Source: Vicinamibacterales bacterium (GTDB lineage: Bacteria; Acidobacteriota; Vicinamibacteria; Vicinamibacterales; JAMQPK01). From it: a DNA stretch of 64,000 bases. The DNA is taken from NCBI GenBank assembly GCA_023717525.1, contig JAMQPK010000194.1, positions 6,064 through 70,063 on the forward strand, read 5' to 3'. The notes under the pieces are model-generated. The model was not told where the DNA came from and did no database searches. It worked only from the letters and a program-made list of their open reading frames with translations. The position numbers were made by a program, and so were the translations under genes. Shown one piece after another: positions 1 through 64,000 of the stretch. The number at the start of each line of letters is the position of its first letter. Within the stretch, counting starts at the first letter, position 1.

Positions 1-1982
1 AACACCGTGTACGCATGACCCCATCGGCCTTCATCGCCTAGCGAGTCCCCATGGTCCGAGGTCAGCACAACGACGCTGTTCTCGTAGAGGCCCTGGTCTT
101 TCAGATACTGGATGAAGAGGCCGAAACAGGCGTCCAGCCGCTTCAGTCTCGCGGCGTAGGGTCGATAGAAGCCGGCGAGGTCGCCCTCCGGATGGTCGTC
201 ACGATCGATCGCGACGTTCGCAAGGTGAATGTCCTGCGGCTGCGTGAAGACGAACGCCGGGCGTCCGTCGCGGATCACATCTGGCAGGGCCCCACGGATT
301 TCCTCCAGCGTACGGCACGTCTCGTACTGGCGATTCTGTATGCCGGCATCGAGCTCGCGGATGTCAGGCAATGGCGTGAGCAGCTGACGAAGGATCGAAT
401 CGACGCTGATCAGCTGGTGATAGCCGCCGGCCGTCAGTAGTTTCTCCAGCGCGTTCATTGGAGCAAACGGGGTGACGTATTCCTTGTGCGGCAGAAGGGC
501 GCCAGACCAGATGGCCGGTTCGGAGAGTCCGGTGCCGCTGTACCGCGTATAGGCCTGCGTGAACGTCAAACTCTCGCGCGCAAACGCATCGATGGCGGGC
601 GTGAAACGCACCGCCGCGTTATACGGCGACAGGTAGTCGCGCCTGAGGCTGTCGATCACAAAGATAAAGACATGCGGCCGGCGACCCTGCAAAGGCTCCA
701 GAGGTACGACGAAGTCGACCGACGCTGGATGCGCGTTGACGATGTTGGAGTTGGCGACGAGGAAACTGGTGAGATCGGCAAGTTCAGTGGACGCCGGCGT
801 CAGCGTCCTTTCGAGCAGCATCAGCGATGGGTCGTAGGCGGCATAGCGGTCGACGGCCAGCGTGACGCGCGGCAGCGGAAGTGCACCGGCCGCGAGCACG
901 CGAACGGACACGATCAGCACCGACAGGCCGAGCGCGGCGGCAATAAAGGGGTCAGACCCCCTTGTGTGCCGAGGGGGTCTGACCCCTGCAAGGCTCGCGA
1001 ACGCGGCTATCCAGAAGGCAAAAGCGATCATCGTCTGGATGAGGAAGTACCAGTCCACCTTCTCAACGACGTGAATGGACGCGAGTGCGACGATCGGAAG
1101 CAACGTCAACGCTGTCAGGCGGGGCCAGGACCGGTCCACCTGCGTCGCTGGTGCGTCAGCCGCGCAGCGAAGGGAAAGCCCAGACCAGACAACGATGGCC
1201 GCTGCCATCACGACAGCCGCCAGAACTGCGCTCTCACCGCCGCGGAACGCGATCGCAGGGAAGACAATGCGTACGAGTACCAGCCAACCGGCGCCGCCGA
1301 CGCACGCGGCGATCAGCCAGTGCCGGAGCCTGGCGGACGGCGCCAGGGCGGAGATGGCACCGAGCGCGGCAAAGAGTACAGTTGCCACGGCAAGGTGCAG
1401 CGACAGGCTCCAGCCTACCGCCAGGGCGTAGTCGGTCGCACTGACTCGACTATCCGCCGCGCTGTAGATTCGGTACGCCGAGAGAACGGTGAAGACGACC
1501 CATACGTAGCAGGCGGTCGCCGCACACATACGGAGAAGCAGACGTCGCAGCAGATTGGGAGGGTGGGTGAATCGCTCCCAGGGAACTCTGCCGCGGGCAG
1601 CCAGGTGGTCGAGCATGGCAAAGGCGACAGGGATCGCAAGCGCCGCCACACCAACGACCAGACTGTGACGGCTGTTCACCAGCGTCGGGAGCACCGGATG
1701 AAGTGCGAGCCAGACGCCGATAGATCCACATGCGAAGACAATGGCCCATGCCGCGCGGCGCCCGGCCGCCAGGTCGTCGGCGACTGAAAGCGTGCCCAGG
1801 AGCAGCGCCGCCCAGTACAAGAAGTGATGGAAAAGGACGAAAAACTCCAGCCAGGCAAAAAGCTGGTGTCTAAGAAACTGAAGATAGGCAAAGGGGACGT
1901 AGCTCAGGACGCCGAAACAGGCGGTCAGTAGAAAGAAGACCAGGAAGGGGAGGCGGAGGCCGACCCGCAGGCGTGGAGTCAT
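1..1982 (-). CDS. membrane-anchored sulfatase-like hydrolase/transferase (alkaline-phosphatase superfamily, LTA-synthase/PEA-transferase-like); 3' end outside window
   Basis: Absent from the ORF track because it has no stop in the window. Hand translation of the minus strand from ATG at 1982 gives MTPRLRVGLRLPFLVFFLLTACFGVLSYVPF... About 330 aa are multi-TM, followed by ...VFIFVIDSLRRDYLSPYN... and ...VVLTSDHGDSLGDEGRWGHA, typical sulfatase-fold motifs. Confidence 0.7.
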   Translation of the reverse strand, partial: MTPRLRVGLRLPFLVFFLLTACFGVLSYVPFAYLQFLRHQLFAWLEFFVLFHHFLYWAALLLGTLSVADDLAAGRRAAWAIVFACGSIGVWLALHPVLPTLVNSRHSLVVGVAALAIPVAFAMLDHLAARGRVPWERFTHPPNLLRRLLLRMCAATACYVWVVFTVLSAYRIYSAADSRVSATDYALAVGWSLSLHLAVATVLFAALGAISALAPSARLRHWLIAACVGGAGWLVLVRIVFPAIAFRGGESAVLAAVVMAAAIVVWSGLSLRCAADAPATQVDRSWPRLTALTLLPIVALASIHVVEKVDWYFLIQTMIAFAFWIAAFASLAGVRPPRHTRGSDPFIAAALGLSVLIVSVRVLAAGALPLPRVTLAVDRYAAYDPSLMLLERTLTPASTELADLTSFLVANSNIVNAHPASVDFVVPLEPLQGRRPHVFIFVIDSLRRDYLSPYNAAVRFTPAIDAFARESLTFTQAYTRYSGTGLSEPAIWSGALLPHKEYVTPFAPMNALEKLLTAGGYHQLISVDSILRQLLTPLPDIRELDAGIQNRQYETCRTLEEIRGALPDVIRDGRPAFVFTQPQDIHLANVAIDRDDHPEGDLAGFYRPYAARLKRLDACFGLFIQYLKDQGLYENSVVVLTSDHGDSLGDEGRWGHAYTV

Positions 1983-2023
1983 CGGTCTATCGGGTTATCG
2001 GCCGACCGGAGGCCCAGGTCAAA

Positions 2024-2064
2024 GTGACAACTATTGACAGCCGTGGGGTGACAACTATTGTCAC
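2024..2064. promoter_or_regulatory. candidate upstream activator sites: two 13-nt GTGACAACTATTG boxes 24 bp apart; the second completes the dyad GTGACA-N5-TGTCAC
   Basis: Direct reading of 2024-2036 and 2048-2064. The boxes lie about 100-140 bp upstream of the -24/-12 candidate, with an AT-rich stretch (about 2095-2150) between them. This is the classic enhancer-dependent promoter layout. Confidence 0.4.
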
Positions 2065-2161
2065 ATCCCAGGGTTTCAGCCCCGCTCAGTGGTGGCAGTA
2101 TATCCATGTAAGATACTGATATATAAGGAGATATATCCTGTATTCTCGCTATTGCAGTTTC

Positions 2162-2177
2162 CGGCATGACGGTTGCT
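2162..2177 (+). promoter_or_regulatory. candidate sigma-54 (-24/-12) promoter for the pilin genes
   Basis: cGGCAtG-ACGG-TTGCt matches TGGCACG-N4-TTGCW with the correct GG-to-GC spacing. It sits about 77 nt upstream of the pilin ATG. A sigma-54 activator and a sensor kinase are encoded in the same locus. Confidence 0.5.
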
Positions 2178-2253
2178 CTTCTACCGGTGTCACGACGGCA
2201 ATGCTTGGCCGTCGATTTATTTCACGGCTAAGCGCCGTTTCCAAGGAGAGAGT

Positions 2254-2787
2254 ATGAGAATTCGTAGCAACAAGGGTTTCACGCTGATCGAGCTCCTAAT
2301 TGTCGTCGCGATCATCGGCATCATCGCTGCCATCGCCGTTCCCGGCCTGCTGCGTGCCCGTATGGCGGGTAACGAGGCTTCGGCTATCGGTTCACTGCGC
2401 GCTGTCAACAGCGCGAACATCAACTACATGACGAACTGCGCGAATGGCTCGGGCTATGCGACATCGCTTACCGAGCTTGGTACGCCTCCGACGACCGGTG
2501 GTCAGCCGTTCATCAGCCCGGACCTGGGCGTCGCGAGCCCGGTGACCAAGAGCGGGTATTCGATCTCCTACGCGGGAGCGGGCAACGTGGCGACGGCGGC
2601 CTGCACGGGTTCGGCTGCGGCGAACGCGACGTACTTTGCGGCTGCGGCTCCCGTGGCGCCTGGCACGTCCGGCACGCGTTACTTCGGCTCGAGCGAAGCG
2701 CAGACGATCTTCCAGCACACGGCGGCGATCACGGCGATCAACTCGTCGGGCACCCCGACGCCGAACACGGCGGTCGCGATCAAGTAA
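2254..2787 (+). CDS. pilA: type IVa pilin-like protein (PilA family), paralog 1
   Basis: Internal ATG at 2254 is preceded by AAGGAGAG. The short leader MRIRSNKG is followed by the class III signal FTLIELLIVVAIIGIIAAIAVPG (G-1, F+1, E+5). Length 177 aa, with two Cys in the C-terminal half. Confidence 0.85.
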   Translation: MRIRSNKGFTLIELLIVVAIIGIIAAIAVPGLLRARMAGNEASAIGSLRAVNSANINYMTNCANGSGYATSLTELGTPPTTGGQPFISPDLGVASPVTKSGYSISYAGAGNVATAACTGSAAANATYFAAAAPVAPGTSGTRYFGSSEAQTIFQHTAAITAINSSGTPTPNTAVAIK

Positions 2788-2800
2788 GGACACATTAGCC

Positions 2801-2835
2801 GGGGAGACCCGCGAGCGGGTCTCCCCCGATTTTCT
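2801..2835 (+). terminator. hairpin GGGGAGACCC-gcgagc-GGGTCTCCCC with a weak T-run (attenuator or weak terminator)
   Basis: Perfect 10-bp GC-rich stem at 2801-2826, followed by cgattttct. Confidence 0.5.
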
Positions 2836-2857
2836 GGCATTCAACTACTAGGGAGAG

Positions 2858-3391
2858 ATGGACATGAAGAATAACAAGGGTTTCACGCTGATCGAGCTCC
2901 TGATTGTCGTCGCGATTATCGGCATCATCGCCGCCATCGCGGTTCCCGGCTTGCTGCGCGCCCGCATGGCGGGTAACGAAGCCTCGGCGATCGGGTCACT
3001 GCGCGCTGTCAACAGTGCGAACATCAACTACATGACGAACTGCGCCAACGGTTCAGGCTACGCGACTTCGCTTGCGGAGTTGGGCACGCCTCCGACCACC
3101 GGTGGTCAGCCGTTCATCAGCCCCGACCTGGGCGTCGCGAGCCCGGTCACCAAGAGCGGCTATTCGATCGACTACACGGGCGCGGGTAACGTGGCAACGG
3201 CGGCCTGCACGGGATCGGCCGCGGCGAACGCCACGTATTTCTCAGCGGCGGCTCCTGTGGCGCCGGGCACGTCTGGCACGCGCTACTTCGGCACGAGCGA
3301 AGCGCAGACGATCTTCCAGCACACGGCGGCGATCACGGCGATCAACTCGTCGGGCACCCCGACGCCGAACACCGCGGTCGCCATCAAGTAG
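2858..3391 (+). CDS. pilA: type IVa pilin-like protein (PilA family), paralog 2
   Basis: MDMKNNKG/FTLIELLIVVAIIGIIAAIAVPG, with GGGAGAG upstream. The mature part differs from paralog 1 at about 5 residues. Confidence 0.85.
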   Translation: MDMKNNKGFTLIELLIVVAIIGIIAAIAVPGLLRARMAGNEASAIGSLRAVNSANINYMTNCANGSGYATSLAELGTPPTTGGQPFISPDLGVASPVTKSGYSIDYTGAGNVATAACTGSAAANATYFSAAAPVAPGTSGTRYFGTSEAQTIFQHTAAITAINSSGTPTPNTAVAIK

Positions 3392-3414
3392 CACGTAACC
3401 TCGGATTTCGAGAA

Positions 3415-3452
3415 GGGGAGACTCGTGACAACGCGGGTCTCCCCCTTTTTTT
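3415..3452 (+). terminator. rho-independent terminator
   Basis: GGGGAGAC...GTCTCCCC stem followed by CTTTTTTT. It uses the same stem sequence as the hairpin after paralog 1. Confidence 0.75.
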
Positions 3453-3469
3453 AGGACGGACGGAAATCT

Positions 3470-4003
3470 ATGAGAGCCAAGGCTCAGGCCGGCTTCACAC
3501 TGATCGAGCTGCTTATCGTCGTCGCGATCATCGGGATCATCGCGGCGATTGCGGTTCCCGGTCTGCTTCGCGCTCGTATGGCGGGCAACGAAGCTTCGGC
3601 GATAGGGTCGCTGCGGGCCATCAACAGCGCGAACATCAACTACCAGACCAACTGCGCCGCTGGGTCGGGTTACGCCAGCAGCCTCGTTGAGCTTGGCTCG
3701 ACGCCAACTGCAGGCGGGCAGCCATTCATCAGCCCGGATCTTGGCGTGGCCTCTCCGATCGTGAAGAGCGGCTATACGCTCGCATACTCCGTCGCCAGCA
3801 ACATCAATAGCGCCACTTGCACGGGTGCCGGCACAGTGCAGGCCAACTATCTGGCATCGGCAGCGCCGATCTCGGCGGGCACGACGGGCACGCGGTACTT
3901 CGCCACGAGCGAATCGCAGACGATTTTCCAGCACACGGCCGCCGTCACCTCGATTAACACGTCGGGCACGCCGACACCCAACACGGCTGTCGCTATCAAG
4001 TAA
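3470..4003 (+). CDS. pilA: type IVa pilin-like protein (PilA family), paralog 3 (diverged C-terminal half)
   Basis: MRAKAQAG/FTLIELLIVVAIIGIIAAIAVPG. The N-terminal 60 aa are near-identical to paralogs 1 and 2, and the globular part is diverged. Confidence 0.85.
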   Translation: MRAKAQAGFTLIELLIVVAIIGIIAAIAVPGLLRARMAGNEASAIGSLRAINSANINYQTNCAAGSGYASSLVELGSTPTAGGQPFISPDLGVASPIVKSGYTLAYSVASNINSATCTGAGTVQANYLASAAPISAGTTGTRYFATSESQTIFQHTAAVTSINTSGTPTPNTAVAIK

Positions 4004-4038
4004 GAGCCGACGATAGCCGATAATACGTCGCGGCAGCC

Positions 4039-4977
4039 ATGCTCGCGATTCAGACCACCGATCTCTCCAAAGACTTCCCAGTCGGGTTCTGGCGTCCCCG
4101 CCCCTATCGTGCGCTCGACAAGCTGACGCTCGAGGTGGAGCAAGGGGAAACATTCGGCTTTCTTGGGCCGAACGGCGCCGGCAAAACGACGACGCTGAAG
4201 CTGCTGATGCAGCTGTTGTATCCGACGTCGGGCCGGGCCGAGATACTTGGGCGTCCGGTGGGCGATGTCGGGGTGAAACGGCGCATCGGCTACCTTCCCG
4301 AGAGCCCCTATTTTTATGACTACCTGACGGCAGAGGAGCTCCTGTCCTATTTTGCCAGCCTGGTGGGGTATGGCGCGGCCGAGCGCCGGCGGCGTGTGTC
4401 GGCGCTTCTCGATGAAGTCGGCATTGGCAGCGAGCGCCGGCTGCAGTTGCGCAAGTTTTCGAAAGGGATGCTCCAGCGTGTGGGAATCGCGCAGGCGATT
4501 CTGAATGATCCGGAAGTGGTCTTCCTCGACGAGCCGATGTCCGGGCTCGATCCCCTCGGGCGCCGCGAAGTGCGGAATCTGATTCTGTCGTTGCGCGATC
4601 GCGGCTGCACCGTCTTCTTCAGCTCACACGTGCTGGCCGACGCCGAAGCGCTGTGCAGCCGGGTGGCGATTCTTGCATCGGGCCGGCTTATCGCCAGCGG
4701 AAAGATTACCGACATCCACGCGTTTCAGGTGCGGGGATGGGAGCTGATTGTGGCTCATCTTTCGGGCGAGTCCCTCGAACGGCATCGGGCGCGCATGCGC
4801 AAGGTGACGGCGATTGCCGACCGCCAGTACGCGCTGGAGCTGCCCCTCGAGCCTGGTCCCGATGGGCTGCTGCGCGATCTCATCGGCGAGGGGGCCCATC
4901 TGGTTTCTTTGAATCCGACGCGCGAGTCGCTCGAAGATTTCTTCATCCAGCAAGTCGGCCAGCAGGAGCCGCGCTAG
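4039..4977 (+). CDS. ABC transporter ATP-binding protein (ABC-2 type; PilH-like by context)
   Basis: Walker [10 protein letters not shown], signature-like FSKGMLQR and Walker B VVFLDEP. The gene lies directly downstream of the pilins. Confidence 0.9.
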
Positions 4978-4978
4978 C

Positions 4979-5785
4979 ATGCGCGTCATTCGACACATCG
5001 CGGTCAACGTGTTCAAGGAATCCGTACGGGACAAGGTTCTCTACAACCTTGTCCTCTTCGCAATCCTCCTGATGGCCGCGTCGTACCTGTTGAGCCAGCT
5101 GACCGCGGGGCAGGACATCAAGATCATCAAGGATCTCGGCCTGGCGGCGATGCAGCTCTTCGGCCTGTTCATGGCTGTGTTCATCGGCATCGGCCTGGTG
5201 TCGAAGGAAGTGGAGCGCCGCAGCATCTACAGCCTGCTGTCGAAACCGATCAGGCGCCAGGAATTCGTCATCGGAAAGTATGTGGGCCTCGTCCTCACGC
5301 TTGCGGTGAATCTCGCCATTATGACCGTCGCTTACTACGCGGTGCTCGGGTACATGGCGTGGATGGCAGGAAGCTGGTTCAAGCCCGGCTGGGAAGCGCC
5401 GGCGATGGACCCGGCACTGTTGAAGGCCGTTGCGATGATCATGCTGCAGCTGATGGTCATCACCGCCGTGGCGCTGTTTTTCTCGACATTCTCGAGCCCG
5501 ATGTTGTCCGCAGGACTCACGTTCGGCTTCTATATCGTCGGGCACTTCAACGCCGACCTGAAGCACTTCGAAGCGATCATCGACTCTCGCCCGGTCGTCT
5601 ATCTCGCGCGAGCCCTTTACTACCTGCTGCCGAACCTGGCGCCGCTCGATGTGAAGGCGCAAGTCGTCCATGCGCTGCCCGTGCCGGCAGCGTATCTCCT
5701 GCTCAACACCGCGTACGCGTTTGTCTACATCGCCGCGCTGTTGACGGCATCGAGCTTCATCTTCCTGCGCCGGGACTTCAAGTGA
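4979..5785 (+). CDS. ABC-2 family transporter permease (PilI-like by context)
   Basis: Polytopic hydrophobic 268-aa protein. It starts 2 nt after the ATPase stop. Confidence 0.75.
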   Translation: MRVIRHIAVNVFKESVRDKVLYNLVLFAILLMAASYLLSQLTAGQDIKIIKDLGLAAMQLFGLFMAVFIGIGLVSKEVERRSIYSLLSKPIRRQEFVIGKYVGLVLTLAVNLAIMTVAYYAVLGYMAWMAGSWFKPGWEAPAMDPALLKAVAMIMLQLMVITAVALFFSTFSSPMLSAGLTFGFYIVGHFNADLKHFEAIIDSRPVVYLARALYYLLPNLAPLDVKAQVVHALPVPAAYLLLNTAYAFVYIAALLTASSFIFLRRDFK

Positions 5786-6675
5786 TGCGACCGGGCCGGC
5801 CATGGGTTTACGGCGCTGCCATCACGCTGCTGATGGTTGTGGCGGTCGGCGTGCAGGTTGTGCGCGGGCGGACGTATGGGGACACGGCCCTCGACGATCG
5901 ACTGTTGTATCTGCGCTCGGGCACTGTCGCCGCGAAAGCCGCGCTGTCGTTCGACACGCTGCTCGCCGACGTCTACTGGATTCGGGCCTTGCAGCACTTC
6001 GGCAACGACCGGCTGCGGCCGAACATTCCTGGCAGGTTCGAGCTCCTCTATCCGCTGCTCGATCTCACGACGACCCTTGACCCCGACTTCGTGGTGGCGT
6101 ACCGCTTCGGCGCGATCTTTCTCTCGGAGCCCGATCCCGGCGGAGCCAGCCGCCCCGATCTCGCTATCGCGCTCCTGAAGAAAGGCGTGCGCACGACCAA
6201 CAGGTGGGAGTACTACTACGACATCGGGTTCGTGTATTACTGGAACCTGCATGATTACACGAACGCGGCCGACTGGTTCCGTCGCGGCGGCGATCTTCCT
6301 GGCGCGCCGTGGTGGCTCCGTACGTATGCGGCGGTGATGCTCACGAAAGGCGGCGACCGGCAGGCCTCGCGGTTCCTCTGGCAGGAGGTGCTGCAGCGAC
6401 CGGACACGAACGAATGGCTGCGGAATACGGCTCAAATGCGACTGCTGCAGCTCGACGCGCTCGATCAGATCGACATCCTCCGCCGTGCGGTCTCCGAGTT
6501 TCAGCGCCGAACGGGGAAACTTCCAGAACGCTGGCGGCAGCTTGTCGCGGCCGGCCTGCTGCGCGGAGAACCAGTTGACCCATCCGGCACGCCTTACACC
6601 CTCAATTTCGCGACCGGTGAAGTGAATGTGTCGGGCTACTCGCCGCTGCATCCGCTGCCAACCGAACCCCGCTGA
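5785..6675 (+). CDS. membrane-anchored helical-repeat (TPR-like) protein, function unknown
   Basis: In-frame ATG at 5785 overlaps the permease stop (TGATG). N-terminal TM segment VYGAAITLLMVVAVGVQVV, then W/Y-rich helical repeats. The track ORF from 5359 is an upstream extension lying inside the permease gene. Confidence 0.5.
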   Translation: MRPGRPWVYGAAITLLMVVAVGVQVVRGRTYGDTALDDRLLYLRSGTVAAKAALSFDTLLADVYWIRALQHFGNDRLRPNIPGRFELLYPLLDLTTTLDPDFVVAYRFGAIFLSEPDPGGASRPDLAIALLKKGVRTTNRWEYYYDIGFVYYWNLHDYTNAADWFRRGGDLPGAPWWLRTYAAVMLTKGGDRQASRFLWQEVLQRPDTNEWLRNTAQMRLLQLDALDQIDILRRAVSEFQRRTGKLPERWRQLVAAGLLRGEPVDPSGTPYTLNFATGEVNVSGYSPLHPLPTEPR

Positions 6676-7439
6676 TGTCCTGGATGCCCGTGGTGTTCGT
6701 CGCTCTTTTCGGCCTGATCATCGGCAGCTTTTTGAACGTCTGCTGCTATCGCCTTCCCCTGGGCCAATCGCTCGTGTGGCCCTCATCGCGATGTCCGAAC
6801 TGCCAGACTCCGCTGAAGGCCTACGACAACATCCCCATCATCGGCTACTTGCTGTTGAAAGGGCGATGCCGTTCCTGCGGCATGCCGATTTCTGTGCAGT
6901 ACCCCATTGTCGAGATCGTGACTGGCGCCGTATTTCTCGGTTCCTACTTGATCTTCCCGACACCTCTTTTGTACCAACGCCTGCTGTTCAGCTGTGCCAT
7001 GATCGTGCTCTTCGTCATCGATCTCGAGCACCGAATCCTTCCGAATGTCATTACCCTGCCTGGGATCGCCGCCGGCTTTCTGTTCAGCTTCTTCATGCCG
7101 CCGGGATGGGTCGATTCCCTGATCGGTCTCCTGATTGGCGGCGGATCGCTGTGGCTGCTGAGCGAAGCCTATTTCCGGTTGCGTCACGAAGAGGGCATGG
7201 GTTTCGGCGACGTGAAAATGCTGGCAATGATCGGCGCATTTCTCGGGTGGAAGCTGATGCTCCTTACCCTGGTGCTCTCGTCGTTCCTGGGTTCGGCCGT
7301 AGGCCTCGCGGTGATTCTGTCGAACCGGGGAGGGCTGAAGTACGCACTGCCGTTCGGCACCTTTCTGGCGATCGCGGCCGTGGCGGCAGGCGCCGTGGGT
7401 GATCAGATTGTGACGTGGTACGCGGGCTTTTACCGCTGA
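6675..7439 (+). CDS. pilD: prepilin peptidase / N-methyltransferase (A24 family)
   Basis: CPNCQTPL...GRCRSCG zinc-finger pair, then polytopic sequence with GFGDVKMLAMIGAFLGW (active-site Asp region). ATGA overlap with the upstream gene. Confidence 0.9.
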   Translation: MSWMPVVFVALFGLIIGSFLNVCCYRLPLGQSLVWPSSRCPNCQTPLKAYDNIPIIGYLLLKGRCRSCGMPISVQYPIVEIVTGAVFLGSYLIFPTPLLYQRLLFSCAMIVLFVIDLEHRILPNVITLPGIAAGFLFSFFMPPGWVDSLIGLLIGGGSLWLLSEAYFRLRHEEGMGFGDVKMLAMIGAFLGWKLMLLTLVLSSFLGSAVGLAVILSNRGGLKYALPFGTFLAIAAVAAGAVGDQIVTWYAGFYR

Positions 7440-8701
7440 TGACGCCCAACGCGTACGCGCTCATCGGGTTGATGTCGATCGTTGCGGCCCTGATCGGCGT
7501 GCTGATGTTTGCCGTGCTGAGATTTGCGTCGGCTGCGCGCGAGTCGAGGCGCTATCTTTCGGAGAATCGGTCCGAGACGGCATTCGTCACGGGTGCGCTG
7601 CACGACGCTGTCACCAAACTGAAAGTGCAGGAGCGCGAGATGCTGGCTCGTGCCGAAGCGTCCGAGCGCTTGAGCGAAGAGATTGTCGAGAGCCTCACGT
7701 CGGGCCTGCTCGTCGCAGGCAGCGACCGGCGCGTCCGCATCCTGAACCCTGCGGGCCGGAGGATGCTGAACCTTCCCGAGGGGGCGGTCGGTCAGGACTA
7801 CCGTGAATTGCTCGGCGATGCGGCCCCCCTCGAAGAGGCGATAGAGGAGTGTCTGAGCACCGGCCGGGCCATCAAGCGGCGGAAACTCGACATCGGCCTC
7901 AGCGAGCATTCGCCCGCCTACCTTGGTGTCAGCGTGTCACCGCTATCGACCCGGCAGGGCGAGCCGCACGGCGTCATCTGCCTGTTTACCGACCTTACGC
8001 CTTTCATCGAGATGGAAGAGCAGCTGCGTTTGAAGGAAAGCCTGGCGCAGGTCGGCGAGCTAACGGCCGGCATCGCACACGAGTTTCGCAACGGGCTCGC
8101 GACCATTCACGGATACGCGCGCCTGGTCGATCTCAAATTGCTGCCGGACGCGTTCCGCCCGCATGTCGAAGGCATTCGCCAGGAGACCGATGCTCTTGGC
8201 GAGGTCGTCACGAACTTCCTGAATTTTGCGCGGCCGGCTCAGGTCACGTTTTCTCGCGTCGATCTCCGGGCAATTGCCGAGCGGGCTGCGGACGAAGTGC
8301 GGAACGAAGCGCGGTCGCACGGCGGCTCCGTGACGTTCCGCGGCGAGTTTCCTGTGATTGATGGTGACGATGTGCTGCTGCGTCAGGCGTTCAGCAATCT
8401 GGTGCGCAACGCCGTTGAGGCCTGCGTGGCTGCCTCGGTCCCGCCTCAGATCCTGATAGACGGCCGCGTCGAAGGCGGCAACGTCCGCGTGTCGGTCGAC
8501 GATAACGGGCCGGGGATCGCGGCTGCGGCCCGCGAGCGGGTCTTTACGCCATTCTTCACGACGAAGGGGCGCGGGACCGGCCTTGGGCTGGCGCTCGTCC
8601 AGAAGATCATCGTCACGCACAACGGCCGCATTCAAGTGGGGAGCTCACCTCAGGGCGGCGCCAGCCTTCAAGTCGTTCTTCCTCTTCCGGCGTCGCCCTG
8701 A
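7439..8701 (+). CDS. sensor histidine kinase (NtrB/PilS-like)
   Basis: N-terminal TM and a PAS-like region. H-box AHEFRNGLATIHGYARL, N-box NLVRNAVEA, DDNGPGI and GTGLGLALV. The start is taken at the ATG that overlaps the pilD stop. Confidence 0.85.
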   Translation: MTPNAYALIGLMSIVAALIGVLMFAVLRFASAARESRRYLSENRSETAFVTGALHDAVTKLKVQEREMLARAEASERLSEEIVESLTSGLLVAGSDRRVRILNPAGRRMLNLPEGAVGQDYRELLGDAAPLEEAIEECLSTGRAIKRRKLDIGLSEHSPAYLGVSVSPLSTRQGEPHGVICLFTDLTPFIEMEEQLRLKESLAQVGELTAGIAHEFRNGLATIHGYARLVDLKLLPDAFRPHVEGIRQETDALGEVVTNFLNFARPAQVTFSRVDLRAIAERAADEVRNEARSHGGSVTFRGEFPVIDGDDVLLRQAFSNLVRNAVEACVAASVPPQILIDGRVEGGNVRVSVDDNGPGIAAAARERVFTPFFTTKGRGTGLGLALVQKIIVTHNGRIQVGSSPQGGASLQVVLPLPASP

Positions 8702-8711
8702 GTCTGAATTC

Positions 8712-11696
8712 CTACTGAGTGGGTCGCAGAATCTGACGGAACGTCAGCGTGTTGACGTCGCGGAACATCGGTGTGCCCGGCGGCAGCAGCGACGGCGTCA
8801 GGAAGTTCGTGTCGAAGTTGTAGGCTCGTGTCGGCGGCGAGTAGACAATCGTGCAGCACTTGTAGGTGCCAATCGCCTGACGACTCGTATACAAGCTGAC
8901 GATCGAGCCCCTGTAGTTCAGCGTCTGACCGTTCCAATCCTCGAGGTAACGAAGGAAGTTGTGGACGCCGCCGTCGGTGCCGAAGTCGTTTGCGGCGCCG
9001 TTCCACGTGGGCTTCGTAAACGACAGGGTCTTTCCTGCCGCGACGGCCATTCGATAGCCCGCCGAGGCCGTCACCTGTCGCCCTCCAGGATCGCTGGGCG
9101 ACACGAACGACCAGACGTCAGCCCACTGATTCGACAGCAGCGTGACCGCGTCAGCGATCACGGCAGCGGGTACGTTCGGGTTGGCGTTTGCGCTCGCCCC
9201 CGTAGCGTTGTAGTTCCCCTGGACATACACGGGGTTCTCGGCCGCGACCGTCAAACCAGCTGTCGGCAGGTTGTTCACACCACCGTTGATCCCGCCGTTG
9301 ATGAGCTTCAGAGCGCGACGGAAGAGTATCTGCCGGTTGACGAATGCGATGCCAGGGTTCTTGGCGGTCCCTTCCAGCCTTGTCGACGGACGCGCGGTGG
9401 CGTCCATGGGCGCCGTGGCACCCGCCGGTACCACGCCCGCCACGACCGACGGCGTCTCCCCGTAGGTATCGAGCACTCCGTCGCCGTCGACGTCTTCGCC
9501 CGCTTCCAGCTGTGTGCTGGGCGTGCCGGCCGCGGACGCGGGATTGATGACGTCCTCAGCCCCGTATCGCCCGGTTTCTGCGTCGGCGCTTGTCTCGTCG
9601 TGATCGCCGCGGCGGTCCGAGAAGTACACGATGTAGCCGTTGTTGTTCAGGGCTGCCGTACCGGTTGTGCCGATACCGCCGGCCAGCCATCTCTTCAGGT
9701 TGGCGACGTCGAGCGACACGAAGTGCATGAGTCCGCCGAGGTACATCGCCGATCCAGAGCCGCCCGTGGCGATGTTATCGCGATAGGAGCCCTCTCGCGC
9801 ATCGTAGAGCGCGTTCGGCCAGTAGTCGTACGGGTTCTGCGGATCAGCGTCACACGTACCACCGTTGTCTCGCAGACGCTGGAAGCGGATCACCGCGTTC
9901 GGCGTTGGGTCGGCGCCGCAAATGGCACCCGCCTGATTCCGGTCGGCGAATCCGAGGTTCAGGATTTCCGTCGTCACGTCCGACCACGCGCCCGCGGCAC
10001 TCTGCTTTTCGATCTTGATGAACCCGCCGTTCGCCGCCGTGTCCAGCGGGTTGGTCGCGTTGGTCGAGATCGTCCAGTTGTTGGCTGGCGTGTCGCCCGT
10101 AAACGTGCAGCCGGTGAAGCTCGTCGTGGTGTAACCCGTGCAGTAGGCGAGCGACATTCCCGCCGGTGTCGTGGCGCCTACAGCGTTTTGGTTCAGCCAG
10201 AAGAATTTGCGCGAGAACGGCAACGTCTGGTTGGCGTTCACCGTAAGTGTTTTGTTCGCGCCCGCCGTGACCGTCGAACCCGTGGTCGTCGCCGTGATGT
10301 TCGTCGAGTATGTTCCCACCGTGAGCGTCGCAGAGATCGTCCTGCCCGACGCAACGCTTTGCGTGGTCGTGCATCCCGTAAAGGTGTTGGGTGTGATGCC
10401 GGTGCAGACGACTCCGACCATCGGAGTCGCGGTGTTGATGTTCAGCGCCGGAATCCTCAGTTCTGCGGGCACTGCAGCGACAGGGAAGGTCCAGATCCCC
10501 GATGAGCTGGTCGGGGCGGCGTTCAGCGTCGTCGCGGCCATAATCCCAGGCGACTTCGCGATCGGCGTCACCGGAACGTATCCAGCGGGCACGCCGGCAG
10601 CCAGCGTGCTGAGGGCGACAGGGGCCGTGCCGGTAACCGTCGGCAAGTTCGTGATGTCGGTCGTTCTATCGGACAGCAAAATACGAAGGCTGGCCTGCGC
10701 GTAGAAACGCTGCACGTACACTGCCGTATTGGCGACATCCTCGTTCGCTGTGGACGGCCGGCGGATCAGGTCGATCGGCGTCGCCTGCTGAGACACGATT
10801 GGCAGGTCCAGCCGCTTGGCGCCCGTCCGGCTGCTCCGGATATAGCTCTTGTATGCGCCGACCGACACCGACGTCCATGTCGGCTCGTTGACGGCCGAAC
10901 TGGGACCGTTCACAAGACTGCCTTCTGACCGGGCCAGATTTCTGAAGGGCCCACCCTGCGCCGTAACGACGCTGACTGTGCCGGTGTAGTCGCTTGCCGT
11001 CGAGTACCCGTTTGACAGCTGCCACCGGATGACTTCGCTTGCAGCCGTCACACGATCGCCCAGCGTCAGCGTGTTGCCGTCGCCCTCTGCCAGAAACAGC
11101 GTGCCGTTAGTGTGAACGCGCCCACCAAAATTGAAGTCCGGGCCGGCGAAGAAGCTCAGATCGGTTTCAGAAAACAGACCGAACTGGAAAACCGGCACCG
11201 CCACTGTCTGAATGTCGCGACGCAGGCGCACTTCGGCGCCTCCGGACGTCGATCGCGCCGTGATGGTGATCGGATACTTCGTGATGATGCCCTTAAGGCC
11301 TCGGTACGGGCCCGCCGTAATGTTGCTGCCGGTCACGTCATCCGGGGCCGGGTTCCCGTTGACGTCGGCTTTCCACGTGACCGAGTAGCCGGAGCCGGCG
11401 ACTCCGCCTGGCGCCCTGAACTCGAAGCCGGGAATCGACGGCGGAGTGGCCGCGAGCGCATTGATTTGCGCCGTGCTCGGGCTGACGTCACCGTTGAAGA
11501 GCGCCGCAAGGTCTGACGTGAGCTTTTCGAGCCCCGCATGTGCGGCGGCGTACGCACGCGTCTGATCCTTGTCGAGCGCGTTCGACCGGGTGTCTGCATT
11601 CACTGCCGCGAAAAAGCCCGCCATGAGCGCTGCTAATAGCATCATCACCATCAGGGTGACGATGAGCGCGATGCCGGATTCGTCTTTGCGTTTCAC
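8712..11696 (-). CDS. large PilX_N-domain pilus-associated protein (putative tip or adhesin component), 994 aa
   Basis: The N-terminus GIALIVTLMVMMLLAALMAGFFAAV has no E5 and resembles the PilX N-terminal domain. It is followed by a GRVHTNGTLFL motif and a long Thr/Asn/Gly-rich region. It is the last gene of a minor-pilin operon. Confidence 0.7.
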   Translation of the reverse strand: MKRKDESGIALIVTLMVMMLLAALMAGFFAAVNADTRSNALDKDQTRAYAAAHAGLEKLTSDLAALFNGDVSPSTAQINALAATPPSIPGFEFRAPGGVAGSGYSVTWKADVNGNPAPDDVTGSNITAGPYRGLKGIITKYPITITARSTSGGAEVRLRRDIQTVAVPVFQFGLFSETDLSFFAGPDFNFGGRVHTNGTLFLAEGDGNTLTLGDRVTAASEVIRWQLSNGYSTASDYTGTVSVVTAQGGPFRNLARSEGSLVNGPSSAVNEPTWTSVSVGAYKSYIRSSRTGAKRLDLPIVSQQATPIDLIRRPSTANEDVANTAVYVQRFYAQASLRILLSDRTTDITNLPTVTGTAPVALSTLAAGVPAGYVPVTPIAKSPGIMAATTLNAAPTSSSGIWTFPVAAVPAELRIPALNINTATPMVGVVCTGITPNTFTGCTTTQSVASGRTISATLTVGTYSTNITATTTGSTVTAGANKTLTVNANQTLPFSRKFFWLNQNAVGATTPAGMSLAYCTGYTTTSFTGCTFTGDTPANNWTISTNATNPLDTAANGGFIKIEKQSAAGAWSDVTTEILNLGFADRNQAGAICGADPTPNAVIRFQRLRDNGGTCDADPQNPYDYWPNALYDAREGSYRDNIATGGSGSAMYLGGLMHFVSLDVANLKRWLAGGIGTTGTAALNNNGYIVYFSDRRGDHDETSADAETGRYGAEDVINPASAAGTPSTQLEAGEDVDGDGVLDTYGETPSVVAGVVPAGATAPMDATARPSTRLEGTAKNPGIAFVNRQILFRRALKLINGGINGGVNNLPTAGLTVAAENPVYVQGNYNATGASANANPNVPAAVIADAVTLLSNQWADVWSFVSPSDPGGRQVTASAGYRMAVAAGKTLSFTKPTWNGAANDFGTDGGVHNFLRYLEDWNGQTLNYRGSIVSLYTSRQAIGTYKCCTIVYSPPTRAYNFDTNFLTPSLLPPGTPMFRDVNTLTFRQILRPTQ

Positions 11697-11720
11697 TTGA
11701 GTCCTCCACCTGTCATTTCA

Positions 11721-12875
11721 TTACGGAGCGAGATATTCGTCGACGAACGCCATACCGCGCAGGCTCACCTGCGAGTTCAGCGCGTTGCGGAACATCTTGC
11801 CGTTCAGCTGTGAGGCGTTCCGCGAACGCCCGGTCAACAGAATGTTGACCTTGCGAATCTGGTTCACGTTGCACGGGTTGGGTGCGCACGCCCCCGTTCC
11901 GGCCAGGTCCGCGGCCGTGAAACGGACGTTGGACGGGTTTGTCGCTCCGTCGGCGACGTCGAACGTGAATTGAAGGTTTTCGATGTCCAGTGCGACCGCG
12001 ACGCCCGACGTGTTGTCGAATGTCGTCGCACTGCCGTTGTTGATCCGGCGCACCAGCCTCGGCCTCCCCGGAATCACGTTGTCCAGGTAGTACGAGATCA
12101 TCCTGACGCGCGTCGCGCTGGTCGGAATAATCTGCGTGGCTGGGGCCGCGGGAAGGACGTCGGCTGGCGCAGTCGCCCTCAACGCCGCCACGTTGCCAGC
12201 CGCCGCGCCTGTCTGATTCAGGTTCAGCGAGTCGCCGTTGGCGAACGTAATGCGCCGCGACGACGTGTTGACGCCGGTCACTTCCACGATCGTCGTCGTC
12301 GCGCCCTTCTCGAGCAGGAGAAGCTGGCCAGTCACGATACGGTCGGGCCCGGTGGCGATGTTGATGGCCTGCCCGTTGGCCGGATTCGTCGCCGCCACAT
12401 CCATCGTCGTATTTGTCAGGGCGATGAGCGGCATGTCGATGAAGTTGTTGTCTGCGGCCAGCACGGTGATCATGTCGGTGGCCACGCCGTTAACGACGAC
12501 ACCGCCGCCAGGCCGCGGATTCACGGCATTCAGGTCGACGTCGGTCGCGACGTTCTGGTACGTTGTTCCAGGAGGGCCTGGCATGTTGACCCGCGTTGAT
12601 CCGAGACCGGACGGCGTCAGGATGGCGTGACCGGTCGGCAGGCCGGACCCGACCTGCAGCATGTCGCGCACCATTAAGTCCATGCCTGTGCGCAGCGTGT
12701 TGTTCATGCCGCTGACCGCCAGCGCTGTTTCGTTCAGCCGAAGAGCGTGCTGCATGGCGAGCATCGCAGTACCCATCACGACCGTGGAGATGCCCATCGC
12801 GACGATGAGCTCCACGAGGGTAAAGCCCGAAGCTGAACTGTGTCCGGCGCGGCGAGGAGAATTATTGATACTCAT
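11721..12875 (-). CDS. PilW-like minor pilin (prepilin-type N-terminal cleavage/methylation domain)
   Basis: ...SASG/FTLVELIVAMGISTVVMGTAMLAM, 384 aa, with an operon position typical of pilW. Confidence 0.7.
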   Translation of the reverse strand: MSINNSPRRAGHSSASGFTLVELIVAMGISTVVMGTAMLAMQHALRLNETALAVSGMNNTLRTGMDLMVRDMLQVGSGLPTGHAILTPSGLGSTRVNMPGPPGTTYQNVATDVDLNAVNPRPGGGVVVNGVATDMITVLAADNNFIDMPLIALTNTTMDVAATNPANGQAINIATGPDRIVTGQLLLLEKGATTTIVEVTGVNTSSRRITFANGDSLNLNQTGAAAGNVAALRATAPADVLPAAPATQIIPTSATRVRMISYYLDNVIPGRPRLVRRINNGSATTFDNTSGVAVALDIENLQFTFDVADGATNPSNVRFTAADLAGTGACAPNPCNVNQIRKVNILLTGRSRNASQLNGKMFRNALNSQVSLRGMAFVDEYLAP

Positions 12876-13429
12876 GAGAATGAAGACACGTAGGTGGTTA
12901 ACGTGTAGCTCCGCATAAGGCCTTCAACGGTGTAGCGGATGGTCACCGTAATTTGGCGAAGGTTGGGGTTCAGGACACCCGTGCCGTCTTTGTTCAAGGG
13001 CGTGATCTGAATTTCCCGTGAATAGTTCGTCAGTGCCTTCAGCACATCGTCGGAGTTGCCAAGAATGCCGTCGTTGCCAGGCATCCGCAAGTATTCGACG
13101 CTGCCGTCATCGGCGGTATTCACAAGTCCATCGGCGCCGGGCGTCGACAATTGGCGCGCACCTGTGAGGAACACTCCCCCCTGCGGGACGTTCTGGATCT
13201 TTGGCCACGACAAGAGCCCTGTATCGCGTGCGGTGTGCACGCTCTCAACGGCCTCACGTGCCTTTTCCCTGGCGATCAGGCTGGGAGACGACCCTGCCAT
13301 GTATCGCATGCCTTGCGCCATGACGCCTGCAAGAGTCAACAGGCCGCCGGCAAGGATTGCCGTCGAGACGATCACTTCGACCAACGAGAATCCCGACTCC
13401 GATCTCGACGTTTCTCCGCGCGTTGTCAT
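12872..13429 (-). CDS. PilV-like minor pilin
   Basis: MTTRGETSRSESG/FSLVEVIVSTAILAGGLLTLAG. The start is chosen at the ATG overlapping the upstream stop (ATGA). The track start at 13453 is also possible. Confidence 0.7.
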   Translation of the reverse strand: MTTRGETSRSESGFSLVEVIVSTAILAGGLLTLAGVMAQGMRYMAGSSPSLIAREKAREAVESVHTARDTGLLSWPKIQNVPQGGVFLTGARQLSTPGADGLVNTADDGSVEYLRMPGNDGILGNSDDVLKALTNYSREIQITPLNKDGTGVLNPNLRQITVTIRYTVEGLMRSYTLTTYVSSFS

Positions 13430-13986
13430 TCCACCCATTTCCTGCCATCCCATTTCCAGGCGTGGATTAGTCCGGTGGCGCCAAAAATCGTGATGGCGCG
13501 CGCCGAGGTCGCCCTTGATGCATCTCCGAAGAACACACTGCCGTTGACCGGGTCGCCGCTCGAATCCAGGAGCGAGCCGTCGCTCGTGAAGCGGATAGTC
13601 GGCGTCACGCCGAAGTAGATGGCCGATGAGTTGCCGAACGCGTCGGGCGTATCGGGCACTCCCGTGAATTTCATGTACGTCTGGCCGTTGTCGAGGTATG
13701 TGTTGCTGACTACTGTGGTGGCCGGCCCGGGGACCTCGATACGGAGCACCTGTATGCGGTTTGGCGCGGTGAAGACCACCTGGAACTCGCGGCGTTCACC
13801 GACGGCCCGGTCGCGCGCGAGCTCGACGGCGTTCACCACCGACGTGAGGGCGCTGTCGGCACGGGCCGCTTGAAGCAAGGAAGGTGTCACGCCGCTCGCC
13901 ATGACGGCCACGACGCTCAGCACAGCCACCACCATCAGCATCTCCACCAGGGTGAACCCGCTCGACGTGCCTAGCAATTTCTTCAT
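13426..13986 (-). CDS. GspH/FimT-like minor pilin
   Basis: MKKLLGTSSG/FTLVEMLMVVAVLSVVAV...DSALTSVVNAVELARDRAV. The ATG at 13986 is preferred over the TTG at 14004. Confidence 0.65.
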   Translation of the reverse strand: MKKLLGTSSGFTLVEMLMVVAVLSVVAVMASGVTPSLLQAARADSALTSVVNAVELARDRAVGERREFQVVFTAPNRIQVLRIEVPGPATTVVSNTYLDNGQTYMKFTGVPDTPDAFGNSSAIYFGVTPTIRFTSDGSLLDSSGDPVNGSVFFGDASRATSARAITIFGATGLIHAWKWDGRKWVE

Positions 13987-14257
13987 CGCAGCCCTGTAGC
14001 GCAATTCAGAGGCCGAGCAAGACAGGCGCGGAACGGTCGAATATGTTGTTTAGATTCTGGTATTTAAGGGCCAATTACGAGTTCGGAGGCTAGTTGGGGC
14101 AAGTTTCAATTCTGCACACAAACCTACAATTTCCGTCACCTTGGCAGGGTCGGGACCGGCGTGCCGAGGCTTCGGTTTCTGCCAGCCGGTTGCACCTCAT
14201 CGATCGCAAAAACTGCCACTTGCGGCTGTGATCCCCTTGTTTCCCAAGGATTTGCGA

Positions 14258-14273
14258 TGGATCGCGTGTTGCT
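14258..14273 (+). promoter_or_regulatory. weak candidate sigma-54 promoter for the plus-strand minor-pilin operon
   Basis: TGGATCG-CGTG-TTGCT has the correct GG/GC spacing. The -12 element is only about 22 nt from the ATG at 14294, and no SD is visible. Confidence 0.3.
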
Positions 14274-14293
14274 CCGTGGGTCTTCGGCCGGTT

Positions 14294-14713
14294 ATGCCAA
14301 AGAACACGGTGCACGACCACGGTTTCTCGCTCGTCGAGTCAGTGCTGGCTATTGGAGTGTTGGCCACGGCCCTCATTACGCTGGCGCAGCTCATTTCTAC
14401 GAGCGTGGCAACCGGCGCGCGGGCCAGGTACACCACGGTCGCCGCGGTGCTGGCCGCGCAGAAGATGGAAGAGTTGCGCTCGACCAAGGTCCTCGAGACG
14501 TCCGCAGTAATCGCGGAGTACCTCGACGGCAGCGGACGTGTCACCTGCGTGGGAATAGGGGAATGTGCATCGATGGTGTATGTGCGGCGTTGGTCAATGG
14601 CGCCGTTTGCCGCCCAACCCGACGCTGTGCTCATCCAGGTGTCGGTCGCACATCTTCGCGTCCGCCATCGCGAGGCGCGACTCGCAAGCGTCAGGGCGAG
14701 GATACGCGAATGA
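14294..14713 (+). CDS. PilV-like minor pilin (second set)
   Basis: Internal ATG gives MPKNTVHDHG/FSLVESVLAIGVLATALITLAQ, 139 aa. Confidence 0.65.
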   Translation: MPKNTVHDHGFSLVESVLAIGVLATALITLAQLISTSVATGARARYTTVAAVLAAQKMEELRSTKVLETSAVIAEYLDGSGRVTCVGIGECASMVYVRRWSMAPFAAQPDAVLIQVSVAHLRVRHREARLASVRARIRE

Positions 14714-15843
14714 CGAGGGTACTCGCGGCGAGTGGTTTCTCGGTGGTGGAGCTTATCGTGGCCGTCGCGATCATGCTGGTCGTTACTGGCGCGATCTTCG
14801 GGCTCACTCATCCTGCGCAAGCGATGTTTCAGGTCGAGCCAGAACGAGCAGACATGCAGCAGCGCCTTCGCATCGCCGTCGAGGCGATCTCCAGAGATCT
14901 CATGATGGCAGGCGCAGGCGGACAGCTTAGTGGTGGCGCCACTGTTCCCGGCCGGTCGTTTGCGACCGTCCTGCCTCTTCGCCGTGGGCACCAATCGGCA
15001 GATGCCCCTGGCGCGTTCTTCCAGGATCGCATTTCGGTCGTGTACGAACCGGCAGCTGCGCCAGAAACAACTGTGAGTGAACCCGTGGCCTCGGCGAGCG
15101 TAGTGCCTGTTCAACCGCAGCCCGGTTGTCCCGCGACGGCGCCGCTATGCGGGTTTCGTGCGAACCAGTTGGCTGCGGTGTACGACGCGACGGGCGCGCA
15201 CGACATATTCCGTATCGTGGCTGTTCAAGACAGTCCGCCGCTGCTCCTGGGCGATGGGGCACTGTTTTCGAGGGTGTACGACGCTGGAGCAGTTGTGGCC
15301 GAGGTCGAGGCCGTCACCTATTGGGTGCACGATGATGTTCGGGTGGGCGTCCATCGATTGATGCGGTACGACGGCTGGCAGACCGACACTCCGGTCGCCG
15401 ACAACATCCTCGCTCTGCGGTTTGAGTACTTCGGCGATCCGACACCACCGGTGCTCCGTCGTGCCCTGGACGATCCGCAGGGACCTTGGACGTCGTACGG
15501 GCCAAAGCCGCCGCTGGCCGATGTGGATGATGCTTCGACGCCTAGCTATGGATCCGGGGAGAACTGCGTTTTCGCCGTTGACAATGGTGTAACCATCACT
15601 CGCCTGGAGATGCGCGATCTTGGCAGTTCGTTCTCTTCGGTGGTGCGCCTCGATGCCCAGCAGCTTACCGATGGACCCTGGTGTCCCGATCCGACCTCTC
15701 CGGTACGATTTGACGCCGATCTACTGCGTATCCGCCGAGTGCGCGTCACGCTTCAGGTCCGTTCCGCCCGGCGCTTCGTGTTTGCACAGGTGCCCGATCT
15801 GGAAATCGCCTTTGATGTTGCTCCGCGTAACCTGGGGAACTAG
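14710..15843 (+). CDS. PilW-like minor pilin (second set)
   Basis: ATGA overlap with the upstream gene. MTRVLAASG/FSVVELIVAVAIMLVVTGAIFG, 377 aa. The track ORF from 14161 is an out-of-context upstream extension. Confidence 0.65.
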   Translation: MTRVLAASGFSVVELIVAVAIMLVVTGAIFGLTHPAQAMFQVEPERADMQQRLRIAVEAISRDLMMAGAGGQLSGGATVPGRSFATVLPLRRGHQSADAPGAFFQDRISVVYEPAAAPETTVSEPVASASVVPVQPQPGCPATAPLCGFRANQLAAVYDATGAHDIFRIVAVQDSPPLLLGDGALFSRVYDAGAVVAEVEAVTYWVHDDVRVGVHRLMRYDGWQTDTPVADNILALRFEYFGDPTPPVLRRALDDPQGPWTSYGPKPPLADVDDASTPSYGSGENCVFAVDNGVTITRLEMRDLGSSFSSVVRLDAQQLTDGPWCPDPTSPVRFDADLLRIRRVRVTLQVRSARRFVFAQVPDLEIAFDVAPRNLGN

Positions 15844-15845
15844 AA

Positions 15846-16529
15846 GTGTATCGACGCAGAGGCGCAACGACACGGGGTCGGAGTTTCAACGAGTGCGGAT
15901 CAGCGCTCGTCATCGCGATCATGGCGGCGGCGCTACTGTCGGTTCTCGGGCTTGGCCTTTCCCTTGTGGCGAACACAGAGATGTTAATAGCCAGCAACTA
16001 CGCGACCGGACAAGAGCTGATGTATGCCGCCGAGGCCGGGCTTGAGATCGCCGAACAGGAATTGCGGTCTGTGCCAGACTGGAATTTAGTGCTGGAAGGT
16101 ACCGTGCGATCAAACTGGACAGATGGCCTTTCCGCGCCGGCGCGGGTGTTGGAGGGCGGTTCGATATTGAAGCTCGACGAAGCCACCAACGTCGCCAATT
16201 GCGGGCAGGCCGCGTCCTGCACCGATTCAGAGATGGATGCGGTCGCCGAGTTCCGCCCCTGGGGCAGCAATAATCCGAGATGGCGGTTGTTCGCTCACTC
16301 TCCCATGAACCATGGTTATGTTGCCGTGTGGGTGGGCGATGATGCGGCAGAGAACGACGGCAATCCGCTCCGCGATGGGACAACGGCGGCCAATCCTGGC
16401 ACAGGGGCTCTTGCCCTGCGATCCGAGGCGTTTGGCGGCGGCGGGGGGCACAAGGTTGTCCAGGCGACGGTCTGCCGCAGCGGGGGCGCCGCGGGCATCA
16501 GCCGCCTTTCGTGGGTTCAAATCCAGTAG
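15846..16529 (+). CDS. PilX-like minor pilin (PilX_N domain)
   Basis: GTG start 2 nt after the upstream stop. GSALVIAIMAAALLSVLGLGLSLVANTE...YAAEAGLEIA resembles the N-terminus of the 994-aa protein. Confidence 0.6.
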   Translation: MYRRRGATTRGRSFNECGSALVIAIMAAALLSVLGLGLSLVANTEMLIASNYATGQELMYAAEAGLEIAEQELRSVPDWNLVLEGTVRSNWTDGLSAPARVLEGGSILKLDEATNVANCGQAASCTDSEMDAVAEFRPWGSNNPRWRLFAHSPMNHGYVAVWVGDDAAENDGNPLRDGTTAANPGTGALALRSEAFGGGGGHKVVQATVCRSGGAAGISRLSWVQIQ

Positions 16530-16569
16530 GCCGATAGTTTTTCGAAGATCTGCCGATAAGACGATAGTC

Positions 16570-17121
16570 ATGAAGATCACCACGTTTCTCCTCGTTCTCT
16601 TGATACCCGCCAGCGCGATGTCGCAGTCGTTGGCAGATGTGGCGCGCAAAGAGGAAGCGCGGCGGAAAACCGTGAAGGGGACAGCCAAGGTCTACACGAA
16701 CGACGACCTGGTGAATACCCGTGATGTTCTCTCGACCCCCGCGCCGGCTCCGGCGAGCCCCGCTGCAGGCGGTTCTACGAAATCCCCGGCCGCGGTCACT
16801 CCACCCTCGACAGGAAGCACAGAGGGTTCCACCGAATCCAAGGATCCCCAATTCTGGAAGGGCCGGATGGCGGCCGCGCAGGATGCGCTGAACCGCAATA
16901 AGGTGTTGCTCGCTGCCCTGGAGGCGCGGGTAAACTCGCTCAACGCCGACTTGCTCAACGCTGCGGACCAGTTCCAGCGCAACAAAGTGGAAGAGGGCCT
17001 CAAGACCGCGACGGCTGAGCTCGCGCGTGTGAAGCAGGACATCGTCAGCGCCACGAAAGCCGTCAACGACATCGAAGAAGAGGCTCGAAAAGCGAACGTC
17101 CCGCCGGGCTGGCTGCGCTAG
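16570..17121 (+). CDS. secreted coiled-coil protein, function unknown
   Basis: Internal ATG gives the signal peptide MKITTFLLVLLIPASAMSQS. This is followed by a Pro/Ser/Thr linker and a heptad-like helical C-terminus (ALEARVNSLNADLLNAADQFQRNKVEEGLKTATAELARVKQDI). Confidence 0.5.
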   Translation: MKITTFLLVLLIPASAMSQSLADVARKEEARRKTVKGTAKVYTNDDLVNTRDVLSTPAPAPASPAAGGSTKSPAAVTPPSTGSTEGSTESKDPQFWKGRMAAAQDALNRNKVLLAALEARVNSLNADLLNAADQFQRNKVEEGLKTATAELARVKQDIVSATKAVNDIEEEARKANVPPGWLR

Positions 17122-17132
17122 ACTCGTCTGCA

Positions 17133-18539
17133 TTGGCCCCACCAACGCCGCCCCAGCGCGCACCCATCCTTCTCGTCGAGGACAAGGACTCCCTTCGGCA
17201 GATGCTGCGTCTGGCCATTGAGGGCCAGGGGCACACCGTCATCGAAGCACGGGATCAGCCCGACGCCGTTCGGACGATGCAACAGTCCCGGCCGTCGCTC
17301 GTGTTGACGGATCTTCGGTTGCCGGAAGGCGACGGTTTCGGCGTCCTTCGGGCGGCGAAGGAACTTGATCCGCAGCTCCCTGTGATCGTGATGACGGCTT
17401 ACGGCAGTATTCAGGATGCCGTTGCGGCGATGAAAGAAGGGGCGCTCGATTTCCTGGCGAAACCTGTCGATCCCGATCACCTGCTGTTGATGGTCGAGCG
17501 CGCGCTGGCCCAACGGCGGTTGCTGACCGAATACATCCTGCTGAAGGAAGAGCTGGCCACGCGTAGGGGCGCGCCGCTGATTATCGGAGAGGCCCCGTCG
17601 CTGAAGAACGTCATCTCCGCTCTTCAACGGGCAGCGGGCACTGACGCGACCGTACTGCTCGAGGGTGAAAGCGGCACTGGCAAGGAGTTGTTCGCGCGTG
17701 CGCTTCACGCGCTCAGCGAACGGTCCGATGGACCATTCGTCGCCATCAACTGCGCGGCCATTCCCGACAACCTGCTCGAGACTGAATTGTTCGGTCACGA
17801 GAAGGGCGCCTTCACCGGCGCGGTGGCCCGCAAGCCGGGGAAATTCGAGCTCGCCCATCGCGGCACGCTGTTCCTCGACGAGATCGGAGACCTGCCGATC
17901 GGCCTGCAGGCGAAGATTCTGCGCGCGCTCGAAGAGCGCCGGTTCGAACGCGTCGGCGGCACGTCGTCGTTGCAGGTCGATGTGCGGATCGTCGCGGCGA
18001 CCAACAAGGGACTTCGCATGGCCGTCGCCGCGAAGCAGTTTCGCGAGGATCTCTACTTCCGGCTGTCGGTGTTTCCCATCACGATTCCACCGCTGCGCGA
18101 GCGCAAGGACGACATTCCGATTCTCGCCCGGCATTTCGTCGAGCGATTCTGCCGCGATCTGAACAAGAAGGTCGCGACCCTTGCGCCCGGGGCCATCGAA
18201 GAGCTGCAGCGCTACGGATGGCCCGGGAACGTGCGCGAGCTTCAGAACTGCATGGAGCGGTCGGTGATTCTCGCCGACACCGACACCATTCACGCCCGCC
18301 ATCTGAACCTGGCGCTGCATGCGCCCCTTCAGCCGGTCGAAGCGCCAAACCCATGGACGTCGTTCGACTTTTCGGGATCACTGGCGGACGTTGGCCGGCG
18401 CGCGCAGCTCGAAGCAGAGCGCCGTAAGATTACGCAGACGTTGCAGGAGACGGCGGGCAACAAGATGCGCGCAGCGGAAACCCTCGGGGTGAGCTACAAG
18501 GCGTTTCTGATGAAGATGAGGGAGTGCGGGATCGAATAG
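17133..18539 (+). CDS. sigma-54-dependent response regulator (NtrC family, PilR-like)
   Basis: Receiver domain (LLVEDKD...DLRLPEGDG). AAA+ domain with GESGTGKE, GAFTGA and Walker B LFLDEI. C-terminal Fis-type HTH (AAETLGVSYKAFLMKM). Confidence 0.9.
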   Translation: MAPPTPPQRAPILLVEDKDSLRQMLRLAIEGQGHTVIEARDQPDAVRTMQQSRPSLVLTDLRLPEGDGFGVLRAAKELDPQLPVIVMTAYGSIQDAVAAMKEGALDFLAKPVDPDHLLLMVERALAQRRLLTEYILLKEELATRRGAPLIIGEAPSLKNVISALQRAAGTDATVLLEGESGTGKELFARALHALSERSDGPFVAINCAAIPDNLLETELFGHEKGAFTGAVARKPGKFELAHRGTLFLDEIGDLPIGLQAKILRALEERRFERVGGTSSLQVDVRIVAATNKGLRMAVAAKQFREDLYFRLSVFPITIPPLRERKDDIPILARHFVERFCRDLNKKVATLAPGAIEELQRYGWPGNVRELQNCMERSVILADTDTIHARHLNLALHAPLQPVEAPNPWTSFDFSGSLADVGRRAQLEAERRKITQTLQETAGNKMRAAETLGVSYKAFLMKMRECGIE

Positions 18540-18580
18540 GGCAGAGGGCAGAGGGCAGAGGGCAGAGGGCAGAGGGCAAG
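18539..18580. repeat. tandem heptamer array (GGGCAGA) x5 plus a degenerate GGGCAAG
   Basis: Read directly. It starts on the last base of the response-regulator stop codon and is the inverted partner of 19088-19122. Confidence 0.9.
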
Positions 18581-18701
18581 AACTGCGACTTAGTTGCCTC
18601 TTCGGAATTGCACTAGCTGCGTTGCGCGGCACGGTACTACGCAGAATCAGCGGCGAAATCGCGTTGTACGGATCGGCATCGCCGATGAATCATCAGTCGG
18701 C

Positions 18702-19082
18702 ATGTCGAACTCTATCATCTGCGACCGTTCGTTTCAGTTTGCCTCGAGGACTCTGACACTGTGCGATCGGCTGTACAAGCGCGGTCCCTCTGGGCGCCAC
18801 CTGGCATCACAGCTCCTGAGCTGCGCGACGTCGATCGGCGCAAATGCCGAGGAAGCGCAAGAGGCTCAGACCAAAGCGGATTTCATTGCAAAGCTGAGTA
18901 TCTCGCGTAAGGAGGCGCGCGAAGCGACGTGGTGGCTGCGCCTCGTCGTGAAGAACAACCTGGCAACGGCTAACGACGTCGAGTGGGAGTTGAGCGAGGC
19001 GCGCCAGCTCCTCGCGATGATCAGAAGCGCGATCCTTACGGCGCGAGCGTCATCTGAACGCGGTGCGAATGCACGATCTTGA
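18702..19082 (+). CDS. four-helix-bundle protein (23S rRNA intervening-sequence protein family, PF05635/TIGR02436-like)
   Basis: MSNSIICDRSFQFASRTLTLCDRL...SIGANAEEAQEAQTKADFIAKLSISRKEAREATWWLRL. The ...NIAEG/ANAEEAQ and KE..ET.YWL pattern is characteristic of this family. Confidence 0.8.
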   Translation: MSNSIICDRSFQFASRTLTLCDRLYKRGPSGRHLASQLLSCATSIGANAEEAQEAQTKADFIAKLSISRKEAREATWWLRLVVKNNLATANDVEWELSEARQLLAMIRSAILTARASSERGANARS

Positions 19083-19087
19083 CGGCC

Positions 19088-19122
19088 CCTGCCCTCTGCC
19101 CTCTGCCCTCTGCCCTCTGCCC
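19088..19122. repeat. tandem heptamer array (TCTGCCC) x5, reverse complement of 18539-18580
   Basis: Read directly. It begins 6 nt after the four-helix-bundle stop and ends 12 nt before the aroB stop. Confidence 0.9.
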
Positions 19123-19134
19123 TGACATGGCTCT

Positions 19135-20214
19135 TTACCTCTTCAGCCCAATCTTCCTCAGCGCCTTCCCCAACTCTTCCTCCGTCACATCCTTCGCCGT
19201 CGTCCACGATCCGATGCCCGTGCAAAGGACGTAGTGCAGCGTTCCATCGACGATCTTCTTGTCGTGCCGCGCTGCCTCGAGCACTTCTTTGGTTGAGAGG
19301 TCCCCGACCGGAGGAAGCGGCCCGAGCTTCATGATGATCGTGCCGAGCGCGTGGCGGTCCGTTGCGGGCATCGCACCGCGCGCAACGCCGATCTCTGCCG
19401 CCGCGAGCATGCCATAGGCGATCGCTTCTCCGTGGCGGAAGCGCTTGTACTTGGTCACGACCTCGAGTGCGTGGCCGGCCGTGTGGCCGAAGTTCAGCAT
19501 CCGCCGAGGTCCGGATTCCTTCTCGTCGAGAGACACGACCGACGCCTTTATCTGGCAGGACTCCGCGATGATGGGCACGAGCGCGTCGCCTTTCCTCGCG
19601 AAGATCGCGTCGATCTCCCGGCCGATGCGGTCGAACAGGTCGCGGCTCGACGTCATGCCGTACTTGATGACCTCGTAGAGGCCCGCACGGAATTCGCGGC
19701 GAGGCAGTGTTTCGAGAAGCGCGGGATCGATCGCAACCAGCGACGGATGGTAAAAAGCGCCGATCAGGTTCTTGCCCAGCGCGTGATTGACGCCGACCTT
19801 GCCGCCGATCGCGCTGTCGACCTGAGCAAGCAGCGTCGTCGGGACCTGGATCAGTCTGATGCCCCGCAGGTACGAGGACGCGATGAAGCCTGCCATGTCG
19901 CCGATCACGCCGCCGCCGACGGCGATCACCGTCGAACCGCGATCCGCTTCCAGCTTGATGAGCGACTCGTAGGCCCGCGACACCGTGACGAGTTGCTTGT
20001 GACGTTCGCCATCTGGCAGAAGGATGGGTTCGGTGCGTGGCGCCGCTTTGGCCATCGCCTTGCCGTGCAGTTTCCACACCAGCGGACTGGAAATGAAGAA
20101 CCGGCGTTTCGGTGTGTTGGACTGGTCGAGAAGCCGACCCAACTGCGCCGTCAGTCCGTGCTCGATAAAAATGGGATATCGATTCTGTCCAGCGCTGACG
20201 TCTACGCGGAGCAT
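19135..20214 (-). CDS. aroB: 3-dehydroquinate synthase
   Basis: 359 aa with GGGVIGDMAGF, RGIRLIQVPTTLLAQVDSAIGGK and HAxGHAxE-like FGHTAGHALE motifs. Confidence 0.9.
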   Translation of the reverse strand: MLRVDVSAGQNRYPIFIEHGLTAQLGRLLDQSNTPKRRFFISSPLVWKLHGKAMAKAAPRTEPILLPDGERHKQLVTVSRAYESLIKLEADRGSTVIAVGGGVIGDMAGFIASSYLRGIRLIQVPTTLLAQVDSAIGGKVGVNHALGKNLIGAFYHPSLVAIDPALLETLPRREFRAGLYEVIKYGMTSSRDLFDRIGREIDAIFARKGDALVPIIAESCQIKASVVSLDEKESGPRRMLNFGHTAGHALEVVTKYKRFRHGEAIAYGMLAAAEIGVARGAMPATDRHALGTIIMKLGPLPPVGDLSTKEVLEAARHDKKIVDGTLHYVLCTGIGSWTTAKDVTEEELGKALRKIGLKR

Positions 20215-20228
20215 TGGTGTTTAGTATC

Positions 20229-20263
20229 GAGTGACGAGTGACGAGTGACGAGTGATAAGTAAT
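20229..20263. repeat. tandem heptamer array (GAGTGAC) x3 plus degenerate GAGTGAT and AAGTAAT
   Basis: Read directly, 15 nt upstream of the aroB start codon (aroB is on the minus strand). Inverted partner of 20690-20710. Confidence 0.85.
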
Positions 20264-20273
20264 CCCGAAGGAC

Positions 20274-20663
20274 TCATCTCTGAGTTTCCCTCTCCTGAAG
20301 GCTCCTTCGAAGAGCATTGAGCATCTTGCGAAGTTCAACAATCGCATCGAGGACCGGCTTCACGTCCGCGACTTTGCAGAATCCGAGCTCGAGAGCGATT
20401 GTGAGTTGGGTGTCCACCTCCGCAACCGAACCCTCGGCATTTGAAACAAAGTGAATAAATTCCCGTGTACTGTAGCGAGCTTGACCTTCAGCGATGTTCG
20501 AAGGCACCGAGACCGCCGCCCGTCGCATTTGGGATATCAGGCCGAATCTTTCGCCATCCGGAAAGGTTTGGCTTGTTTGGTAAACCAACTTCACGAGCGC
20601 GATCCCCTTTTGCCACACGAGAAGATCCCGATAGCTGCCCACTTTCGTCCGGCCGTTCGGCAT
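20274..20663 (-). CDS. four-helix-bundle protein (23S rRNA intervening-sequence protein family)
   Basis: SYRDLLVWQKGIALVKLVY...ISQMRRAAVSVPSNIAEGQARYSTREFIHFVSNAEGSVAEVDTQL is the family signature. Confidence 0.8.
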   Translation of the reverse strand: MPNGRTKVGSYRDLLVWQKGIALVKLVYQTSQTFPDGERFGLISQMRRAAVSVPSNIAEGQARYSTREFIHFVSNAEGSVAEVDTQLTIALELGFCKVADVKPVLDAIVELRKMLNALRRSLQERETQR

Positions 20664-20689
20664 GGTTCCCCACGTAACACTTGTCCCTT

Positions 20690-20710
20690 ATCACTCGTCA
20701 CTCGTCACTG
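20690..20710. repeat. tandem heptamer array ATCACTC GTCACTC GTCACTG, reverse complement of 20229-20263
   Basis: Read directly, 25 nt upstream of the nadB start. Confidence 0.85.
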
Positions 20711-20735
20711 TACCGATGCAGTAGGATAGCATCCG

Positions 20736-22295
20736 GTGGACGTGCGAGGCGATTTCATCATCGTCGGAAGCGGCATTGCGGGACTGCGCGCGGCCGTGGA
20801 GCTTGCGCCGGCTGGCGACATCATCGTCATTACCAAAGCCGATCCGAGCGAGAGCAACACGGAGTACGCGCAGGGCGGCATCGCCGCGGCGATTGCCGCG
20901 GATGACTCGGCGGCGCTTCATGCCGCCGATACGATAACGGCGGGCGACGGGTTGTGCGACGAGCAGGCGGTTCGAGTGCTCGCTGACGAAGGACCGCGCT
21001 ACACGCTCGAGTTGCTCGAGTGGGGCGCGCGCTTCGATCGCGATGATCGCGGCCGGCCGGCACTTGCGTCCGAAGGCGCCCATAGCGTCCGCCGTGTGCT
21101 GCACGCGAGCGATGCGACGGGCCGCGAAATTGGCCGCGTCCTCTGGGAACGCGCCTCGTCAGCGACGCGCATTCGCGTGTTGAAGAACACGCTGGCGATC
21201 GGCGTCGTCATCGAAGACGGAAAATGCGCCGGTGTCCGCTTCATCGACGAGTCGGGGGCGAGTGGGCACGCCTTCGGGCATACGACGCTGCTGGCGACGG
21301 GTGGAGGGGGACAGGTATTTCGCGAAACGACGAATCCGACCATCGCGACTGGTGACGGCGTCGCGCTGGCGTATCGGGCCGGCGCCCGCATCGCCGACAT
21401 GGAGTTTGTGCAGTTCCACCCGACGGTGCTGAACGCCGACAATTCGCCGAGGTTTCTTCTATCGGAGGCGCTTCGCGGAGAAGGGGCGCGGCTCGTGAAC
21501 GCCAGTGGCAAGGCGTTCATGCTCGACTACCATCCCATGGCCGATCTCGCCCCGCGCGATGTCGTCGCGAGGAGCATCATCCGCGAGGCGAGTCGAACGG
21601 AAGGCCCCGTATTTCTGAGCCTTCGTCATCTGGATGTGGAGCAGGTCCGCCGGCGTTTCCCGATGATCGCCGCGACGGTGGCCAGGGCCGGTTTCGATCT
21701 TGCGCATGATCCGATTCCTGTGGGCCCGGCGGCGCATTACTTCATGGGGGGGGTCGAGACCGACCTCGAGGGGCGCACGTCGGTGTGCGGCCTGTTTGCC
21801 GCCGGCGAAGTTGCGTGCACGCGCGTGCACGGCGCGAACAGGCTGGCGAGTAATTCTCTGCTCGAAGGGCTGGTGTTCGGCGCGAGAGCCGGCCGTGCAA
21901 TGACAGGCCCACTGCGCGACGCCGACCTCCCGCCGCCGGTGCTTGGCGACGCAGCGTCAGGCGCTTCGATCCGGCCTGGCCGCATGATGAGTGAAGGAGA
22001 AATCCGGGACCTCATGTGGACGTCGGTCGGGCTGTTTCGAGAACGCCGAAGTCTGCAGGACGCCGCTGACAGGCTTCAGGAACAGCAGGCCGCACTCGAC
22101 GGGAACCTTGCCCGCGATGCGCCGCTCGACCACAAAGGCTGGCGCAGGTCCAGCATGGTGACGGTCGCAGCGTTGACAGCGACGGCGGCCCTTCGACGGG
22201 AAGAAAGCCGCGGCGGCCATTTCAGAACCGATTTCCCGGCCCGCGACGATCTAAACTGGAAGATTCACATCTCCGACGTGATGCATCCCCGATGA
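20736..22295 (+). CDS. nadB: L-aspartate oxidase
   Basis: DFIIVGSGIAGL FAD-binding N-terminus, NTEYAQGGIAA, and GEVACTRVHGANRLASNSLLEGLVFG. Confidence 0.9.
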   Translation: MDVRGDFIIVGSGIAGLRAAVELAPAGDIIVITKADPSESNTEYAQGGIAAAIAADDSAALHAADTITAGDGLCDEQAVRVLADEGPRYTLELLEWGARFDRDDRGRPALASEGAHSVRRVLHASDATGREIGRVLWERASSATRIRVLKNTLAIGVVIEDGKCAGVRFIDESGASGHAFGHTTLLATGGGGQVFRETTNPTIATGDGVALAYRAGARIADMEFVQFHPTVLNADNSPRFLLSEALRGEGARLVNASGKAFMLDYHPMADLAPRDVVARSIIREASRTEGPVFLSLRHLDVEQVRRRFPMIAATVARAGFDLAHDPIPVGPAAHYFMGGVETDLEGRTSVCGLFAAGEVACTRVHGANRLASNSLLEGLVFGARAGRAMTGPLRDADLPPPVLGDAASGASIRPGRMMSEGEIRDLMWTSVGLFRERRSLQDAADRLQEQQAALDGNLARDAPLDHKGWRRSSMVTVAALTATAALRREESRGGHFRTDFPARDDLNWKIHISDVMHPR

Positions 22296-24061
22296 AACAG
22301 TCAAAACTCCTAATCCAGACATACCGGGAAGCGCCCCGCGACGCCGACGTCATCAGCCAGCAGTTGATGATGCGGGCCGGCATGATCCAGAAGCTGGCCG
22401 CCGGCATCTACGACTATCTACCGCTCGCACTTCGAAGCATCCGCAAGTTCGAGGAGATCGTCAGGGAAGAGCTGGTGCGCGACGGCTGCCAGGAACTGCT
22501 CATGCCGGTCGTGCAGCCCCGCGAACTGTGGGACGAGAGCGCGCGCTGGCAGTTCTACGGCAGAGAACTGCTGCGCCTGAAAGATCGCAAGGACGCCGAT
22601 TTCTGCCTCGGGCCGACGCACGAGGAGGTCGTCACCGACATCGTCCGGAAGATCATCAAGAGCTACAAGCAGCTGCCGATTAACCTCTTTCAGATCCAGA
22701 CGAAGTTCCGCGACGAGATCCGGCCGAGGTTCGGGTTGATGCGCGGACGAGAGTTCATCATGAAGGACGGCTACTCCTTCCACGTCGACGATGCCGATGC
22801 GGACAGAGAGTATTGGCGGATGTTCGAGGCGTACAAGCGAATTTTTGCCAGGCTCGGCGTGAAGTTCCGCCCGGTCGAAGCCGACAGCGGAGCCATCGGC
22901 GGCAGCTTCACACACGAATTTCACGTGCTGGCTGGAAGCGGCGAGGATGCCATCCTGAGCTGCAACGCGTGCGAATACACCTCGAACGCTGAAAAAACAG
23001 AGGCACCCGGCCTGCCGTTCGGATACGCGAGCGAACCTGTGCTCGATCTGAAGCGGGCGCATTTCCATACGCCGGGGATTATCGCCATGGAAGAGCAGGC
23101 GAAGGCGTTCAGGGACGCCGAGCACAACGGCTTGCCTCTGGATCACGCCTCGAAGTTCTACCTGTATCGCGCCACCAGGGGCGATGCGACGTGGGACGCC
23201 GGGCTCGTCCTGCGCAGCGATCACGATCCCAATACGGTGAAGTTGAAGAATCTGATCGGCGCCGATTCGATTGATCTCGTGCCGCTCGAAGAGGCCGAGA
23301 AAAGAGCGGGAACGAAGTCGGGATTCATCGGCCCCGTGGACATGGATGTGTCGATGTACGTCGATCGCAGCCTTGAAGGTGCCTACAACCTGACGTGTGG
23401 CGCCAACCAGGAGGGGTATCACCACTTCGGCTTCAAGCCCGATCGAGATCTGAAGCAGATGAAAGGATTCCACGATCTGCGAATGGCGAGGGAAGGCGAT
23501 GTGTGTGCCCGGTGCGGGAAGGGAACCTACGAGGCCTTCCGGGGCATCGAAGTCGGACAGGTGTTCAAGCTGGGGACGAAGTACTCGCAGGCGATGTCGT
23601 GCGTCTTCAGCGACGAGGCGGGCCACGAGCGTCCCATGGTGATGGGCTGCTACGGCATCGGCATTACTCGCACGATCGCCGCCGTCATCGAACAGAACTA
23701 CGACGCCGACGGCATCATCTGGCCCTGGCCCGTCGCACCGTTCCACGTCCACCTGGTGAGCCTCGACTCCAACAAGCCGGAGATCGCGTCCGTGGCGAAT
23801 CGAGCCGAGAGCGATCTCGAAGCGGCCGGGTTCCAAGTCCTCCACGACGACCGCGACGGCCTGAGCCCTGGCGTGAAGTTCAAGGATGCGGATCTGCTCG
23901 GCATGCCGCTGCGCCTCACCGTCGGCGCGAAGGGGTTGAAAGATGGAATTGTCGAGCTACGCGATCGGCGTACGAAGGAAGTGACGAAGATTAAGCCCGA
24001 AGACGTCGTCGCGGCAGTTAAGGCACATCGTGAAAGAACAAACCACGAAGGCACGAAGTAA
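22292..24061 (+). CDS. proS: proline--tRNA ligase
   Basis: MKQSKLLIQTYREAPRDADVISQQLMMRAGMIQKLAAGIYDYLPL, 589 aa, with class II motifs. ATGA overlap with nadB. Confidence 0.95.
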   Translation: MKQSKLLIQTYREAPRDADVISQQLMMRAGMIQKLAAGIYDYLPLALRSIRKFEEIVREELVRDGCQELLMPVVQPRELWDESARWQFYGRELLRLKDRKDADFCLGPTHEEVVTDIVRKIIKSYKQLPINLFQIQTKFRDEIRPRFGLMRGREFIMKDGYSFHVDDADADREYWRMFEAYKRIFARLGVKFRPVEADSGAIGGSFTHEFHVLAGSGEDAILSCNACEYTSNAEKTEAPGLPFGYASEPVLDLKRAHFHTPGIIAMEEQAKAFRDAEHNGLPLDHASKFYLYRATRGDATWDAGLVLRSDHDPNTVKLKNLIGADSIDLVPLEEAEKRAGTKSGFIGPVDMDVSMYVDRSLEGAYNLTCGANQEGYHHFGFKPDRDLKQMKGFHDLRMAREGDVCARCGKGTYEAFRGIEVGQVFKLGTKYSQAMSCVFSDEAGHERPMVMGCYGIGITRTIAAVIEQNYDADGIIWPWPVAPFHVHLVSLDSNKPEIASVANRAESDLEAAGFQVLHDDRDGLSPGVKFKDADLLGMPLRLTVGAKGLKDGIVELRDRRTKEVTKIKPEDVVAAVKAHRERTNHEGTK

Positions 24062-24115
24062 GAACCACACAAGGACGCGAAGAAGAGACAATCATTTCAT
24101 CTTCGTGCCTTCGTG
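24044..24115. repeat. inverted repeat with perfect 15-nt arms CACGAAGGCACGAAG / CTTCGTGCCTTCGTG and a 42-nt loop
   Basis: Left arm 24044-24058 encodes the last residues of ProS (HEGTK) just before the stop. Right arm is 24101-24115. It lies between the convergent proS and tatC genes. Confidence 0.8.
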
Positions 24116-24143
24116 ATCTTAGAGCCTGAAGTCCGGAGTCCCG

Positions 24144-24953
24144 CTAGACCTCCTCGATCGGCTTCCTCTTTTTCCCGAACATCCAGGCGATGCCGATGCT
24201 GAGGATATAGAGCCCGATCATCGGGATGCCGACGATCATCTGGCTCGCGACGTCGGGGCTCGGGGTGATGACGGCGGCGATGATGAAGATCACCAGTATC
24301 GCGTATTTGAAATAGCGAAGCATCCAGCGGGCCGTGATGACGCCCATCTTGGCGAGAAAAAACACGAGCGTCGGCATCTGAAACACGATCGCCATGCCGA
24401 CGACCATCTTGATATAGAGCCCGAACGCCGTTTCGACTCGAGGGGTGAAGGTGACGAAGTCATTCTGAAACGTCGCGAAGAACTTCCACATGATGGGAAA
24501 CACGACGTAGTGACCGAACGCCGCGCCGGAGACACAGAAAATGCTTGCGAAGAGAACGAAAGGAATCGCGAAGCGCCGCTCCTTGGCGTAGAGCGCGGGA
24601 GCGATGAACAACCAGACCTGCCAGAGAATGAGCGGCGAAGCGATGATGAGCCCCGCGATGATGCCGATGCGGATGTACAGCATGAACGCTTCGGCGGCTT
24701 CCGTATAGATCAGCCTCCCGCCGGGGGGCAGCATCTGCTGCATCGGGCGCATCACGAATTCGTAGAGACGCTGGATAAACAGGAACGCGATGAGGGCGCC
24801 TGCGCCAAGCGAGATCAGCGCGTACATGAGCCGCGTCCGGAGCTCGTCGAGGTGCTCCAGGAACGACATCTTGCCGGCGCCGTCGTTTTCGCTGTCATCG
24901 AACGACCAGCGATCGCGGTCGTCGGGATCCTTCTGGAAGGGAACGACACCCAT
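24144..24953 (-). CDS. tatC: twin-arginine translocase subunit TatC
   Basis: MSFLEHLDELRTRL motif and six-TM hydrophobic profile, 269 aa. Confidence 0.9.
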   Translation of the reverse strand: MGVVPFQKDPDDRDRWSFDDSENDGAGKMSFLEHLDELRTRLMYALISLGAGALIAFLFIQRLYEFVMRPMQQMLPPGGRLIYTEAAEAFMLYIRIGIIAGLIIASPLILWQVWLFIAPALYAKERRFAIPFVLFASIFCVSGAAFGHYVVFPIMWKFFATFQNDFVTFTPRVETAFGLYIKMVVGMAIVFQMPTLVFFLAKMGVITARWMLRYFKYAILVIFIIAAVITPSPDVASQMIVGIPMIGLYILSIGIAWMFGKKRKPIEEV

Positions 24954-24989
24954 ACTTCAGTTACATACCAGTTCGGGTCGGAGGTTGAA

Positions 24990-25268
24990 CTACGCTCCCG
25001 CGTCCGCGCGCGGGGCTGGTTCGGGATGCGCCGCGACCGCGGCGTTCTCAACCGCGGGCGCCACTTCGGCCGACTTTCGAGCCGACTGAAGCTCCTCGGT
25101 CCTGATTTCGTCCTCGAGCGTGCTCTTCAGCTCGTTGGATGCGCGCTTGAACTCGGCGATGCTCTTCCCGAGTGATTTGCCGAGTTCCGGGAGCTTGCGC
25201 GGGCCAAAGATGAGCAGCGCAATTACCCCGATCACGATCATTTCCGGCATGCCAATTGAGCCAAACAT
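24990..25268 (-). CDS. tatA: twin-arginine translocase TatA/E family protein
   Basis: MFGSIGMPEMIVIGVIALLIFGPRKLPELGKSLGKSIAEFKRA. Confidence 0.85.
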   Translation of the reverse strand: MFGSIGMPEMIVIGVIALLIFGPRKLPELGKSLGKSIAEFKRASNELKSTLEDEIRTEELQSARKSAEVAPAVENAAVAAHPEPAPRADAGA

Positions 25269-25328
25269 GGGATAACTCCTTGGTGTTTCGAGTCTCCAAT
25301 TATACGCCTAACTGTAGTACCATTTTTG

Positions 25329-26972
25329 ATGCCTATGCGCACATACCGGTCGGTCTCCGTCGCGGCGTTCGCCATCGTCCTGTCGGCTCTCGTAGGCGGG
25401 TTTTTCGGCGGGCGCGTCCTGGCCACGCAGGACGGCCTTCCGGAACGCTATAACGTCTTTACGGCAGCGCTCAATCAGATCGACGCGAAATACGTCGAAA
25501 AGGTCGAGTCCGACAAGCTTGTGTACGGCGCCATCAACGGCATGCTGCAGACGCTCGATCCGCATTCGAGCTTCATGGACCCCAAGGCGTACGCGCTGTT
25601 GCGCGAGCGTCAGGAAGGTCATTATTACGGTCTTGGCATCAGCATCAACGTCGTCGACGGCGACATCACAGTCATGTCGTTGTTCGAGGGATCGCCCGCC
25701 TATAAGAAGGGCATTCGCCGCGGCGACGTGGTCTCCAGGATCAACGGGGACGACGCCAAGGGCTGGACGAGCGACCAGGCGGTGTCGAAGTTGCGCGGAC
25801 CACGCGGTACGCCCGTACAGGTGTCGATTAAGCGCGCCGGCTACGAGAAGCTGATCGATGTCGAAGTGGTAAGGGATGAAATCAGCATCCCGAGCATCCC
25901 GGCCGCCTTCATGATTGCCGGCGATACCGGCTACATCCAGCTCCACGACTTCTCCGAGACGACCGATCGAGAGTTGGGCGCGGCGCTTCGCGATCTCACC
26001 GGGAAGGGCATGACGAAGCTCGTCCTCGACATCCGCGAGAACCCGGGCGGCCCGCTGGACCAGGCTATCAAGGTTTCAAACAGGTTCCTCAAGCGAGGCG
26101 ACCTGATCGTCTACACACGCGGCCGCATCCCGAACTCCGATCAGGACTACCGCGCCGTCGACAACAGCGACTACACCAACCTTCCGGTTGTGGTGCTGGC
26201 GAATCGGCGCAGTGCCAGCGCGTCGGAGATTGTCACTGGGGCGCTTCAGGATCACGATCGCGCCGTGGTTGTAGGCGAGACCACGTGGGGCAAAGCGCTC
26301 GTGCAGTCCATCTACCGTCTCAGCGAAGGCGCCGGGCTGGCGCTGACGACCGCGCACTACTTCACGCCAGCCGGCCGGCTCATTCAGCGCCCATGGGACG
26401 AGACGTTCGACGAGTATCTGTCGTACACCATGCGCGATCAGGACCCGAACAAAGTCCATCCGCCAAGTGATTTGAAATACACACTGAAGCTCGGTCGCAA
26501 GGTGTACAGCGGTGGCGGCATCGAGCCTGATCACCGGATGGACGGCCCGGTCGAGGGCTTCAATCCCGGCAAGTTCGCGCGACGCTTGCATCCCGGGATG
26601 TTCGCGACCTTCGCGCAGCGTTTCGATCGCGAGGGCGACGCGCGTTTTGGCGCAGCCACCGACAAGAGCGCGCGGCGCGTCCTGACGAAAGATTTTGTCG
26701 TAGACGATGCGATGATCCAGGAGTTCAAGACGTTCGTCCGTTCGCAGATGCGTGATGCGAGCCAGTTCGACGAGGCCGGGTTGACCGCCGACGTCGAGTT
26801 CGTGCGCTCGATGCTTCGCTATGAGATCGACGTCGCGTTGTTCGACCTCGCGACGGCCAGACGGCATCTGCTCGAGAAGGATCCGCAGACGAAATACGCG
26901 CTTACGCTCCTTCCGGAGGCGGAAGCGCTCCTGCGTTCATCCTCGAGTTCGAGCGTGAAGGCGTCGCGGTAG
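25329..26972 (+). CDS. ctpA: carboxy-terminal processing (S41) peptidase with PDZ domain
   Basis: Signal anchor and PDZ domain (GLGISINVVDGDITVMSLFEGSPAYKKGIRRGDVV). LDIRENPGGPL and RSASASEI catalytic Ser region. A TTG at 25326 is an alternative start. Confidence 0.85.
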   Translation: MPMRTYRSVSVAAFAIVLSALVGGFFGGRVLATQDGLPERYNVFTAALNQIDAKYVEKVESDKLVYGAINGMLQTLDPHSSFMDPKAYALLRERQEGHYYGLGISINVVDGDITVMSLFEGSPAYKKGIRRGDVVSRINGDDAKGWTSDQAVSKLRGPRGTPVQVSIKRAGYEKLIDVEVVRDEISIPSIPAAFMIAGDTGYIQLHDFSETTDRELGAALRDLTGKGMTKLVLDIRENPGGPLDQAIKVSNRFLKRGDLIVYTRGRIPNSDQDYRAVDNSDYTNLPVVVLANRRSASASEIVTGALQDHDRAVVVGETTWGKALVQSIYRLSEGAGLALTTAHYFTPAGRLIQRPWDETFDEYLSYTMRDQDPNKVHPPSDLKYTLKLGRKVYSGGGIEPDHRMDGPVEGFNPGKFARRLHPGMFATFAQRFDREGDARFGAATDKSARRVLTKDFVVDDAMIQEFKTFVRSQMRDASQFDEAGLTADVEFVRSMLRYEIDVALFDLATARRHLLEKDPQTKYALTLLPEAEALLRSSSSSSVKASR

Positions 26973-27210
26973 GTAAAAGGTAGGTCGAATACCACACTTA
27001 GCGTTCCAGTTTATCCTTGCCCCAGCATATGGGGCTTGTTACACTGGCGACCGTTTCGCGATCCCCGGGGCGCGCTTCGATTTCGAAGCGCAGGGGTCCA
27101 GATTCGGCCGCATTTGCACACCTCACAGGGTCTGATTCGTCTGGAGCGTCCCAGCCGCTCGTGGGTTTCGGTCTATCCGAAGCTTGCGCGCGGCGTTGTT
27201 TTGTACTTCT

Positions 27211-27245
27211 TAGTTTTCAGTTTTTAGTTTTCAGTTTCCAGTATC
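27211..27245. repeat. single-arm tandem heptamer array TAGTTTT CAGTTTT TAGTTTT CAGTTTC CAGTATC
   Basis: Read directly. It ends 6 nt before the smc ATG, and no inverted partner was found nearby. Confidence 0.8.
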
Positions 27246-27251
27246 GCCCTT

Positions 27252-30200
27252 ATGCGCCTACAGCAACTCGAAATCTCCGGCTTCAAATCGTTCTCCGATC
27301 GCTCGCATTTGAACTTCGACCGTGGCGTGACGGCGATCGTGGGGCCGAACGGGTGCGGGAAGAGCAATGTGGCTGACGCCATCACGTGGGTGCTTGGCGA
27401 GCAGAGCGCCAAGAGCCTCCGTGGCGACCGCATGGAGGACGTGATTTTCAACGGCAGCGATGCGCGAAAGCCCACGGGCGCGGCCGAAGTCAGGCTCCGC
27501 CTCAGCGACGTGCTCTCGATGCCGGCCGGCAGCGGCAGCGCGACCGAAGCCGTGTTGGTTGAGGGGGATCCGCTGGGCGAAGATGATCCACCGGCGATTG
27601 CCAGAACGGTCGAGGTGACGCGCCGGTTGTATCGCTCGGGCGAGAGCGAATACCTGATTGACGGCGAAATCTGCCGGCTGCGCGACGTGCACGAGTTTCT
27701 GATGGATACCGGGCTCGGCGCCAAAGCCTACGCGATTATCGAGCAGGGAAAGATCGGCATGATCCTCAGCTCGCGGCCGACCGATCGCCGCCAACTGATC
27801 GAGGAAGCCGCCGGCATCACCAAGTACAAGGCACGGCGCCGGGCGGCCGAGTTGAAGCTCGAAGCGGCCCAGCTGAACCTGACGCGCCTGGAAGACATCA
27901 TCTTCGAGCTCGAGAAACAGTTTGGATCGTTGAAGCGTCAGTCGGCCAAGGCGCGCCGCTATAAGCGGTTGCGAGACGAGCAGCGCCAGTGGGAAAAAGT
28001 GCTGTTTGCCGGACGGTATCGAGAGGCGGCGCAGACGATCGAGTCGCTGCGATCACAGCTGGCGAACGCACGCGTGAAGGAGTCTGCGGCTGCCGCCGCA
28101 CTCGGTGCGGCGGACGCCGATTTCAGCCGCGTTCGTTTGTCGCTCGTGGAAGCCGACGCCCGTGCCACGGCTGCGCGCGAGGCCGTGCACAGCTGCGAGC
28201 TCGAAATCAATACACGCCGGCAGCAGATCGACTTCAACCGGCAGCAGATCGAGACGATCGGAATGCGGGCGACCGAGGTCCGCGGTGAACTGGACCAGCT
28301 TGTGGCTCGCCGCGAGCCGAGCCGGCTGGCCGTTGTGGAACGGGAAGCGGCGGCGTTGAAAGCCCGGCAAGACCAGCAGACCGCCGCGGCCGATCTGGAG
28401 GGCGTCGAGCGCGAATACGGCGACGAAAATCGCCGAATCGAGGGGCTCGAAGCCGACGTCGAGGCGGCGCGGTCTGAGGTGTTTTCGGCGCTGAACGTGG
28501 CGACGACGCTGCGTCATGCCATCCAGCACACCGAGGAGGCCGGCGCTCGTGTTTCCCAGGAACTCGCGAAGCTCGCCGTCGAGGAAGGCGACATCCGGAT
28601 TGAGAGGGAACGCCTCGAGGACGATCGGGCAGCCACGGCCGACGGCCTGCGGCGAGCCCAGCAGGCCGCCGAGGCGTCGATGCACGCGCGCACGGCGCGT
28701 GAGACAGAGCTTGCAACCGCCCGCATCGAGCTGGAATGGAAGTCGAACAACCTCCAGGCCCGCGAGCGGGAGCTCGCCGGTCTCACGGCCCGGCTTGCGT
28801 CGCTCACCGAGCTCGCGGAGGCCAGAACGGGTTACACCGAAGCGGCGCGCATGGTGCTCGCGCAGGCCAACGGCCACGTCGGTCAGCAGGGATCGGTCGC
28901 GGACTATCTCGAAGTCGAACCGAAGTACGAGCGCGCCGTCGAAGCGTGCCTCGGCGACCTCCTTCAGCACATCATCGTCGCGACGCATAAGCAGGCCGAG
29001 GCCGGGCTCGAACTGATCCGCCAGGAGAACGTCGGCCGCTGCGGGTTCGTCGTGCTGGAAGGTATCGAGGCCGGACACGAGCCAGCGCGACAGCCAGCGT
29101 TCCAGGGACTTGTGCCGGTCCGCGATGCGATCAGAGTGACGGGGCCTCATGCGGCGGCGATCCAGTCGGCGATTCCCAATGCGTGGATTGCCGCGGACCT
29201 GCATTCCGCCCTGGCCGCAGCCAGCGTTACGCCGCTGAGTGCGATTGCGACGCTGGCCGGGGAAGTCGTGCACGGTCGGGCGCTCGTGTCCGGAGGCGGC
29301 AAGGATGAAGGCCGCGCGATTCTTGGTATCAAACGCGAGATCAAGGAGCTGCGCGATCGGATCGCGGGCGAGGAAGCCGAGCGCGATCAGTCGGTGACCG
29401 ACGTCGCGGCACTGGACACACGCGTTGTGCAGGTCTCCAATGCGCTCGCCGCGGTGAACGGGGATCTGCACAGGGAAGAGAAAGCGATTCTGGCTCTGGA
29501 GATGCAACTGCAGCGATCGGCGGACGATCTCGAGAGAGTCGCCAAGAAGGCAGAACTGGTTGCCATCGAACGCCGGGGAGCGGAAGAGCAGCGAGACGGG
29601 TTCGATGCGCGTCAGCGGGAAGCGCGCGAGTCGATTGCCAGGCTCGATCAGGAACAGCGGGCGGCTGATTCCCGCTTGTCGCAGGCGCAGCACCGGCTTG
29701 GCGATGCGCGAGAAGCGCAGCAGGCGCTGGCGCGCCGCGCCGCTGAGGCCAAGGCGTCGTACGCGACGCAGGTCGAACGTGCAGCGGCGCTGCAAGCGGA
29801 AGTTGCGAGGCTCGAAGAGGGTTGTCGCGAACTCGAAGAGCGCGTGAAGGGTTCCCAGGCGAGCCTGACGGAACTTGATCGTCAGCGTGAGACGCTTCGC
29901 AGGCTCGTGGACGAGACGATCCTGCTGCTCGATGCAGACGGTGTTCGGCTGGAGAAACTGCGTGCGGAGGTTCGGCGCGCCGAGGACGCCGTCAACGAGC
30001 TTCGCCAGGAGGCCGATCGGCACGAATCGTCCATCCGCGATGCTCGCAAAGTTCTCGATGCGGCCCTCCAGGAGGTCGCCGAACTCGAGGTGTCGCGCGC
30101 CACGGCGGAAAGCCATCTGGGGCACCTTGCGGAATCCTGCCTTGAGACGCTGCAGCTGACACTGGATGAAGTGGCGTCGGAGATGGAGCAGTCCCAGCCG

Positions 30201-30923
30201 CCGGTTGTTGCGTCCGTGGCGGACGCCGAGGACGAGACCGACGAATCAGAGGAACGGGAGGTTGCGGTCATCGCGGAGTCTGCTTCACCCGAGGAACATA
30301 TCGCCAGTCTCCGGCGGAAGATCGATCGGCTTGGTCCGGTCAACATGATGGCCATCGATCAATTTGACGAGCTCGAGACCCGGCACACCTTCCTGACGAC
30401 GCAGCGGAAGGATCTCACCGATTCGATTCAGTCGACGAGCGATACGATCAAGAAGATCGACGAGACGAGCAAGGCGCGATTCCGCGAGGCCTTCGGAGCC
30501 ATCAAGGAAAACTTTCAATTGACGTTCAGTACGCTGTTCGGCGGCGGTCATGCCACCCTGGCGCTGCTCGACGAGAACGACGTGCTGGAGAGCGGCATCG
30601 AGGTTGTTGCCTCGCCGCCAGGCAAACGGCTGCAAAGCGTGATGCTGCTGTCGGGAGGCGAAAAGGCGCTGACGGCCATCGCGCTGATGTTCGCCATCTT
30701 CAGATACAAACCGAGTCCGTTCTGCGTGCTCGACGAAATCGATGCGCCCCTGGACGATGCCAACATCGGCCGGTTCGTCGAGATGCTGCAGGGCATGCAG
30801 GACCACACCCAGTTCATCATCATCACCCACAGCCGGAAGACGATGGAAATCGCCGATCGCCTGTATGGCGTGACGATGGAAGAGCCTGGTGTCTCGAAGC
30901 TGATCTCGATCGAGCTGAACTGA
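27252..30923 (+). CDS. smc: chromosome segregation protein SMC
   Basis: MRLQQLEISGFKSF...GPNGCGKSNV, long coiled coils, a hinge region, and C-terminal LSGGEKALTAIALMFAIF...LDEIDAPLD. Confidence 0.95.
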   Translation: MRLQQLEISGFKSFSDRSHLNFDRGVTAIVGPNGCGKSNVADAITWVLGEQSAKSLRGDRMEDVIFNGSDARKPTGAAEVRLRLSDVLSMPAGSGSATEAVLVEGDPLGEDDPPAIARTVEVTRRLYRSGESEYLIDGEICRLRDVHEFLMDTGLGAKAYAIIEQGKIGMILSSRPTDRRQLIEEAAGITKYKARRRAAELKLEAAQLNLTRLEDIIFELEKQFGSLKRQSAKARRYKRLRDEQRQWEKVLFAGRYREAAQTIESLRSQLANARVKESAAAAALGAADADFSRVRLSLVEADARATAAREAVHSCELEINTRRQQIDFNRQQIETIGMRATEVRGELDQLVARREPSRLAVVEREAAALKARQDQQTAAADLEGVEREYGDENRRIEGLEADVEAARSEVFSALNVATTLRHAIQHTEEAGARVSQELAKLAVEEGDIRIERERLEDDRAATADGLRRAQQAAEASMHARTARETELATARIELEWKSNNLQARERELAGLTARLASLTELAEARTGYTEAARMVLAQANGHVGQQGSVADYLEVEPKYERAVEACLGDLLQHIIVATHKQAEAGLELIRQENVGRCGFVVLEGIEAGHEPARQPAFQGLVPVRDAIRVTGPHAAAIQSAIPNAWIAADLHSALAAASVTPLSAIATLAGEVVHGRALVSGGGKDEGRAILGIKREIKELRDRIAGEEAERDQSVTDVAALDTRVVQVSNALAAVNGDLHREEKAILALEMQLQRSADDLERVAKKAELVAIERRGAEEQRDGFDARQREARESIARLDQEQRAADSRLSQAQHRLGDAREAQQALARRAAEAKASYATQVERAAALQAEVARLEEGCRELEERVKGSQASLTELDRQRETLRRLVDETILLLDADGVRLEKLRAEVRRAEDAVNELRQEADRHESSIRDARKVLDAALQEVAELEVSRATAESHLGHLAESCLETLQLTLDEVASEMEQSQPPVVASVADAEDETDESEEREVAVIAESASPEEHIASLRRKIDRLGPVNMMAIDQFDELETRHTFLTTQRKDLTDSIQSTSDTIKKIDETSKARFREAFGAIKENFQLTFSTLFGGGHATLALLDENDVLESGIEVVASPPGKRLQSVMLLSGGEKALTAIALMFAIFRYKPSPFCVLDEIDAPLDDANIGRFVEMLQGMQDHTQFIIITHSRKTMEIADRLYGVTMEEPGVSKLISIELN

Positions 30924-30969
30924 CCGATCGCTCAGGAACCTTTAGGGAGGCCCGTTCGTCAGTACTCCC

Positions 30970-31791
30970 ATGCCCCGTCAGCCCTCAGCCCTTAGCCCTC
31001 AGCCCTTGAAGGCATGGCTGGTCATCGTGCCCATGCTGGGCGCTGTCGCCTGCGATGTTCAGGTCCGCGAGGGAAACGTCAAGCTTGGCGTATTTTCCGC
31101 CGAGGCGAAGCAGGAGTGGATACGGGAGTATCCCTTGCCCGCCGGGGGCGAGGTGGAGATCGCGAACCTCAACGGGCCCATCGAACTCACCATGGGACCC
31201 GCGGGTCCTCTCGAGGTGCGGATCGACATCAGGGCAAAGTCGCTGACCGAGAGCATCGCCAGAGAGATCCTGAACAAGGGCAAGATTGAGGAGACGGTAT
31301 CGCTCGAACGGGTGAAGGTCGAGACGGTGGTTCCGAGAGGTATCCACGGGTCGTACGAAGCGCGCTACCAGGTCCGCGTTCCGCCTGGCGTCGCTGCCCA
31401 GGTTTCGACCACGAATGGATCGGTGAAAGCCGTCGGTCTCGCCGGCAAGCTGAAAGCGTCGGTGGTGAACGGAGCGGTTGAACTGACGGCGATCTCAGGG
31501 GCGCTCGATGCCGCGGTCGTGAACGGATCACTCGTGGTGAAGCTTGCGCAGGTGACGGCTCCGATACGGCTGGAGACCACCAATGGGCGGCTCACGCTGG
31601 AGCTGCCCAAGACGAGCCGGGCGGACCTCTCGGCGCGCGTCGTCAACGGCGGGTTGAGCGTGTCCGGGCTTCCCGTCGAGGAACCCGCCCAGCGGCGAAT
31701 CAGGAATCTCGAAGCGATGCTGAACGGCGGAGGCCCGACCGTCGATCTTCGAACCACAAATGGGCGGATCAGCATCACCGGCACGGAATGA
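30970..31791 (+). CDS. DUF4097-like beta-helix protein (putative lipoprotein)
   Basis: Repeated NG(S/A/G)(V/L) turns (TTNGSVKAV, VVNGAVEL, VVNGSLVV, TTNGRLTL, VVNGGLSV, TTNGRISI). The start is uncertain: a TTG at 31006 would give MKAWLVIVPMLGAVAC. Confidence 0.6.
   Translation: MPRQPSALSPQPLKAWLVIVPMLGAVACDVQVREGNVKLGVFSAEAKQEWIREYPLPAGGEVEIANLNGPIELTMGPAGPLEVRIDIRAKSLTESIAREILNKGKIEETVSLERVKVETVVPRGIHGSYEARYQVRVPPGVAAQVSTTNGSVKAVGLAGKLKASVVNGAVELTAISGALDAAVVNGSLVVKLAQVTAPIRLETTNGRLTLELPKTSRADLSARVVNGGLSVSGLPVEEPAQRRIRNLEAMLNGGGPTVDLRTTNGRISITGTE
30978..31005. repeat. tandem heptamer array TCAGCCC TCAGCCC TTAGCCC TCAGCCC
   Basis: Read directly. It lies either in the n-region of the predicted signal peptide (if the ATG at 30970 is used) or directly abuts a TTG start at 31006. 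Confidence 0.75.
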
Positions 31792-32885
31792 ACGAAGACA
31801 GGGCAACCCGGTACCATCGGCTTGGGCGGCGCGCCAGCGCACTCTCGACGGTTGTGATGCCGGTGCTGCTCCTGGGGCTGATGTTCACCGGTGGCTCGAC
31901 CGCGATCCGAGACTGGGCCGGGCGCATTGCGGCCCCACAGTCGCTCGTCATTGCGCTCTATGTTTTCGTGGTGTCGGTCATGGCCGATCTGGCGCTCCTG
32001 CCTCTCAGTTTCTACAAAGGTTTCGTTCTCGAGCGCCGCTACGGCCTGGCCGCACAGACCGCATTCGAGTGGCTCAAAGATCACGCGAAAGCCGTCCTCA
32101 TTGGCCTTGCCTTTGCGGAGGCTGGCGCATCGCTCGTCTACTACACACTGCGCCGTTGGCCTTCAGAGTGGTGGTGGATTTCAGGGGTCGGCTATTCGCT
32201 TGTGGTACTCGCACTGGTGAATCTTGCGCCTGTTGTGCTGCTGCCGCTCTTCTTCCGATTCAAGCCGCTCGACAAGCATGCGTTGCGCGACCGGTTGACG
32301 GCGCTTGCGGCGAAGGCCGACACGAGGGTGATGGGCGTCTACGAGTGGCGGTTGAGCGACCGGACAAAGAAAGCGAATGCAGCCCTGGCCGGATTGGGGA
32401 ACACGCGGCGGATCATGCTCTCCGACACGCTGATTGCAGACTACTCAGACGAGGAGATCGAGGTGATCCTCGCACACGAGCTTGCGCATCACGTGCATCT
32501 GGATATCTGGAAAGGAGTCCTGGCCGACGTGTCACTGGCGATGGCGGGATTCTATCTGGCACATCGCGCGCTTCAAACATTCGCGCCGTATTTCGGTCTT
32601 CATGGCGCGAGCGATCCGGCCGGCATGCCGATCGTCATCGTCGCCGGTGGAGCGCTCGCGTTGCTGTTGAAGCCGTTGATGAATGCGCAGTCGCGTCGCC
32701 ACGAGCGCCGAGCCGATGCGTATGCGCTCCGGATCACCAGAAATCCCACGGCGTTCATTTCCGCCATCCGCCGCCTGGGCCAGCAGAACCTCGCTGAAGA
32801 AGACCCTTCCCGCCTGGTCCAGGCGTTGTTCTACACGCATCCCCCCATCAAGGAACGGCTGCGCGCTGCGCAGGAATGGTTGTAG
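31788..32885 (+). CDS. M48 family metallopeptidase (Ste24/HtpX-like)
   Basis: Multi-TM N-terminal half, HELAHHVH zinc motif, and ...HPPIKERL near the C-terminus. Confidence 0.8.
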   Translation: MNEDRATRYHRLGRRASALSTVVMPVLLLGLMFTGGSTAIRDWAGRIAAPQSLVIALYVFVVSVMADLALLPLSFYKGFVLERRYGLAAQTAFEWLKDHAKAVLIGLAFAEAGASLVYYTLRRWPSEWWWISGVGYSLVVLALVNLAPVVLLPLFFRFKPLDKHALRDRLTALAAKADTRVMGVYEWRLSDRTKKANAALAGLGNTRRIMLSDTLIADYSDEEIEVILAHELAHHVHLDIWKGVLADVSLAMAGFYLAHRALQTFAPYFGLHGASDPAGMPIVIVAGGALALLLKPLMNAQSRRHERRADAYALRITRNPTAFISAIRRLGQQNLAEEDPSRLVQALFYTHPPIKERLRAAQEWL

Positions 32886-32894
32886 GATATCCCG

Positions 32895-33407
32895 ATGAAC
32901 GAACTCGAGATGTTTTTTGGCGCGTGGGAACGCCAGGCGCAAGGCATCGCGAAGCTGTTGAAGGCGCTGCCTTCGGACAAGTACGACTTCAAGCCCGACC
33001 CCGGCGGCCGGTCGCTGGGCGAACTTGGCTGGCACCTTGCGGAAGGCGACGCCTACATGAGCTTTGGTGTCGAGTGCGGGAAGTTCGATTTCGGCATGAA
33101 GCCGCCGAATATGGAGCGGCCGCGCACGATCGAAGCACTGGCCCCGGGTTTCGAGCGCGTCCATCAGGAGGCGGTCGCCCGGCTTCGCAAGCTAAAGCCA
33201 GAGGATCTGGATCGTCAGGTCGTCTTCTTCAACGGCCAGCCGATTCCGATTCGATCGGTCCTGTGGGAGATGATCCTCGCGCACGGCACCCACCATACCG
33301 GGCAGCTCAGCCTGATGTGCCGGCTGTCGGGCGGTACCACTCCCGGACTGTACGGGCCAAATCGCGAGGATATGGCGGCGATGCGGGCAGCAGCTTCGCG
33401 CGCATAG
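32895..33407 (+). CDS. DinB-family protein
   Basis: 170 aa with a ...LGELGWHLAEG... and ...LAHGTHHTGQL pattern of His ligands typical of DinB/YfiT four-helix proteins. Confidence 0.75.
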   Translation: MNELEMFFGAWERQAQGIAKLLKALPSDKYDFKPDPGGRSLGELGWHLAEGDAYMSFGVECGKFDFGMKPPNMERPRTIEALAPGFERVHQEAVARLRKLKPEDLDRQVVFFNGQPIPIRSVLWEMILAHGTHHTGQLSLMCRLSGGTTPGLYGPNREDMAAMRAAASRA

Positions 33408-33429
33408 CACGAGCGCGCCGCCTGTCTGT

Positions 33430-33798
33430 CTATCGCTTATTGACGACCAGCTCCCCGCGCATCTCCTTGCACCGTTCGTCGATCGCCAGGTTGCAGTAGA
33501 TAGGGAAGCGGCCCGGTTGGTCGGCGCGGAACTCGAAGACGACGGTTTTGCCCGGCTCCACGCGTTTGGCGATTCGGTACTTGTCGATGGTGAAGCTGTG
33601 CGGGATGTCGTCGCTCGTCAGAGCAATCCTGACGAGGTCGTCCTGCTGCACGTCAAGCTGACCGGGGGAAAAGGCGTATTTGTGAGCGGAGACCGAAAAC
33701 TTCTGCTCCCGGCCGCCTTCCTGCGCGAACGCCGCCCCAAACCCGAGCATGACGCCGAGCACGAGCGCCGTCCAGCGAAGCCGAGTAGCGGACGTCAT
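33430..33798 (-). CDS. secreted cupredoxin-like domain protein
   Basis: Internal ATG at 33798 has AAGGAGA upstream. Signal peptide MTSATRLRWTALVLGVMLGFGAAFAQ, then HSFTIDKY...GRFPIYCNL.... Confidence 0.6.
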   Translation of the reverse strand: MTSATRLRWTALVLGVMLGFGAAFAQEGGREQKFSVSAHKYAFSPGQLDVQQDDLVRIALTSDDIPHSFTIDKYRIAKRVEPGKTVVFEFRADQPGRFPIYCNLAIDERCKEMRGELVVNKR

Positions 33799-33846
33799 GA
33801 CGGTTCTCCTTACCGGGGGGGCTGGGTGAACCTGGACATTTGAAAA

Positions 33847-33890
33847 TTGAACATTGAAACATTGCAGCAATGCAATGTTTCAATGTTCCA
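33847..33890 (-). terminator. hairpin (18-bp perfect stem, 4-nt loop) built from GAACATT/GAAACATT units; probable pnp terminator
   Basis: GAACATTGAAACATTGCA-gcaa-TGCAATGTTTCAATGTTC. In minus sense it is followed by AAUUUUCAAAU. Confidence 0.55.
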
Positions 33891-33902
33891 GTGTAGCAGT
33901 CT

Positions 33903-36014
33903 TCAATTCTTCGCGCTGCCGGCCGCCGCGCCTTCGTCCTGAAGGAGCGCCTTCCGGCTCAGGCGAATCTTGCCCGTCGGGTCGATGTTGATGACCTTCA
34001 CGAGCACCTGTTCGCCTTCCTTCAGTTCGTCGCGCACATCCTTCACGCGGTGATTGGCAATCTCCGACACGTGCAGCAGGCCGTCGGTGCCTGGCATGAT
34101 CTCGACGAACGCGCCGAAATCGGTGATCCGCTGAACCTTTCCCATGTAGGTCTTGTTCAGCTCTGCCGTCGCCGTCAGCTCCTGGATGATGCCGATGGCC
34201 TTCTGGGCGGCCGCTTCGTCGGCCGATGCGACGTTCACGCTGCCATCGTCCTCGACGTCGATCTTGACCCCCGTGCGCTCGATGATGCTGCGAATCATCT
34301 TGCCGCCTGGCCCGATCACGTCCCGGATCTTGTCGACCGGAATCTTGATGGTGATGATGCGCGGCGCGTAGGTGGAGATGTTCCCGCGCGGTGCGGTCAG
34401 GGTCTTCTGCATTTCGCCGAGAATGTGCATGCGGCCGCGCTTGGCCTGATCGAGCGCCTCCCGCATGATTTTGGCGGTAATGCCGGTCACCTTGATGTCC
34501 ATCTGCAGCGCCGTCACACCCGCCGCGGTTCCCGTCACTTTGAAGTCCATGTCGCCGTAATGATCCTCGGCGCCCGCGATGTCCGAGAGGATGGCGTACT
34601 TGCCGCTCTTCTCGTCCATGATGAGGCCCATGGCGACACCCGCGACGGGCGCGCGCAGGGGAACGCCGGCATCCATCATCGACAGAGTTCCGCCGCAGAC
34701 CGATGCCATCGACGACGATCCGTTCGATTCGAGAATGTCGGAGACCACCCGAATCGTGTAAGGGAAGGCTTCCTCGGCCGGCAGCACCGGCAGCAGCGCG
34801 CGCTCGGCAAGCGCGCCGTGCCCGACTTCGCGGCGGCCTGGGCCGCGCATGAACTGCACTTCACCGACCGAGAAGGGCGGGAAGTTGTAGTGCAACATGA
34901 ACCGGCGGTAGGTCTCTCCTTCGACTGTCTCGATCTTCTGCTGGTCGTCTGACGTGCCGAGCGTCACTGTGACGAGCGCCTGTGTCTCGCCGCGCGTAAA
35001 CACGGCGGAGCCGTGCGTGCGGGGAAGCACGCCGACCTCGGACCAGATAGGGCGGATCTGATCGAACGCGCGCCCGTCGAGCCGGACCCGGCGCTCGAGA
35101 ATTTCATCCCGCAACACTTTCTCTTTCAGTTCCTTGAAGATGGCCTTGGCTTCGACCTTGCGCTGGACCTCTCCCTCCGGGATGGACCCGACAAGGCTGG
35201 CAAGTACCTGATCGACGGTTCCATAGTTCTCCAGCTTGTCCTGGATACGCATGGCGTCGCCGAGCGGAATCAGGACTTTCTCTTCAACCTCGCGGTAGAA
35301 CGCGTGGTTGATTTCCTTCTTCGGAACCTCGCGCTTCTTCTTGCCGGCGTCCTTCGCGAGCGCGTCGATCATGTCGACGATCTTCCTGATCGCGTCGTGA
35401 CCGGCCTCGAGCGCCTGCACGATGTCTTCTTCGCTCACTTCCTTCGCGCCCGCTTCCACCATCACGAGGCCGTCTTTGCTGCCGGCAATCACCAGGTCGA
35501 GGAGGCTCTTGCGGCGCTGCTCGTATGTCGGGTTGATGACGAACTGTCCATCGACCTGTCCGACCCGCACGCCCGCGATCGTCTTCTGAAACGGAATGCT
35601 CGACAGCGCGAGAGCCGCAGAGGCGCCCGTGATGGCCAGCACATCGGGGTCGTAGTTCGCATCCGCCGAAAGCACGAGCGCGATGATTTGCGACTCATTG
35701 CGCCAGCCGGAAGGAAACAGCGGGCGAATCGGGCGGTCGATGACGCGGCTCGTCAGCACTTCTTTTTCCGACGGTTTGCCTTCCCGCTTGAAGAAGCCGC
35801 CAGGGATGCGCCCCGACGCATAGGTGTATTCCTTGTAGTCGACCGTCAGAGGAAGGAAGTCGATCCCTTCGCGTGGGTTCGGCGACGCGCATGCGGTCAC
35901 GAGGACGACGGAATCGCCCATCCGGACAATGACCGAGCCATCAGCCTGCTTCGCGAGTTTGCCGGTTTCGAGCGAAAGCGGGGTGCTGTTGATTTCAACT
36001 TCTCGTTTGTACAT
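33903..36014 (-). CDS. pnp: polyribonucleotide nucleotidyltransferase (PNPase)
   Basis: 703 aa with two RNase PH domains, KH and S1 (GKVQRITDFGAFVEI) domains. Confidence 0.95.
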   Translation of the reverse strand: MYKREVEINSTPLSLETGKLAKQADGSVIVRMGDSVVLVTACASPNPREGIDFLPLTVDYKEYTYASGRIPGGFFKREGKPSEKEVLTSRVIDRPIRPLFPSGWRNESQIIALVLSADANYDPDVLAITGASAALALSSIPFQKTIAGVRVGQVDGQFVINPTYEQRRKSLLDLVIAGSKDGLVMVEAGAKEVSEEDIVQALEAGHDAIRKIVDMIDALAKDAGKKKREVPKKEINHAFYREVEEKVLIPLGDAMRIQDKLENYGTVDQVLASLVGSIPEGEVQRKVEAKAIFKELKEKVLRDEILERRVRLDGRAFDQIRPIWSEVGVLPRTHGSAVFTRGETQALVTVTLGTSDDQQKIETVEGETYRRFMLHYNFPPFSVGEVQFMRGPGRREVGHGALAERALLPVLPAEEAFPYTIRVVSDILESNGSSSMASVCGGTLSMMDAGVPLRAPVAGVAMGLIMDEKSGKYAILSDIAGAEDHYGDMDFKVTGTAAGVTALQMDIKVTGITAKIMREALDQAKRGRMHILGEMQKTLTAPRGNISTYAPRIITIKIPVDKIRDVIGPGGKMIRSIIERTGVKIDVEDDGSVNVASADEAAAQKAIGIIQELTATAELNKTYMGKVQRITDFGAFVEIMPGTDGLLHVSEIANHRVKDVRDELKEGEQVLVKVINIDPTGKIRLSRKALLQDEGAAAGSAKN

Positions 36015-36038
36015 GTGTTCCTCAGGAATTCATCGGCG

Positions 36039-36122
36039 AGTGAGTGATAGGTGATTGGGTGATCGGGAGTTCCAGTTGGAGATTGGATTTCCTATCGCAC
36101 AATCACCAATCGCACCGATCAC
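36039..36122 (-). repeat. imperfect long inverted repeat of GGTGATN-type units in the rpsO-pnp intergenic region
   Basis: Plus-strand left arm GTGAGTGATAGGTGATTGGGTGATCGGG and right arm CCTATCGCACAATCACCAATCGCACCGATCAC. Hand pairing gives a stem of about 25-30 bp with several mismatches or wobbles. Confidence 0.6.
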
Positions 36123-36127
36123 AATAT

Positions 36128-36397
36128 TTATTTGCGTATGCCCAGGCGGCGAATCAGGTCGGCGTACCGCTCTGAGTCCTTCCCCTTCAGGTAGTCCAGC
36201 AAGCGGCGGCGCTGGCCGACGAGCTTCAGCAGGCCCCTGCGCGAATGATGGTCCTTCGCATGGGTCTTGAAGTGCTCGGTGAGATAGCCGATGCGTTCGC
36301 TCAGGATGGCCACCTGGACTTCAGGCGACCCGGTGTCGGATTCGTGCGTGCGATACGAGGAAATGAGCTCTGTCTTGCGGTCCTTGTTCAATGCCAC
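36128..36397 (-). CDS. rpsO: 30S ribosomal protein S15
   Basis: GTG start preceded by GGAGGT. (M)[56 protein letters not shown], 89 aa. Confidence 0.9.
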
Positions 36398-36475
36398 GAA
36401 CGGTACCTCCGCGAACGGCCCAGTGGAGTGAGGCTCCCCAGTCCGCCGCAATGTGTTAACCCCAAAAGGGATATT

Positions 36476-37417
36476 TTATTCCAGTACGACGCCGGGATGC
36501 AAAAACCCGACGGGGCCTGCGGGTCGTTGCTCGGCGATCGCAATGAGATGGCCGTCCGGGTGGAGAAGGCGGACTCTGCCGGCGGAGGGGAAGGCCTGTG
36601 GACCCTCCAGGTGCGACGGGGAGATGAAACCGCCCTTCGCCGCCAGCGCGGCACCCTTTTCCGTCAGCACCAGCGCCGGGAGCCCAGGTAGCAGTCGATT
36701 CAATGGGATGACCTTCGCCGCGGCCTGTTCGGGATGCCGATCGAGCACTTCCAACGACACCGCGGAATCGATCGAAAAATCTCCGCTTCGCGTCCTGACG
36801 AGGGCGGTCAGGTGAGCACCGGTCCCCAGGCGCTCACCGATACCATGCGCGAGCGAACGCACGTAGAACCCCGCCGAGCACACGAGCCTCAGCCGGAGAC
36901 GCGGTCCGTCCCACTCGAGGATCTCCAGTTCGTGCGCGGCGACCTCAGACGGCTGGAGCAGCACAGGCGCCCGCCTCCGGGCGAGGTCGTACGCGCGGTC
37001 CCCGTCGATCTTCTTGGCAGAGAACGATGGAGGCTGCTGCAGATGCGCGCCGCGGAAGGCCCCGACAGCCGAGTCGATGTCGCCTCTGGCCAGTTCGGAC
37101 ACGCGCCGCGGCGACGGCGGTTCGACGATGTCGCCTGCGCGATCGTAAGTCGTTGTGCTGACGCCCAGCTCTATCTCGGCCTCGTACTCTTTTTCCGCGC
37201 TGGACAGGAACTGGGCGAGGCGTGTCGCGCGGCCGAGTACGAGCGGCAGGACGCCAGATGCCAGAGGATCCAGCGTTCCCGTGTGACCGACCTTGATCGT
37301 CGATCTCCTTTCGTCCATCGTCGATCGTCCGATGACGCGGCGCGCGACAGCGACGATGTCGTGTGAGGTCGGACCGGGCGGCTTGTGGACGACTAGGACG
37401 CCGTCAGGGAACGACAC
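36476..37417 (-). CDS. truB: tRNA pseudouridine(55) synthase
   Basis: GVLVVHKPPGPTSHD and GHTGTLDPLASGVLPL catalytic Asp motif. Confidence 0.9.
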   Translation of the reverse strand: MSFPDGVLVVHKPPGPTSHDIVAVARRVIGRSTMDERRSTIKVGHTGTLDPLASGVLPLVLGRATRLAQFLSSAEKEYEAEIELGVSTTTYDRAGDIVEPPSPRRVSELARGDIDSAVGAFRGAHLQQPPSFSAKKIDGDRAYDLARRRAPVLLQPSEVAAHELEILEWDGPRLRLRLVCSAGFYVRSLAHGIGERLGTGAHLTALVRTRSGDFSIDSAVSLEVLDRHPEQAAAKVIPLNRLLPGLPALVLTEKGAALAAKGGFISPSHLEGPQAFPSAGRVRLLHPDGHLIAIAEQRPAGPVGFLHPGVVLE

Positions 37418-38364
37418 ATCTCCTCGATCAGACGCTTCCGGATCTCGGGATAGGGCCCGGTCATCGAGCAGCCCGCGGCATTCTTGTGGCCGCCGCCGCC
37501 GAACGCTTTCGCCACGCGATTGACGTCGACGCTGCCTTTCGATCGCATGCTGATTCGATGGCTCTCGCTCGTGACCTCCCTGAAAAATGCCACGGCGTCG
37601 ATGTCTTTCACGGTGAGCGGCAGGTTGATCAGGCCATCGGAATCGTCGGACGTGGCGCCGCAGTCGGCAAGCATCTTCAGACTCAGGTGCGACAGGGCCA
37701 GGCGCCCGCCTGCTTCGAGGTCGAGACTGTGCAGCACGGCACCCATCAGGCGGAGGCGCCCGAGCGTGCTGCTGTCGTACACCGCGCGCGCGATGGCTTC
37801 GGGCCTGGCACCCGCCTCGGCGCAGCGCCGGCAGATGTCGAAGGTCGCCGGTGTCATGTGTCCGAAATGAAATCCGCCTGTGTCGGTCATGATCGCGATG
37901 TAAATGTGTGTCGCGATCTCGGGCGTCAGCTGCACGCCCAGCGCGTCAATCAGATCGAACACCATCTCACCGCATGCGGCGGCGCTCTCGTCGAACCAGT
38001 TGATACGGCCGAACATGGTATTGCCGGGGTGGTGGTCGATGTTGATGACGAACAGCTTTTCGAGCCCCTTGACGCCCGTGCGGGACAGGTCGCCACACTC
38101 CATGACAATCGCGGCGTCGAAATCTTCGCCGACTTCCGATGTGACCTCGATATCGTCTATGCCAGGGAACGCCAGAAACTGCGACGGCACGGGATCTCTG
38201 TCGACGATACGCACGGTTTTGCCGAGCGCCCGGAGAGCGTACGCCATCGCCATCTGCGACCCGATGGCGTCGCCGTCGGGTCGCATGTGCGAGATCAACA
38301 CAAACCGGTGCCGCTCTCGAACGGCGTCCAGAATCTCTGTAAGTGTCTTATTTGCTGTCGTCAT
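37393..38364 (-). CDS. DHH-family phosphoesterase (NrnA-like oligoribonuclease/pAp phosphatase)
   Basis: HMRPDGDAIGS (DHH motif I-II region), INIDHHP, and a C-terminal DHHA1 domain GGGHKNAAG. Confidence 0.8.
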   Translation of the reverse strand: MTTANKTLTEILDAVRERHRFVLISHMRPDGDAIGSQMAMAYALRALGKTVRIVDRDPVPSQFLAFPGIDDIEVTSEVGEDFDAAIVMECGDLSRTGVKGLEKLFVINIDHHPGNTMFGRINWFDESAAACGEMVFDLIDALGVQLTPEIATHIYIAIMTDTGGFHFGHMTPATFDICRRCAEAGARPEAIARAVYDSSTLGRLRLMGAVLHSLDLEAGGRLALSHLSLKMLADCGATSDDSDGLINLPLTVKDIDAVAFFREVTSESHRISMRSKGSVDVNRVAKAFGGGGHKNAAGCSMTGPYPEIRKRLIEEMCRSLTAS

Positions 38365-38740
38365 CGTCCGTCGCGTCGCCGGCCGGCGGGGCGCCCGCGT
38401 CGCCGATCTCCTGCAGCAGCTGCGTAATGCGGTCCTGGTGCCCGATCGACTCGTCGAAAACGAACGCGAGCTCCGGTGCGCGGCGCAGTCGCAGGCGCTG
38501 GCCTATCTGCCGCCGCATGAACGACGCGGCGCGATCGAGAGCCTTGCCGCTGCTCGTGCGGGCGGCCTGATCGCCAAGGGCTGTGTAGTACACGCGCGCG
38601 TGCTGCAGGTCCGGGCTCACCTGCACGCGGGTGATGGTGATGAATCCCAAACCAGGGTCGTGCAGGTCGCGCGCGATCATGCTGCTGACTTCTGCGCGAA
38701 CCTGATCGGCGACTCTGTCCGGACGTGAACCCTGGCCCAT
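38348..38740 (-). CDS. rbfA: 30S ribosome-binding factor RbfA
   Basis: Internal ATG at 38740. RVADQVRAEVSSMIARDLHDPGLGFITITRVQVSPDLQHARVYY. The track ORF from 38887 runs through the repeat array and the infB 3' end. Confidence 0.85.
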   Translation of the reverse strand: MGQGSRPDRVADQVRAEVSSMIARDLHDPGLGFITITRVQVSPDLQHARVYYTALGDQAARTSSGKALDRAASFMRRQIGQRLRLRRAPELAFVFDESIGHQDRITQLLQEIGDAGAPPAGDATDDDDSK

Positions 38741-38751
38741 AGGGTGAATCT

Positions 38752-38786
38752 GAAAGTAGAAAGTAGAAAGTAGAAACTGGAAAGTA
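38752..38786. repeat. single-arm tandem heptamer array GAAAGTA x3, GAAACTG, GAAAGTA
   Basis: Read directly, between the infB stop (38802) and the rbfA start (38740). In gene sense it reads UACUUUC CAGUUUC UACUUUC x3. Confidence 0.85.
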
Positions 38787-38801
38787 AAGCCAAAAGTCGA
38801 T

Positions 38802-41537
38802 TTACGCCGACACCGCCGCGATTCGCTCGACCGTAAAGACTTCGATGACGTCGCCGACCTTGGCGTCGTTGAATCGCTCGAAGGCAATTCCGCACTCGAG
38901 CCCGGATTTGACCTCGCTCACATCGTCCTTGAACCGCCGGAGCGACGAGATCTTGCCTTCGTGGACGACAGCACCGTCACGCAGCAGGCGCGCAGTCGTG
39001 TTCCCGCTTCGCGTGATGCGGCCGTCGAGGACAAGGCAGCCGGCGATCGTGCCGGCCTTCGGCACTTTGAAGATGTTCCGCACCGACGCCGATCCGAGCC
39101 GAACTTCCTTCAGCGTCGGTTCGAGCATGCCCGTCATCGCCTTCTTCATCTCGTCGGTCACGTTGTAGATGACGGTGTGATGCCGGATGTCGACTTCTTC
39201 GCGCTCCGCGATAGCTGCGGCGTTGCGATCGGGCCGCACGTTGAAGCCGATGACGATCGCGTTCGACGCGGATGCCAGCAGCACGTCGGATTCGTTGATG
39301 GCACCGACGCCCGAGTGGATGATCTTGACGCGCACCTTCTCGTCAGCAAGCTTCGATAGCGTGTCCGCCAGGACTTCCGCCGACCCCTGCACGTCGGCCT
39401 TGATGATGATCGGCAGGTCTTTCATGTTGCCTTCGGCGATCTGCTGCTGCAGCGACTCGAGTGTGAGGCGGCTTCCTTTGGCGCCGAGCGCCTTTTCCTT
39501 CGCCATGCCCTGCCGGTACGTCGCAATCTGCCGGGCCTTGGCTGCGTCGGTCATCGCCTGGAACGCGTCGCCAGGCTGGGGCAGTCCCGTCAGGCCGAGC
39601 ACTTCGACTGGCGTTGATGGTGGAGCAGCCTTGATGGTGCGGCCGCGGTCGTCAATCAACGCGCGCACACGGCCGACGATCGGTCCCGCGATGAATGTGT
39701 CGCCCACGCGAAGAGTGCCGTCCTGTACCAGGATGGTCGCCACCGGACCGCGTCCGCGATCGAGCTTCGATTCGAGCACGGTACCCGATGCATTGCGCTT
39801 CGGGTTGGCCTTGTACTCGCCGATGTCGCTGACGAGCAGGATCATTTCGAGCAGCGTGTCGAGGCCGGTTTTTTTCTTCGCCGAGACCGGGACCATGACG
39901 GTCTGGCCGCCCCAATCCTCCGGCACGAGGTTCAGATCCGACAACTCTCGTTTCACTCGCTCGGGATCGGTGCCAGCCTTGTCGATCTTGTTGATCGCCA
40001 CGATGATCGGCACGTTGGCCGCTTTCGCGTGATCGATGGCCTCGCGCGTCTGTGGCATGACGCCGTCGTCGGCGGCGACCACGAGCACGACGACGTCGGT
40101 CACCTTCGCCCCGCGCGCGCGCATCAGCGTGAACGCCTCGTGGCCCGGGGTGTCGAGGAACACGATGTCGCGGTTGGTGGCCGTGGTGACGTGGTACGCC
40201 CCGATGTGCTGCGTAATCCCGCCCGCTTCGCGCTCGGCCACTCGCGCCGTACGAATGGCGTCGAGCAGCGTCGTCTTTCCATGGTCGACGTGGCCCATGA
40301 CGGTGACGACGGGCGCCCGTGTGACGACGTCTTCCGGCTTGATGTCTTCGGCTTCAACTTCGAGCATGTCCTGCTCGAACGTGCGCAGCTGTACTTCGGC
40401 GCCGAACTCGCGCGCGATCATTTGCGCCGTCTCGGTGTCGACGGTGCTGTTGATCGTCATGACCATCCGCTTGTCGAACAGTTTCTTCAAAACGTCCTTC
40501 ACCCTCTGTTCCAGCTTGTCGGAGAGATCCTTCACCGTCATGCCTTCGACAAACGTGACTGTCCGGGTGACCGGAGGTGGTGCAACGGGCGCGGACGCCG
40601 ACGGTCGCACTTCGCGGCGCTGTTCGTCCGGTCGTCGCGTCGCCGGCCGCATCGGTGGCGGCGTGAAGCGAGGCGCACCTGGACGCTGCTGGCCGACGCC
40701 GCCCGAAGGACGCATTCCCTGCGGCTGCTGAGGCCGCACGGGCGGCGTTGGCAGGGGACGCGGCCCGCCCGGCGTCTGCGGCCGCATCGTCGACGGATAA
40801 GACGGGCGAGGCGGAGCAGGCCGGGTCGAGATTCCGCCCGGGCCGCCTGGCTTTGCAAGATTGCCCGTTGCCGGCGGGCGCGGCTTCTCTGGTTCCTTTG
40901 GTCTCAGCCGCGACGGCGCGGGGCGCGTTGGCATCGCCGGCACCGACGACGTTCCTGGGGCCGATGGCTCTTCGATGCGAAGTCGAATGCTCGGCGGTAC
41001 GATGCGACCAGGTGCGGGCGCCGCAGGCCTCGGCGCTGGTGGAGCGGCGCTCGGCTGCGCGGCGACCGGCACAACGGCAGGCCTTTCGAGCAATGGCGTG
41101 GCCGGTTGAGGTTCGGCGATCGGTTCGGCGACAGCTGCGGGCACTTCTTCGGGCTCCTCGCTTACCTGAGCGGGCGGAAGCGCCTGCTCTATTTCTTCTG
41201 CTACGGGCGCGGCAGTGGCCGGCTTCGCGGTCTTGACGAGGCGTGGCGGCGCCAGCGTGGGTGCCGCCGGTTTCGCCGGCTCTGGCTTCTTCAGCGTCGG
41301 CGCCGGTTTCTTGGGGCCGCCCTTCACGGGAGGTCCCTCTGCGAACATGTCTCCACCTGGCAGCGTGATGCCGCGGTCCTTTGCCAGGCGCTCGACGAAC
41401 TGGCGCGCCACGACTTCTTCAATCGTGCTCGACGCGCTCTTCAGTTCGATGCCGTGCGCGCGCTTCAGCAACGCGAGCACTTCCTGGCTGCTCGTGTTGA
41501 GAAGTTCCGCGACTTTGTAGATACGGACGGTGGACAA
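38802..41537 (-). CDS. infB: translation initiation factor IF-2
   Basis: 911 aa with a Pro/Ala-rich N-terminal region, G domain [16 protein letters not shown]...DTPGHEAF...NKID, and a C-terminal domain. Confidence 0.95.
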
Positions 41538-41542
41538 AAGCG

Positions 41543-42943
<1,401 letters not shown>

Positions 42944-42948
42944 AAATT

Positions 42949-43425
42949 TTAGAATTCCACCTCAAGCCGCGCTCGAGTGATGAGATTCAGCGGAATCAGC
43001 TGGCGCTTGCCCGGCGTCGTCTCGATGACGACCGCCTCCTGTTCGAGACCCTTCAACCGTCCTTCGAAGTGCTTCTGGCCGTCGACCGCTTCGGCGACGA
43101 CGATCTTGGCGATTCGACCCGCAAAGCGCCGGTAGTCGGCTGGACCACGCAGCGGGCGGTCGAGACCAGGCGACGAAACCTCCAGGATGTAACGATGCGC
43201 GATCGTCTCTTCGACGTCGAGAATCGCGCTTACATCCCGGCTGACGCGCTCGCAGTCCTGAACCGTGACCGAGCCTTCTGCCGTCGCCGGGTGCGCCTCG
43301 TCGTCGGGCACGTCCACGAAGATCCGGAGCATCCAGCCCGCAGACTCACGCCGGAACTGGACGTCGAAGATCTCCAGGTTGTTCGAGCGGGCGACCCGCT
43401 CGGCGACGGCGCGAATCCGATCAAT
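42949..43425 (-). CDS. rimP: ribosome maturation factor RimP (start codon uncertain)
   Basis: ...LIDRIRAVAERVARSNNLEIFDVQFRRESAGWMLRIFVDVP...LEVSSPGLDRPL. The conserved N-terminal helix lies upstream of the first ATG (43332), and the frame has no ATG/GTG/TTG back to a TGA at 43443-43445. The 5' end is placed provisionally at the ATT at 43425. Confidence 0.7.
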   Translation of the reverse strand: MDRIRAVAERVARSNNLEIFDVQFRRESAGWMLRIFVDVPDDEAHPATAEGSVTVQDCERVSRDVSAILDVEETIAHRYILEVSSPGLDRPLRGPADYRRFAGRIAKIVVAEAVDGQKHFEGRLKGLEQEAVVIETTPGKRQLIPLNLITRARLEVEF

Positions 43426-43443
43426 AAGCTGCGTAAACCACCC

Positions 43444-43474
43444 TCAAAAACAAAAAGTGGGCACCGGCCCACTT
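43444..43474 (-). terminator. rho-independent terminator after rimO
   Basis: Minus sense AAGTGGGC-cggt-GCCCACTT followed by TTTTGTTTTT. Confidence 0.75.
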
Positions 43475-43509
43475 CAGGTCTTGCAGGCTCTTACGAACCT
43501 GAAAGTCTA

Positions 43510-44916
43510 TCATACGGGATTTTCACCGACAACGGCCGCGTCGCGCACGAAAACGGGCCGCGCCACCAGGTCGTACTCGCGAGATCCCACGATTTCGGCC
43601 TCAAGCAGCGTGCCCGGCCGCAACGACGCTGTATCGATATCGGTCAGGTAAACCACCGCATCGATGTCCGGCGCCTGGCCCATCAACCGGCCCCGCCACA
43701 CCAGCTCATGCTCGGGCGACGGACCGTCAATCATCACCTTGACCTGCGTCCCGAGGCGCTTCTTCTGCGCTCGTGAGACGATGCGCTTCTGTTCGGCCAT
43801 GAGCGCGTTCCGGCGCCGCGTCTTGACGCTCGTCGGGACGTCATCGACCAGGTCGTGCGCCGTCGTGCCTTCCTCGTGGGAGTAGGTGAACACGCCCACG
43901 TGGTCGAAGCCGACGCTCCGGACAAAATCCAGAAGCATCGCGAAGTCTGCGTCCGTTTCTCCGGGAAACCCCACGATGAACGTGGTGCGCAGCGCGACGC
44001 CCGGTACCCGCGCCCGGATTCTGGCAAGGAGCAGCTCGTATCCCCGGCCGGTGCCCGGCCGCTTCATCCGACGCAGGACGTCATCCGATGCGTGCTGCAA
44101 AGGCAGATCGATGTACTTGCACACCTTGTCGCACGCCGCCATCGCATCGAGGATGTCGTCGGTGATCGTCGTCGGGTAGAGGTAGAGCAGTCGAATCCAG
44201 TCGATGCCATCGACCTCGTTCAGCTCTCGAAGAAGCTGTGGAAGGGCGGCGCCGTAGCCTGCGTCCCGTCCGTAGAAGGTCGTATCCTGCGAAATCAGGA
44301 TGATTTCCCGGATGCCTCGCGCGGCGAGCGCGCGCGCTTCCCGCACGATCTCGTCGACCGGCCGGCTGCGGTAGTGGCCACGCAGCGTCGGGATGATGCA
44401 GAACGAGCACTTGTAGTCGCAGCCTTCGGCAACCTTCACGTACGCGAAATGCCGGGGCGTCGCAAACACGCGAGGCGAGTCGGCGTCATACAGGTAGGTG
44501 GGAAGGCTCTGGGCTTTCGGCTTTGGGCTCTGGGCCTGGCCCACGAGCTGCAACGGGATGACGCTGCGACGGGTGTTCTCGATCGCGCCGACGATTTCCG
44601 GAACATCCCCTGTGCCGAGCACCGCGTCAATCTCCGGAATCTGCTGCTTCAGTTCGTCGCGATAGCGCTCGCCCAGGCAGCCGGTCACGACCAGGCGTTT
44701 GCACCGGCCGTGCTTCTTGAATTCGGCCAGCTCCAGGATCGTGTTGATCGATTCTTCCTTGGCCTTGTCGATAAACGCGCAGGTGTTGACGACCAGGACG
44801 TCAGCGTCAGCCGGATCGGCCGTCAACGTGTGGCCGCCCTCCTGCGACAAGCCCATCATGACCTCGGAGTCGACGAGGTTCTTGGGGCAGCCGAGCGACA
44901 CGAAACCTACTTTCAT
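43510..44916 (-). CDS. rimO: ribosomal protein S12 methylthiotransferase RimO
   Basis: MKVGFVSLGCPKNLVDSE N-terminus, radical-SAM motif EGCDYKCSFCIIP, and a C-terminal TRAM domain. Internal ATG at 44916. Confidence 0.85.
   Translation of the reverse strand: MKVGFVSLGCPKNLVDSEVMMGLSQEGGHTLTADPADADVLVVNTCAFIDKAKEESINTILELAEFKKHGRCKRLVVTGCLGERYRDELKQQIPEIDAVLGTGDVPEIVGAIENTRRSVIPLQLVGQAQSPKPKAQSLPTYLYDADSPRVFATPRHFAYVKVAEGCDYKCSFCIIPTLRGHYRSRPVDEIVREARALAARGIREIILISQDTTFYGRDAGYGAALPQLLRELNEVDGIDWIRLLYLYPTTITDDILDAMAACDKVCKYIDLPLQHASDDVLRRMKRPGTGRGYELLLARIRARVPGVALRTTFIVGFPGETDADFAMLLDFVRSVGFDHVGVFTYSHEEGTTAHDLVDDVPTSVKTRRRNALMAEQKRIVSRAQKKRLGTQVKVMIDGPSPEHELVWRGRLMGQAPDIDAVVYLTDIDTASLRPGTLLEAEIVGSREYDLVARPVFVRDAAVVGENPV
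44505..44539. repeat. heptamer run GGCTCTG GGCTTTC GGCTTTG GGCTCTG GGCCTGG inside rimO
   Basis: Read directly. It encodes GQAQSPKPKAQS in the linker between the MTTase N-domain and the radical-SAM domain. Confidence 0.7.
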
Positions 44917-44923
44917 AAATGTT

Positions 44924-45010
44924 CGATTGGGCGATTGGTGAGTGGGTGATAGGAATGGCGGCCGCAAATCATTCACTCACCTGCAAATCACCCAGTCACC
45001 TATCACCAAG
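44924..45010 (-). repeat. imperfect inverted repeat of GGTGATN/GGTGAGT units between asnS and rimO
   Basis: Left arm CGATTGGGCGATTGGTGAGTGGGTGATAGG and right arm ATTCACTCACCTGCAAATCACCCAGTCACCTATCACCAAG. The central loop contains GGCGGCCGC. Confidence 0.65.
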
Positions 45011-45021
45011 TCTCCAATATC

Positions 45022-46314
45022 TCAAGGCGTCACTCTGTACATCATACGTGGGAAGGGCGTTGCTTCGCGGACGTGCTCCAATCCGCAGATCCACCCGACG
45101 ACGCGTTCGATGCCCATGCCAAAGCCCGCATGCGGTACCGACCCGAATCGCCGCAGATCGAGGTACCACTCGAAGGCCTCCTGCGGAAGGTTGTGGTCCT
45201 TGAGGCGCTGCAGCAGCACGTCGTAGCTGGCGAGGCGCTGGCTGCCGCCAATAATCTCGCCGATTCCTTCGGGAGCCAGCACGTCGACGCAGAGCGCGAG
45301 CTCGGGCCGGAGAGGATCCGGTTCCATGTAAAACGGTTTCACCACTGCGGGATATCGATGGATCGCCACCGGCCGATCGAAATGCTGGGACAGGATGGTT
45401 TCGTCTGTTCCGCCGAGATCCCCGCCCCATTCGAACGGTTGTCCCTTGTCCTGCAGAATCTTCACAGCCTCGTCATACGAGATGCGGGGAAAAGGCGGCT
45501 GAACTGCCTCGAGCCTGGACGTGTCGCGCTCGAGGACCTTCAGCTCGCGGCGACGTTTCTCGAGCACGCGTGACACGACGGCGACGACCAGTCCTTCGGC
45601 GAGGTTCATCACGTCATCGAGGGTGGCGTAGGCCATTTCCGGCTCGACCATCCAGAACTCGGTGAGGTGCCGCCGGGTCTTGGACTTTTCCGCGCGGAAG
45701 ACCGGACCGAAGTTGTACACGCGGCCCAGCGCCATCGCGTTGGCTTCTGCGTAGAGCTGTCCGCTCTGCGTAAGGAAAACCTTCTGGTCCTCGAAGTAGT
45801 CGACCGGAAAGAGCGTGGTCGTGCCCTCGCACGCGGCCGGCGTGAAGATGGGGGTGTCGGCGAGGATAAAACCGCGATCGTTGAAGAAGTCGCGGACCGC
45901 CGTGATCACCTCGTGGCGCACGCGCAGGATCGCGTGCTGCCGCTCGGAGCGGATCCAGAGATGACGGCGATCGAGAAGAAAGTCGACGCCATGTTCCTTG
46001 GGAGTGATGGGATAGTCGGTCGAGCCGCTCACGATCTCGAAATCCTGCACGTCGAGCTCGAAGCCGCCCGGTGCCCGGCTGTCCGCGCGCACGTTGCCAT
46101 GGACGATGATCGCCGTCTCCTGGGAGAGGTGATCGGCCTGCTTGAACTTTTCGTCGCCGACGGTGGCTTTCGAGACGATCGCCTGGATGAAGCCGGTGCC
46201 GTCGCGCACGGACAGGAAGTGAATCTTCCCGCTCGATCGGCGGTTGTGCAGCCAGCCATGGATGACGACGTGCTGGCCTTCGTGCCTGGCGATGTCTTCG
46301 ATATAGGCGTTCAT
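45022..46314 (-). CDS. asnS: asparagine--tRNA ligase
   Basis: Close resemblance, from memory, to the compact Thermus-type AsnRS. Motifs: [55 protein letters not shown], and C-terminal [17 protein letters not shown]. Confidence 0.9.
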
Positions 46315-47147
46315 GAGAAGCTCTCGAGCCTCTTGCGGGCGCGTGCGCACCGCTCCAGCACGTTGGCGGCGCCGTCTGTGTTCCGTACCTCGTACATCAA
46401 AACTCCATCGTATCCGATCTTCTCGAGCTCCATGACGGTAGCGGCCCAGTCGATGCTGCCTTCGAACGGCACGAGGTGATCATCCTTCTGGCCCCGGTTG
46501 TCGTGGATGTGCGTCGTCATCAGATACTCGGACGCAACCTCGATGGCCTCGGCGGTATCCCCGAGGAGGTGTGCGTGGCCCACGTCCATGCAAAGGCCGA
46601 TGTCCAGTCCGTCGAGATCGTGCTCGAGCATGTCGACGAGCACGTGCGGCCTGGACAGCGCGTTGTCCATCACCTCGAGAGTCAGCGTGACGCCAAGCGG
46701 CTCTGCGGAATCGTAAATGTGCTCGATGGTCCTCAGCGCCGCGTCGCGGTTGTTGTCGCCGGAACCGGGTCGCTGCGCAAGGGGAAGGCCCAGGTGCAGC
46801 ACGAAGTACTTGAACGGCACGTCGCGGGCCAGCGCGAGCGCCGCGTCCATTTCATGCAACGTCTCTTGCCGGGCATTGAGATCGCGCGCGGCCGTCGAAT
46901 AGGCGCGGCCCCACCTGTTGTCCACGAGCGAGTCCACGATGGGCGCGTGAACGGAATGCAGCTGGATGCCGGCCTCCCGCACCCACTCACCGAGCAACTT
47001 GTTACAGGCCGTGTCGTGGTAGTCAAAATGCGATCGCGTGGCGAAGACCTCCAGGCACTCGAAGCCGCGCGATGCCATTTCGACCAGATGCTCCCGCCGC
47101 AATCGCTCACCGTGGTACAGATGCGTGGACACGCCGAATTTCCGCAT
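46311..47147 (-). CDS. sugar phosphate isomerase/epimerase (xylose-isomerase-like TIM barrel)
   Basis: 278 aa with a pattern of conserved H/D/E metal ligands ([28 protein letters not shown]). Confidence 0.75.
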
Positions 47148-47292
47148 CAGCCTTCAATCACCAACAAAGAAAACCACTAAGGTCAGAACCCGTCAAGAAA
47201 CGAACCTCCCAAGGCACAAAAGATCTTCGTGTTCTTGGGTGGCTCCTTTCTTCGTGCCTTTGTGTTCCGAGATCAGATCTGTTCTATTCAGT

Positions 47293-48327
47293 TCACCGCA
47301 GTTGCTCAATCATGCCGCCGAGAATCTCGCGCAGGCGTCCGAAGCGTGGATAGCGCTCGAGGTTCGCACGCACGTAGCTGAGCGTGCGCGGGATGTACTG
47401 AATGTAGACGGGGTTGCTGCGCGACGTCGTTTGGTGGCCGAACGTGCCAAGCGCCTTCAGGTTGCGCTGAATCGACATCAGGTCGAAGCGGCGCCGGAAC
47501 TCCACGGCGGCAGCAGGGGCGGCGGCTTTCTCGCCGCGCAACTTGAGGAATCCGTGGATCAGCGTGTCCACGCGGTCTTCCGACAAATCGACGTACGAGT
47601 CGCGCAGCAGGGACGCAAGGTCGTACGTGTCCGGGCCCATGCGTGCATCCTGGAAGTCGATGACGTAGAGCCGGCCGTTGTGCAGCATCAGGTTGCGGCT
47701 GTGATAATCGCGGTGACACAGCACGCGCGGCTCGCCGGCCAGTTCGTCGGTAATCGATGCCCACTCCTGGTCGAGCGCATTGCGGACCGCCGATGAGACG
47801 TCAATGCCGCGATACGCGCCGATGAAGTGCTTCACGAAAAAATTCAGCTCCCACAGCAGCTTGTCCCGATCGAATGCGATGCCGAATGGCAGGAACTCGT
47901 TCGATTCGAGCTGCTTTCCTCGATGCTGCAGTCGATCCACCAGCTCGACCGCCTGTGTGTAGAGCGCGTCGTGCTCGATCGGCTGCGTAACGCCCATGTG
48001 GGCCTGCAGCGTTACATCACCCAGGTCTTCGAGGATCAGAATGCCGAGATCGTCTGCATGGCCTGCGATAGTCGGGACCGGCAAAGGGATGCCGGTCAGC
48101 AGCCGGTAGACGTTGACGAACGGCAGCGCGTCGAACGTGAACGGCTCGTCATAGACGGCGAGAACCACCGGGGGATTGTCGGGTCGCATCACCCGGAAGT
48201 ACTGCCGGGTCGAGGCGTCGCCGGTCAGCGGCACCACACGCACCTGCGGCCCAGCCAGTCTGGCCCGCTGCAGGGCTTCGTCGATTCGTTCGCGCGTGTC
48301 CCGCATGGCGGCAGGCCGGTCATTCAT
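47293..48327 (-). CDS. aminoglycoside-phosphotransferase-fold kinase (AmgK-like anomeric MurNAc/GlcNAc kinase by context)
   Basis: LCHRDYHSRNLM catalytic loop and IDFQDARMGP (DFG-like) motif. It overlaps a MurU-like nucleotidyltransferase gene. Confidence 0.65.
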   Translation of the reverse strand: MNDRPAAMRDTRERIDEALQRARLAGPQVRVVPLTGDASTRQYFRVMRPDNPPVVLAVYDEPFTFDALPFVNVYRLLTGIPLPVPTIAGHADDLGILILEDLGDVTLQAHMGVTQPIEHDALYTQAVELVDRLQHRGKQLESNEFLPFGIAFDRDKLLWELNFFVKHFIGAYRGIDVSSAVRNALDQEWASITDELAGEPRVLCHRDYHSRNLMLHNGRLYVIDFQDARMGPDTYDLASLLRDSYVDLSEDRVDTLIHGFLKLRGEKAAAPAAAVEFRRRFDLMSIQRNLKALGTFGHQTTSRSNPVYIQYIPRTLSYVRANLERYPRFGRLREILGGMIEQLR

Positions 48328-49252
48328 CGTTTAACTCCGACACGACGAGTTCCTCTCCAGATTGAATGATGGCGCAGTTTTGAAACGAGCGGCCCGCAGG
48401 CACATGGACGCCGTCTGCCACGATACATCGCTCGAGCGTGACGCCCGCCGAGACCTCGACGTCATCCCATAGCACCGACTCGACGATCCGCGCGGAAGGA
48501 TCCACGCGCGATCCGCGGCCGATGTGCGGCGAAGCGACCCCTTCGATGCTGCCGATCGACAGCGCCGTGTTCAAGTAGCCGGCCGGCGTCCCGACGTCGT
48601 AAAAGGGAGCATCGGCGAGAAACGCGCGGACGCTGCCACGCTGCTCGGCGATCAGGCTTCGATACACGCCGCCGACGCTTTCTGCCGGCTCGTCCTCTGG
48701 TAATGCGGCGAAGACCGATGAATTCGCGATCTGAACGCCGACGAAGTGATACTTCGCGGCAGGTGATCCGCGCGGAGCAAAACCGTACACGATGCCTCTG
48801 GAATCGGTGACGACGCCCCCATAGCGCTCCGGCCAGCTGTTGGGAATCACGGCCATCGTCACCAGGGCACCGCTGCTCGCGTGTTGTGCCGCGAGCGCCG
48901 TGAGGTCGACGTCGCAGAGCGTATCGCCGTTGACGATGAAGAAGACGTCGCCGTTGACCAGAGGCAGGGCCTTTCGCGGCCCGCCGGCCGAGCCGAGCAC
49001 ATTCGGCGCCTCCCAGGAATATCGCACCTGCACGCCGATGTCGCTGCCATCACCGACGCACGCCGCAATCGTTTCAGGCAGGTGGTGAAGATTCACCACG
49101 CAATGGCGCACATCGTACCGGCGAACATATCGGAGAATGCGAGAAATGAGCGGTTGCCCTGCGATGGGAACGGCGGGCTTTGCCCGCACCGAGGAGAGTG
49201 GCCGCAGCCTGGTACCGAGTCCGGCCGAGAGGATAAGCGCTGAGCGTTCCAG
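48320..49252 (-). CDS. sugar-1-phosphate nucleotidyltransferase (MurU-like); probable CTG start
   Basis: Hand translation upstream of the track start gives (L/M)ERSALILSAGLGTRLRPLSSVRAKPAVPIAG. The G-x-G-T-R-L-x-P-L motif lies upstream of the first GTG. The only way to include it is the CTG at 49252, directly after the TAA of the upstream gene and 7 nt after GAGGA. Confidence 0.7.
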   Translation of the reverse strand: MERSALILSAGLGTRLRPLSSVRAKPAVPIAGQPLISRILRYVRRYDVRHCVVNLHHLPETIAACVGDGSDIGVQVRYSWEAPNVLGSAGGPRKALPLVNGDVFFIVNGDTLCDVDLTALAAQHASSGALVTMAVIPNSWPERYGGVVTDSRGIVYGFAPRGSPAAKYHFVGVQIANSSVFAALPEDEPAESVGGVYRSLIAEQRGSVRAFLADAPFYDVGTPAGYLNTALSIGSIEGVASPHIGRGSRVDPSARIVESVLWDDVEVSAGVTLERCIVADGVHVPAGRSFQNCAIIQSGEELVVSELNDE

Positions 49253-49810
49253 TTACGGTTCCTCGAAGAGCATGTCGGTCACAGGCAACCCGTGGCGCTG
49301 ACAGTGTTTCACGAACAGCCCGCGGTATGAATCGAGCACATAGTCGGCGGGCATCCTCGCCAGCGAAGCGGCCATCTTGTGGATGCCTTCCTCACTGCCC
49401 TCGATCTCGACGAAAGTCCCAACTGGCGTTTCGTCGACGGCGACAATCACGTCCTCGTGAGCAAATTCCTCGCGATACTTCTGATAGCGAAACCATACGC
49501 GGAAGCCCAGCTCCTCGAGTACTCTCAGCAACAGCAGCCCGTCGCCGACGACCGTTTCGAGCTCCTCGCGCAGCTTCATCGACGATTCCTGCACGGGGCC
49601 TTTGAAGGTCAGGAGCGTTTTTCCGCATTCCATGCGCACGCGAAGCACGCAGCGGCGGCTGAAGAGTTGGTCGTCCGAGGTGTCGAGCAGGCAGTCTTCC
49701 TGAAGCCGCCGCCCGCGCAGTGGCTCGGCGCCGGCCGCAAGAATGGCAGTTCGGGCTTCCTCCGCATCGCGAAAAGCGAGCTTGACCTCGCGCTCCATGA
49801 TGGCAGCCAT
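49253..49810 (-). CDS. CYTH-domain protein (CyaB/ThTPase-like triphosphate tunnel metalloenzyme)
   Basis: N-terminal EREVKL (ExExK) signature, 185 aa. Confidence 0.7.
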   Translation of the reverse strand: MAAIMEREVKLAFRDAEEARTAILAAGAEPLRGRRLQEDCLLDTSDDQLFSRRCVLRVRMECGKTLLTFKGPVQESSMKLREELETVVGDGLLLLRVLEELGFRVWFRYQKYREEFAHEDVIVAVDETPVGTFVEIEGSEEGIHKMAASLARMPADYVLDSYRGLFVKHCQRHGLPVTDMLFEEP

Positions 49811-49838
49811 AGGGAGGGGATTATGTCAGTTTTCGGTT

Positions 49839-49915
49839 AACTTGAAACTAGAAACTGGAAACTGGAAAGTAACTTCAAAACTTACTTTCCAGTTCCTAGT
49901 TCCCAGTTTCAAGTT
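49839..49915 (-). repeat. 34-bp hairpin made of GAAACTR/GAAAGTA heptamers and their complement
   Basis: AACTTGAAACTAGAAACTGGAAACTGGAAAGTAA - 9-nt loop - TTACTTTCCAGTTCCTAGTTCCCAGTTTCAAGTT, hand-paired. 30 Watson-Crick pairs plus 4 transition mispairs. Confidence 0.9.
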
Positions 49916-51045
49916 ACACGGATTCTGTATGAAAGTCCCTTAAGCGTGGGCTTTCCCACGTCCTTCCCAAACAGCAGAACCTTGTGCGTGCTGCCGAGCC
50001 CGCCGGGCAACAGCAGGGTCTTCAGCGCAAGACGGCGCTGCATGGCCGAAGGCTCGAACGACTGATCCAGCGCCATCATCTCGTCCAAACCTAATCCCAG
50101 CATGAAGTAGGTCTGATCGAGACGGCCGAGAGACTCGAGGCCGGCCTGTTCGCCAGCTCTCGTGACGGCGGTGAGGTCGACATGCGCCGTGATGTCGCAG
50201 TCGCCCGGAGTCTGCAGGACCTCGGCGAATGTCGTGTGCGATTTGAAGGTCGTCAGCGTGCCTGCAGAGTGCGACGCTCCGTAAAGCTCCTCGGCGCTGT
50301 GCCCGTAGTCGATCACCATCATGAAGCCCTTCTCGAGCGAACGCGCGGCAGTGCCGACCCAGTCTTCGGCGGCAAGGTTGACCTCTGCGCGCCAGCCCTG
50401 ATGCATTTTGGCGCCGGCGCGCGACAGGTAATCGGAGATGCGCGGTGTCGACAGCGTCTCAAGGTACTCGACGAATTGCCCGTCCCGCTCGTCGACGAAG
50501 ATCTCGCGCAGGCCGGCGTCCGTCATGGTGACGGCGTGAGTGGGAAACGCGTCCAGGAGCTCGTTGGCGAAGATAACGCCGTAGACGTGTTCCGGCAGCT
50601 CGGCCGAGCTGTGCACGAGATGCGACGCATGATCGCCAAGCGTTGCGCGCTGGGCGCTTCTCGCCGCGGCCGATCGTTCGACGAGCGAGAGCCGGATCGA
50701 CGCGTAGAGATCTGGATCTGTGCGCTGAAGGGCGTCGAGAACATCCTTCGATAACCGCCCGTTGCCGCTGCCGGCTTCGACGAGGTCGACGGCTTCAGGC
50801 TTCGGGCTTTGGGCTTTGGGTCCGATCAAGCGAAGCATTTCGGCGATCTGCTTGGCGAGCAGTTCGCCGAATACGGCTCCGACATCGACGCTCGTAAAAA
50901 AATCGCCCGCGCGTCCAGTTCGCTGGGCCGCGCGGGCGTAGTAGCCAAACTCGGGCTGGTAGAGTGAGAGGTCCATGAACTCTGCGAAGCTGATCGGTCC
51001 GCTTTCGCGGATCCTTTCACTGATCAGCTGGCGGAGAGGATTCAT
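49909..51045 (-). CDS. class I SAM-dependent methyltransferase (DUF185, MidA/NDUFAF7 family)
   Basis: ISFAEFMDLSLYQPEFGYYA...GDFFTSVDVG...LVEAGSGNGRL. Confidence 0.75.
   Translation of the reverse strand: MNPLRQLISERIRESGPISFAEFMDLSLYQPEFGYYARAAQRTGRAGDFFTSVDVGAVFGELLAKQIAEMLRLIGPKAQSPKPEAVDLVEAGSGNGRLSKDVLDALQRTDPDLYASIRLSLVERSAAARSAQRATLGDHASHLVHSSAELPEHVYGVIFANELLDAFPTHAVTMTDAGLREIFVDERDGQFVEYLETLSTPRISDYLSRAGAKMHQGWRAEVNLAAEDWVGTAARSLEKGFMMVIDYGHSAEELYGASHSAGTLTTFKSHTTFAEVLQTPGDCDITAHVDLTAVTRAGEQAGLESLGRLDQTYFMLGLGLDEMMALDQSFEPSAMQRRLALKTLLLPGGLGSTHKVLLFGKDVGKPTLKGLSYRIRVT
50791..50818. repeat. heptamer run GGCTTCA GGCTTCG GGCTTTG GGCTTTG inside the MidA-like gene
   Basis: Read directly. 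It encodes KAQSPKPEA. Confidence 0.7.
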
Positions 51046-51047
51046 GG

Positions 51048-51110
51048 CTTCGGACTCCGGGCTCCGGACTCCAGGCCCAAAGCCTGAAGCCCGAAGCCCG
51101 AAGTCCAGAG
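51048..51110 (-). repeat. 29-position hairpin of GGCTYCG-type heptamers immediately upstream of the MidA-like start codon
   Basis: Hand pairing of 51048-51076 with 51082-51110 and a 5-nt loop gives 22 Watson-Crick pairs. Five further positions are C-A/A-C on the plus strand, which become G-U on the minus strand. Confidence 0.85.
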
Positions 51111-51111
51111 A

Positions 51112-52680
51112 TTACTGCTTCCGCACCGTCACGAATTGTTCCTCGCCGTTACGAAGAATCAGCATGCCGACCGCCCGGCCCGCCGGTACTGCGCGCAGCG
51201 CCTGACCGGCTTCGCTCGCGTTCGATACCACCTGCCGGTTCACCTGCAGGATCACGTCGTTCGGCCGGAGCCAGCGCGCCGCCGGACTGTCCGGTTCGAC
51301 CTCGGTGATCACGGCGCCTCTGGTGCCGGCCGGAATTTCCAGCCGGCGCGCTACGTCGGGCGTGATGTTGTTGAGCGTGATCCCGAAACCCGCTCCCGTG
51401 TCATCGGGTGTTGTGTCGTTGCGCGACTGACGGTTGGTTTCGCTCTCGAGGTCGAGTTCTTCGACCTTCACGTTCAACGTGTGATCCTTGCCGTCGCGCT
51501 GCACTTTCACGGGTACCGTCGTGCCCGGAGCGGTGCGCACCACTTGCTGCACCAGATCATCGCTCTTCACGACTGGCTTGCCATTGAACTCGACGATCAC
51601 GTCACCCGGCTTGATACCGGCGAGCGCCGCGGGGCCGCCCGCAGGAACACTCGACACCAGGGCGCCTTTCCGTTCCTTGAGGTTCAGTGCTTCGACCTCT
51701 TCAGGCTGAATCGCCCTCACCAGGACGCCGATCCGCCCGCGTGTGATCTTGCCCGACCGAAGTCCCGGCAGCACCTCGCGCACGGTGTTGATCGGGATGG
51801 CGAACCCGATGCCGATGTTGCCGGCGCCGCCGCCGAGCATGTTCTGGTTGCTGTAGATGGCCGTATTGATGCCGATGACCTCCCCGCGGACATTCAGCAG
51901 CGGCCCGCCGGAGTTTCCGGGATTAATCGCCGCGTCGGTCTGCAGCACATTCGCTGAACGCTGTTCCGCGACGGGGAACGAGCGCTGGGTCGCACTGACG
52001 ACGCCCACGCTGATGGTGTGCGCGAGCCCGAACGGATTGCCGATCGCCATCACCCAGTCGCCGGGCTCCATCAAACTGGAGTCGCCAAACTTCGCCTCTG
52101 ACAGAGGACGGCTGGGCTTCTCGGTGAGCTGAATCAGCGCGCTGTCTGTCAGCGGATCACGTCCGACCACTTTGGCGGCGTAGTAGGAATCCTCGTCGTC
52201 GAAGAACTGCACCTCGATCTTCGTGGCGCCTTCCACGACGTGGTTGTTCGTCAGGATGTAGCCTTCCTTGTTGATGATGAAGCCCGACCCCGCGGCCCTG
52301 GTCGTTTGTTCGCGCGGCTGCCGCCGCTGCTGTGGAGCCGCGCCCGGGCCCCCGCCGCCGAAGAAGCGTTCCAGCAGGTCGTCGCTGCCTGGCGCACCGA
52401 AGAATTCGCTCAGGTCCTGAGTCCGCTGCCGCGATTCGGTGCGGATGCTGACGACCATCGGCGATGCCAGCTTCGCGATGTTGCGGAAGGTGGTGGCGTC
52501 GACCGGCCCGCCGAGCGGGGCGCTGTTGGTCGCCGGAATGGGCATCGTCTGTGCGGAGGAGGCGGGCGTCAGGTCGAGCCGTGAGGCGATGACCATGCCA
52601 ACCACCAGAGACGCGACAGCGATGAGGACGACGTAGAACGCCGTCGTTTTGCGAGAAGGAGCGGAGTCAAGCCAAGACAT
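51112..52680 (-). CDS. Do/HtrA-family periplasmic serine endopeptidase with two PDZ domains
   Basis: TNNHVV (His), D, and GNSGGPLLN (Ser) catalytic motifs, with two PDZ-like regions. Confidence 0.9.
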   Translation of the reverse strand: MSWLDSAPSRKTTAFYVVLIAVASLVVGMVIASRLDLTPASSAQTMPIPATNSAPLGGPVDATTFRNIAKLASPMVVSIRTESRQRTQDLSEFFGAPGSDDLLERFFGGGGPGAAPQQRRQPREQTTRAAGSGFIINKEGYILTNNHVVEGATKIEVQFFDDEDSYYAAKVVGRDPLTDSALIQLTEKPSRPLSEAKFGDSSLMEPGDWVMAIGNPFGLAHTISVGVVSATQRSFPVAEQRSANVLQTDAAINPGNSGGPLLNVRGEVIGINTAIYSNQNMLGGGAGNIGIGFAIPINTVREVLPGLRSGKITRGRIGVLVRAIQPEEVEALNLKERKGALVSSVPAGGPAALAGIKPGDVIVEFNGKPVVKSDDLVQQVVRTAPGTTVPVKVQRDGKDHTLNVKVEELDLESETNRQSRNDTTPDDTGAGFGITLNNITPDVARRLEIPAGTRGAVITEVEPDSPAARWLRPNDVILQVNRQVVSNASEAGQALRAVPAGRAVGMLILRNGEEQFVTVRKQ

Positions 52681-52717
52681 ATGAAGAACCTCCGAAATGA
52701 AGCGCGTTCGCGCCGGT

Positions 52718-53905
52718 CTACAAGAGTTTCACAATCTCGGTCTGCGCGGGACCTGTCACACGCGCCTCGCGCTGGCCGTAGAAGACGTTGATTTCCGTAC
52801 GCACGCCGAACGAATCGAAATACAAGCCCGGCTCGATGGTAAACCCAGTGCCGGGCAAAAGCCGCCGGTCATCATGGCTTTCGTAGTCATCCATGTGCAC
52901 ACCGTTTCCGTGCACCTCGCGCCCGAGGCTATGGCCGGTGCGGTGCAGCATCCAGTGGCCGTAGCCCGCCTGCTCGAGCACCGATCGGGCCGCACGGTCT
53001 ACCTGCCAGCCTCGCAAGTCTCGCTGGCTGCGGGCCGACTCGTCCGCCAGCGCAGCGGCTGCATCACGGGCTTCGCAGATGGCTCGAAACGCCCGGACCA
53101 TCTCGTCGGGGATTGTCTTCCCAGTAAACCCCACCCATGTAATATCGGCATAAACCGCGTTCGGGTCGCCTTTCTTCTTTCCCCAGAGGTCGAGCAACAG
53201 CAATTCGTTCGCCCGAATCGATCTCGTCCTGGTTGCTGACGGGAGATAGTGCGGATCGCTCGCGTTCTCTTGCGCCGCGACGACCGGAGGGGCATCGCTC
53301 ACGAGCCCTTCATCGGTGAACCACTCGACCATCTGCTGCTGCACGTCGAACTCGGTCAAGCTTTCTCCATTGCGGAGCTTCCTGGCGGCAAACTCGAACG
53401 CCCGATCTTTGATCCTGTAGAGTGCCAGAGATGCGTCCCGGTGAGTGGCGAGCGCATGGTCGTCCCACACGGCCTCGAAGCGCTGCACGAGATCGCCCGA
53501 CGACTGCACTTCGACACCGCGCTTGCGAATCCATTCAATCGTGCCGGCGTCGATGCGGGATATGTACGGGATCGCGCACTCACGCGAGTACTCCATTGCG
53601 ATGGTCTTCATCCCCTCCAGCAGCCGGGTGAGCTCGGCATCCAACTGCTCCCGTCCCGCGTACGCCGCTTTGTGGCCGGGCAGCGCGTCGAGTGTCTTCC
53701 GCTCCATCGCGTGCACCAGGCCCTTCGGTTCGCCTGTTGCCGGCACCAGATAGAACCAGCGCCGCGTCGTCATCTTGGTCCCGTTGGAAGTTCCGACCAG
53801 GCGCGCCGCAATCGGATTCGACCCGTGAAAATCGTACAACAGCCAACCGTCCAAACCCTCCGCCCTCAGCGACTGTTGAACGGCTCCGATGTCCATTGGC
53901 ATCAA
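52718..53905 (-). CDS. M24-family metallopeptidase (Xaa-Pro aminopeptidase-like)
   Basis: Creatinase-like N-terminal domain and a C-terminal pita-bread fold with HRTGHSLGREVHG and FTIEPG motifs. Confidence 0.8.
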   Translation of the reverse strand: MMPMDIGAVQQSLRAEGLDGWLLYDFHGSNPIAARLVGTSNGTKMTTRRWFYLVPATGEPKGLVHAMERKTLDALPGHKAAYAGREQLDAELTRLLEGMKTIAMEYSRECAIPYISRIDAGTIEWIRKRGVEVQSSGDLVQRFEAVWDDHALATHRDASLALYRIKDRAFEFAARKLRNGESLTEFDVQQQMVEWFTDEGLVSDAPPVVAAQENASDPHYLPSATRTRSIRANELLLLDLWGKKKGDPNAVYADITWVGFTGKTIPDEMVRAFRAICEARDAAAALADESARSQRDLRGWQVDRAARSVLEQAGYGHWMLHRTGHSLGREVHGNGVHMDDYESHDDRRLLPGTGFTIEPGLYFDSFGVRTEINVFYGQREARVTGPAQTEIVKLL

Positions 53906-53984
53906 AAATCAGTATAGCCGTTCCCCTTACTTGGACGTGTTCAGCGGGGGGATGGTTTGGACAGGGAGTGCGTATAATTGAGGG

Positions 53985-56177
53985 ATGCGCAGAGTTTCAT
54001 CATTGACGGCCGCGGGCCTCTTCGTGGCGACGGCGTTTGCCGCCGCCCAGGCACCGGCCCAGCCGCCGGTCCAGCCCCAGGACGGCTCGGCACAGGCGCC
54101 GGAAGTGACGTTCCGAGTCGAGGTGAACTACGTCGAGGAAGACGTGCGCGTTGTCGACCGCAACGGGAATTTCGTGCGTGGTCTGAAGCGCGAAGACTTT
54201 CTGCTGACGGAAGACAACAAGCCGCAGAAGGTGAATACGTTCGGCATGGTGGACATTCCGCTCACGCCGGTTCGCCGGCCCTTGTTCATGGGTCCCGATG
54301 CCATGCCGATCGAACCCGACGTCGCATCGAACGAACGGGTGATGGATGGACGGCTGTACCTTCTTTTGCTCGACGACTACCACACGGCCGCGCTCCGCTC
54401 GCAGAACGTGAAGAACCTGGCGCGGCGGTTTGTGCTCGAGAAGCTCGGCCCGAACGATCAGGCGGCGGTTGTTCCGACGAGCGGCCTGCTCAGCGGCTCG
54501 CAGGACTTCACACAGAATCGCCGGTTGCTGGTCGAGGCGATCAACAACTTCATCGGTCAGAAGCTCCCATCTGCAGCGGTCACGAAGACCGAGGCACGCG
54601 CTCGAGACGAAGCCAGTTCGCGGGCGCTCAGCGACGCCGAGGAGCCCGAGCAGATCACGCCCGAGAACCGCTATACCGAAGACATGGATGCGCCGGAGCG
54701 CACCTATAAGGCGCGCGCCGCGCTGAACTCGCTGCGCAACATCGCGGAATGGATGTCGGCAATCCAGGGGCGGCGCAAGGCCATCATCTACATCAGCGAA
54801 GGCGTGGACTACAACATGTACGACATGTTCGTGGGCTCGCGTCCCGAGATCTTCAATTTCGAAAACTTCAACATGATCCAGCAGGAAACCTGGGACACGA
54901 TTCACGCGGCGTCCAGGAGCAACGTGCAGATTTATCCGGTGGATCCGCGCGGACTCACGAGCATGGCGCAGGAGAACATCGAGATGGGCGGGCTGCCGCT
55001 GCTGGCGCTCCACCTGGGTCCCGAATCTCTCAACCAGGAACTGCAGACCTCGCAGATGAACCTTCGGCAACTCGCCGAGGAAACCGGCGGAGTCGCCGCC
55101 GTCGGCACCAACGACATGAACAGGGCGTTCGACCGCATCGTGCAGGAGAACAGCTCGTACTACGTGCTCGGTTACTACTCGTCGAATGAAAAGCGCGACG
55201 GCAAGATGCGCAATATCAGCGTGAAGGTGAACGGTTATCCCGACGCGCAAGTCACGTATCGAAAGCGGTACGCGGCGGCGCGCGGCAAGGCTCCCAGGAA
55301 CACGGCCGCGGGCAAGCCCGTCGATCCGGCTGCAGGGCTGACCGCCGAACTGATGAGCGCCATGGCGGCGCCGTTGCCGATGACGGGCATGCAGCTTCGC
55401 CTCCAGGCGGTTCCACAGAAGGGGACGGGCAAGAACGCGAGGCTCCGAGTGATCGTCCAAACTTCTGGAAAGGATCTCGTGTTCAAGGAGAACAACGGCG
55501 TCTTCAGCACGAAGCTGTCGTTCTCGATAGGCGTCTTCAATAAGCAGGGCAAGCCGGTATTCACCGAGCGGCCGGATGCCGACCTGAATCTGCGCCCGGA
55601 ATCGCATGATCGCGTCAGGCAGAACGGCGTGCGCGTGGTTCGGCAAATGTCGGTACCGCCCGGGCGGTACCAACTTCGCGTCGCAGCGCAGGACAGCTCG
55701 AAAGCGAAACAGGGCACGGCGATTCTCGACATCGATGTGCCCGACTTCACGAAACCCGATATCGCCATCAGCGGCGTTGCGCTGACGAGCTCGGCCGACC
55801 GATCGGTGCCAACCGGGAGCAGCGCGGACGTGATGACGTTCGAGGGCGGGTTGCCTGCGCCTCCGTCGACGCTGCGCGACTTTCCTTCGAACACCGAGCT
55901 TGCGGCCTTCGTCGAGGTGTACGACAACAAGCCGACACCAGCTCATCGAATCGACGTGACGGCGACCGTGAAGGCCGACGATGGCCGTGTCGTGTTTACC
56001 AACAGTCAGGACTACTCGACCGAGGAACTCCATGGCGCAGCCGGCGGATTCGGGTATTCGGTGCGTATGCCAATGACGGGATGGACGCCGGGACTGTATG
56101 TGCTCACGATCGATGCGAAGTCGCGCATCGGGAATCAGGCTCCCATCTCCAAAGTCATTCAGTTTCAGGTGAATTGA
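53985..56177 (+). CDS. VWA-domain protein of the VWFA-related Acidobacterial type (TIGR03436-like)
   Basis: Signal peptide, then FRVEVNYVEEDVRVVDRNGNFVRGLKREDFLLTEDNKPQKV, the characteristic N-terminal module. It is followed by a VWA-like region (LYLLLLDD...). Confidence 0.75.
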   Translation: MRRVSSLTAAGLFVATAFAAAQAPAQPPVQPQDGSAQAPEVTFRVEVNYVEEDVRVVDRNGNFVRGLKREDFLLTEDNKPQKVNTFGMVDIPLTPVRRPLFMGPDAMPIEPDVASNERVMDGRLYLLLLDDYHTAALRSQNVKNLARRFVLEKLGPNDQAAVVPTSGLLSGSQDFTQNRRLLVEAINNFIGQKLPSAAVTKTEARARDEASSRALSDAEEPEQITPENRYTEDMDAPERTYKARAALNSLRNIAEWMSAIQGRRKAIIYISEGVDYNMYDMFVGSRPEIFNFENFNMIQQETWDTIHAASRSNVQIYPVDPRGLTSMAQENIEMGGLPLLALHLGPESLNQELQTSQMNLRQLAEETGGVAAVGTNDMNRAFDRIVQENSSYYVLGYYSSNEKRDGKMRNISVKVNGYPDAQVTYRKRYAAARGKAPRNTAAGKPVDPAAGLTAELMSAMAAPLPMTGMQLRLQAVPQKGTGKNARLRVIVQTSGKDLVFKENNGVFSTKLSFSIGVFNKQGKPVFTERPDADLNLRPESHDRVRQNGVRVVRQMSVPPGRYQLRVAAQDSSKAKQGTAILDIDVPDFTKPDIAISGVALTSSADRSVPTGSSADVMTFEGGLPAPPSTLRDFPSNTELAAFVEVYDNKPTPAHRIDVTATVKADDGRVVFTNSQDYSTEELHGAAGGFGYSVRMPMTGWTPGLYVLTIDAKSRIGNQAPISKVIQFQVN

Positions 56178-56179
56178 GC

Positions 56180-56614
56180 ATGAAACGTTTCATCACGCTC
56201 CTGATGACGCTTGGGGCAGCGGTGCTGGCTCAGGCCGCCCAGGCTCCTGCGATTACGTCCATCGCTAAAGGGGACATGAGCGGCGTGCAGACGGCGCGCC
56301 AGGTCACGGTCCGCACGCTCGCCGAGTGGCAGAAGCTGTGGAAGGAACACGCGCCGGAAGAGAAGATGCCTGCCGTCGACTTCACCACACGCATGGTCGT
56401 CGGTATTTTTCTGGGATCGAAGCCGAGCGCCGGGTATGAAGTGGAGATCTTGAACGTGCGGCCGGAGGGAAAGGACCTCGTCGTCGAGTACGCTCAGAAA
56501 CAACCGGGGCGCGGCGCGATGGCCGCTCAGATTCTCGTCGAACCCTTCCACCTCGTCGCCGTCGCAAAACACGCCGGACCAGTGCGGTTCCTGCACGTGC
56601 CAGATACACGCTAG
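56180..56614 (+). CDS. PrcB_C-domain-like secreted protein
   Basis: Internal ATG gives the signal peptide MKRFITLLMTLGAAVLAQA. ...VDFTTRMVVGIFLGSKPSAGYEVEI... resembles the PrcB C-terminal domain. Confidence 0.55.
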   Translation: MKRFITLLMTLGAAVLAQAAQAPAITSIAKGDMSGVQTARQVTVRTLAEWQKLWKEHAPEEKMPAVDFTTRMVVGIFLGSKPSAGYEVEILNVRPEGKDLVVEYAQKQPGRGAMAAQILVEPFHLVAVAKHAGPVRFLHVPDTR

Positions 56615-56677
56615 TCCCTGGTCCTTTGTCCTTGGTCCTTTGTCCGGACCAAGAACGAAGGACCAAGGCCCAAGGAC
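56614..56677. repeat. imperfect inverted repeat GTCCYTK x4.5 / GGMCCAA x4.5 filling the gap between two convergent stop codons
   Basis: Hand pairing gives about 26 of 32 positions paired. Confidence 0.7.
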
Positions 56678-57169
56678 CTAAGAAGCTCCGGCTTTCACTG
56701 CCTTCAGCTTGACCGGCTTCACGGTGCCGTTGTTCTGCTCGAACTTGTATTGCGGCTGCGTCATCCCCGCCACCTTCGGCGACCTCAAGACGATCGTCGC
56801 CACGTCGAGCGGCTGGAGCGGCGTGCGGAGCCGCTGACGATCGCCGGTCCCCTGCAGAGGCTGTCCGGCCTTGTCGTACCAGAATTCCGTAATCTGCAGG
56901 CCGACGAGCGCGTTGGTCGCATGCATGTTCTTGACCTGGAAGGTCGTCACAATCGTGTTGCCTTCCAGCTTCGCCGACTGCATGAATCCCAACTCGGCGA
57001 CGCCGCGAAGGGGAGGCGCCGATTTCTTCAATACCGATGCCTGGGCCGAGGCTGGAGCCGCCGGAGCCTGAGCCGCCGGGGCCGCCGTTTGAGCCGACAG
57101 GGTCACCACCGCGGCTGAGGTCAGCACAGCGGCCGTTATCGCGATTCCAGACGCATATCGCACGCGCAT
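56678..57169 (-). CDS. secreted protein of unknown function
   Basis: Internal ATG with AAGGAG upstream. Signal peptide MRVRYASGIAITAAVLTSAAVVTLSAQ, an Ala/Pro-rich linker, and a beta-rich C-terminus. Confidence 0.5.
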   Translation of the reverse strand: MRVRYASGIAITAAVLTSAAVVTLSAQTAAPAAQAPAAPASAQASVLKKSAPPLRGVAELGFMQSAKLEGNTIVTTFQVKNMHATNALVGLQITEFWYDKAGQPLQGTGDRQRLRTPLQPLDVATIVLRSPKVAGMTQPQYKFEQNNGTVKPVKLKAVKAGAS

Positions 57170-57217
57170 CTTCAACTCCTTCGAATACAGGGTGGATCTG
57201 CCGGGCATTATAGGCGA

Positions 57218-57676
57218 CTACATCTCACCGTTCCAGTCCTCCGGTTCCGGGTTGATCGATCGGAAGATCTCCAGGTGCCACTTGCCCCCGCCCCAGGGCT
57301 CGATGACCTCTGTTGCCACGACATCCACGAGAATTTCGGCGAATGTCCGTGCCTCGGGGTCGCCCTCGAGGTGGTAGCCCGGCTCGTCCCAGCCGAAATT
57401 CGGATACAGCACAACCGTCAGGAACAGGTCGTACCCGTCGTCCACGACGATAAGCTGGCCGCACGGGCGTTTGGTGGTGGAGTGGTAGACGAGGTACTTC
57501 TCGGCGCTGTGTGCGCGGATGTAGCGTTTCAGCGCAAATTCGCGCGCGACGATTTCCTCGATGGCGATCTTCTTGTCCCAGCAGTCGCGGCAGTACCGCT
57601 CGTCGCCGCGGGGCTCGGAGACCTCCTTGGCGCCGCACAACGCGCAACGGGTCTTAGCGACTGATTTGCGGGGCAC
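57218..57676 (-). CDS. zinc-ribbon (CxxC...CxxC) protein of unknown function
   Basis: MPRKSVAKTRCALCGAKEVSEPRGDERYCRDCWDKK..., then a domain of about 110 aa that I do not recognise. It overlaps the glgP 3' end by 23 nt. Confidence 0.5.
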   Translation of the reverse strand: MPRKSVAKTRCALCGAKEVSEPRGDERYCRDCWDKKIAIEEIVAREFALKRYIRAHSAEKYLVYHSTTKRPCGQLIVVDDGYDLFLTVVLYPNFGWDEPGYHLEGDPEARTFAEILVDVVATEVIEPWGGGKWHLEIFRSINPEPEDWNGEM

Positions 57677-59810
57677 TTGAGTCCTTTGCCTGCTGGGCAG
57701 CCGGCGCGTACATCTCTTCGACGTACTGCTTCAGCATGCGTGCAGCGCTGAACCGCGGAGTGACGGAGCGGATGCACTCCTTCACGATTCGAAGCCAGGC
57801 CTGCGGCACGCCGCGCTGGTCGCGCTGATAGTAGGTCGGCACAACTTGCTCTTCGAGCAGGCGATAGAGCGCGTCGGCATCGGCTGCGTCCTGTGCATCC
57901 TGATCGTCGAAAGGTCCGCCACCGTCGATCACCCAGCCGTTCGATCCATTGTAGCCCTCGGCCCACCATCCATCGCCAATGCTCAGATGCGGCACACCAT
58001 TGATGCTTGCCTTCATGCCGCTCGTGCCGCTGGCCTCGAGCGGCTTCCGCGGGGTGTTCAGCCAGACGTCGCAGCCCTGCGTGAGGAAGTGAGCCACGTG
58101 GAGGTCGTAGTCGTCCACGAATGCGATACGTCCGCCATAGATGGGGTCGATGGCATGCCGGTAGATCTGCTGAAGATGGCCCTTACCGGCGTCATCGGCG
58201 GGATGCGACTTGCCAGCGAAGACGATCTGCACGTGCCGCCGCGGCGACGCGAGGATACGGATCAACCGTTGCGGATCGCGAAAGATCAGCTCCGGCCGTT
58301 TATAAGCCGTGAAACGGCGGGCGAAGCCGATCGTGAGCGCGCTTGGGTCGAGCAACGGGCCTGCTGCGACAACCGCGGCGGCCGTCACGCCCTCCTGTCC
58401 CCAGCGATCGCGCGCGCGGTCGCGGATGAACGCAAAGAGGAACCTCTTCAATGCCGTGCGAGCGCTCCAGAGGTCTTCGTCCGGAATGTCGAGGACGCGA
58501 TCCCAGTACGCGGCTTCGTCGCTGCGGTCGCGCCAGTCGGGGCCGATGTGGCGCTCGACAACCCGCGCCATTTCCGCCGCCAGCCAGGTCGGCACGTGCA
58601 CGCCGTTGGTAATCGCTTTCAGCGGACGCTGCCGGTTCGCATCCCGCTCGGCCAGGATCGGCTCCCACATGGTGCGCGTCACGTCGCCATGGAGCCGGCT
58701 GACGCCGTTCGCGAAGCTGGACGTCCGGAGCGCGAGCGACGTCATGTTGAACTGACCGTGGTATTCGCCGAGCGACAGGAAGCGGCTGCGAATGTCGGCG
58801 AGTGGACCCCACGCGCCCTGTAAATGATGCTCGACGCGTTCGAACGAAAAGGCGTCGTGTCCCGCGGCGACCGGCGTGTGCGTCGTGAAGATCGTGGCCC
58901 GGCGCACGCGCTCCAGCGCATCGTCGAAGCCCGCGCCCTCGGCGATGTACTCGTAGATGCGCTGCAGGACGACGAACGCCGCGTGGCCTTCGTTCAGGTG
59001 CCACACGTCGGGTGTGATCCCGAGGGCGCGGAGCGCGCGGACGCCGCCGATGCCGAGAATGATTTCCTGCTGGAGGCGCGTTTCGCGATCGCCGCCGTAG
59101 AGTCGGGCCGACAGGTCTCGATCCTGCGGCGCGTTCTCTTCGAGCCCCGTGTCGAGCAAGTACAAGGTCACTCTTCCGACCGACACCTTCCAGACGTTGG
59201 TCAACACCGCGCGATCGCCCAGGGGCACAGCCACGATGCATGGGCTGCCGTCCGGCTTCAGGGCCTGCTCGATGGCGACGTCGGGCCAGTTGAGACGCTC
59301 GTATGTTTCGAGCTGCCAGCCCTCAGGAGAGACGTGCTGGTGAAAATAGCCCTGCGGGTACATAAAGCCCACGCCCACGAGCGGCACGCCAAGGTCGCTG
59401 GCCTGCTTACAGTGATCGCCGGCAAGCGCGCCGAGGCCTCCGGCGTAGATCGGCAGGGATTGATGAATGGCGAACTCGGCCGAGAAGTACGCGATCGTCG
59501 CCCCTTGTGCCTGGGGAAACCGCCGTGCCATCCACGTGTCTTTCGCCTCGTACGCCGCGTCCAGCCCGGCGACCGCCGCGTCGTACACACTGAGAAACTC
59601 CGGATCGCGCGCCGACTGCTCGAGCCGCTCTTGCGAGACGAGCCACAGCATGCGGACTGGGTTGTGCGCCGTCGTTCGCCACAACTGATAGTCGAGGTCG
59701 CGAAAAACCTTGCGGGGCGCGTGGTGCCAACTCCACCACAAATTCCCGGCGAGTTCGTCGAGACGCCCAATGCGCTCTGGAAGTGGCGGCAAGCCTTTAT
59801 AACGGTTCAT
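57654..59810 (-). CDS. glgP: alpha-glucan family phosphorylase
   Basis: 718 aa: LDELAGNLWWSWH, AYFSAEFAIHQSLPIYAGGLGALAGDH, and EASGTSGMKASINGV (PLP Lys region). Confidence 0.85.
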   Translation of the reverse strand: MNRYKGLPPLPERIGRLDELAGNLWWSWHHAPRKVFRDLDYQLWRTTAHNPVRMLWLVSQERLEQSARDPEFLSVYDAAVAGLDAAYEAKDTWMARRFPQAQGATIAYFSAEFAIHQSLPIYAGGLGALAGDHCKQASDLGVPLVGVGFMYPQGYFHQHVSPEGWQLETYERLNWPDVAIEQALKPDGSPCIVAVPLGDRAVLTNVWKVSVGRVTLYLLDTGLEENAPQDRDLSARLYGGDRETRLQQEIILGIGGVRALRALGITPDVWHLNEGHAAFVVLQRIYEYIAEGAGFDDALERVRRATIFTTHTPVAAGHDAFSFERVEHHLQGAWGPLADIRSRFLSLGEYHGQFNMTSLALRTSSFANGVSRLHGDVTRTMWEPILAERDANRQRPLKAITNGVHVPTWLAAEMARVVERHIGPDWRDRSDEAAYWDRVLDIPDEDLWSARTALKRFLFAFIRDRARDRWGQEGVTAAAVVAAGPLLDPSALTIGFARRFTAYKRPELIFRDPQRLIRILASPRRHVQIVFAGKSHPADDAGKGHLQQIYRHAIDPIYGGRIAFVDDYDLHVAHFLTQGCDVWLNTPRKPLEASGTSGMKASINGVPHLSIGDGWWAEGYNGSNGWVIDGGGPFDDQDAQDAADADALYRLLEEQVVPTYYQRDQRGVPQAWLRIVKECIRSVTPRFSAARMLKQYVEEMYAPAAQQAKDSSAPQISR

Positions 59811-61087
59811 CGAACCACCGATCGTAGTCGTGCCCCAGCGTCGCCGTCAACGAAGCTCCGCCGATAGTTCCTGAGCGCTGGAGTCGTCACCGCGATCCAC
59901 GCAGTGGCCACTAAACATCCGAGCCCTCCAGTGACGACCGACGCGCGCGCCCCGGCCCATTGCGCCACCAGGCCGGCCTCGAGTTCGCCCAGTTGTGGCC
60001 CTCCCTGAAAGAACACCATGTTGACACCGGTCATTCTTCCGCGCAGGTGGTCAGGCGTACCGAGCTGGCGGACGACGTTGCGAAGCACCATGCTGACGGT
60101 GTCGGCGGCGCCCGTGGCGGCGAGACACAGGAAGGTCAGCCAGAACGCCTGCGAAATACCAAAGACGATGGTGGCTCCGCCGTACGCGCACACCGCCCAG
60201 AGCAGTACCACTCCGCGCCGCTCGATGCGCTCGATCGAGCGCACCATGATCACGCTCGTCAGCACCGCGCCAATCGATGGAGCGGCGTACAGCCAGCCGT
60301 ATCCCTTCGCGCCAACGTGCAGGATGTCTTGAGCAAAGATCGGCAGCAGTGCGGTCGCCGACGAGAAAAACGTGGCGAAGAAATCCAGCAGCATCGTCGA
60401 TCGGATGATGGGATCGGCAAATACGAACCCCAGGCCCTCTTTGATGGCGCCAAGGCTGATTTCGCTGGCCTGCCGCGAATCGCGCGCCGGCACATCGCGC
60501 ATCATCAGCAGGGCGGCGATTACGAACACGAAGGTGAGCGCGTTCAGCAGGTACACCCAACCGACGCCCAGCGTGGCAATCACGATTCCGCCGAGCGCGG
60601 GTCCGGATACCGATGCGACCTGCAGCATGATCGCGTTCAGGCTGATGGCGTTCGGCAGGTGATCGCGGGGCACAAGCGTGGGCGTCAGCGACTGGCGCGC
60701 CGGACCGTCGAACGCGCCGGCCGAGGATCCGATCGCGGCCAGGAGATAGATGGGCCACGGCTGGGTCAATCCTCGAAAACTCAGAATAGCGAGCAGGACT
60801 GCGGTGACGCCCATCGCCGCCTGCGTCACGAGCATCACGCGCCGGCGGTCCCAGGCGTCGGCGACGGCACCGGCGGCTATCGAGAAACACACAATCGGCA
60901 AGAGGCGCACGAGACCGACCATGCCGAGCGCCAGCGCGCGCTTGTCTACCGGCACGAGCAGCGAGACGTGCCACAGAATCGCAGCCGTCTGCATCATTGA
61001 GCCCGAAAACGAAACAAGCTGGCCTGACCACAAAAGACGAAAGTTGCGATGCTGCAGCGCGACGAACGGGGACTTCGTGAACGACAA
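59807..61087 (-). CDS. MFS transporter
   Basis: 426 aa, about 12 TM, FRLLWSGQLVSFSGSMMQ N-terminus (EntS/YbdA-like subfamily pattern). TTG start. Confidence 0.8.
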   Translation of the reverse strand: MSFTKSPFVALQHRNFRLLWSGQLVSFSGSMMQTAAILWHVSLLVPVDKRALALGMVGLVRLLPIVCFSIAAGAVADAWDRRRVMLVTQAAMGVTAVLLAILSFRGLTQPWPIYLLAAIGSSAGAFDGPARQSLTPTLVPRDHLPNAISLNAIMLQVASVSGPALGGIVIATLGVGWVYLLNALTFVFVIAALLMMRDVPARDSRQASEISLGAIKEGLGFVFADPIIRSTMLLDFFATFFSSATALLPIFAQDILHVGAKGYGWLYAAPSIGAVLTSVIMVRSIERIERRGVVLLWAVCAYGGATIVFGISQAFWLTFLCLAATGAADTVSMVLRNVVRQLGTPDHLRGRMTGVNMVFFQGGPQLGELEAGLVAQWAGARASVVTGGLGCLVATAWIAVTTPALRNYRRSFVDGDAGARLRSVVR

Positions 61088-61103
61088 CGCGGGGAGTATA
61101 TCG

Positions 61104-61219
61104 CGTGGGAGAACGTGGGAGAACGTGGGAGAACGAAGGACAACGTAGGAGAGCGTAGGTCGCGTAGGAAAACGTGGGATTAACCCTACGTTCTCCTACG
61201 CCGCCTACGTTTTCCTACG
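61104..61219. repeat. tandem 9-10-nt array (CGTGGGAGAA x3, then degenerate CGTAGGNNNN units) whose inner four units pair with a downstream complementary array
   Basis: Read directly. Hand pairing of 61144-61178 with 61184-61219 gives a long imperfect stem. The units at 61104-61143 are unpaired. Confidence 0.85.
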
Positions 61220-61221
61220 AA

Positions 61222-62136
61222 CTACTGCGCTTCCCACGGCGGGGGCGGTGGCTCGATCTCAGTCTGCAGTTGCTTAACGGCGTTCACGTCGACGCCGGCG
61301 CCCGTGATCTGCGGAAAGTTTTTTGCGTGGCTCGTGAGGTCGACACGGCGTGCAACTTCTTCGACGGTCATACCTTTGTTCAGAAGCTCCGTGGCCTGTG
61401 TCAGCAGGTCCCGCAGGTAGCTCTGCAGCGCGTCGATCTTCGGCTTCCCCTTGAACGGTGCGCCTCGCGCCGGTAGCACCGTCTCGAAGTCCTGCAGCTT
61501 CAGTGCCTCGAGCGTCGAGATCCAGTCTGCGATGCTGCCGGCCGACATGTCTGGCAAACCCGAAACCAGGAGATCACCTGTGCAGATGATGCGTTCTTTG
61601 GGGAGCAGCACGACGACGTCGTTGTCGGAATGTCCGCGCCCTACATAAAGGATGCGAACCTCGCGATCGCCGCGATACAGGGCGAGCCTCGTCGTCATCC
61701 CGACGGTCGGTGGCGCCACCGTCGACCCTGGCGCGCGCGGCTTGCCCGCCCGATCGGTCAGCAGCGTTCGCCGGGCAAGCTCGTGACCGATGACGTCGAT
61801 ACCGGCAGGGAACGATTCGCGCGCGGCCGTTGTCGAGGCATGGTAGTGCGTGTTGACGATGTACCGAACGGGCTTGTCGGTGACGGTCCTGACCTGCTCG
61901 ACCAGCGCGCGGGCGTCGGCGGGGAAGAAGTGCGTGCCGACGAGGATGACGTCCACGTCGCTCACGATTACCGGAATGTTCGCCGCATTTGGGCCCGGCA
62001 CGGCAGGCACCGCCAGGTAGACGCCCTCGGTCACCTTGTCGATCTTGTAGCGCGCGGCGGTTTGCGCAGACGTGGCCGACACGACGAACATTTGCGCTGC
62101 GATCGCGAAGACAAAGATCCTTCCCATGCGCCACAT
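61222..62136 (-). CDS. MBL-fold metallo-hydrolase (secreted)
   Basis: Internal ATG gives the signal peptide MWRMGRIFVFAIAAQMFVVSATSAQ. YIVNTHYHASTT is a degenerate HxHxDH region. The track ORF from 62520 is an Arg-rich upstream extension. Confidence 0.75.
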   Translation of the reverse strand: MWRMGRIFVFAIAAQMFVVSATSAQTAARYKIDKVTEGVYLAVPAVPGPNAANIPVIVSDVDVILVGTHFFPADARALVEQVRTVTDKPVRYIVNTHYHASTTAARESFPAGIDVIGHELARRTLLTDRAGKPRAPGSTVAPPTVGMTTRLALYRGDREVRILYVGRGHSDNDVVVLLPKERIICTGDLLVSGLPDMSAGSIADWISTLEALKLQDFETVLPARGAPFKGKPKIDALQSYLRDLLTQATELLNKGMTVEEVARRVDLTSHAKNFPQITGAGVDVNAVKQLQTEIEPPPPPWEAQ

Positions 62137-62154
62137 TGTGCTACCTTTCTGCTC

Positions 62155-62694
62155 GTGCGGAAAGCCTCTCCGATCGCGGTCGCTATCTGCTCGATTGTGA
62201 TGCTGGTACTTGCGTCGCCGGTTGCGCACGGACAGCGGCCGCGTGTGAGCCCGCACGAGACGCACACATTCACTGTCGCGGGCGCCACGGTCACCATCAC
62301 CTACGGCCGCCCGTCGATGCGCGGAAGGAAGGTCTTCGGCGCGCTGGTGCCTTACAACGTTGTCTGGATGCCCGGAGCCGACGAGGCGACGATCTTCCAG
62401 ACGACGGCGACGCTGCGCTTCACCGAGTTCACCCTGCCGGCGGGTTCCTACTCGCTCTATACCATGCCGTCCGAGAAACAGTGGCTGCTGATCATCAACA
62501 AGAGAACGGGGCAGTTCCACACTGTCTATCCGTCGACGGAAGACCTGGTCAAGCTGGCCATGACGTCAGAGGCCGTCGCCGTACCGGTCGAGCAGTTGAC
62601 GATCTCGGCTGTATCGCGCCCCGAAGGTGGGGGCGCCGTCCAACTCGAGTGGGAAACCACGCGCGTCTTCGCTCCCTTCACGGTTGCACGCTAG
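62155..62694 (+). CDS. DUF2911-like secreted protein
   Basis: GTG start gives (M)RKASPIAVAICSIVMLVLASPVAHGQ. ...ITYGRPSMRGRKVFGALVPYNVVWMPGADEAT...LPAGSYSLYTMPSEKQWLLIINK is typical of DUF2911. Confidence 0.55.
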   Translation: MRKASPIAVAICSIVMLVLASPVAHGQRPRVSPHETHTFTVAGATVTITYGRPSMRGRKVFGALVPYNVVWMPGADEATIFQTTATLRFTEFTLPAGSYSLYTMPSEKQWLLIINKRTGQFHTVYPSTEDLVKLAMTSEAVAVPVEQLTISAVSRPEGGGAVQLEWETTRVFAPFTVAR

Positions 62695-62719
62695 GTCGTT
62701 CTGATAAGATTCCCGCGCC

Positions 62720-63013
62720 ATGCAGTTTGATTTTCTCGATGGGCTGTTCGTGCTCATGCTCGCGACGTTCATCGGATTGGACGTCATTCGCCGTGTGTCG
62801 CGCCTGCTGCACACGCCGCTCATGTCGCTGACCAACGCGATTTCCGCCATCGCCGTCGTGGGAGCCATTCTGCTCGCGGGCGAGCAGGAATCGCGTCTGA
62901 GCACCATTCTCGGCGCCATCGCCGTCTTTGCCTCCACCACCAACATCGTCAGCGGCTTTCTCATCACCGATCGCATGCTGAAGATGTTCAAGAAGCGGGA
63001 GCCCGCGAAATGA
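62720..63013 (+). CDS. pntA: NAD(P) transhydrogenase alpha subunit, membrane part (PntAB)
   Basis: 97 aa: FVLMLATFIGLDVIRRVSRLLHTPLMSLTNAISAIAVVGAIL. Confidence 0.8.
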   Translation: MQFDFLDGLFVLMLATFIGLDVIRRVSRLLHTPLMSLTNAISAIAVVGAILLAGEQESRLSTILGAIAVFASTTNIVSGFLITDRMLKMFKKREPAK

Positions 63014-64000
63014 TCGACCAGCTCATACAGCTGGTCTATCTCGTCGCGACCGCGCTGTTCATTTTTTCCCTCAAATGGATGAGCGATCCAGTCACCGCGC
63101 GGCGCGGTGTGTTTGCCGGCGTCGGCGGCATGGCGTTGGCGATCGTCGGCACGCTGATGCATCCGCTGATCATCGGCTACAGCTGGATCGTGATTCCCCT
63201 CGTGCTCGGCGCGCTCGCCGGCATTCCGCTGTCCTGGGTCCCGCTCACCGCCGTTCCTCAGCGGACGGCGTTGTCGCATGCCTTCGGCGGATTGGCCGCA
63301 GGCCTGGTGGGCACTGCGAAGTACTTCCTGTGGGCCGGGCACGGCGAACTGACGACGTTCCGGATGGGCGCGATTATTCTCGAAGTGATCCTCGGGTACC
63401 TGACGTGCACAGGCAGCCTCGTCGCCGCAGGCAAGCTGCAGGAAGTGATTCCGACTCGGCCGATCATGTATCGCGGCCAGAACGTCATCAATTTCACCCT
63501 GCTTGCTCTGGCAATCGGCGTGGGCGGGATGCTGATGATCGATCCGAGCCGCACGTTCCTGTTTCCAGCGCTGATCGTTCTCGCGCTGGCGTTCGGCGTG
63601 CTGCTCGTGCTGCCGATCGGCGGCGCGGACATGCCGACGGTGATTTCGCTGTTGAATTCGTACGCGGGCCTCGCGGCAGTGGCGATGGGTTTCGTGATGG
63701 AGAACAAGCTGCTCATCACCGCCGGCGCCCTCGACGGCGCATCCGGCCTCATCCTCTCGATTGTGATGTGCAAGGCCATGAACCGCTCGTTCACCAATGT
63801 GCTGTTTGGCGCCTTCGGTCAGGTGCAGGCAGGCGTCGCGCAAGTGGAGCAGCGCACGGCAAAGAGCGCGACCGCCGATGATGCCGCGCAGCTGCTCGAA
63901 AACGCGTCGAGCGTCGTCATCATTCCGGGGTACGGGATGGCGGTGTCGCAGGCGCAACACCGCGTGCACGATCTGTACGAAGAGCTGACCAAGCGGGGCG
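63010..64000 (+). CDS. pntB: NAD(P) transhydrogenase beta subunit (3' end outside window)
   Basis: Absent from the ORF track because it has no stop in the window. Hand translation from the ATG overlapping the pntA stop gives MIDQLIQLVYLVATALFIFSLKWMSDPVTARRGVFAGVGGMALAIVG.... Confidence 0.85.
   Translation, partial: MIDQLIQLVYLVATALFIFSLKWMSDPVTARRGVFAGVGGMALAIVGTLMHPLIIGYSWIVIPLVLGALAGIPLSWVPLTAVPQRTALSHAFGGLAAGLVGTAKYFLWAGHGELTTFRMGAIILEVILGYLTCTGSLVAAGKLQEVIPTRPIMYRGQNVINFTLLALAIGVGGMLMIDPSRTFLFPALIVLALAFGVLLVLPIGGADMPTVISLLNSYAGLAAVAMGFVMENKLLITAGALDGASGLILSIVMCKAMNRSFTNVLFGAFGQVQAGVAQVEQRTAKSATADDAAQLLENASSVVIIPGYGMAVSQAQHRVHDLYEELTKRG

Follow-up and report, generated by a model that had tools for sequence, protein, structure and literature searches.

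Inverted Heptamer Arrays around PF05635 Four-Helix-Bundle Genes in an Acidobacterial Genome and Their Probable Relation to 23S rRNA Intervening Sequences

Introduction

Cyanobacterial STRR were reportedly described by Mazel in 1990, and RAYT genes sit between their own REPs. Heptamer repeats have also been described in Xanthomonas (GGGAATC) and Nostoc (GGGGAYT) (PMC4692102) and in Beggiatoaceae (TAACTGA; PMC4679880). Paired tandem hepta-, octa- and nona-nucleotide sites of Geobacter metallireducens, divided into classes 1-3, were considered 'putative global regulator binding sites' (PMC2700814).

Heptamers are known in intervening sequences (IVSs) of 23S rRNA as well. According to PMC4990558, the IVS of Coxiella contains GACAGAT heptamers, the number of which varies between strains; RNase III cuts it in vitro within the terminal stem, the 5' site being at the first repeat; and the IVS protein is apparently not made. 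In the same source, the S23p of Xanthomonas is described as a homopentameric toroid.

Here, these systems are compared with a window of 64,000 nt, i.e., the whole stretch of DNA analysed. An earlier note, made from this sequence alone, had stated that its intergenic arrays match no described family. This was too strong, because paired inverted heptanucleotide arrays are known in G. metallireducens (PMC2700814) and Xanthomonas (PMC4692102). The analogy with STRR drawn there was apt, since on plasmids of Nostoc, Anabaena and Calothrix, inverted heptamer arrays resembling STRR stand on both sides of four-helix-bundle genes. Intergenic heptamers as such had already been described (STRR, Xanthomonas, Geobacter), and the general link between heptamer arrays and a four-helix-bundle gene was stated in no paper found.

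Period-7 Arrays in the Window

Using a lag-match scan, 14 period-7 arrays with at least three copies were found in the window, compared with none in 20 order-2 Markov shuffles and 0-1 arrays at periods 5, 6 and 8-12. The 7-base intergenic arrays of the earlier note are real, as Tandem Repeats Finder called period 7 at every listed site, and it recovered the 10-mer array at 61104-61219 too. According to crude gene calls, 12 of 17 arrays are intergenic, though intergenic DNA makes up only 7.4% of the window by the same calls. Lag-7 identity in intergenic DNA was 0.313 versus 0.25-0.28 at the remaining lags that are not multiples of 3, and the coding DNA showed a period-3 signal only.

Most arrays of the window are paired inverted repeats. 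On folding, the pairs with a short loop gave stems of 18-37 bp with z-scores of -3.2 to -11.2. A reverse-complement partner accompanies the array at most sites, as had been claimed, but the arrays at 27210-27242, 30975-31006 and 38752-38786 are solo; similarly, most arrays are intergenic, but that at 30975-31006 overlaps the 5' end of a called ORF. More than 10 different units occur within 45 kb. Contrary to what had been supposed, they are not strictly locus-specific: each of four unit types, GGTGATN, CACGAAG-like, GAAACTG/GAAAGTA-like and GGCTYYG, is found at two or three sites.

A CRISPR array was considered and rejected, since it needs repeats of 23-50 nt with unique spacers, and the units of the window are 7 nt long and arranged head-to-tail without spacers. 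As to MITEs, the arms are inverted, and inspection of the occupied sites by eye revealed no direct duplication beside E1, E2 or the hairpins described below.

Cassettes Enclosing a Gene

A full cassette consists of a purine-rich heptamer arm, a PF05635 ORF and a complementary pyrimidine-rich arm, 410-650 nt in total. Two such cassettes, E1 and E2, were found in the window, both between housekeeping protein genes.

Cassette E1 (18536-19123, + strand) is located between a sigma-54 activator gene (17133-18539) and aroB. Its purine-rich 5' arm (18536-18578), about six copies of GGGCAGA, begins on the stop codon of the activator gene; 12 nt separate the end of its pyrimidine-rich 3' arm (19086-19123), about 5.4 copies of TCTGCCC, from the stop codon of the convergent aroB. 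The arms form 37 Watson-Crick pairs of 38, and in the minimum-energy fold they pair and close the whole element with a stem of ~40 bp (z = -8.3). The ORF at 18702-19082 encodes a four-helix-bundle protein matching PF05635 (E=1.6e-16, 60.9 bits; cutoff 33.8) and TIGR02436 (E=7e-21, 74 bits; cutoff 24); its start is likely the ATG at 18702, and the mechanical ORF call begins at TTG 18594. The leader between the 5' arm and the ORF (18579-18701) includes GGCATCGCCGATGA at 18672-18688, a copy of a GGC-N7-TTGA motif conserved in the subfamily, which has sigma-54-like spacing and may be taken as a lead. An ortholog of E1 is present in a relative locus, L002, where the unit is GGCAGAT instead of GGCAGAG, the complementary change having occurred in all copies of both arms.

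Cassette E2 (20228-20709, - strand) lies between aroB and nadB. [quoted passage not shown] As in E1, the arms close the whole element in the minimum-energy fold, with a stem of ~30 bp (z = -4.4). The ORF (20274-20663, - strand) encodes a four-helix-bundle protein of 129 aa, which matches PF05635 (E=1.6e-36, 125.2 bits; cutoff 33.8), TIGR02436 (119 bits; cutoff 24) and PDB 2GSC, the structure of XCC0516 (E=8e-27). The same unit family flanks homologs in the relative loci L162, L164 and L165, and homologs with ~65% identity from Pyrinomonadaceae, Terriglobia and another acidobacterium have AGTGAYR-type arms in unrelated gene contexts.

Thus, both genes enclosed by arrays of the window belong to the PF05635/TIGR02436 four-helix-bundle family (23S rRNA intervening-sequence protein, S23p, Avd-like). 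The earlier note had correctly recognized arrays bracketing whole genes at these two sites and had missed this identity, through which the arrays are linked with an element that already has a name, the S23p-type 23S rRNA intervening sequence. Azospirillum lipoferum has a genuine IVS of this kind with heptamer arms GAGGACG/GATGACA inside the LSU rRNA, where they extend the hairpin at LSU model positions ~1206-1226. In Xanthomonas, four GGGAATC copies overlap the start of XCC0516, and this array is one of ~186 GGGAATC arrays; the 2GSC structure of XCC0516 has 5 chains.

Arrays without an Enclosed Gene

The other paired arrays form hairpins without an ORF. H1 (24044-24120; CACGAAG/CTTCGTG, z = -6.0) is situated between the convergent proS and tatC, and the orthologous spacer of L002 has a GGCAGAT hairpin in place of CACGAAG. 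H2 (33838-33890; GAACATT/AATGTTC) has a stem of ~18-21 bp (z = -6.4), H3 (36039-36122; GGTGATN) occupies the rpsO-pnp spacer, and H4 (44924-45010; GGTGATN-like, z = -3.3) separates the gene of a class II aminoacyl-tRNA synthetase from a MiaB-like gene. The degenerate CACGAAG-like copy earlier placed at about 47160-47275 is a hairpin, H5 (47196-47262, z = -3.15), whose periodicity is only weak. On the - strand, H6 (49839-49915; GAAACTG/CAGTTTC) folds into a stem of 36 bp (z = -11.2). H7 (51046-51110; GGCTYCG/CGRAGCC, z = -8.8) gives a continuous helix of 27 bp on the transcribed - strand, 6 of the 29 base pairs being G-U. H8 (56614-56681; GTCCTTK/MAAGGAC, z = -6.1) is one of two hairpins of the window that start with a pyrimidine-rich arm. 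H9 (61104-61219, z = -6.8) has a period of 10 and consists of five copies of CGTGGGAGAA, the last units of which pair with an inverted array and the first three remain unpaired.

Of the solo arrays, the pyrimidine-rich one at 27210-27242 (+ strand; 4.4 copies of YAGTTTT) ends 9 nt before the smc start codon and is missing from the L002 ortholog. The array at 30975-31006 (+ strand; four copies of TCAGCCC), at the 5' end of a lipoprotein-like ORF, is degenerate in L002. The third, at 38752-38786 (- strand), reads as five copies of GAAAGTA on the + strand and is pyrimidine-rich on the transcribed - strand; it lies between infB and a putative rbfA-like ORF, rbfA being read from the translation, and its unit forms hairpins in L164. 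Two intragenic arrays, absent from the earlier list, were also found on the - strand: at 44505-44539 (five copies of GGCTYYG) in the linker of the MiaB-like gene and at 50791-50820 (four copies of GGCTTYG) inside a Methyltransf_28 gene.

Relatives of the Cassettes

In a sample of 64 metagenomic four-helix-bundle loci with adequate flanks, period-7 arrays were found at 60 loci, in both flanks of the gene at 49 and in a single flank at 11; the other 4 had none in either flank. The array density elsewhere in these loci was 0.17 per kb. Gene and inverted heptamer arms were found together in other Acidobacteriota too. Over 17-65 nt, the arms of 55 cassettes are 92% Watson-Crick complementary, and the arms of one cassette are kept complementary. 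Among the relatives, the upstream arm is purine-rich in 93% and the downstream arm pyrimidine-rich in 90% of cases. On the sense strand of the 55 cassettes, the arm mismatches comprise 25 G-U, 31 A-C and 60 of transversion type; there is no excess of G-U over A-C, so selection on RNA pairing is not visible, and it is apparently at the DNA level that the arms are kept complementary.

The sampled cassettes have 64 different units. The median array has 3.8 copies, and the distribution of copy numbers is without a peak at 5. Protein distance correlates with unit distance (Spearman 0.49, Mantel p <= 0.0005; 74 cassettes), and related pairs of protein and unit occur in unrelated gene neighbourhoods and in different acidobacterial classes. 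Arms and gene descend jointly, in lineages that each have a unit of their own. The earlier conclusion that the arrays do not represent one mobile sequence is supported. Its extension to mobile sequences in general is not supported: as the unit co-diverges with the protein and related pairs stand in unrelated neighbourhoods, several cassette lineages, each with its own unit, appear to have spread.

Arrays without an ORF near a cassette mostly have another unit; in 43 of 49, two or more bases differ from the unit of the cassette. The unit of the local cassette recurs in an ORF-less hairpin in L002 and in L150. At 80 unrelated proS loci, four-helix-bundle genes were found only where at least two arrays were present (3/12 versus 0/68, Fisher p = 0.003).

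Possible Origin and Function

In our opinion, the heptamer arrays are probably the terminal inverted arms of S23p-type IVS cassettes inserted between protein genes, together with ORF-less hairpins and solo arrays. The kinship of the ORF-less arrays to the cassettes rests on the shared architecture, co-occurrence and the few same-unit cases (L002, L150). In a read-through transcript, the arms would pair into a perfect duplex of 20-40 bp, which host RNase III might cut, as in genuine IVSs, and the cassette would be removed from the host RNA; between cistrons, such cutting would split the operon transcript. The copy number may be set by replication slippage, and the match of the arms at the DNA level could be due to template switching or to gene conversion between them. 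Against this reading speak the lack of a recombinase gene, and hence of an evident route of spread, in the cassettes, the arm mismatches without a G-U excess, the differing units of most ORF-less arrays near a cassette and the mixed strand preference of the ORF-less hairpins: among eight between co-directional genes, four fold better on the transcribed strand, two on the other strand and two equally. Since a long duplex without periodicity would serve RNase III equally well, the IVS model leaves the period of 7 unexplained. The high frequency of 7-base repeats in bacterial genomes may partly be explained by such cassettes and gene-less hairpins.

A cognate-protein system, resembling REPIN-RAYT or an RNA regulon, would account for the period as the footprint of one subunit. 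A toroidal pentamer would bind the heptamers of its own cassette and ORF-less copies of the same unit, and the protein would drive spread and maintenance of the repeats or regulate host transcripts carrying them. We consider this unlikely, although a gene between its own inverted repeats recalls RAYT between REPs, the family is homologous to the nucleic-acid-binding protein Avd of diversity-generating retroelements (DGR), and hairpins of L002 and L150 share the unit of the local cassette. Co-divergence of unit and protein agrees with it but is predicted by plain co-inheritance too; neighbouring ORF-less arrays are mostly of other units, and the median of 3.8 copies without a peak at 5 speaks against it. 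The PF05635 family is not known to be catalytic or to act on specific sequences, which also weakens the proposal. The five chains of 2GSC, the toroid reported in PMC4990558 and the ~186 Xanthomonas arrays, one of them at XCC0516, are in its favour, and the Coxiella protein, apparently not made according to the same source, is not.

A still broader reading, which is doubtful, unites S23p/PF05635 cassettes and ORF-less hairpins into one widespread selfish or regulatory class, in which a pentameric four-helix-bundle toroid would recognize its own heptamer, one unit per subunit, and which would underlie the long-known intergenic heptanucleotide excess across bacterial phyla. If this were true, a single system would stand behind cyanobacterial STRR, Xanthomonas GGGAATC repeats, the Geobacter sites and the arrays of Acidobacteriota.

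It is rather improbable that the arrays are functionless by-products of slippage favouring 7 nt and of template-switch correction of quasi-palindromes, tolerated only in intergenic DNA, with the gene as an incidental hitch-hiker. Slippage alone makes no reverse-complement array 400-600 nt away and leaves unexplained the purine-rich arm standing first in more than 90% of pairs, the arrays bracketing 60 of 64 genes of one family and the unit tracking the protein phylogeny across classes. The mismatch types, without a sign of RNA-pairing selection, are compatible with it, as are the copy numbers differing between Coxiella strains (PMC4990558) and the heptanucleotide SSR excess in many prokaryotes, for which Mrazek (2007), cited in PMC4692102, reportedly suggested polymerase slippage as a tentative cause.

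Iterons, i.e., DNA-level binding sites for a nucleoid-associated or global regulator such as IHF or HU, were proposed for the same architecture in G. metallireducens (PMC2700814) and would suit complementarity apparently kept at the DNA level. This is very improbable here, as no single sequence-specific protein can have as its sites all of the more than 10 units found within 45 kb or the 64 of the sampled cassettes. Moreover, most arrays separate co-transcribed genes or stand at the ends of genes rather than at promoters, and it is not obvious what a fixed purine-first order of the arms would mean for a binding site in duplex DNA. Transcription terminators or attenuators can practically be dismissed, in spite of stable GC-containing intergenic stems, one of them between convergent genes, because a T run (at least 4 T within 16 nt, either strand) follows 0 of 11 paired elements, several elements lie inside conserved operons that require read-through (rpsO-pnp and infB-rbfA, rbfA being putative), and ORFs of the window at 2173-3391 do end in classical GC hairpins with T runs.

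Comparison with Known Systems

Avd of diversity-generating retroelements shares a homologous pentameric four-helix-bundle fold with the window proteins (matches to PF22296 and NF033474), but the score against the Avd family NF033474 is well below the cutoff (21.5 versus 80 bits), and the genes of the window have no adjacent reverse transcriptase, template or variable repeats. REP/BIME and REPIN-RAYT are likewise intergenic palindromic repeats with several families per genome, and REPIN-RAYT, too, has a single-copy gene with inverted repeats of its own on either side. However, REP/BIME consist of one conserved imperfect palindrome of 20-40 nt, recurring throughout the genome, instead of tandem 7-mer arms, and the bracketed gene is a Y1 transposase (RAYT) rather than the PF05635 four-helix bundle of both window genes.

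The repeats of Xanthomonas and Nostoc (PMC4692102), Beggiatoaceae (PMC4679880) and STRR are, as in the window, intergenic tandem heptamers. Those of Xanthomonas include 70-75 inverted pairs (PMC4692102), and one array abuts the PF05635 gene XCC0516; in Beggiatoaceae, arrays occur near start codons, like the solo arrays of the window (PMC4679880). All of these have one dominant unit per genome, in contrast to the window, and are explained as G-quadruplexes, which most window units cannot form, or as regulator sites. STRR further differ in their host group (heterocystous cyanobacteria versus Acidobacteriota, Vicinamibacterales-like in the case of the window) and in their units.

The sites of G. 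metallireducens are similar in forming inverted pairs, with ~5 heptamers in tandem on each of the opposite strands and a variable distance between the two sites, and in being intergenic, some inside operons (PMC2700814). Unlike the many units of the window, each class there has a single unit, and that of class 3, MTYCTGA, is in none of the window's arrays; they were read as IHF/HU sites, in a paper without a link to a four-helix-bundle gene (PMC2700814).

The S23p IVS, known from Leptospira, Coxiella, Xanthomonas and alphaproteobacteria, has in common with E1 and E2 a PF05635 ORF, a size of ~400-600 nt, complementary termini closing a long stem (~40 bp in E1, ~30 bp in E2) and a patchy distribution, which suggests horizontal spread. 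Tandem-heptamer termini are shared with the IVSs of Azospirillum and Coxiella, though they are not a published defining feature of IVSs. The window elements differ in lying between protein genes and not in rRNA helices (9, 25 or 45), a search for rRNA in the window having found none. RNase III excision was seen experimentally only in genuine IVSs (PMC4990558) and may occur in the window cassettes, and the window has, in addition, many ORF-less and solo arrays.

Heptamer Arrays and Hairpins of the Window

A lag-match scan of the window revealed 14 arrays with a period of 7 nt and at least 3 copies, and none was found in 20 order-2 Markov shuffles of the same DNA; the other periods scanned (5, 6, 8–12) gave 0–1 arrays each. 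According to crude gene calls, which define the division into intergenic and coding DNA, 12 of 17 arrays were located in the intergenic 7.4% of the window. Lag-7 identity in intergenic DNA was 0.313 against 0.25–0.28 at the remaining lags not divisible by 3, and lag identity in coding DNA gave a period-3 signal only. Folding of the array pairs with short loops led to stems of 18–37 bp with z-scores from −3.2 to −11.2. The scan, the shuffles, the lag identity and the folds together mean, therefore, that the arrays are real and far above chance. The enrichment suspected in the earlier note was thus found, and Tandem Repeats Finder reported period-7 arrays at every site named there, as well as a period-10 array at its longer-unit site, 61104–61219. 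The arrangement of arrays as inverted repeats was confirmed for the short-loop pairs, but not for the solo arrays (tandem heptamers without an inverted partner) at 27210–27242, 30975–31006 and 38752–38786. The idea that each locus has a unit of its own does not hold strictly, because several units occur at two or three sites.

Two intragenic arrays had been missed by that note, namely one in a MiaB-like gene, within its linker (44505–44539), and one in a Methyltransf_28 gene, close to the N-terminus (50791–50820). Their unit, GGCTYYG, is common to hairpin H7 (GGCTYCG/CGRAGCC, 51046–51110), which contains no ORF and is situated 230 nt from the second array. Solo pyrimidine-rich arrays stand immediately upstream of the start codons of smc (27210–27242) and, downstream of infB, of an rbfA-like ORF (38752–38786), and five different pyrimidine-rich heptamer blocks follow each other before one gene in another locus (L165, 2130–2262). 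The heptamer hairpin 36039–36122 fills the rpsO/pnp spacer of a gene series resembling nusA-infB-rbfA-truB-rpsO-pnp; the corresponding spacer of E. coli contains the well-known RNase III site controlling pnp. At gathering scores, no Rfam family was found anywhere in the window.

Three tandem paralogous ORFs of 177–204 aa, each with a CGGCGATCA-type 9-mer duplication inside, occupy 2173–4003. The direct repeat GTGACAACTATTGNCA is present twice upstream of them (2022–2065), and a classical GC hairpin with a T run lies 3' of each of the first two ORFs.

Gene-Bearing Cassettes E1 and E2

Two elements, E1 and E2, are cassettes in which paired arms, the tandem-heptamer halves of an inverted pair, surround an ORF (18702–19082 on the plus strand and 20274–20663 on the minus strand, respectively). 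The matches of both ORFs to PF05635 (23S rRNA intervening sequence protein, S23p) and to TIGR02436 (four helix bundle protein) exceed the curated cutoffs by a wide margin. S23p protein, whose structure has been solved since 2006, has no known function. The E2 protein also matches PDB 2GSC, that is XCC0516 of Xanthomonas campestris, and identity between the E1 and E2 proteins is only ~21%. In the predicted folds, the arrays pair and close the whole element, with a stem of ~40 bp in E1 (z = −8.3) and of ~30 bp in E2 (z = −4.4). E1 occupies the spacer of a sigma-54 activator gene and convergent aroB, and E2 that of divergent aroB and nadB.

A GGC-N7-TTGA motif (window 18672–18688; leaders of loci L082–L124 of other genomes) is conserved in the long-leader subfamily of the four-helix-bundle genes; 44 of 81 loci have it 24–30 nt ahead of the point where the protein match begins, versus 10.7 in shuffles. 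Its spacing fits the −24/−12 elements of sigma-54 promoters, but the −12 element is GA, not GC, and such a promoter would place the transcription start nearly on the ATG. The palindrome GGCAGAnnCTGCC lies ~100 nt upstream of the motif, and E1 is located directly 3' of the activator gene, which is of the NtrC type.

Comparison with the Closest Genome

The closest genome, a Vicinamibacterales (Acidobacteriota) MAG with a ProS identity of 87%, has a syntenic locus (L002) holding an orthologous E1 cassette (protein E = 1.5e-54). The unit of this cassette is GGCAGAT versus GGCAGAG in the window, with the matching complementary change in all copies of both arms; both arms of a cassette therefore alter in concert. 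In the proS/tatC spacer, a heptamer hairpin is present in both genomes with unrelated units (CACGAAG in the window, GGCAGAT in L002), the latter being the unit of L002's own cassette 7 kb away. An empty site of E2 was sought in the aroB-nadB interval of L002, which contains two membrane-protein genes and no empty spacer. Both E2 and the solo array before smc are missing from L002. It follows that arrays are gained, lost or exchanged at sites between close relatives. The ctpA/smc spacer is largely conserved (window 26973–27200, L002 14640–14900) and includes a CCTTGCCCC...GGGGCTTG hairpin having no Rfam match at gathering scores.

Cassettes in Other Genomes and Plasmids

A search with a three-sequence alignment gave 80 metagenomic loci encoding relatives of the E1 protein (identity 39–77%), 64 of them with sufficient flank. 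Period-7 arrays were found beside the ORF on both sides in 49 of these 64 loci, on one side in 11 and on neither side in 4, the density of arrays in the rest of these loci being 0.17 per kb. Watson–Crick complementarity of the arms was 92% over 17–65 nt (55 cassettes). The start of the downstream arm usually falls between ~30 nt before the stop codon and ~40 nt past it, the upstream arm is placed 10–40 nt or else 110–180 nt ahead of the ORF, and full cassettes have a length of 410–650 nt. The sampled cassettes include 64 distinct canonical units, and the distances between units correlate with those between proteins (Spearman 0.49, Mantel p ≤ 0.0005). Purine-rich sequences make up 93% of upstream arms and pyrimidine-rich ones 90% of downstream arms; because this order is identical when read on either strand, the chirality belongs to the inverted pair as such, and purine-first chirality is common to 9 of the 11 paired elements of the window.

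Homologs of the E2 protein (~65% identical) were found in Pyrinomonadaceae, Terriglobia and another acidobacterium, either in the interval between ECF sigma and Ser/Thr kinase genes or within a sugar operon. Their AGTGAYR-type arms resemble those of E2 despite the unrelated gene neighbourhoods, so gene and arms travel jointly. In L162–L164, from two distant Acidobacteriota, a PF07638 ECF sigma-factor gene and a Ser/Thr kinase gene enclose the E2-type cassette, and the upstream arm of the L162 cassette shares bases with the end of the sigma gene. A sample of 80 proS loci, unrelated and drawn from many phyla, contained four-helix-bundle genes only where at least 2 arrays were present (3/12 vs 0/68, p = 0.003). 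Phage genomes gave no four-helix-bundle homolog at E ≤ 1e-6. The units of ORF-less elements of the window differ from cassette-flanking units elsewhere by 1.21 mismatches on average (control 1.37), and this test is non-discriminating because 64 units with their rotations cover most of the heptamer space at 1–2 mismatches.

A search of plasmid proteins gave 26 records, chiefly from heterocystous cyanobacteria. Cassettes with arms AGTAGGG/TCCCTAC, ACAGGTG/CTGTCAC and GGGTGTA/CTACACC were found in Nostoc edaphicum (between both ribonucleotide reductase genes), Anabaena sp. 90 (between cas6 and cas4) and Calothrix brevissima, respectively. In Nostoc punctiforme (GGAGTCA), the downstream complementary motif is short and partial only, and in Nostoc PCC 7120 the downstream arm alone is left, transposase genes being situated upstream of both plasmid copies. 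The Anabaena cassette (pANA02; L167, 355–1174) contains many ACAGGTG blocks. Cas-adjacent cassettes may explain why a figure legend of PMC10910872 associates '23S rRNA IVP' with CRISPR adaptation modules. Plasmid 1 of Gemmatirosa kalamazoonensis (L171) has four copies of CTCCTGCC, with a period of 8, downstream of a four-helix-bundle gene. The period is not always 7, as is evident from this plasmid, the period-10 array of the window and the 8- and 9-mers of Geobacter.

Interpretation and Alternatives

In our opinion, the arrays of the window are most likely arms of four-helix-bundle cassettes of the IVS type (IVS, intervening sequence of 23S rRNA) inserted between protein genes, and the ORF-less hairpins and solo arrays, equal to them in period and chirality, are most likely companions of these cassettes. 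Directly observed were the architecture, the joint inheritance of arms and gene, the complementary arms, the concerted unit change that separates the window from L002, and a build identical to that of genuine IVSs. By analogy with experiments on IVSs, arms in read-through transcripts would pair into a long perfect duplex cut by RNase III, which would free the host RNA of the cassette; between cistrons, such a cut would split the operon transcript. Slippage inside arms along with template switching or gene conversion between them may preserve complementarity. Selection at the RNA level was sought in mismatches of cassette arms, and no bias was found (G-U 25, A-C 31, transversion-type 60; mismatches within one hairpin are not independent, because they are repeated with the unit); the strand preference of the ORF-less hairpins was mixed. 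Complementarity therefore looks to be maintained at the DNA level. The cassettes encode no recombinase, and inspection revealed no target-site duplication.

Attractive but, in our view, rather improbable is a cognate system like REPIN-RAYT or an RNA regulon, where the protein acts on its own heptamers. The gene is indeed enclosed by repeats of its own, its product forms a pentameric toroid and is homologous to Avd, and unit and protein diverge together, but nearby ORF-less arrays mostly have other units (at most 1 mismatch in 6 of 49 versus 2.1 expected, p ~0.02, a weak enrichment), and copy number, with a median of 3.8, has no peak at five, which the footprint of a pentamer would predict. Units with GGG, that of E1 among them, could form G-quadruplexes (PMC4692102), but most of the remaining ones could not. 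Reading of the arrays by a single DNA-binding global regulator (PMC2700814) is very unlikely, since one protein could not read dozens of differing units. Transcription terminators are the least credible explanation, excluded because no T runs stand behind the stems. Pure slippage is an unlikely origin of the arrays, since it cannot account for the reverse-complement array 400–600 nt away, the fixed chirality and the bracketing of one gene family.

IVS-type elements occur beyond rRNA, and core operons host them: a cassette lies at aroB-nadB and an ORF-less hairpin at rpsO-pnp. In such places, they could give adjacent cistrons separate fates. Joining S23p protein with heptamers makes a defined protein testable against a defined repeat and defined RNA duplexes against RNase III. 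Any complete genome allows a check of the prediction that the units at PF05635 genes correspond to dispersed array families. Heptamer arrays can also pass for CRISPR-like repeats, yielding spurious gene–repeat associations, and gene callers extend ORFs into them.

Comparison with Known Systems

Tandem heptanucleotide repeats have been reported in cyanobacteria since 1990, and STRR were described there. Later, such repeats were found in Xanthomonas (GGGAATC, 70–75 inverted pairs; PMC4692102), Geobacter (paired sites; PMC2700814), Beggiatoaceae (TAACTGA; PMC4679880) and genome-wide SSR surveys, an excess of heptamer SSRs being reported by Mrazek 2007 as cited in PMC4692102. The explanations proposed vary by report and include G-quadruplexes, IHF sites, translational regulators and polymerase slippage. 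The Beggiatoaceae repeats, situated upstream of start codons, are resembled by the solo pyrimidine-rich arrays of the window and L165. IVSs of the S23p type were also described previously, as were the heptamers of the Coxiella IVS (PMC4990558). In the literature collected, which is incomplete, no statement was found that PF05635 genes are generally bracketed by inverted tandem heptamers, that such cassettes exist outside rRNA or that they are linked to dispersed heptamer arrays.

A match from Azospirillum lipoferum is located within the 23S rRNA gene (RF02541, 1168 bits), where the cassette, with GAGGACG/GATGACA heptamers as arms, lengthens the hairpin at LSU model positions ~1206–1226. Judging from the flanking sequence, this hairpin is probably helix 45. 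The IVS of Coxiella burnetii has a terminal stem of 28 bp, is cut out by RNase III in vitro with ends in mid-stem, and contains tandem GACAGAT heptamers in strain-dependent copy number, with the 5' RNase III site at the first repeat; S23p of Xanthomonas is a homopentameric toroid (PMC4990558). The start codon of XCC0516 is overlapped by an array of four GGGAATC copies (supplement of PMC4692102). The heptamers of Azospirillum, Coxiella and XCC0516 thus indicate that classical S23p-type IVSs and the cassettes of the window are built alike.

Follow-up and report, generated by a model that had tools for sequence, protein, structure and literature searches.

A stretch of 64,000 nucleotides from a Vicinamibacterales relative in the Acidobacteriota (here called the window) raises the question of why pyrimidine-rich arrays of 7-nt repeats should lie beside start codons. 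A sequence-only reading of this DNA had proposed that paired arrays run purine-rich (R) to pyrimidine-rich (Y) in the sense of transcription, the Y arm abutting SD-less starts. The arrays are real: twelve period-7 tandem arrays pass the TRF score threshold, where 50 block shuffles yield 0.04 on average, and the same scan gives 0–3 arrays for each other period. All nine sites listed by the sequence-only reading are present, and each shows the claimed composition in the arm closest to the start codon. The arrays are mostly intergenic, and many fold as very stable hairpins (predicted stems of −34 to −58 kcal/mol, z −2.6 to −8.5). They are probably arms of inverted repeats built of tandem 7-nt units that fill the intergenic spacers. 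The window contains two inverted repeats that enclose a PF05635 gene, hereafter cassettes, alongside three solitary arrays and about seven hairpins that lack a gene. Such a gene adjoins only a minority of the arrays, 8 of the 12 being without this neighbour.

Two inverted heptad repeats enclose PF05635 genes

The cassettes span 18538–19123 (cassette 1) and 20228–20709 (cassette 2) and consist of the following features.

18538..18578, plus strand: 5′ arm of cassette 1, purine-rich (AGGGCAG)x6 (TRF, inverted-repeat search, sequence)
18702..19082, plus strand: PF05635 / TIGR02436 four-helix-bundle gene 1, 126 aa, in the loop that the arms enclose (Pfam E 1.6e-16, TIGR02436 E 3.8e-21)
19085..19123, plus strand: 3′ arm of cassette 1, pyrimidine-rich (GCCCTCT)x5.7 (TRF, inverted-repeat search)
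20228..20255, minus strand: 3′ arm of cassette 2, pyrimidine-rich (GUCACUC)x4 in the minus sense (TRF, inverted repeats I6, I10, I17)
20274..20663, minus strand: PF05635 / TIGR02436 four-helix-bundle gene 2, 129 aa (Pfam E 1.6e-36, TIGR02436 E 1.2e-34)
20691..20709, minus strand: 5′ arm of cassette 2, purine-rich (AGUGACG)x2.7 in the minus sense (TRF, inverted-repeat search)

By these profile matches both genes are assigned to PF05635, the 23S-rRNA-intervening-sequence or Avd-like four-helix-bundle family, and gene 2 also matches PDB 2GSC (XCC0516; E 8e-27). The 5′ arm of cassette 1 begins at the TAG stop of a sigma-54 activator gene (17133–18539) and shows 97–100% complementarity with 19086–19123 (inverted repeat I2/I3); the 3′ arm begins 2 nt past the PF05635 stop and ends 11 nt short of the convergent aroB stop. 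In cassette 2, the aroB start (20214, minus strand) lies 13 nt downstream of the 3′ arm, and the plus-strand reading of the 5′ arm is the GUCACUC array previously assigned to nadB (start 20736, gap 26 nt). The arrays that had been counted separately for aroB and nadB, and that lie outside the interval given for that count, are therefore the two arms of one inverted pair around an overlooked minus-strand PF05635 gene, whose own start codon is abutted by the purine-rich arm, 27 nt upstream. Because an R-first inverted repeat reads alike on both strands, a pyrimidine arm lies beside any flanking start on either side; the R-first order of this single cassette thus shows a Y arm to both flanks and accounts for the pattern at aroB and nadB.

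Polarity is near-absolute in cassettes

We consider it probable, at roughly 0.6, that the polarity belongs to the inverted-heptad PF05635 cassette and is not a translation signal tuned to its neighbours. Among Acidobacteriota metagenome loci with PF05635 genes, the gene is enclosed by an inverted repeat in 59 cases, of which 56 have a purine-rich 5′ arm and 2 a pyrimidine-rich one; stricter cut-offs give 50 (R ≥ 0.6) versus 0 (R ≤ 0.4), leaving none clearly pyrimidine-rich. Arrays upstream of PF05635 genes are R-rich in 48 cases and Y-rich in 3, and those downstream in 0 and 44, respectively. The encoded proteins form 46 clusters at 80% identity, and for 75% of the arrays at these loci a PF05635 gene is no more than 250 nt away. 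PF05635 proteins are more alike at the same junction (73–83% identity) than between junctions (63%), so that the cassettes are old and site-fixed.

The same order recurs in other phyla. Clear R-then-Y arms flank 11 of 16 plasmid-borne PF05635 copies, in Nostoc, Anabaena, Calothrix, Stanieria, Picosynechococcus, Geminocystis, Aulosira, Leptolyngbya, Azospirillum and Riemerella; two further copies have a Y arm on the downstream side only, those of Pseudanabaena and Oscillatoria have same-strand arrays on both sides that are not inverted, and none of the 16 shows Y-then-R order. The arrangement, inverted 7-base arrays around a small four-helix-bundle gene, is widespread and apparently undescribed.

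Polarity is not reliable in gene-less hairpins or solitary arrays

The remaining elements of the window are listed below.

27212..27242, plus strand: solitary pyrimidine-rich (AGUUUUC)x4.4 (TRF; predicted unpaired by folding), 9 nt upstream of the smc ATG (27252), with no partner arm
30978..31006, plus strand: solitary (UCAGCCC)x4 at the DUF4097 gene start (TRF; predicted unstructured), coding if the start is ATG 30970 and leader if it is TTG 31006
33840..33895, minus strand: gene-less hairpin, weakly R-then-Y, between the pnp stop (33903) and the cupredoxin gene (−40.3 kcal/mol, z −5.6)
36040..36125, minus strand: gene-less hairpin of GGUGAUN-type heptads, R-then-Y (folding z −2.6), between the rpsO stop (36128) and the pnp start (36014); its Y arm ends at about 36040 and is followed by a GAGGA SD motif ahead of pnp
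38752..38786, minus strand: solitary (UACUUUC)x5 between the infB stop (38802) and the rbfA start (38740), gap to the latter 11 nt (TRF; folding gives less structure than shuffled sequence, z +2.1)
44925..45025, minus strand: gene-less hairpin of GGUGAYN-type heptads, R-then-Y (inverted repeats I19, I23; z −2.7), from the stop of a class-II aminoacyl-tRNA synthetase gene (45022) to 8 nt short of the rimO ATG (44916; context MKVGFVSLGCPKN), the Y arm ending at 44925
49827..49927, minus strand: gene-less hairpin of GAAACUG / CAGUUUC heptads with 49-nt arms, R-then-Y (inverted repeat I1; −51.3 kcal/mol, z −8.5), overlapping the Methyltransf_28 stop (49909); its end at 49827–49839 leaves a gap of 17–28 nt to the CYTH start (49810)
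50791..50824, minus strand: heptad array within the Methyltransf_28 coding sequence, encoding GPKAQSPKPEA (inverted repeats I8, I12) and complementary to the intergenic arm 51065–51098
51046..51110, minus strand: gene-less hairpin, weakly Y-then-R (−53.9 kcal/mol, z −7.5), filling the spacer from the HtrA-like gene stop (51112) to the Methyltransf_28 ATG (51045); this gene's GGAG motifs are located inside the arm
56614..56678, no strand assigned: gene-less hairpin of GUCCUUU / GGACCAA heptads, Y-then-R (inverted repeat I7; z −4.8), occupying precisely the space that separates two convergent stop codons
61104..61219, minus strand: hairpin of 10-nt period, R-then-Y (TRF, inverted repeat I4; −58 kcal/mol, z −6.6), from the stop of a metallo-beta-lactamase-fold (MBL) gene (61222) to the MFS start (TTG 61087), which is adjoined by three additional unpaired CGUUCUCCCA copies

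The link between the gene-less hairpins and the cassettes is one of shared architecture and shared heptad types (GUGAYN at rpsO-pnp and rimO); a search of the hairpin loops in the window for gene remnants found none.

For a complete inverted repeat, R-then-Y order is unchanged by reverse complementation, so that its orientation in the sense of transcription is a tautology and only the class, R-then-Y or Y-then-R, can be counted. The window holds seven R-then-Y and two Y-then-R pairs, and its solitary arrays are Y-rich in sense in three of three cases; the pooled polarity (P of about 0.04, two-sided) is marginal and post hoc. The hairpins at 51046–51110 and 56614–56678, already named as exceptions, are indeed Y-then-R. 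When the orientation count by which the sequence-only reading proposed to stand or fall was run on about 2 Mb of related DNA, the bias was gone away from PF05635 genes: gene-less hairpins are R-first in 10 cases and Y-first in 6, and of the arrays no more than 40 nt ahead of a start codon, 10 are Y-rich and 9 R-rich (Y:R of 5:0 in the window, 4:5 at Vicinamibacterales and other pnp loci and 1:4 in the metagenome flanks). At the dhh-truB junction, three relatives have Y-then-R hairpins. The relatives sampled are other species, and the window's own genome may still hold a real gene-less bias. Purine-first polarity hence stands for PF05635 cassettes and fails as a general rule relative to genes.

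These counts bear directly on the proposal that the Y arm is an S1-dependent, SD-independent enhancer, which the purine arm masks to regulate initiation. The arrays at rbfA, smc and DUF4097 and the extra MFS copies are consistent with it, being Y-rich in sense, predicted to be unpaired and 9–17 nt from starts without an SD motif, as are hydantoinase-linked cassettes, in which the downstream ATG lies inside the last Y-arm repeat, again without such a motif. Binding of S1, Csp or CsrA has been proposed for start-abutting TAACTGA heptamer repeats (MacGregor 2015, PMC4679880), and a cut by RNase III would leave the downstream mRNA starting with half a Y arm. However, starts without an SD are the norm here rather than a distinctive feature: GGAG, GAGG or AGGA occurs at −20 to −4 in 17 of 54 window genes, and an SD motif precedes 22 of 73 genes with an upstream array versus 28–35% of all genes, which is no depletion. 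Start-abutting arrays in relatives are as often purine-rich, PF05635 start codons are themselves abutted by purine-rich arms, and the polarity is strand-symmetric, persisting beside a convergent neighbour (cassette 1 and aroB); the Y-then-R hairpins at dhh-truB also argue against the proposal. The unstructured leader is predicted at the rbfA, smc and DUF4097 solitary arrays, where an S1 or standby role may apply, but not for paired Y arms, which are locked in their stems. The masking part holds to the extent that arm pairing sequesters the region just upstream of the downstream start codons. Taken as a whole, the enhancer proposal seems improbable, and constraints on the cassette account for the near-absolute polarity better than S1-dependent enhancement of its neighbours does.

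Very improbable, in our judgement, is that the hairpins are ordinary intrinsic terminators or REP-type 3′ mRNA stabilizers. They are intergenic, very stable and often directly after stops, UUUU follows the pnp-downstream hairpin and one hairpin lies between convergent genes. Nevertheless, a terminator scan flagged none of the heptad hairpins, giving 13 hits in the region versus 15.8 expected, and the sole convincing terminator (43475–43454) has a conventional short GC stem and T run. Most hairpins lie within operons of essential genes (nusA-infB-rbfA-truB-rpsO-pnp), and no REP-like sequence is common to the loci.

Placement and proposed mechanism of the cassette

Cassettes fit closely between flanking genes. 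A co-directional upstream ORF is present in 49 of the 59, with a median offset of −1 nt between its stop and the base at which pairing begins; the stop is TGA, often within the first repeat, in 31 of the 49. A co-directional downstream ORF is present in 50 of 59 and begins shortly past the stem (median 14 nt) or within its final base pairs. This geometry raises the possibility of a bridge for translational coupling, in which the stem would close the downstream start until a ribosome terminating at the upstream stop, located at the 5′ base of the stem, unwinds it and exposes the start paired on the other side, so that the coupling of two operon genes would survive an insertion of 60–500 nt. The 51046–51110 stem, by our figures beginning 4 nt past the stop and ending 5 nt before the ATG, fits such a bridge, as do the lysS/asnS-rimO and MBL-MFS hairpins, likewise flush with flanking codons, and the Y unit that carries the ATG, CACAUGU, whose mirror in the R arm is GUGAYAUGUG. 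Coupling is read from geometry alone, and it leaves unexplained both the polarity and the hairpins towards convergent genes (56614–56678 and the aroB side of cassette 1); pnp and the cupredoxin gene, moreover, have their own SD motifs well away from the stem. We regard it as possible but doubtful.

In the cassette reading that we prefer, a full element comprises about 30 nt of purine heptads, a PF05635 gene of about 125 codons and complementary pyrimidine heptads, placed between the stop of one gene and the start of the next co-directional one. In the operon transcript the two arms would pair, as in the 23S rRNA intervening sequences behind the family name, looping out the PF05635 ORF and bringing the upstream stop and the downstream start together at the base of a stem that could serve as an RNase III substrate. 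The polarity would not be tuned to the neighbours' translation because its source is most likely in the cassette's own constraints: the arm ahead of the cassette's ORF would be G/A-rich and often SD-like, and a C-rich arm, made last and paired at once, would never be exposed as a Rho-loading site. As the purine arm in Acidobacteriota lies at a median of 20 nt, and up to 155 nt, from the PF05635 start, it often does not serve as the working SD.

Mismatches in cassette stems comprise 30 G-U and 27 A-C, a lack of strand asymmetry that does not favour sense RNA over DNA-level or two-strand accounts; testing whether the order of units is mirrored gave a weak and in part circular result. The arrays could be heptads born of replication slippage, which in many bacteria favours 7-nt units, that are neutral or, if functional, act in DNA as cruciforms, G-quadruplexes or sites for the pentameric PF05635 protein, the 9:2 bias of gene-less arrays in the window being sampling noise. 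Orthologous junctions in relatives carry unrelated heptads, in both polarities, or no array, pointing to fast turnover; heptanucleotides are the most abundant class of long simple sequence repeats, for which polymerase slippage has been proposed (Mrazek 2007, as cited in PMC4679880); G-rich strands form G-quadruplexes in vitro (Rehm 2015, PMC4692102); and typical arrays have 3–5 units, the protein being a homopentamer (five chains in PDB 2GSC; PMC4990558). Yet slippage alone makes no inverted complementary arrays 400 nt apart, leaves the 56:2 polarity and the flush placement at stops and starts unexplained, and should act everywhere, whereas coding sequence is nearly array-free (20 of 203 arrays). 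Most heptads here (GAGUGAC, GAAACUG, GGACCAA) also lack the G-tracts that a G-quadruplex needs. A DNA-level or neutral origin consequently appears unlikely.

Comparison with known systems

REP, BIME and REPIN elements are likewise intergenic imperfect palindromes, often in inverted pairs and within operons, but the REPs of a genome share a single conserved sequence, which has a GTAG or CGTC head, and they rely on a RAYT transposase, whereas the repeats here are tandem heptads whose units vary by locus, and no RAYT was seen. Cyanobacterial STRR are reportedly tandem heptanucleotide repeats as well (Mazel, 1990). STRR and long heptanucleotide repeats are similarly tandem, abundant in intergenic DNA and sporadic across phyla; published accounts treat them as classes of repeat and as targets for fingerprinting, and we found no description of them as inverted pairs around a gene. 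Avd of diversity-generating retroelements has a homologous four-helix-bundle, pentameric fold, but the match to NF033474 is weak (E 2e-4) and its score of 21.5 falls far below the cut-off of 80; next to the window PF05635 genes there is neither a reverse transcriptase nor a template/variable repeat pair.

The TAACTGA repeats of marine Beggiatoaceae are also heptamers a few nt upstream of SD-less starts, with S1, Csp or CsrA proposed as binding partners (MacGregor 2015, PMC4679880). They differ in using one fixed heptamer, in 169 direct sets and one inverted, and form no purine/pyrimidine-biased hairpins; an associated gene is not reported in that work.

The 23S rRNA intervening sequences with an S23p / PF05635 ORF in Coxiella and Leptospira (Warrier et al. 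2016, PMC4990558) place the same family in the loop of a stem of about 28 bp formed by terminal inverted repeats and are inherited vertically at a fixed site. In Coxiella, the terminal stem is of 28 bp and RNase III cuts it at its middle in vitro; excision by this enzyme is experimental there and inferred for the cassettes. The intervening sequences occupy helix 25 or 45 of 23S rRNA, whereas the cassettes lie between protein-coding operon genes, and heptad-built arms with purine-first polarity are not reported for them (PMC4990558).

The G-rich GGGAATC repeats of Xanthomonas and GGGGAYT repeats of Nostoc are likewise 7-nt arrays, of about four units, that are about 90% intergenic and mostly between co-directional genes. 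Rehm et al. 2015 (PMC4692102) counted 70–75 'convergent' inverted GGGAATC pairs per Xanthomonas genome, with G-rich repeats right after stops on the sense strand or right upstream of ORFs on the antisense strand, which is the orientation rule proposed for the window. Those genomes use a single heptad, whereas each locus here has its own and most cannot form a G-quadruplex. The authors took their repeats for G-quadruplex elements and drew no link to PF05635 genes; one array in their table falls on the start of XCC0516, which is the PF05635 protein in PDB 2GSC.

Heptad arrays and hairpins of the window

Array calling with Tandem Repeats Finder and our own detector reveals 12 period-7 arrays in the window (62% G+C), against a mean of 0.04 over 50 block shuffles at the threshold of our detector; other periods yield 0–3 arrays, and periods 4–6, 8, 9 and 11 none. 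Nearly all window arrays are intergenic, and so are 183 of the 203 arrays pooled over all loci. The window PNPase is at most 81% identical to PNPases of uncultured Vicinamibacterales (Acidobacteriota), and array density falls from 18.8 per 100 kb in the window to 5.4 in Vicinamibacterales relatives and to 1.9 in other Acidobacteriota. Folding in the sense of the flanking genes predicts stable hairpins at seven loci, and predicts no structure for three solitary arrays, which have no partner arm.

Predicted folds of hairpins and solitary arrays in the window
33840–33895, hairpin, −40.3 kcal/mol, z −5.6
36040–36125, hairpin, −33.8 kcal/mol, z −2.6
44925–45025, hairpin, −37.6 kcal/mol, z −2.7
49827–49927, hairpin, −51.3 kcal/mol, z −8.5
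51046–51110, hairpin, −53.9 kcal/mol, z −7.5
56614–56678, hairpin, −36.4 kcal/mol, z −4.8
61104–61219, hairpin with 10-nt period, −58.0 kcal/mol, z −6.6
27212–27242, solitary array upstream of smc, unstructured
30978–31006, solitary array at the DUF4097 start, unstructured
38752–38786, solitary array upstream of rbfA, unstructured, z +2.1

The rimO start is the ATG at 44916 (MKVGFVSLGCPKN), 8 nt past its arm. An Rfam scan of the window returned no family above threshold and no rRNA. Intrinsic terminators, which combine a GC-rich stem with a U run, were rejected as an identity for these hairpins: none coincides with the 13 terminator-like sites found in a terminator and promoter scan of the window.

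Two heptad arrays of the GGCUUYG class are coding. One (44505–44535) lies within rimO; the other (50791–50824), within the Methyltransf_28 coding sequence, encodes GPKAQSPKPEA and is complementary to the intergenic arm 51065–51098, some 250 nt off. Elsewhere in the window (2254–4003), three tandem 177-codon open reading frames (ORFs) with recurring CGGCGATCA 9-mers resemble a paralogous gene triplet.

PF05635 genes between inverted heptad arrays

The stronger result of the analysis is that PF05635 genes are bracketed by inverted heptad arrays of fixed polarity and inserted between other genes. Two such cassettes occur in the window, with arms of 23–38 nt that are 79–100% complementary.

PF05635 cassettes of the window
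18538–19123, cassette 1: arms 18538–18578 (AGGGCAG x6) and 19085–19123 (GCCCTCT x5.7), 97–100% complementary, enclosing a 126-codon plus-strand gene
20228–20709, cassette 2: arms 20228–20255 and 20691–20709, one inverted repeat enclosing a 129-codon minus-strand gene

Both enclosed genes are members of PF05635 / TIGR02436, the '23S rRNA intervening sequence protein' / four-helix-bundle family, with scores of 125.2 and 60.9 bits for the PF05635 profile (cut-off 33.8) and of 118.8 and 75.4 bits for TIGR02436 (cut-off 24); XCC0516 (PDB 2GSC) is a solved homologue (E 8e-27). Identity with Avd, the accessory protein of DGRs, which calls for an equivalog-level match and a neighbouring reverse transcriptase with TR/VR repeats, was rejected (NF033474, 21.5 bits against a cut-off of 80; neighbouring genes aroB, nadB and a sigma-54 activator), and Avd proteins are distant relatives. 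Both genes (18702–19082 and 20274–20663) fall below the threshold of a codon-usage gene caller trained on the surrounding genes, which indicates that their codon usage is atypical. A profile search over the six-frame translation found no PF05635 remnants in the loops of the other hairpins of the window.

The comparison covered 80 loci that surround pnp in Acidobacteriota genomes (1.4 Mb) and 80 metagenome loci with relatives of the window's PF05635 gene (0.55 Mb). A PF05635 gene is enclosed by 59 inverted repeats, whose 5′ arm is purine-rich (R) in 56 and pyrimidine-rich (Y) in 2, a ratio of 50 to 0 under stricter composition cut-offs. Counted singly, arrays upstream of PF05635 genes are R-rich in 48 cases against 3, and downstream arrays Y-rich in 44 against 0 R-rich. 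The commonest upstream unit is (A/G)GUG(A/G)YN, with its complement downstream; other G-rich units are GGGCAGA, CAGGAGU and GGGACGA. The enclosed proteins form 46 clusters at 80% identity.

Cassettes share the orientation of their neighbours and fit tightly between them. An upstream ORF is present in 49 of the 59, its stop (TGA in 31 of the 49, often within the first repeat) lying at a median of −1 nt from the first paired base; in the 50 with a downstream ORF, the start lies at a median of 14 nt past the last paired base. Where the next gene downstream is a hydantoinase gene (11 loci), its ATG falls within a variant last repeat (CACAUGUCAC), and the R arm carries a matching GUGAYAUGUG. Proteins from the same junction (macA/macB-like, hydantoinase or hisS) are 73–83% identical, against 63% between junctions, which argues that the cassettes are old residents at fixed sites. 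Of all arrays in these metagenome loci, 75% are no more than 250 nt away from a PF05635 gene. Most public contigs with close PF05635 homologues measure 0.5–1.3 kb (protein hits P0002–P0120), which suggests that the flanking arrays break short-read assemblies.

Polarity away from PF05635 genes

No reliable polarity is found away from PF05635 genes. Gene-less hairpins, that is, inverted heptad pairs with no enclosed gene, have the R arm first in 10 cases and the Y arm first in 6, with 2 ties, and 10:6 is not significant. At orthologous junctions of nusA-infB-rbfA-truB-rpsO-pnp, relatives have unrelated heptads, in one polarity or the other, or lack an array; in three species, dhh-truB is a Y-then-R junction whose R arm sits on the truB start. 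No PF05635 gene lies near pnp in 80 related genomes. Only the gene-containing form shows the polarity, which is therefore best ascribed to the cassette.

Three spacers of this region have further features in the window or its relatives, which carry L numbers here. In most relatives (L002–L026) the infB-rbfA spacer holds an ORF of about 95 codons resembling DUF503 (…SLKDKRMV…FNVAVAEVDHQDLWQRA…); this ORF is absent from the window spacer (38741–38801), which has only the (UACUUUC)x5 array. The rpsO leader (36398–36475, minus strand) carries a motif, ACGGCGG.CUGG ... CUGGGCCGU.CGUGGAGG, that is kept in nearly all Vicinamibacterales relatives (truB-rpsO spacers of L002–L026); it has no Rfam match and may be an S15 autoregulatory leader. 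A motif about 40 nt upstream of pnp, AGAAGCUGGCGCAGC..ACAGAAAGA, is conserved in L007, L008, L011 and L023 and absent from the window, where a heptad hairpin fills that spacer.

These results bear on an orientation rule proposed for the window in a sequence-only reading: R arm 5′ and Y arm 3′ in the sense of transcription, the Y arm abutting start codons that lack a Shine–Dalgarno (SD) motif and acting as an S1-dependent enhancer. The structures described there are real and unusual, and the tendency is real: the Y-rich arm or array is nearest the downstream start at all nine sites named, both named exceptions are indeed Y-then-R, and Pfam annotation and N-terminal translations uphold the gene assignments and most of the starts. 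The aroB and nadB arrays, which fall outside the interval assigned to the rule, have the expected composition but are the two arms of one inverted repeat rather than separate sites.

Orientation with respect to transcription does not hold up, because a complete inverted repeat with an R-rich 5′ arm reads so on either strand; at 49827–49927, for example, the 5′ arm is GAAACUAGAAACUGG when the plus strand is read and GAAACUGGGAACUAGG when the minus strand is read. Reverse complementation leaves the arrangement of an inverted repeat unchanged, so that the words 'in the sense of transcription' carry no information about a complete hairpin, and a binomial test against gene direction is applicable to solitary arrays only. 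The wording is also contradicted by the PF05635 genes, whose own start is abutted by the R arm. As a general rule, the placing of Y arms next to starts is not upheld in the wider sample: arrays within 40 nt upstream of starts are Y-rich in 10 cases and R-rich in 9 in the sense direction (Y:R is 5:0 for the window, 4:5 for the pnp loci and 1:4 for the metagenome flanks). Nor are the genes concerned distinct in lacking an SD motif (GGAG, GAGG or AGGA at −20 to −4), which 22 of 73 genes with an upstream array possess, against a background of 17/54 window genes and 103/348, 206/590 and 116/421 in related sets (28–35%).

The tests run likewise give no support to S1-dependent enhancement. Y arms in hairpins are paired in predicted stems of −34 to −58 kcal/mol; the solitary arrays at rbfA (z +2.1), DUF4097 and smc are predicted to form an unstructured Y/U-rich leader next to the start, and at the three or four solitary arrays such a role may exist. 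Binding of S1, Csp or CsrA has been proposed for TAACTGA repeats next to SD-less starts (MacGregor 2015, PMC4679880). The outcome for the rule is sobering: in its stated form it mostly reflects a symmetry artefact, together with a small sample and a cassette property.

Cassettes beyond Acidobacteriota

A tblastn search of plasmids gave 36 records with PF05635 homologues. Among the copies inspected, which came from 16 of these records, 11 have clear R arrays upstream and complementary Y arrays downstream.

Plasmid cassettes with R-then-Y arms
Nostoc edaphicum, UAGGGAG / UCCCUAC
Anabaena sp. 90, GGUGACA
Calothrix, GGGUGUA
Stanieria, GGCAGAA
Aulosira, UCAGGAG
Azospirillum, GGACAGA
Riemerella, AAGGUUC
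Picosynechococcus, Geminocystis, N. punctiforme and Leptolyngbya

Two of the remaining copies have the downstream Y arm alone, one is ambiguous, and none of the 16 is Y-then-R. The last two, from Pseudanabaena (L174) and Oscillatoria (L176), are exceptions to the stem architecture, with same-strand arrays on both sides of the gene; these repeats are direct, not inverted, being (AAAAGCU)x14 upstream and (AAAAGCC)x10 downstream in Pseudanabaena and R-rich in Oscillatoria. The architecture recurs in Acidobacteriota, Cyanobacteriota, Bacteroidota and Pseudomonadota, and probably in Gemmatimonadota. Several plasmid cassettes are internal to operons, for example at cas6/cas4, at cmr2/cmr3 or between ribonucleotide reductase subunits. 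Three lie in CRISPR-cas operons (L163, Anabaena sp. 90 pANA02; L174, Pseudanabaena galeata; L171, Picosynechococcus PCC 7003), two of them between cas6 and cas4 and one between cas10/cmr2 and cmr3.

A proposed mechanism and reasons for the polarity

Architecture, polarity, flush placement of stop and start, predicted stability and recurrence across phyla are observed features of the cassette. By analogy with rRNA intervening sequences (IVSs), its arms would pair in the operon transcript, looping out the PF05635 ORF and placing the upstream stop beside the downstream start, and the paired stem could be cut by RNase III. The cassette would then be an 'intron-like' operon insert at the RNA level, by which upstream translation is not wrongly stopped and the downstream gene is not silenced. 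The same geometry of stem, stop and start is consistent with a role in translational coupling, in which the terminating ribosome opens the stem and releases the start codon, but coupling does not account for the polarity.

Two features of the arms might do so, both in keeping with the data. The arm preceding the ORF is rich in G and A and in many cases resembles an SD motif; in N. punctiforme and Aulosira, UCAGGAG repeats end 3–4 nt from the ATG. If a C-rich arm were the first to be transcribed, it would lack its partner for about 400 nt and might serve as a loading site for Rho; one transcribed last would pair at once. Both explanations predict no polarity in short gene-less hairpins, in agreement with the observation. 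Stops in all frames were rejected as a general reason: (GAGUGAC)n has UGA in each of the three frames, but stops are absent from AGGGCAG, GGGAAUC and a number of cyanobacterial heptads.

Mismatches in cassette stems comprise 30 G-U and 27 A-C pairs and give no strand signal, so that the DNA level may also contribute to the element. Permutation of heptad units for mirrored order between arms, a partly circular test, gives a mean z of 1.45, with 2 of 19 in the top 5%. Telomerase-like addition at 3′ ends was weighed and set aside as speculation.

Relation to known systems

Since about 1990, heptanucleotide arrays have been listed under the names STRR, long SSRs or G-rich repeats; to our knowledge, no function is generally accepted for them. 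The PF05635 family is very large (more than 7,800 matches at E ≤ 1e-10 among 8,000 candidates scored); structures have been solved, and we know of no role besides DGR Avd and rRNA intervening sequences. Uniting the two in one fixed architecture provides a testable context for both. The cassette appears to be a new variant of an IVS-type element and is a possible key to the origin of heptanucleotide arrays. In a more speculative joint reading, with a probability of about 0.3, PF05635 genes would be the cargo of widespread heptad-bounded 'intervening sequences of operons', as in 23S rRNA, looped out and probably excised by RNase III; cassettes or their remnants would be the source of cyanobacterial STRR, Xanthomonas GGGAATC and acidobacterial heptads; and the pentameric PF05635 protein would recognise arrays of 3–5 heptad units. 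In practical terms, the arrays mislead start-codon calling and appear to break metagenome assemblies, and cassettes insert into operons such as CRISPR-cas.

In a search that covered literature available without subscription, no published link was found between PF05635, S23p or four-helix-bundle proteins and heptamer or STRR repeats. REP or REPIN elements, which combine one palindrome reused at many loci with a RAYT transposase, were rejected as an identity on the first count, since the heptad units here vary by locus. A possibly related architecture occurs in Geobacter metallireducens, where paired opposite-strand sites of tandem hepta-, octa- or nona-nucleotide repeats, variably spaced, sometimes adjoin ISGme8/9 (PMC2700814).

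A close counterpart among repeats is the set of GGGAATC and GGGGAYT heptamer arrays of Xanthomonas and Nostoc (Rehm et al. 2015, PMC4692102), which are about 90% intergenic, typically of four units, and form 70–75 inverted 'convergent' pairs per genome. They share with the present arrays the 7-nt unit and the intergenic position, mostly between co-directional genes, near stops and starts. The G-rich heptamers lie on the sense strand just after stops or antisense just upstream of ORFs, which is in effect the rule of the sequence-only reading, and were interpreted as G-quadruplexes (PMC4692102). Inverted R-first pairs of this kind make up 56 of 59 here when a PF05635 gene is enclosed, and 10:6 when none is. 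Repeat #15 of their supplementary table sits on the start codon of XCC0516, listed only as 'conserved' (PMC4692102); XCC0516 is the PF05635 protein of PDB 2GSC.

Among PF05635 elements, the Coxiella 23S IVS carries its ORF in the loop of a 28-bp terminal stem, for which cleavage by RNase III has been demonstrated at mid-stem (Warrier et al. 2016, PMC4990558). The window genes and the 59 cassettes resemble such IVSs, with their terminal-repeat stem of about 28 bp, in having the PF05635 ORF in the loop; unlike them, they lie between protein-coding genes rather than in helix 25 or 45 of the 23S rRNA gene.

Follow-up and report, generated by a model that had tools for sequence, protein, structure and literature searches.

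Hairpins and short tandem repeats next to bacterial genes have been described in several forms. Enterobacterial REP/BIME elements occur as dozens to hundreds of near-identical 20-40-nt copies, which share a conserved motif and have an associated RAYT transposase. Switches acting on a Shine-Dalgarno (SD) sequence, such as thermometers, are weak (a few to ~15 kcal/mol), contain mismatches placed for melting and conserve the pairing of the SD itself. Intervening sequences (IVSs) with an S23p/PF05635 ORF in the 23S rRNA of Leptospira and Coxiella are closed by an inverted-repeat stem, excised by RNase III and tolerated as insertions, while caulimoviruses use stop-hairpin-restart shunting. A hairpin model of translational coupling has also been described (PMC4538824). 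Heptamer SSRs are over-represented in many bacteria (Mrazek 2007, as relayed in PMC4692102 and PMC4679880), with inverted pairs of GGGAATC heptamer arrays in Xanthomonas (Rehm et al. 2015, PMC4692102), arrays before start codons in Beggiatoaceae, cyanobacteria and Bacteroidetes (PMC4679880) and heptanucleotide elements in Geobacter (PMC2700814).

Here we describe a hairpin from a soil member of the Vicinamibacteria (Acidobacteriota), found in a 64-kb stretch of DNA with 62.6% G+C (the window). The assignment to this class comes from MidA homologues, of which the best genome match shows 79% identity. It lies between an HtrA-like and a MidA-like gene, whose order is conserved among relatives, and the locus comprises, in the direction of transcription:

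51112-52680, minus strand: HtrA-like protease gene (Trypsin_2 and two PDZ domains), upstream of the hairpin
51112-51114, minus strand: UAA stop codon of the HtrA-like gene, on which homologues agree (the C-terminal ..VRKQ before the stop is kept in all orthologues)
51081-51107, minus strand: 5' arm in gene sense, heptamer array GGACUUC GGGCUUC GGGCUUC AGGCUUU
51078-51080, minus strand: loop of 3 nt, UGG in gene sense
51051-51077, minus strand: 3' arm in gene sense, inverted heptamer array UGGAGUC CGGAGCC CGGAGUC CG..
51055-51058, minus strand: GGAG nearest to the midA AUG, 9 nt before it and fully paired (the putative SD of the original prediction)
51043-51045, minus strand: AUG of the MidA-like gene, on which homologues agree (the N-terminus aligns)
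49909-51045, minus strand: MidA-like methyltransferase gene (Methyltransf_28), downstream of the hairpin

The htrA-midA spacer is 66 nt long and consists entirely of hairpin. Its 27-bp stem has its first pair 4 nt after the UAA, which lies 1 nt from an outer 2-bp extension, and its last pair 5 nt before the AUG. The two genes are probably co-transcribed, in which case the hairpin would exist as RNA within the operon transcript; both co-transcription and coupling are argued from synteny and spacing only. A scan of the spacer (51040-51115) found no promoter-like or terminator-like sites. The stem is followed by AAGCCAUGAAUCC and has no U-tract, which rules out a rho-independent terminator. Membership of an Rfam family is likewise ruled out, as Rfam 15 gave no match at gathering score in the whole window, and an E-value scan around the hairpin returned just sub-threshold miRNA-precursor look-alikes.

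Folding confirmed that the hairpin is real and that it forms on the minus strand, from which both flanking genes are read. The original prediction had paired 51048-51076 by hand with 51082-51110 and counted 22 Watson-Crick pairs, where our recount over the same 29 positions (51048+k with 51110-k) gives 23. The five positions that were said to mispair on the plus strand (C-A or A-C) and to wobble as G-U on the minus strand are correct (51051, 51057, 51064, 51068 and 51071), as is the single position of the opposite type (51050/51108, G-T on the plus strand). Moving inward, the next two positions (51077/51081 and 51078/51080) show the same change from C-A to G-U, so the minimum-energy fold of the minus strand has 27 contiguous pairs and, instead of the proposed 5-nt loop, a loop of 3 nt (51080-51078). 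In this fold 51107-51081 pairs without interruption with 51077-51051, at -53.7 kcal/mol (z = -8.7), an energy that none of 200 shuffles equalled. On the plus strand the fold reaches only -36.5 kcal/mol (z = -5.6), with seven internal mismatches in the stem. The strand energies are thus dissimilar (-53.7 versus -36.5 kcal/mol), and the claim of a better fold on the transcribed strand stands.

From this asymmetry it had been argued that selection acts on the RNA fold. Taken alone, the asymmetry of the window's hairpin is not significant: five of six transition mispairs favour one strand (one-sided p ~0.11), and three of the five wobbles represent one unit variant repeated. The G-U strand asymmetry of a lone hairpin is weak evidence in any case, and the real test came from the orthologues described below, which did lend the argument support.

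Both arms are tandem heptamer arrays, inverted to each other, a feature that the original prediction overlooked. TRF reported period-7 arrays of 4.4 copies (51046-51076) and 4.1 copies (51075-51103), and our own period scan agreed. The wobbles at 51057, 51064 and 51071 do recur every 7 nt, as had been noted, because both arms are heptamer arrays. The locus has the features of an inverted-pair heptameric SSR, namely tandem 7-nt units in at least about three copies, complementary inverted arrays next to each other, and a unit sequence and copy number that differ among close relatives.

The window contains 17 period-7 runs, a clear excess over the 5 runs of period 6 and the lack of any at periods 8 or 9, and nearly each site has its own unit. 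Besides the junction hairpin, inverted pairs form long hairpins at several sites:

33838-33895: inverted heptamer pair folding into a long hairpin
56614-56684: inverted heptamer pair folding into a long hairpin
61100-61222 (about 61104-61219): period-10 (decamer) inverted hairpin
49838-49916, minus strand: second heptamer-array hairpin, AACUGGA-type units, 35 positions

The last of these overlaps the midA stop and takes up the junction with the CYTH-domain gene that follows, with orthologous hairpins at two related loci (L048 and L054). Other heptamer arrays in the window are single and lie inside coding sequence or just 5' of start codons. Within the window, the unit family of the htrA-midA junction is confined to 51046-51105 and 50791-50817, and a related array lies at 44505-44539. 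Across 68 loci it is nearly restricted to the htrA-midA junction and a loop of midA, and the ~400 kb examined contain it at this junction, in the midA loop and in the one related array.

Two intergenic segments of ~500 nt flank an aroB-like gene on either side. Inverted heptamer arrays, set far apart, bracket each of them, (AGGGCAG)x6 with (CTGCCCT)x6 and (CGAGTGA)x4 with (TCACTCG)x3. PF05635 (23S rRNA intervening-sequence protein) is encoded once in each segment, with E-values of 1.6e-16 and 1.6e-36. The second gene was compared with homologues in three contexts, one within a BREX operon and the others beside ECF sigma or kinase genes, and these homologues retain the bracket units, AGTGAYG upstream and CRTCACT downstream. 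Because the units are kept in unrelated contexts, ORF and arrays seem to travel together, in the layout of an ORF-bearing rRNA intervening sequence. A phmmer search found no further PF05635 genes in the fetched midA loci, and our literature searches found nothing linking PF05635 to heptamer repeats or describing such bracketing.

Compared with known systems, the junction hairpin is closest in build to bacterial heptamer SSRs, with which it and its neighbours share tandem 7-nt units in 3-6 copies, a mostly intergenic location, a copy number that varies among relatives, the frequent occurrence of two inverted arrays able to form a stem-loop and an over-representation of period 7. Unlike in known heptamer SSRs, the units are locus-specific rather than forming a single genome-wide family, and arrays also occur in coding loops. 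Unlike the Xanthomonas pairs, the arrays occupy an operon junction and show a sense-specific conservation of pairing that is unreported for Xanthomonas. Literature searches for heptamer repeats in Acidobacteria found none, and as far as these searches show, the Acidobacteriota (Vicinamibacteria) are a new host phylum for this class. What appears new relative to known heptamer SSRs, judging from sequence comparison, is the combination of locus-specific units, host phylum, operon-junction site and strand-specific covariation.

Like enterobacterial REP/BIME elements, the hairpin is stable, lies just past a stop codon in an operon transcript, varies in presence among close relatives and would be expected to shield the upstream transcript and lower the output of the gene that follows. 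Unlike them, its arms are tandem arrays and its unit family is found at few sites in the ~400 kb examined; on the sample available (the 64-kb window and 68 loci), it is probably not a REP family. With SD-sequestering and coupling hairpins it shares a paired ribosome-binding region of the downstream gene and a stem that an upstream ribosome at the stop codon could open, but its 27 pairs at -54 kcal/mol, unconserved GGAG position and absence from most relatives set it apart. The 23S rRNA IVSs are matched by the two bracketed PF05635 ORFs of the window, whereas the junction hairpin has no ORF, a 3-nt loop, a location in mRNA and a cleavage that is only putative. The resemblance to caulimovirus shunting is an analogy only.

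Most Vicinamibacterales have an overlapping htrA-midA stop and start (TAATG, TAAGGTG) or a spacer of 0-20 nt. We fetched the contigs of closer MidA homologues, which revealed three junction states within one subclade. Hairpins with GGCTYYG units (type A) are homologous to that of the window and were found in five lineages (L001, L019/20/21/51/53, L049 and L052 in addition to the window). Two loci (L048 and L054) contain larger hairpins of 132-144 nt built from unrelated GGTTCTG units (type B). No hairpin is present in L046/L047 (10-nt spacer), L050 or L055 (4 nt), and L046/L047 represent the closest relative, at 81% MidA identity, recovered from two independent samples. More distant loci (L005 and L008) have one-armed GGTTCC arrays that start at the local sequence TAAGGTTC. 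In a neighbour-joining tree of MidA, the hairpin-less L046 is sister to the window and the type-B locus L048 is sister to the type-A locus L001. Given these three states and their placement within one subclade, the hairpin is young and dispensable, having been gained, lost and replaced among close relatives.

Hairpin units also turn over fast, with whole heptamers gained and lost. Between the hairpins of L019 and L020 the difference is one of entire 7-nt units, which fits slippage, and those of the window, L001, L049 and L052 differ in both unit number and sequence. The geometry of type A is constant throughout, with a stem base that lies 1-7 nt past the htrA stop and, on the other side, 3-9 nt short of the midA start codon, and a 3' arm that in every case spans the presumed landing region of a 30S subunit.

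Every type-A hairpin is more stable in sense than in antisense (kcal/mol):

window: sense -53.9, antisense -37.8
L001: sense -46.6, antisense -40.8
L019: sense -59.8, antisense -51.8
L020: sense -62.0, antisense -54.9
L049: sense -62.4, antisense -48.6
L052: sense -49.3, antisense -32.4

The type-A hairpins align in register, and we drew the window's stem as reference on the alignment. Pairing is maintained among orthologues, as the original prediction had anticipated, with 90.5% of cells paired in sense versus 67.0% in antisense. Ten pairs that vary on one side stay paired in sense, compared to one in antisense, and a further seven pairs show two-sided changes in sense; the covariation score of the sense alignment was reached by 0 of 500 shuffles. 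In the antisense mirror alignment, 14 pairs depart through unpaired cells only. When polymorphic pair positions were counted by lineage, 16 were sense G-U and 3 sense A-C (sign test p = 0.004), and single positions pass through series such as C-G / U-G / U-A and G-C / G-U / A-U. A mutational strand bias linked to transcription or replication is an unlikely cause of the asymmetry, since skews at four-fold sites of the coding strand are ~0 (GC 0.016, TA 0.048). The 90.5% versus 67% pairing, the 16 versus 3 positions and the lack of a four-fold skew together support selection on the sense-strand fold, with sense pairing favoured for as long as the hairpin exists. The locus thereby behaves as a structured RNA under selection within the one homologous family and five lineages covered, in which some G-U states were inherited or amplified with their unit, so that the events are only partly independent. 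The same strand is likely to serve as lagging-strand template, and the sense bias may for that reason have an alternative basis in a single-stranded-DNA hairpin with G-T pairs.

The bias does not extend to heptamer hairpins as a class. Both type-B hairpins are more stable in antisense (L048, -73.8 in sense versus -82.2 in antisense; L054, -67.8 versus -71.0), as is the window's decamer hairpin (-54.5 versus -65.3). The hairpin at the midA stop (49838-49916) favours sense in the window (-48.0 versus -38.0) and antisense in its L054 orthologue (-26.3 versus -39.8). Hairpins of independent origin thus split ~2:2 in their preference, and a pooled analysis of G-U asymmetry in long ungapped stems (~236 kb of Vicinamibacteria and later loci) yielded too few independent stems that have mispairs and an assigned sense strand. 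A G-U bias to the transcribed strand is no rule for the class, and since independent hairpins are symmetric or better in antisense, we do not claim that such repeats must generally fold in mRNA.

The reading we prefer, with a probability of roughly 0.55, is that of a repeat-derived insertion into a tight and probably translationally coupled junction, which is kept folded and which also blocks independent initiation at midA. The two inverted 7-nt SSR arrays are of recent origin in one Vicinamibacteria subclade, at a junction that was probably 0-10 nt or overlapping in the ancestor. An unstructured insert of 60-130 nt would move the htrA stop and the midA start apart and disrupt coupling; a self-complementary insert would fold aside, leaving stop and start ~10 nt apart at the stem base. 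Selection would then maintain the folding of an insertion, rather than building a regulator. The 27-bp stem would incidentally hide the ribosome landing site of midA (-33 to -7, including the GGAG), where free 30S subunits are probably unable to initiate. Translation of midA would depend mainly on ribosomes coming through from htrA, which would open the base of the stem on reaching the stop codon, although one halted at the UAA would open only ~5-8 of the 27 bp, and the exposure of GGAG and AUG by this route is putative. Cutting of the long duplex by RNase III may offer alternative access to midA.

A point against this reading comes from an array of the junction unit family within midA:

50791-50824, minus strand: coding array of the junction unit family, in midA, encoding GPKAQSPKPEA in a hypervariable loop

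This array lies 240 nt downstream of the hairpin, is 85% complementary over 34 nt to 51065-51098 (mostly the hairpin 5' arm) and is therefore a possible competing partner of that arm. Its predicted duplex with the 5' arm has an energy of -45.8 kcal/mol, versus -55.8 kcal/mol for the true 3' arm. In a 361-nt context of the window, the predicted minimum-energy fold pairs the 5' arm with the coding array (-184.4, versus -176.5 with the local hairpin enforced). The local hairpin was retained in the same type of test by L001, L019, L020, L049 and L052. We therefore do not treat the coding-array pairing as a conserved switch, it being the minimum-energy state in the window only and not in the five orthologues. 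Co-transcriptional folding and ribosomes on midA would also favour the local hairpin.

Unlikely, in our estimate, is a neutral origin, by which a slippage array was turned into a hairpin by template switching or quasi-palindrome correction and DNA-level copying between arms keeps them complementary, the G-U bias being inherited from one ancestral unit difference. Arrays and palindromes do arise repeatedly at permissive sites, including the protein loop of MidA; the one-armed arrays of L005 and L008 grew from the local TAAGGTTC, the hairpin was lost without trace in L046, three G-U pairs of the window are a single unit variant every 7 nt and other hairpins have no sense bias. Arm copying, however, would restore Watson-Crick pairs and favour neither strand, which does not fit the 16 toggles between G-C or A-U and G-U against 3 A-C. 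The seven two-sided pair changes and the absence of a strand skew at four-fold sites also argue against it.

Equally improbable is the regulatory role for which the original prediction argued, that of an evolved translational repressor or switch which sequesters the midA Shine-Dalgarno and whose fold was selected for that regulation. The GGAG at -13 to -10 is indeed paired, along with the region from -33 to -7, in a stem that is complete only on the mRNA strand; sense pairing is retained in orthologues, and the 3' arm ends close to the AUG (3-9 nt) in every type-A orthologue. But the GGAG that was taken to be the only one before the start is one of three in the 3' arm, one per unit at 7-nt spacing and all paired, which points to a by-product of the repeat unit. 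Its distance to the AUG is not conserved (~12 nt in L052, ~14 nt in L020 and >20 nt in L001 and L049), and L019 has no GGAG within the last ~30 nt. Of 45 predicted starts in the window, just 11 show an SD-like motif at -17 to -8, compared to 7% in the background, the start predictions being rough. Neither the closest relative nor most of the order has the hairpin, and L048 and L054 have one of unrelated units in its place. Where riboregulators and thermometers have a conserved SD pairing and marginal stability, this hairpin has neither, and a bulge-free stem of 27 pairs at -54 kcal/mol, with no obvious route to signal-driven opening, is far too stable for a reversible SD switch.

We consider it quite unlikely that the hairpin is an element of RNA processing or stability, either an RNase III site or a REP-like exonuclease barrier, that splits the htrA message from that of midA and sets the ratio of the two. 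RNase III needs a duplex of roughly 20 bp, which the 27 uninterrupted pairs in the operon transcript exceed, and the PF05635 brackets of the window resemble the 23S rRNA intervening-sequence layout, whose stems are RNase III substrates. The stem also begins 4 nt past the htrA stop, and in E. coli, REP elements this near to a stop codon reportedly influence the gene upstream. Set against this are the lack of a U-tract or other terminator feature, the dispensability of the hairpin in close relatives and a unit family that, in the ~400 kb examined, is not dispersed in the manner of REP.

That the hairpin is an ORF-less, MITE-like remnant of a mobile PF05635 cassette ending in inverted heptamer arrays is very unlikely, for although both PF05635 genes of the window are so bracketed, homologues elsewhere share the bracket units and at least two unit types have struck the htrA-midA junction, the junction hairpins have loops of 3-13 nt with no trace of an ORF, their GGCTYYG units match none of the observed brackets, the one-armed arrays of L005 and L008 fit an in-place origin and the homologue comparison covers three contexts only.

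A broader conjecture, which we regard as a long shot of about the same standing as a processing element, is that heptamer-array hairpins and the bacterial excess of 7-nt repeats are footprints of cassettes that encode PF05635 (a four-helix bundle) and have inverted heptamer ends, with 51048-51110 representing a solo end-pair kept folded by selection. The arrays would pair in RNA as a long stem, and a cassette or its ORF-less derivative would be tolerated in operons and rRNA either through RNase III excision or by holding the flanking stop and start together. If general, the PF05635 link would be worth much more than the hairpin itself.

Under the preferred reading of an insertion kept folded, a repeat-prone lineage would tolerate SSR insertions at seemingly untouchable sites, here a stop/start junction of a few bases and, in relatives, also the protein loop that adjoins the SAM-binding motif, with the inserted RNA seemingly made harmless by folding on itself. 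Such junctions could serve as a natural test bed for whether a stable hairpin preserves coupling, whether the stems act as processing sites and why 7-nt repeats are common.

The MidA loop is itself variable. Before the SAM-binding motif it contains between 0 and ~17 extra residues among lineages, encoded by heptamer arrays or near-perfect palindromes depending on the lineage, and some of these palindromes are members of families that recur elsewhere.

Folding the minus strand of window positions 50770-51130 (a 361-nt context) gave a predicted minimum-energy structure in which the 5' arm of the main hairpin, the inverted arrays of tandem 7-nt units that fill the htrA-midA spacer, pairs with an array in the midA coding region 240 nt downstream (-184.4 kcal/mol, versus -176.5 when the fold is constrained to keep the local hairpin). 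In orthologues the local hairpin is retained.

MidA itself contains a hot spot, a loop bounded by 'EMWRLL' and 'FDLVEAGSGNG' with 0 to ~17 extra residues, which was compared across related loci (L001-L055). The filler consists of heptamer arrays in the window (50791-50824), L008, L020, L023, L049 and L052, and of near-perfect palindromes within the coding sequence in L003/L022, L005, L006, L007, L012 and L004/L028. Sequences of both palindrome arms vary by lineage, with complementarity retained. Vicinamibacterales carry two dispersed palindrome families, which look REP-like, one of the form GGGGTCTGACCCCC..GGGGGTCAGACCCC and the other of the type CGAAAA(A/C)GGCTCCGGGAGCC(T)TTTTCG. Both occur in varied genomic contexts, the midA loop among them, at these sites:

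Window 947-987
L004, L009, L012 (two sites), L028
L003, L005, L006, L007, L012, L014, L022, L025

At the other end of midA, a second heptamer-array hairpin overlaps the stop codon and has counterparts in two relatives:

Window 49838-49916: hairpin of AACUGGA-type units
L048 5764-5801: counterpart
L054 11136-11211: counterpart

The sense strand folds better in the window, and the antisense strand much better in L054. In several relatives the junction at the midA stop also holds an additional ORF (217-300 aa) without a Pfam match.

Two intergenic inserts of about 500 nt flank an aroB-like gene, each with one ORF of PF05635, the 23S rRNA intervening-sequence (IVS)/four-helix-bundle family:

18534-19125: first insert
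20223-20711: second insert

Both are bracketed by distant inverted heptamer arrays, the pairs being (AGGGCAG)x6 with (CTGCCCT)x6 and (CGAGTGA)x4 with (TCACTCG)x3. Homologues of the second ORF lie in unrelated contexts (a BREX operon, ECF sigma and kinase neighbours), and there too AGTGAYG and CRTCACT are retained as bracket units. The pattern suggests that ORF and brackets together form an IVS-like cassette. Loci covered besides the window were L056, L057 and L059-L068. Many homologues lie on contigs of only 0.5-1.3 kb. A literature search for PF05635 ORFs with heptamer-array brackets found no paper.

Further arrays occur across the window:

33838-33895: heptamer-array hairpin, ATTGAAA-type units, perfect 18-bp core, between two minus-strand genes
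56614-56684: heptamer-array hairpin, GGTCCTT units
27210-27242, 30975-31007, 38750-38783 and 44505-44539: single heptamer arrays, non-hairpin
61104-61219: hairpin of period-10 arrays (CGTGGGAGAA x5 and its inverse), between two minus-strand genes

The GGTCCTT hairpin lies in the gap between called genes 53985..56177 (+) and 56678..57208 (-), whose convergent arrangement is the placement of a rough ORF caller; it immediately follows the stop of an uncalled 177-aa plus-strand ORF (56081..56614) and precedes the stop of the minus-strand gene. Three of the four single arrays immediately precede start codons, including one that separates an IF-2-sized gene from an RbfA-like ORF, and one (GGCTYTG units) is inside coding sequence. 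The period-10 hairpin takes up an entire 134-nt spacer, and its non-transcribed strand folds better (-65.3 versus -54.5 on the transcribed strand).
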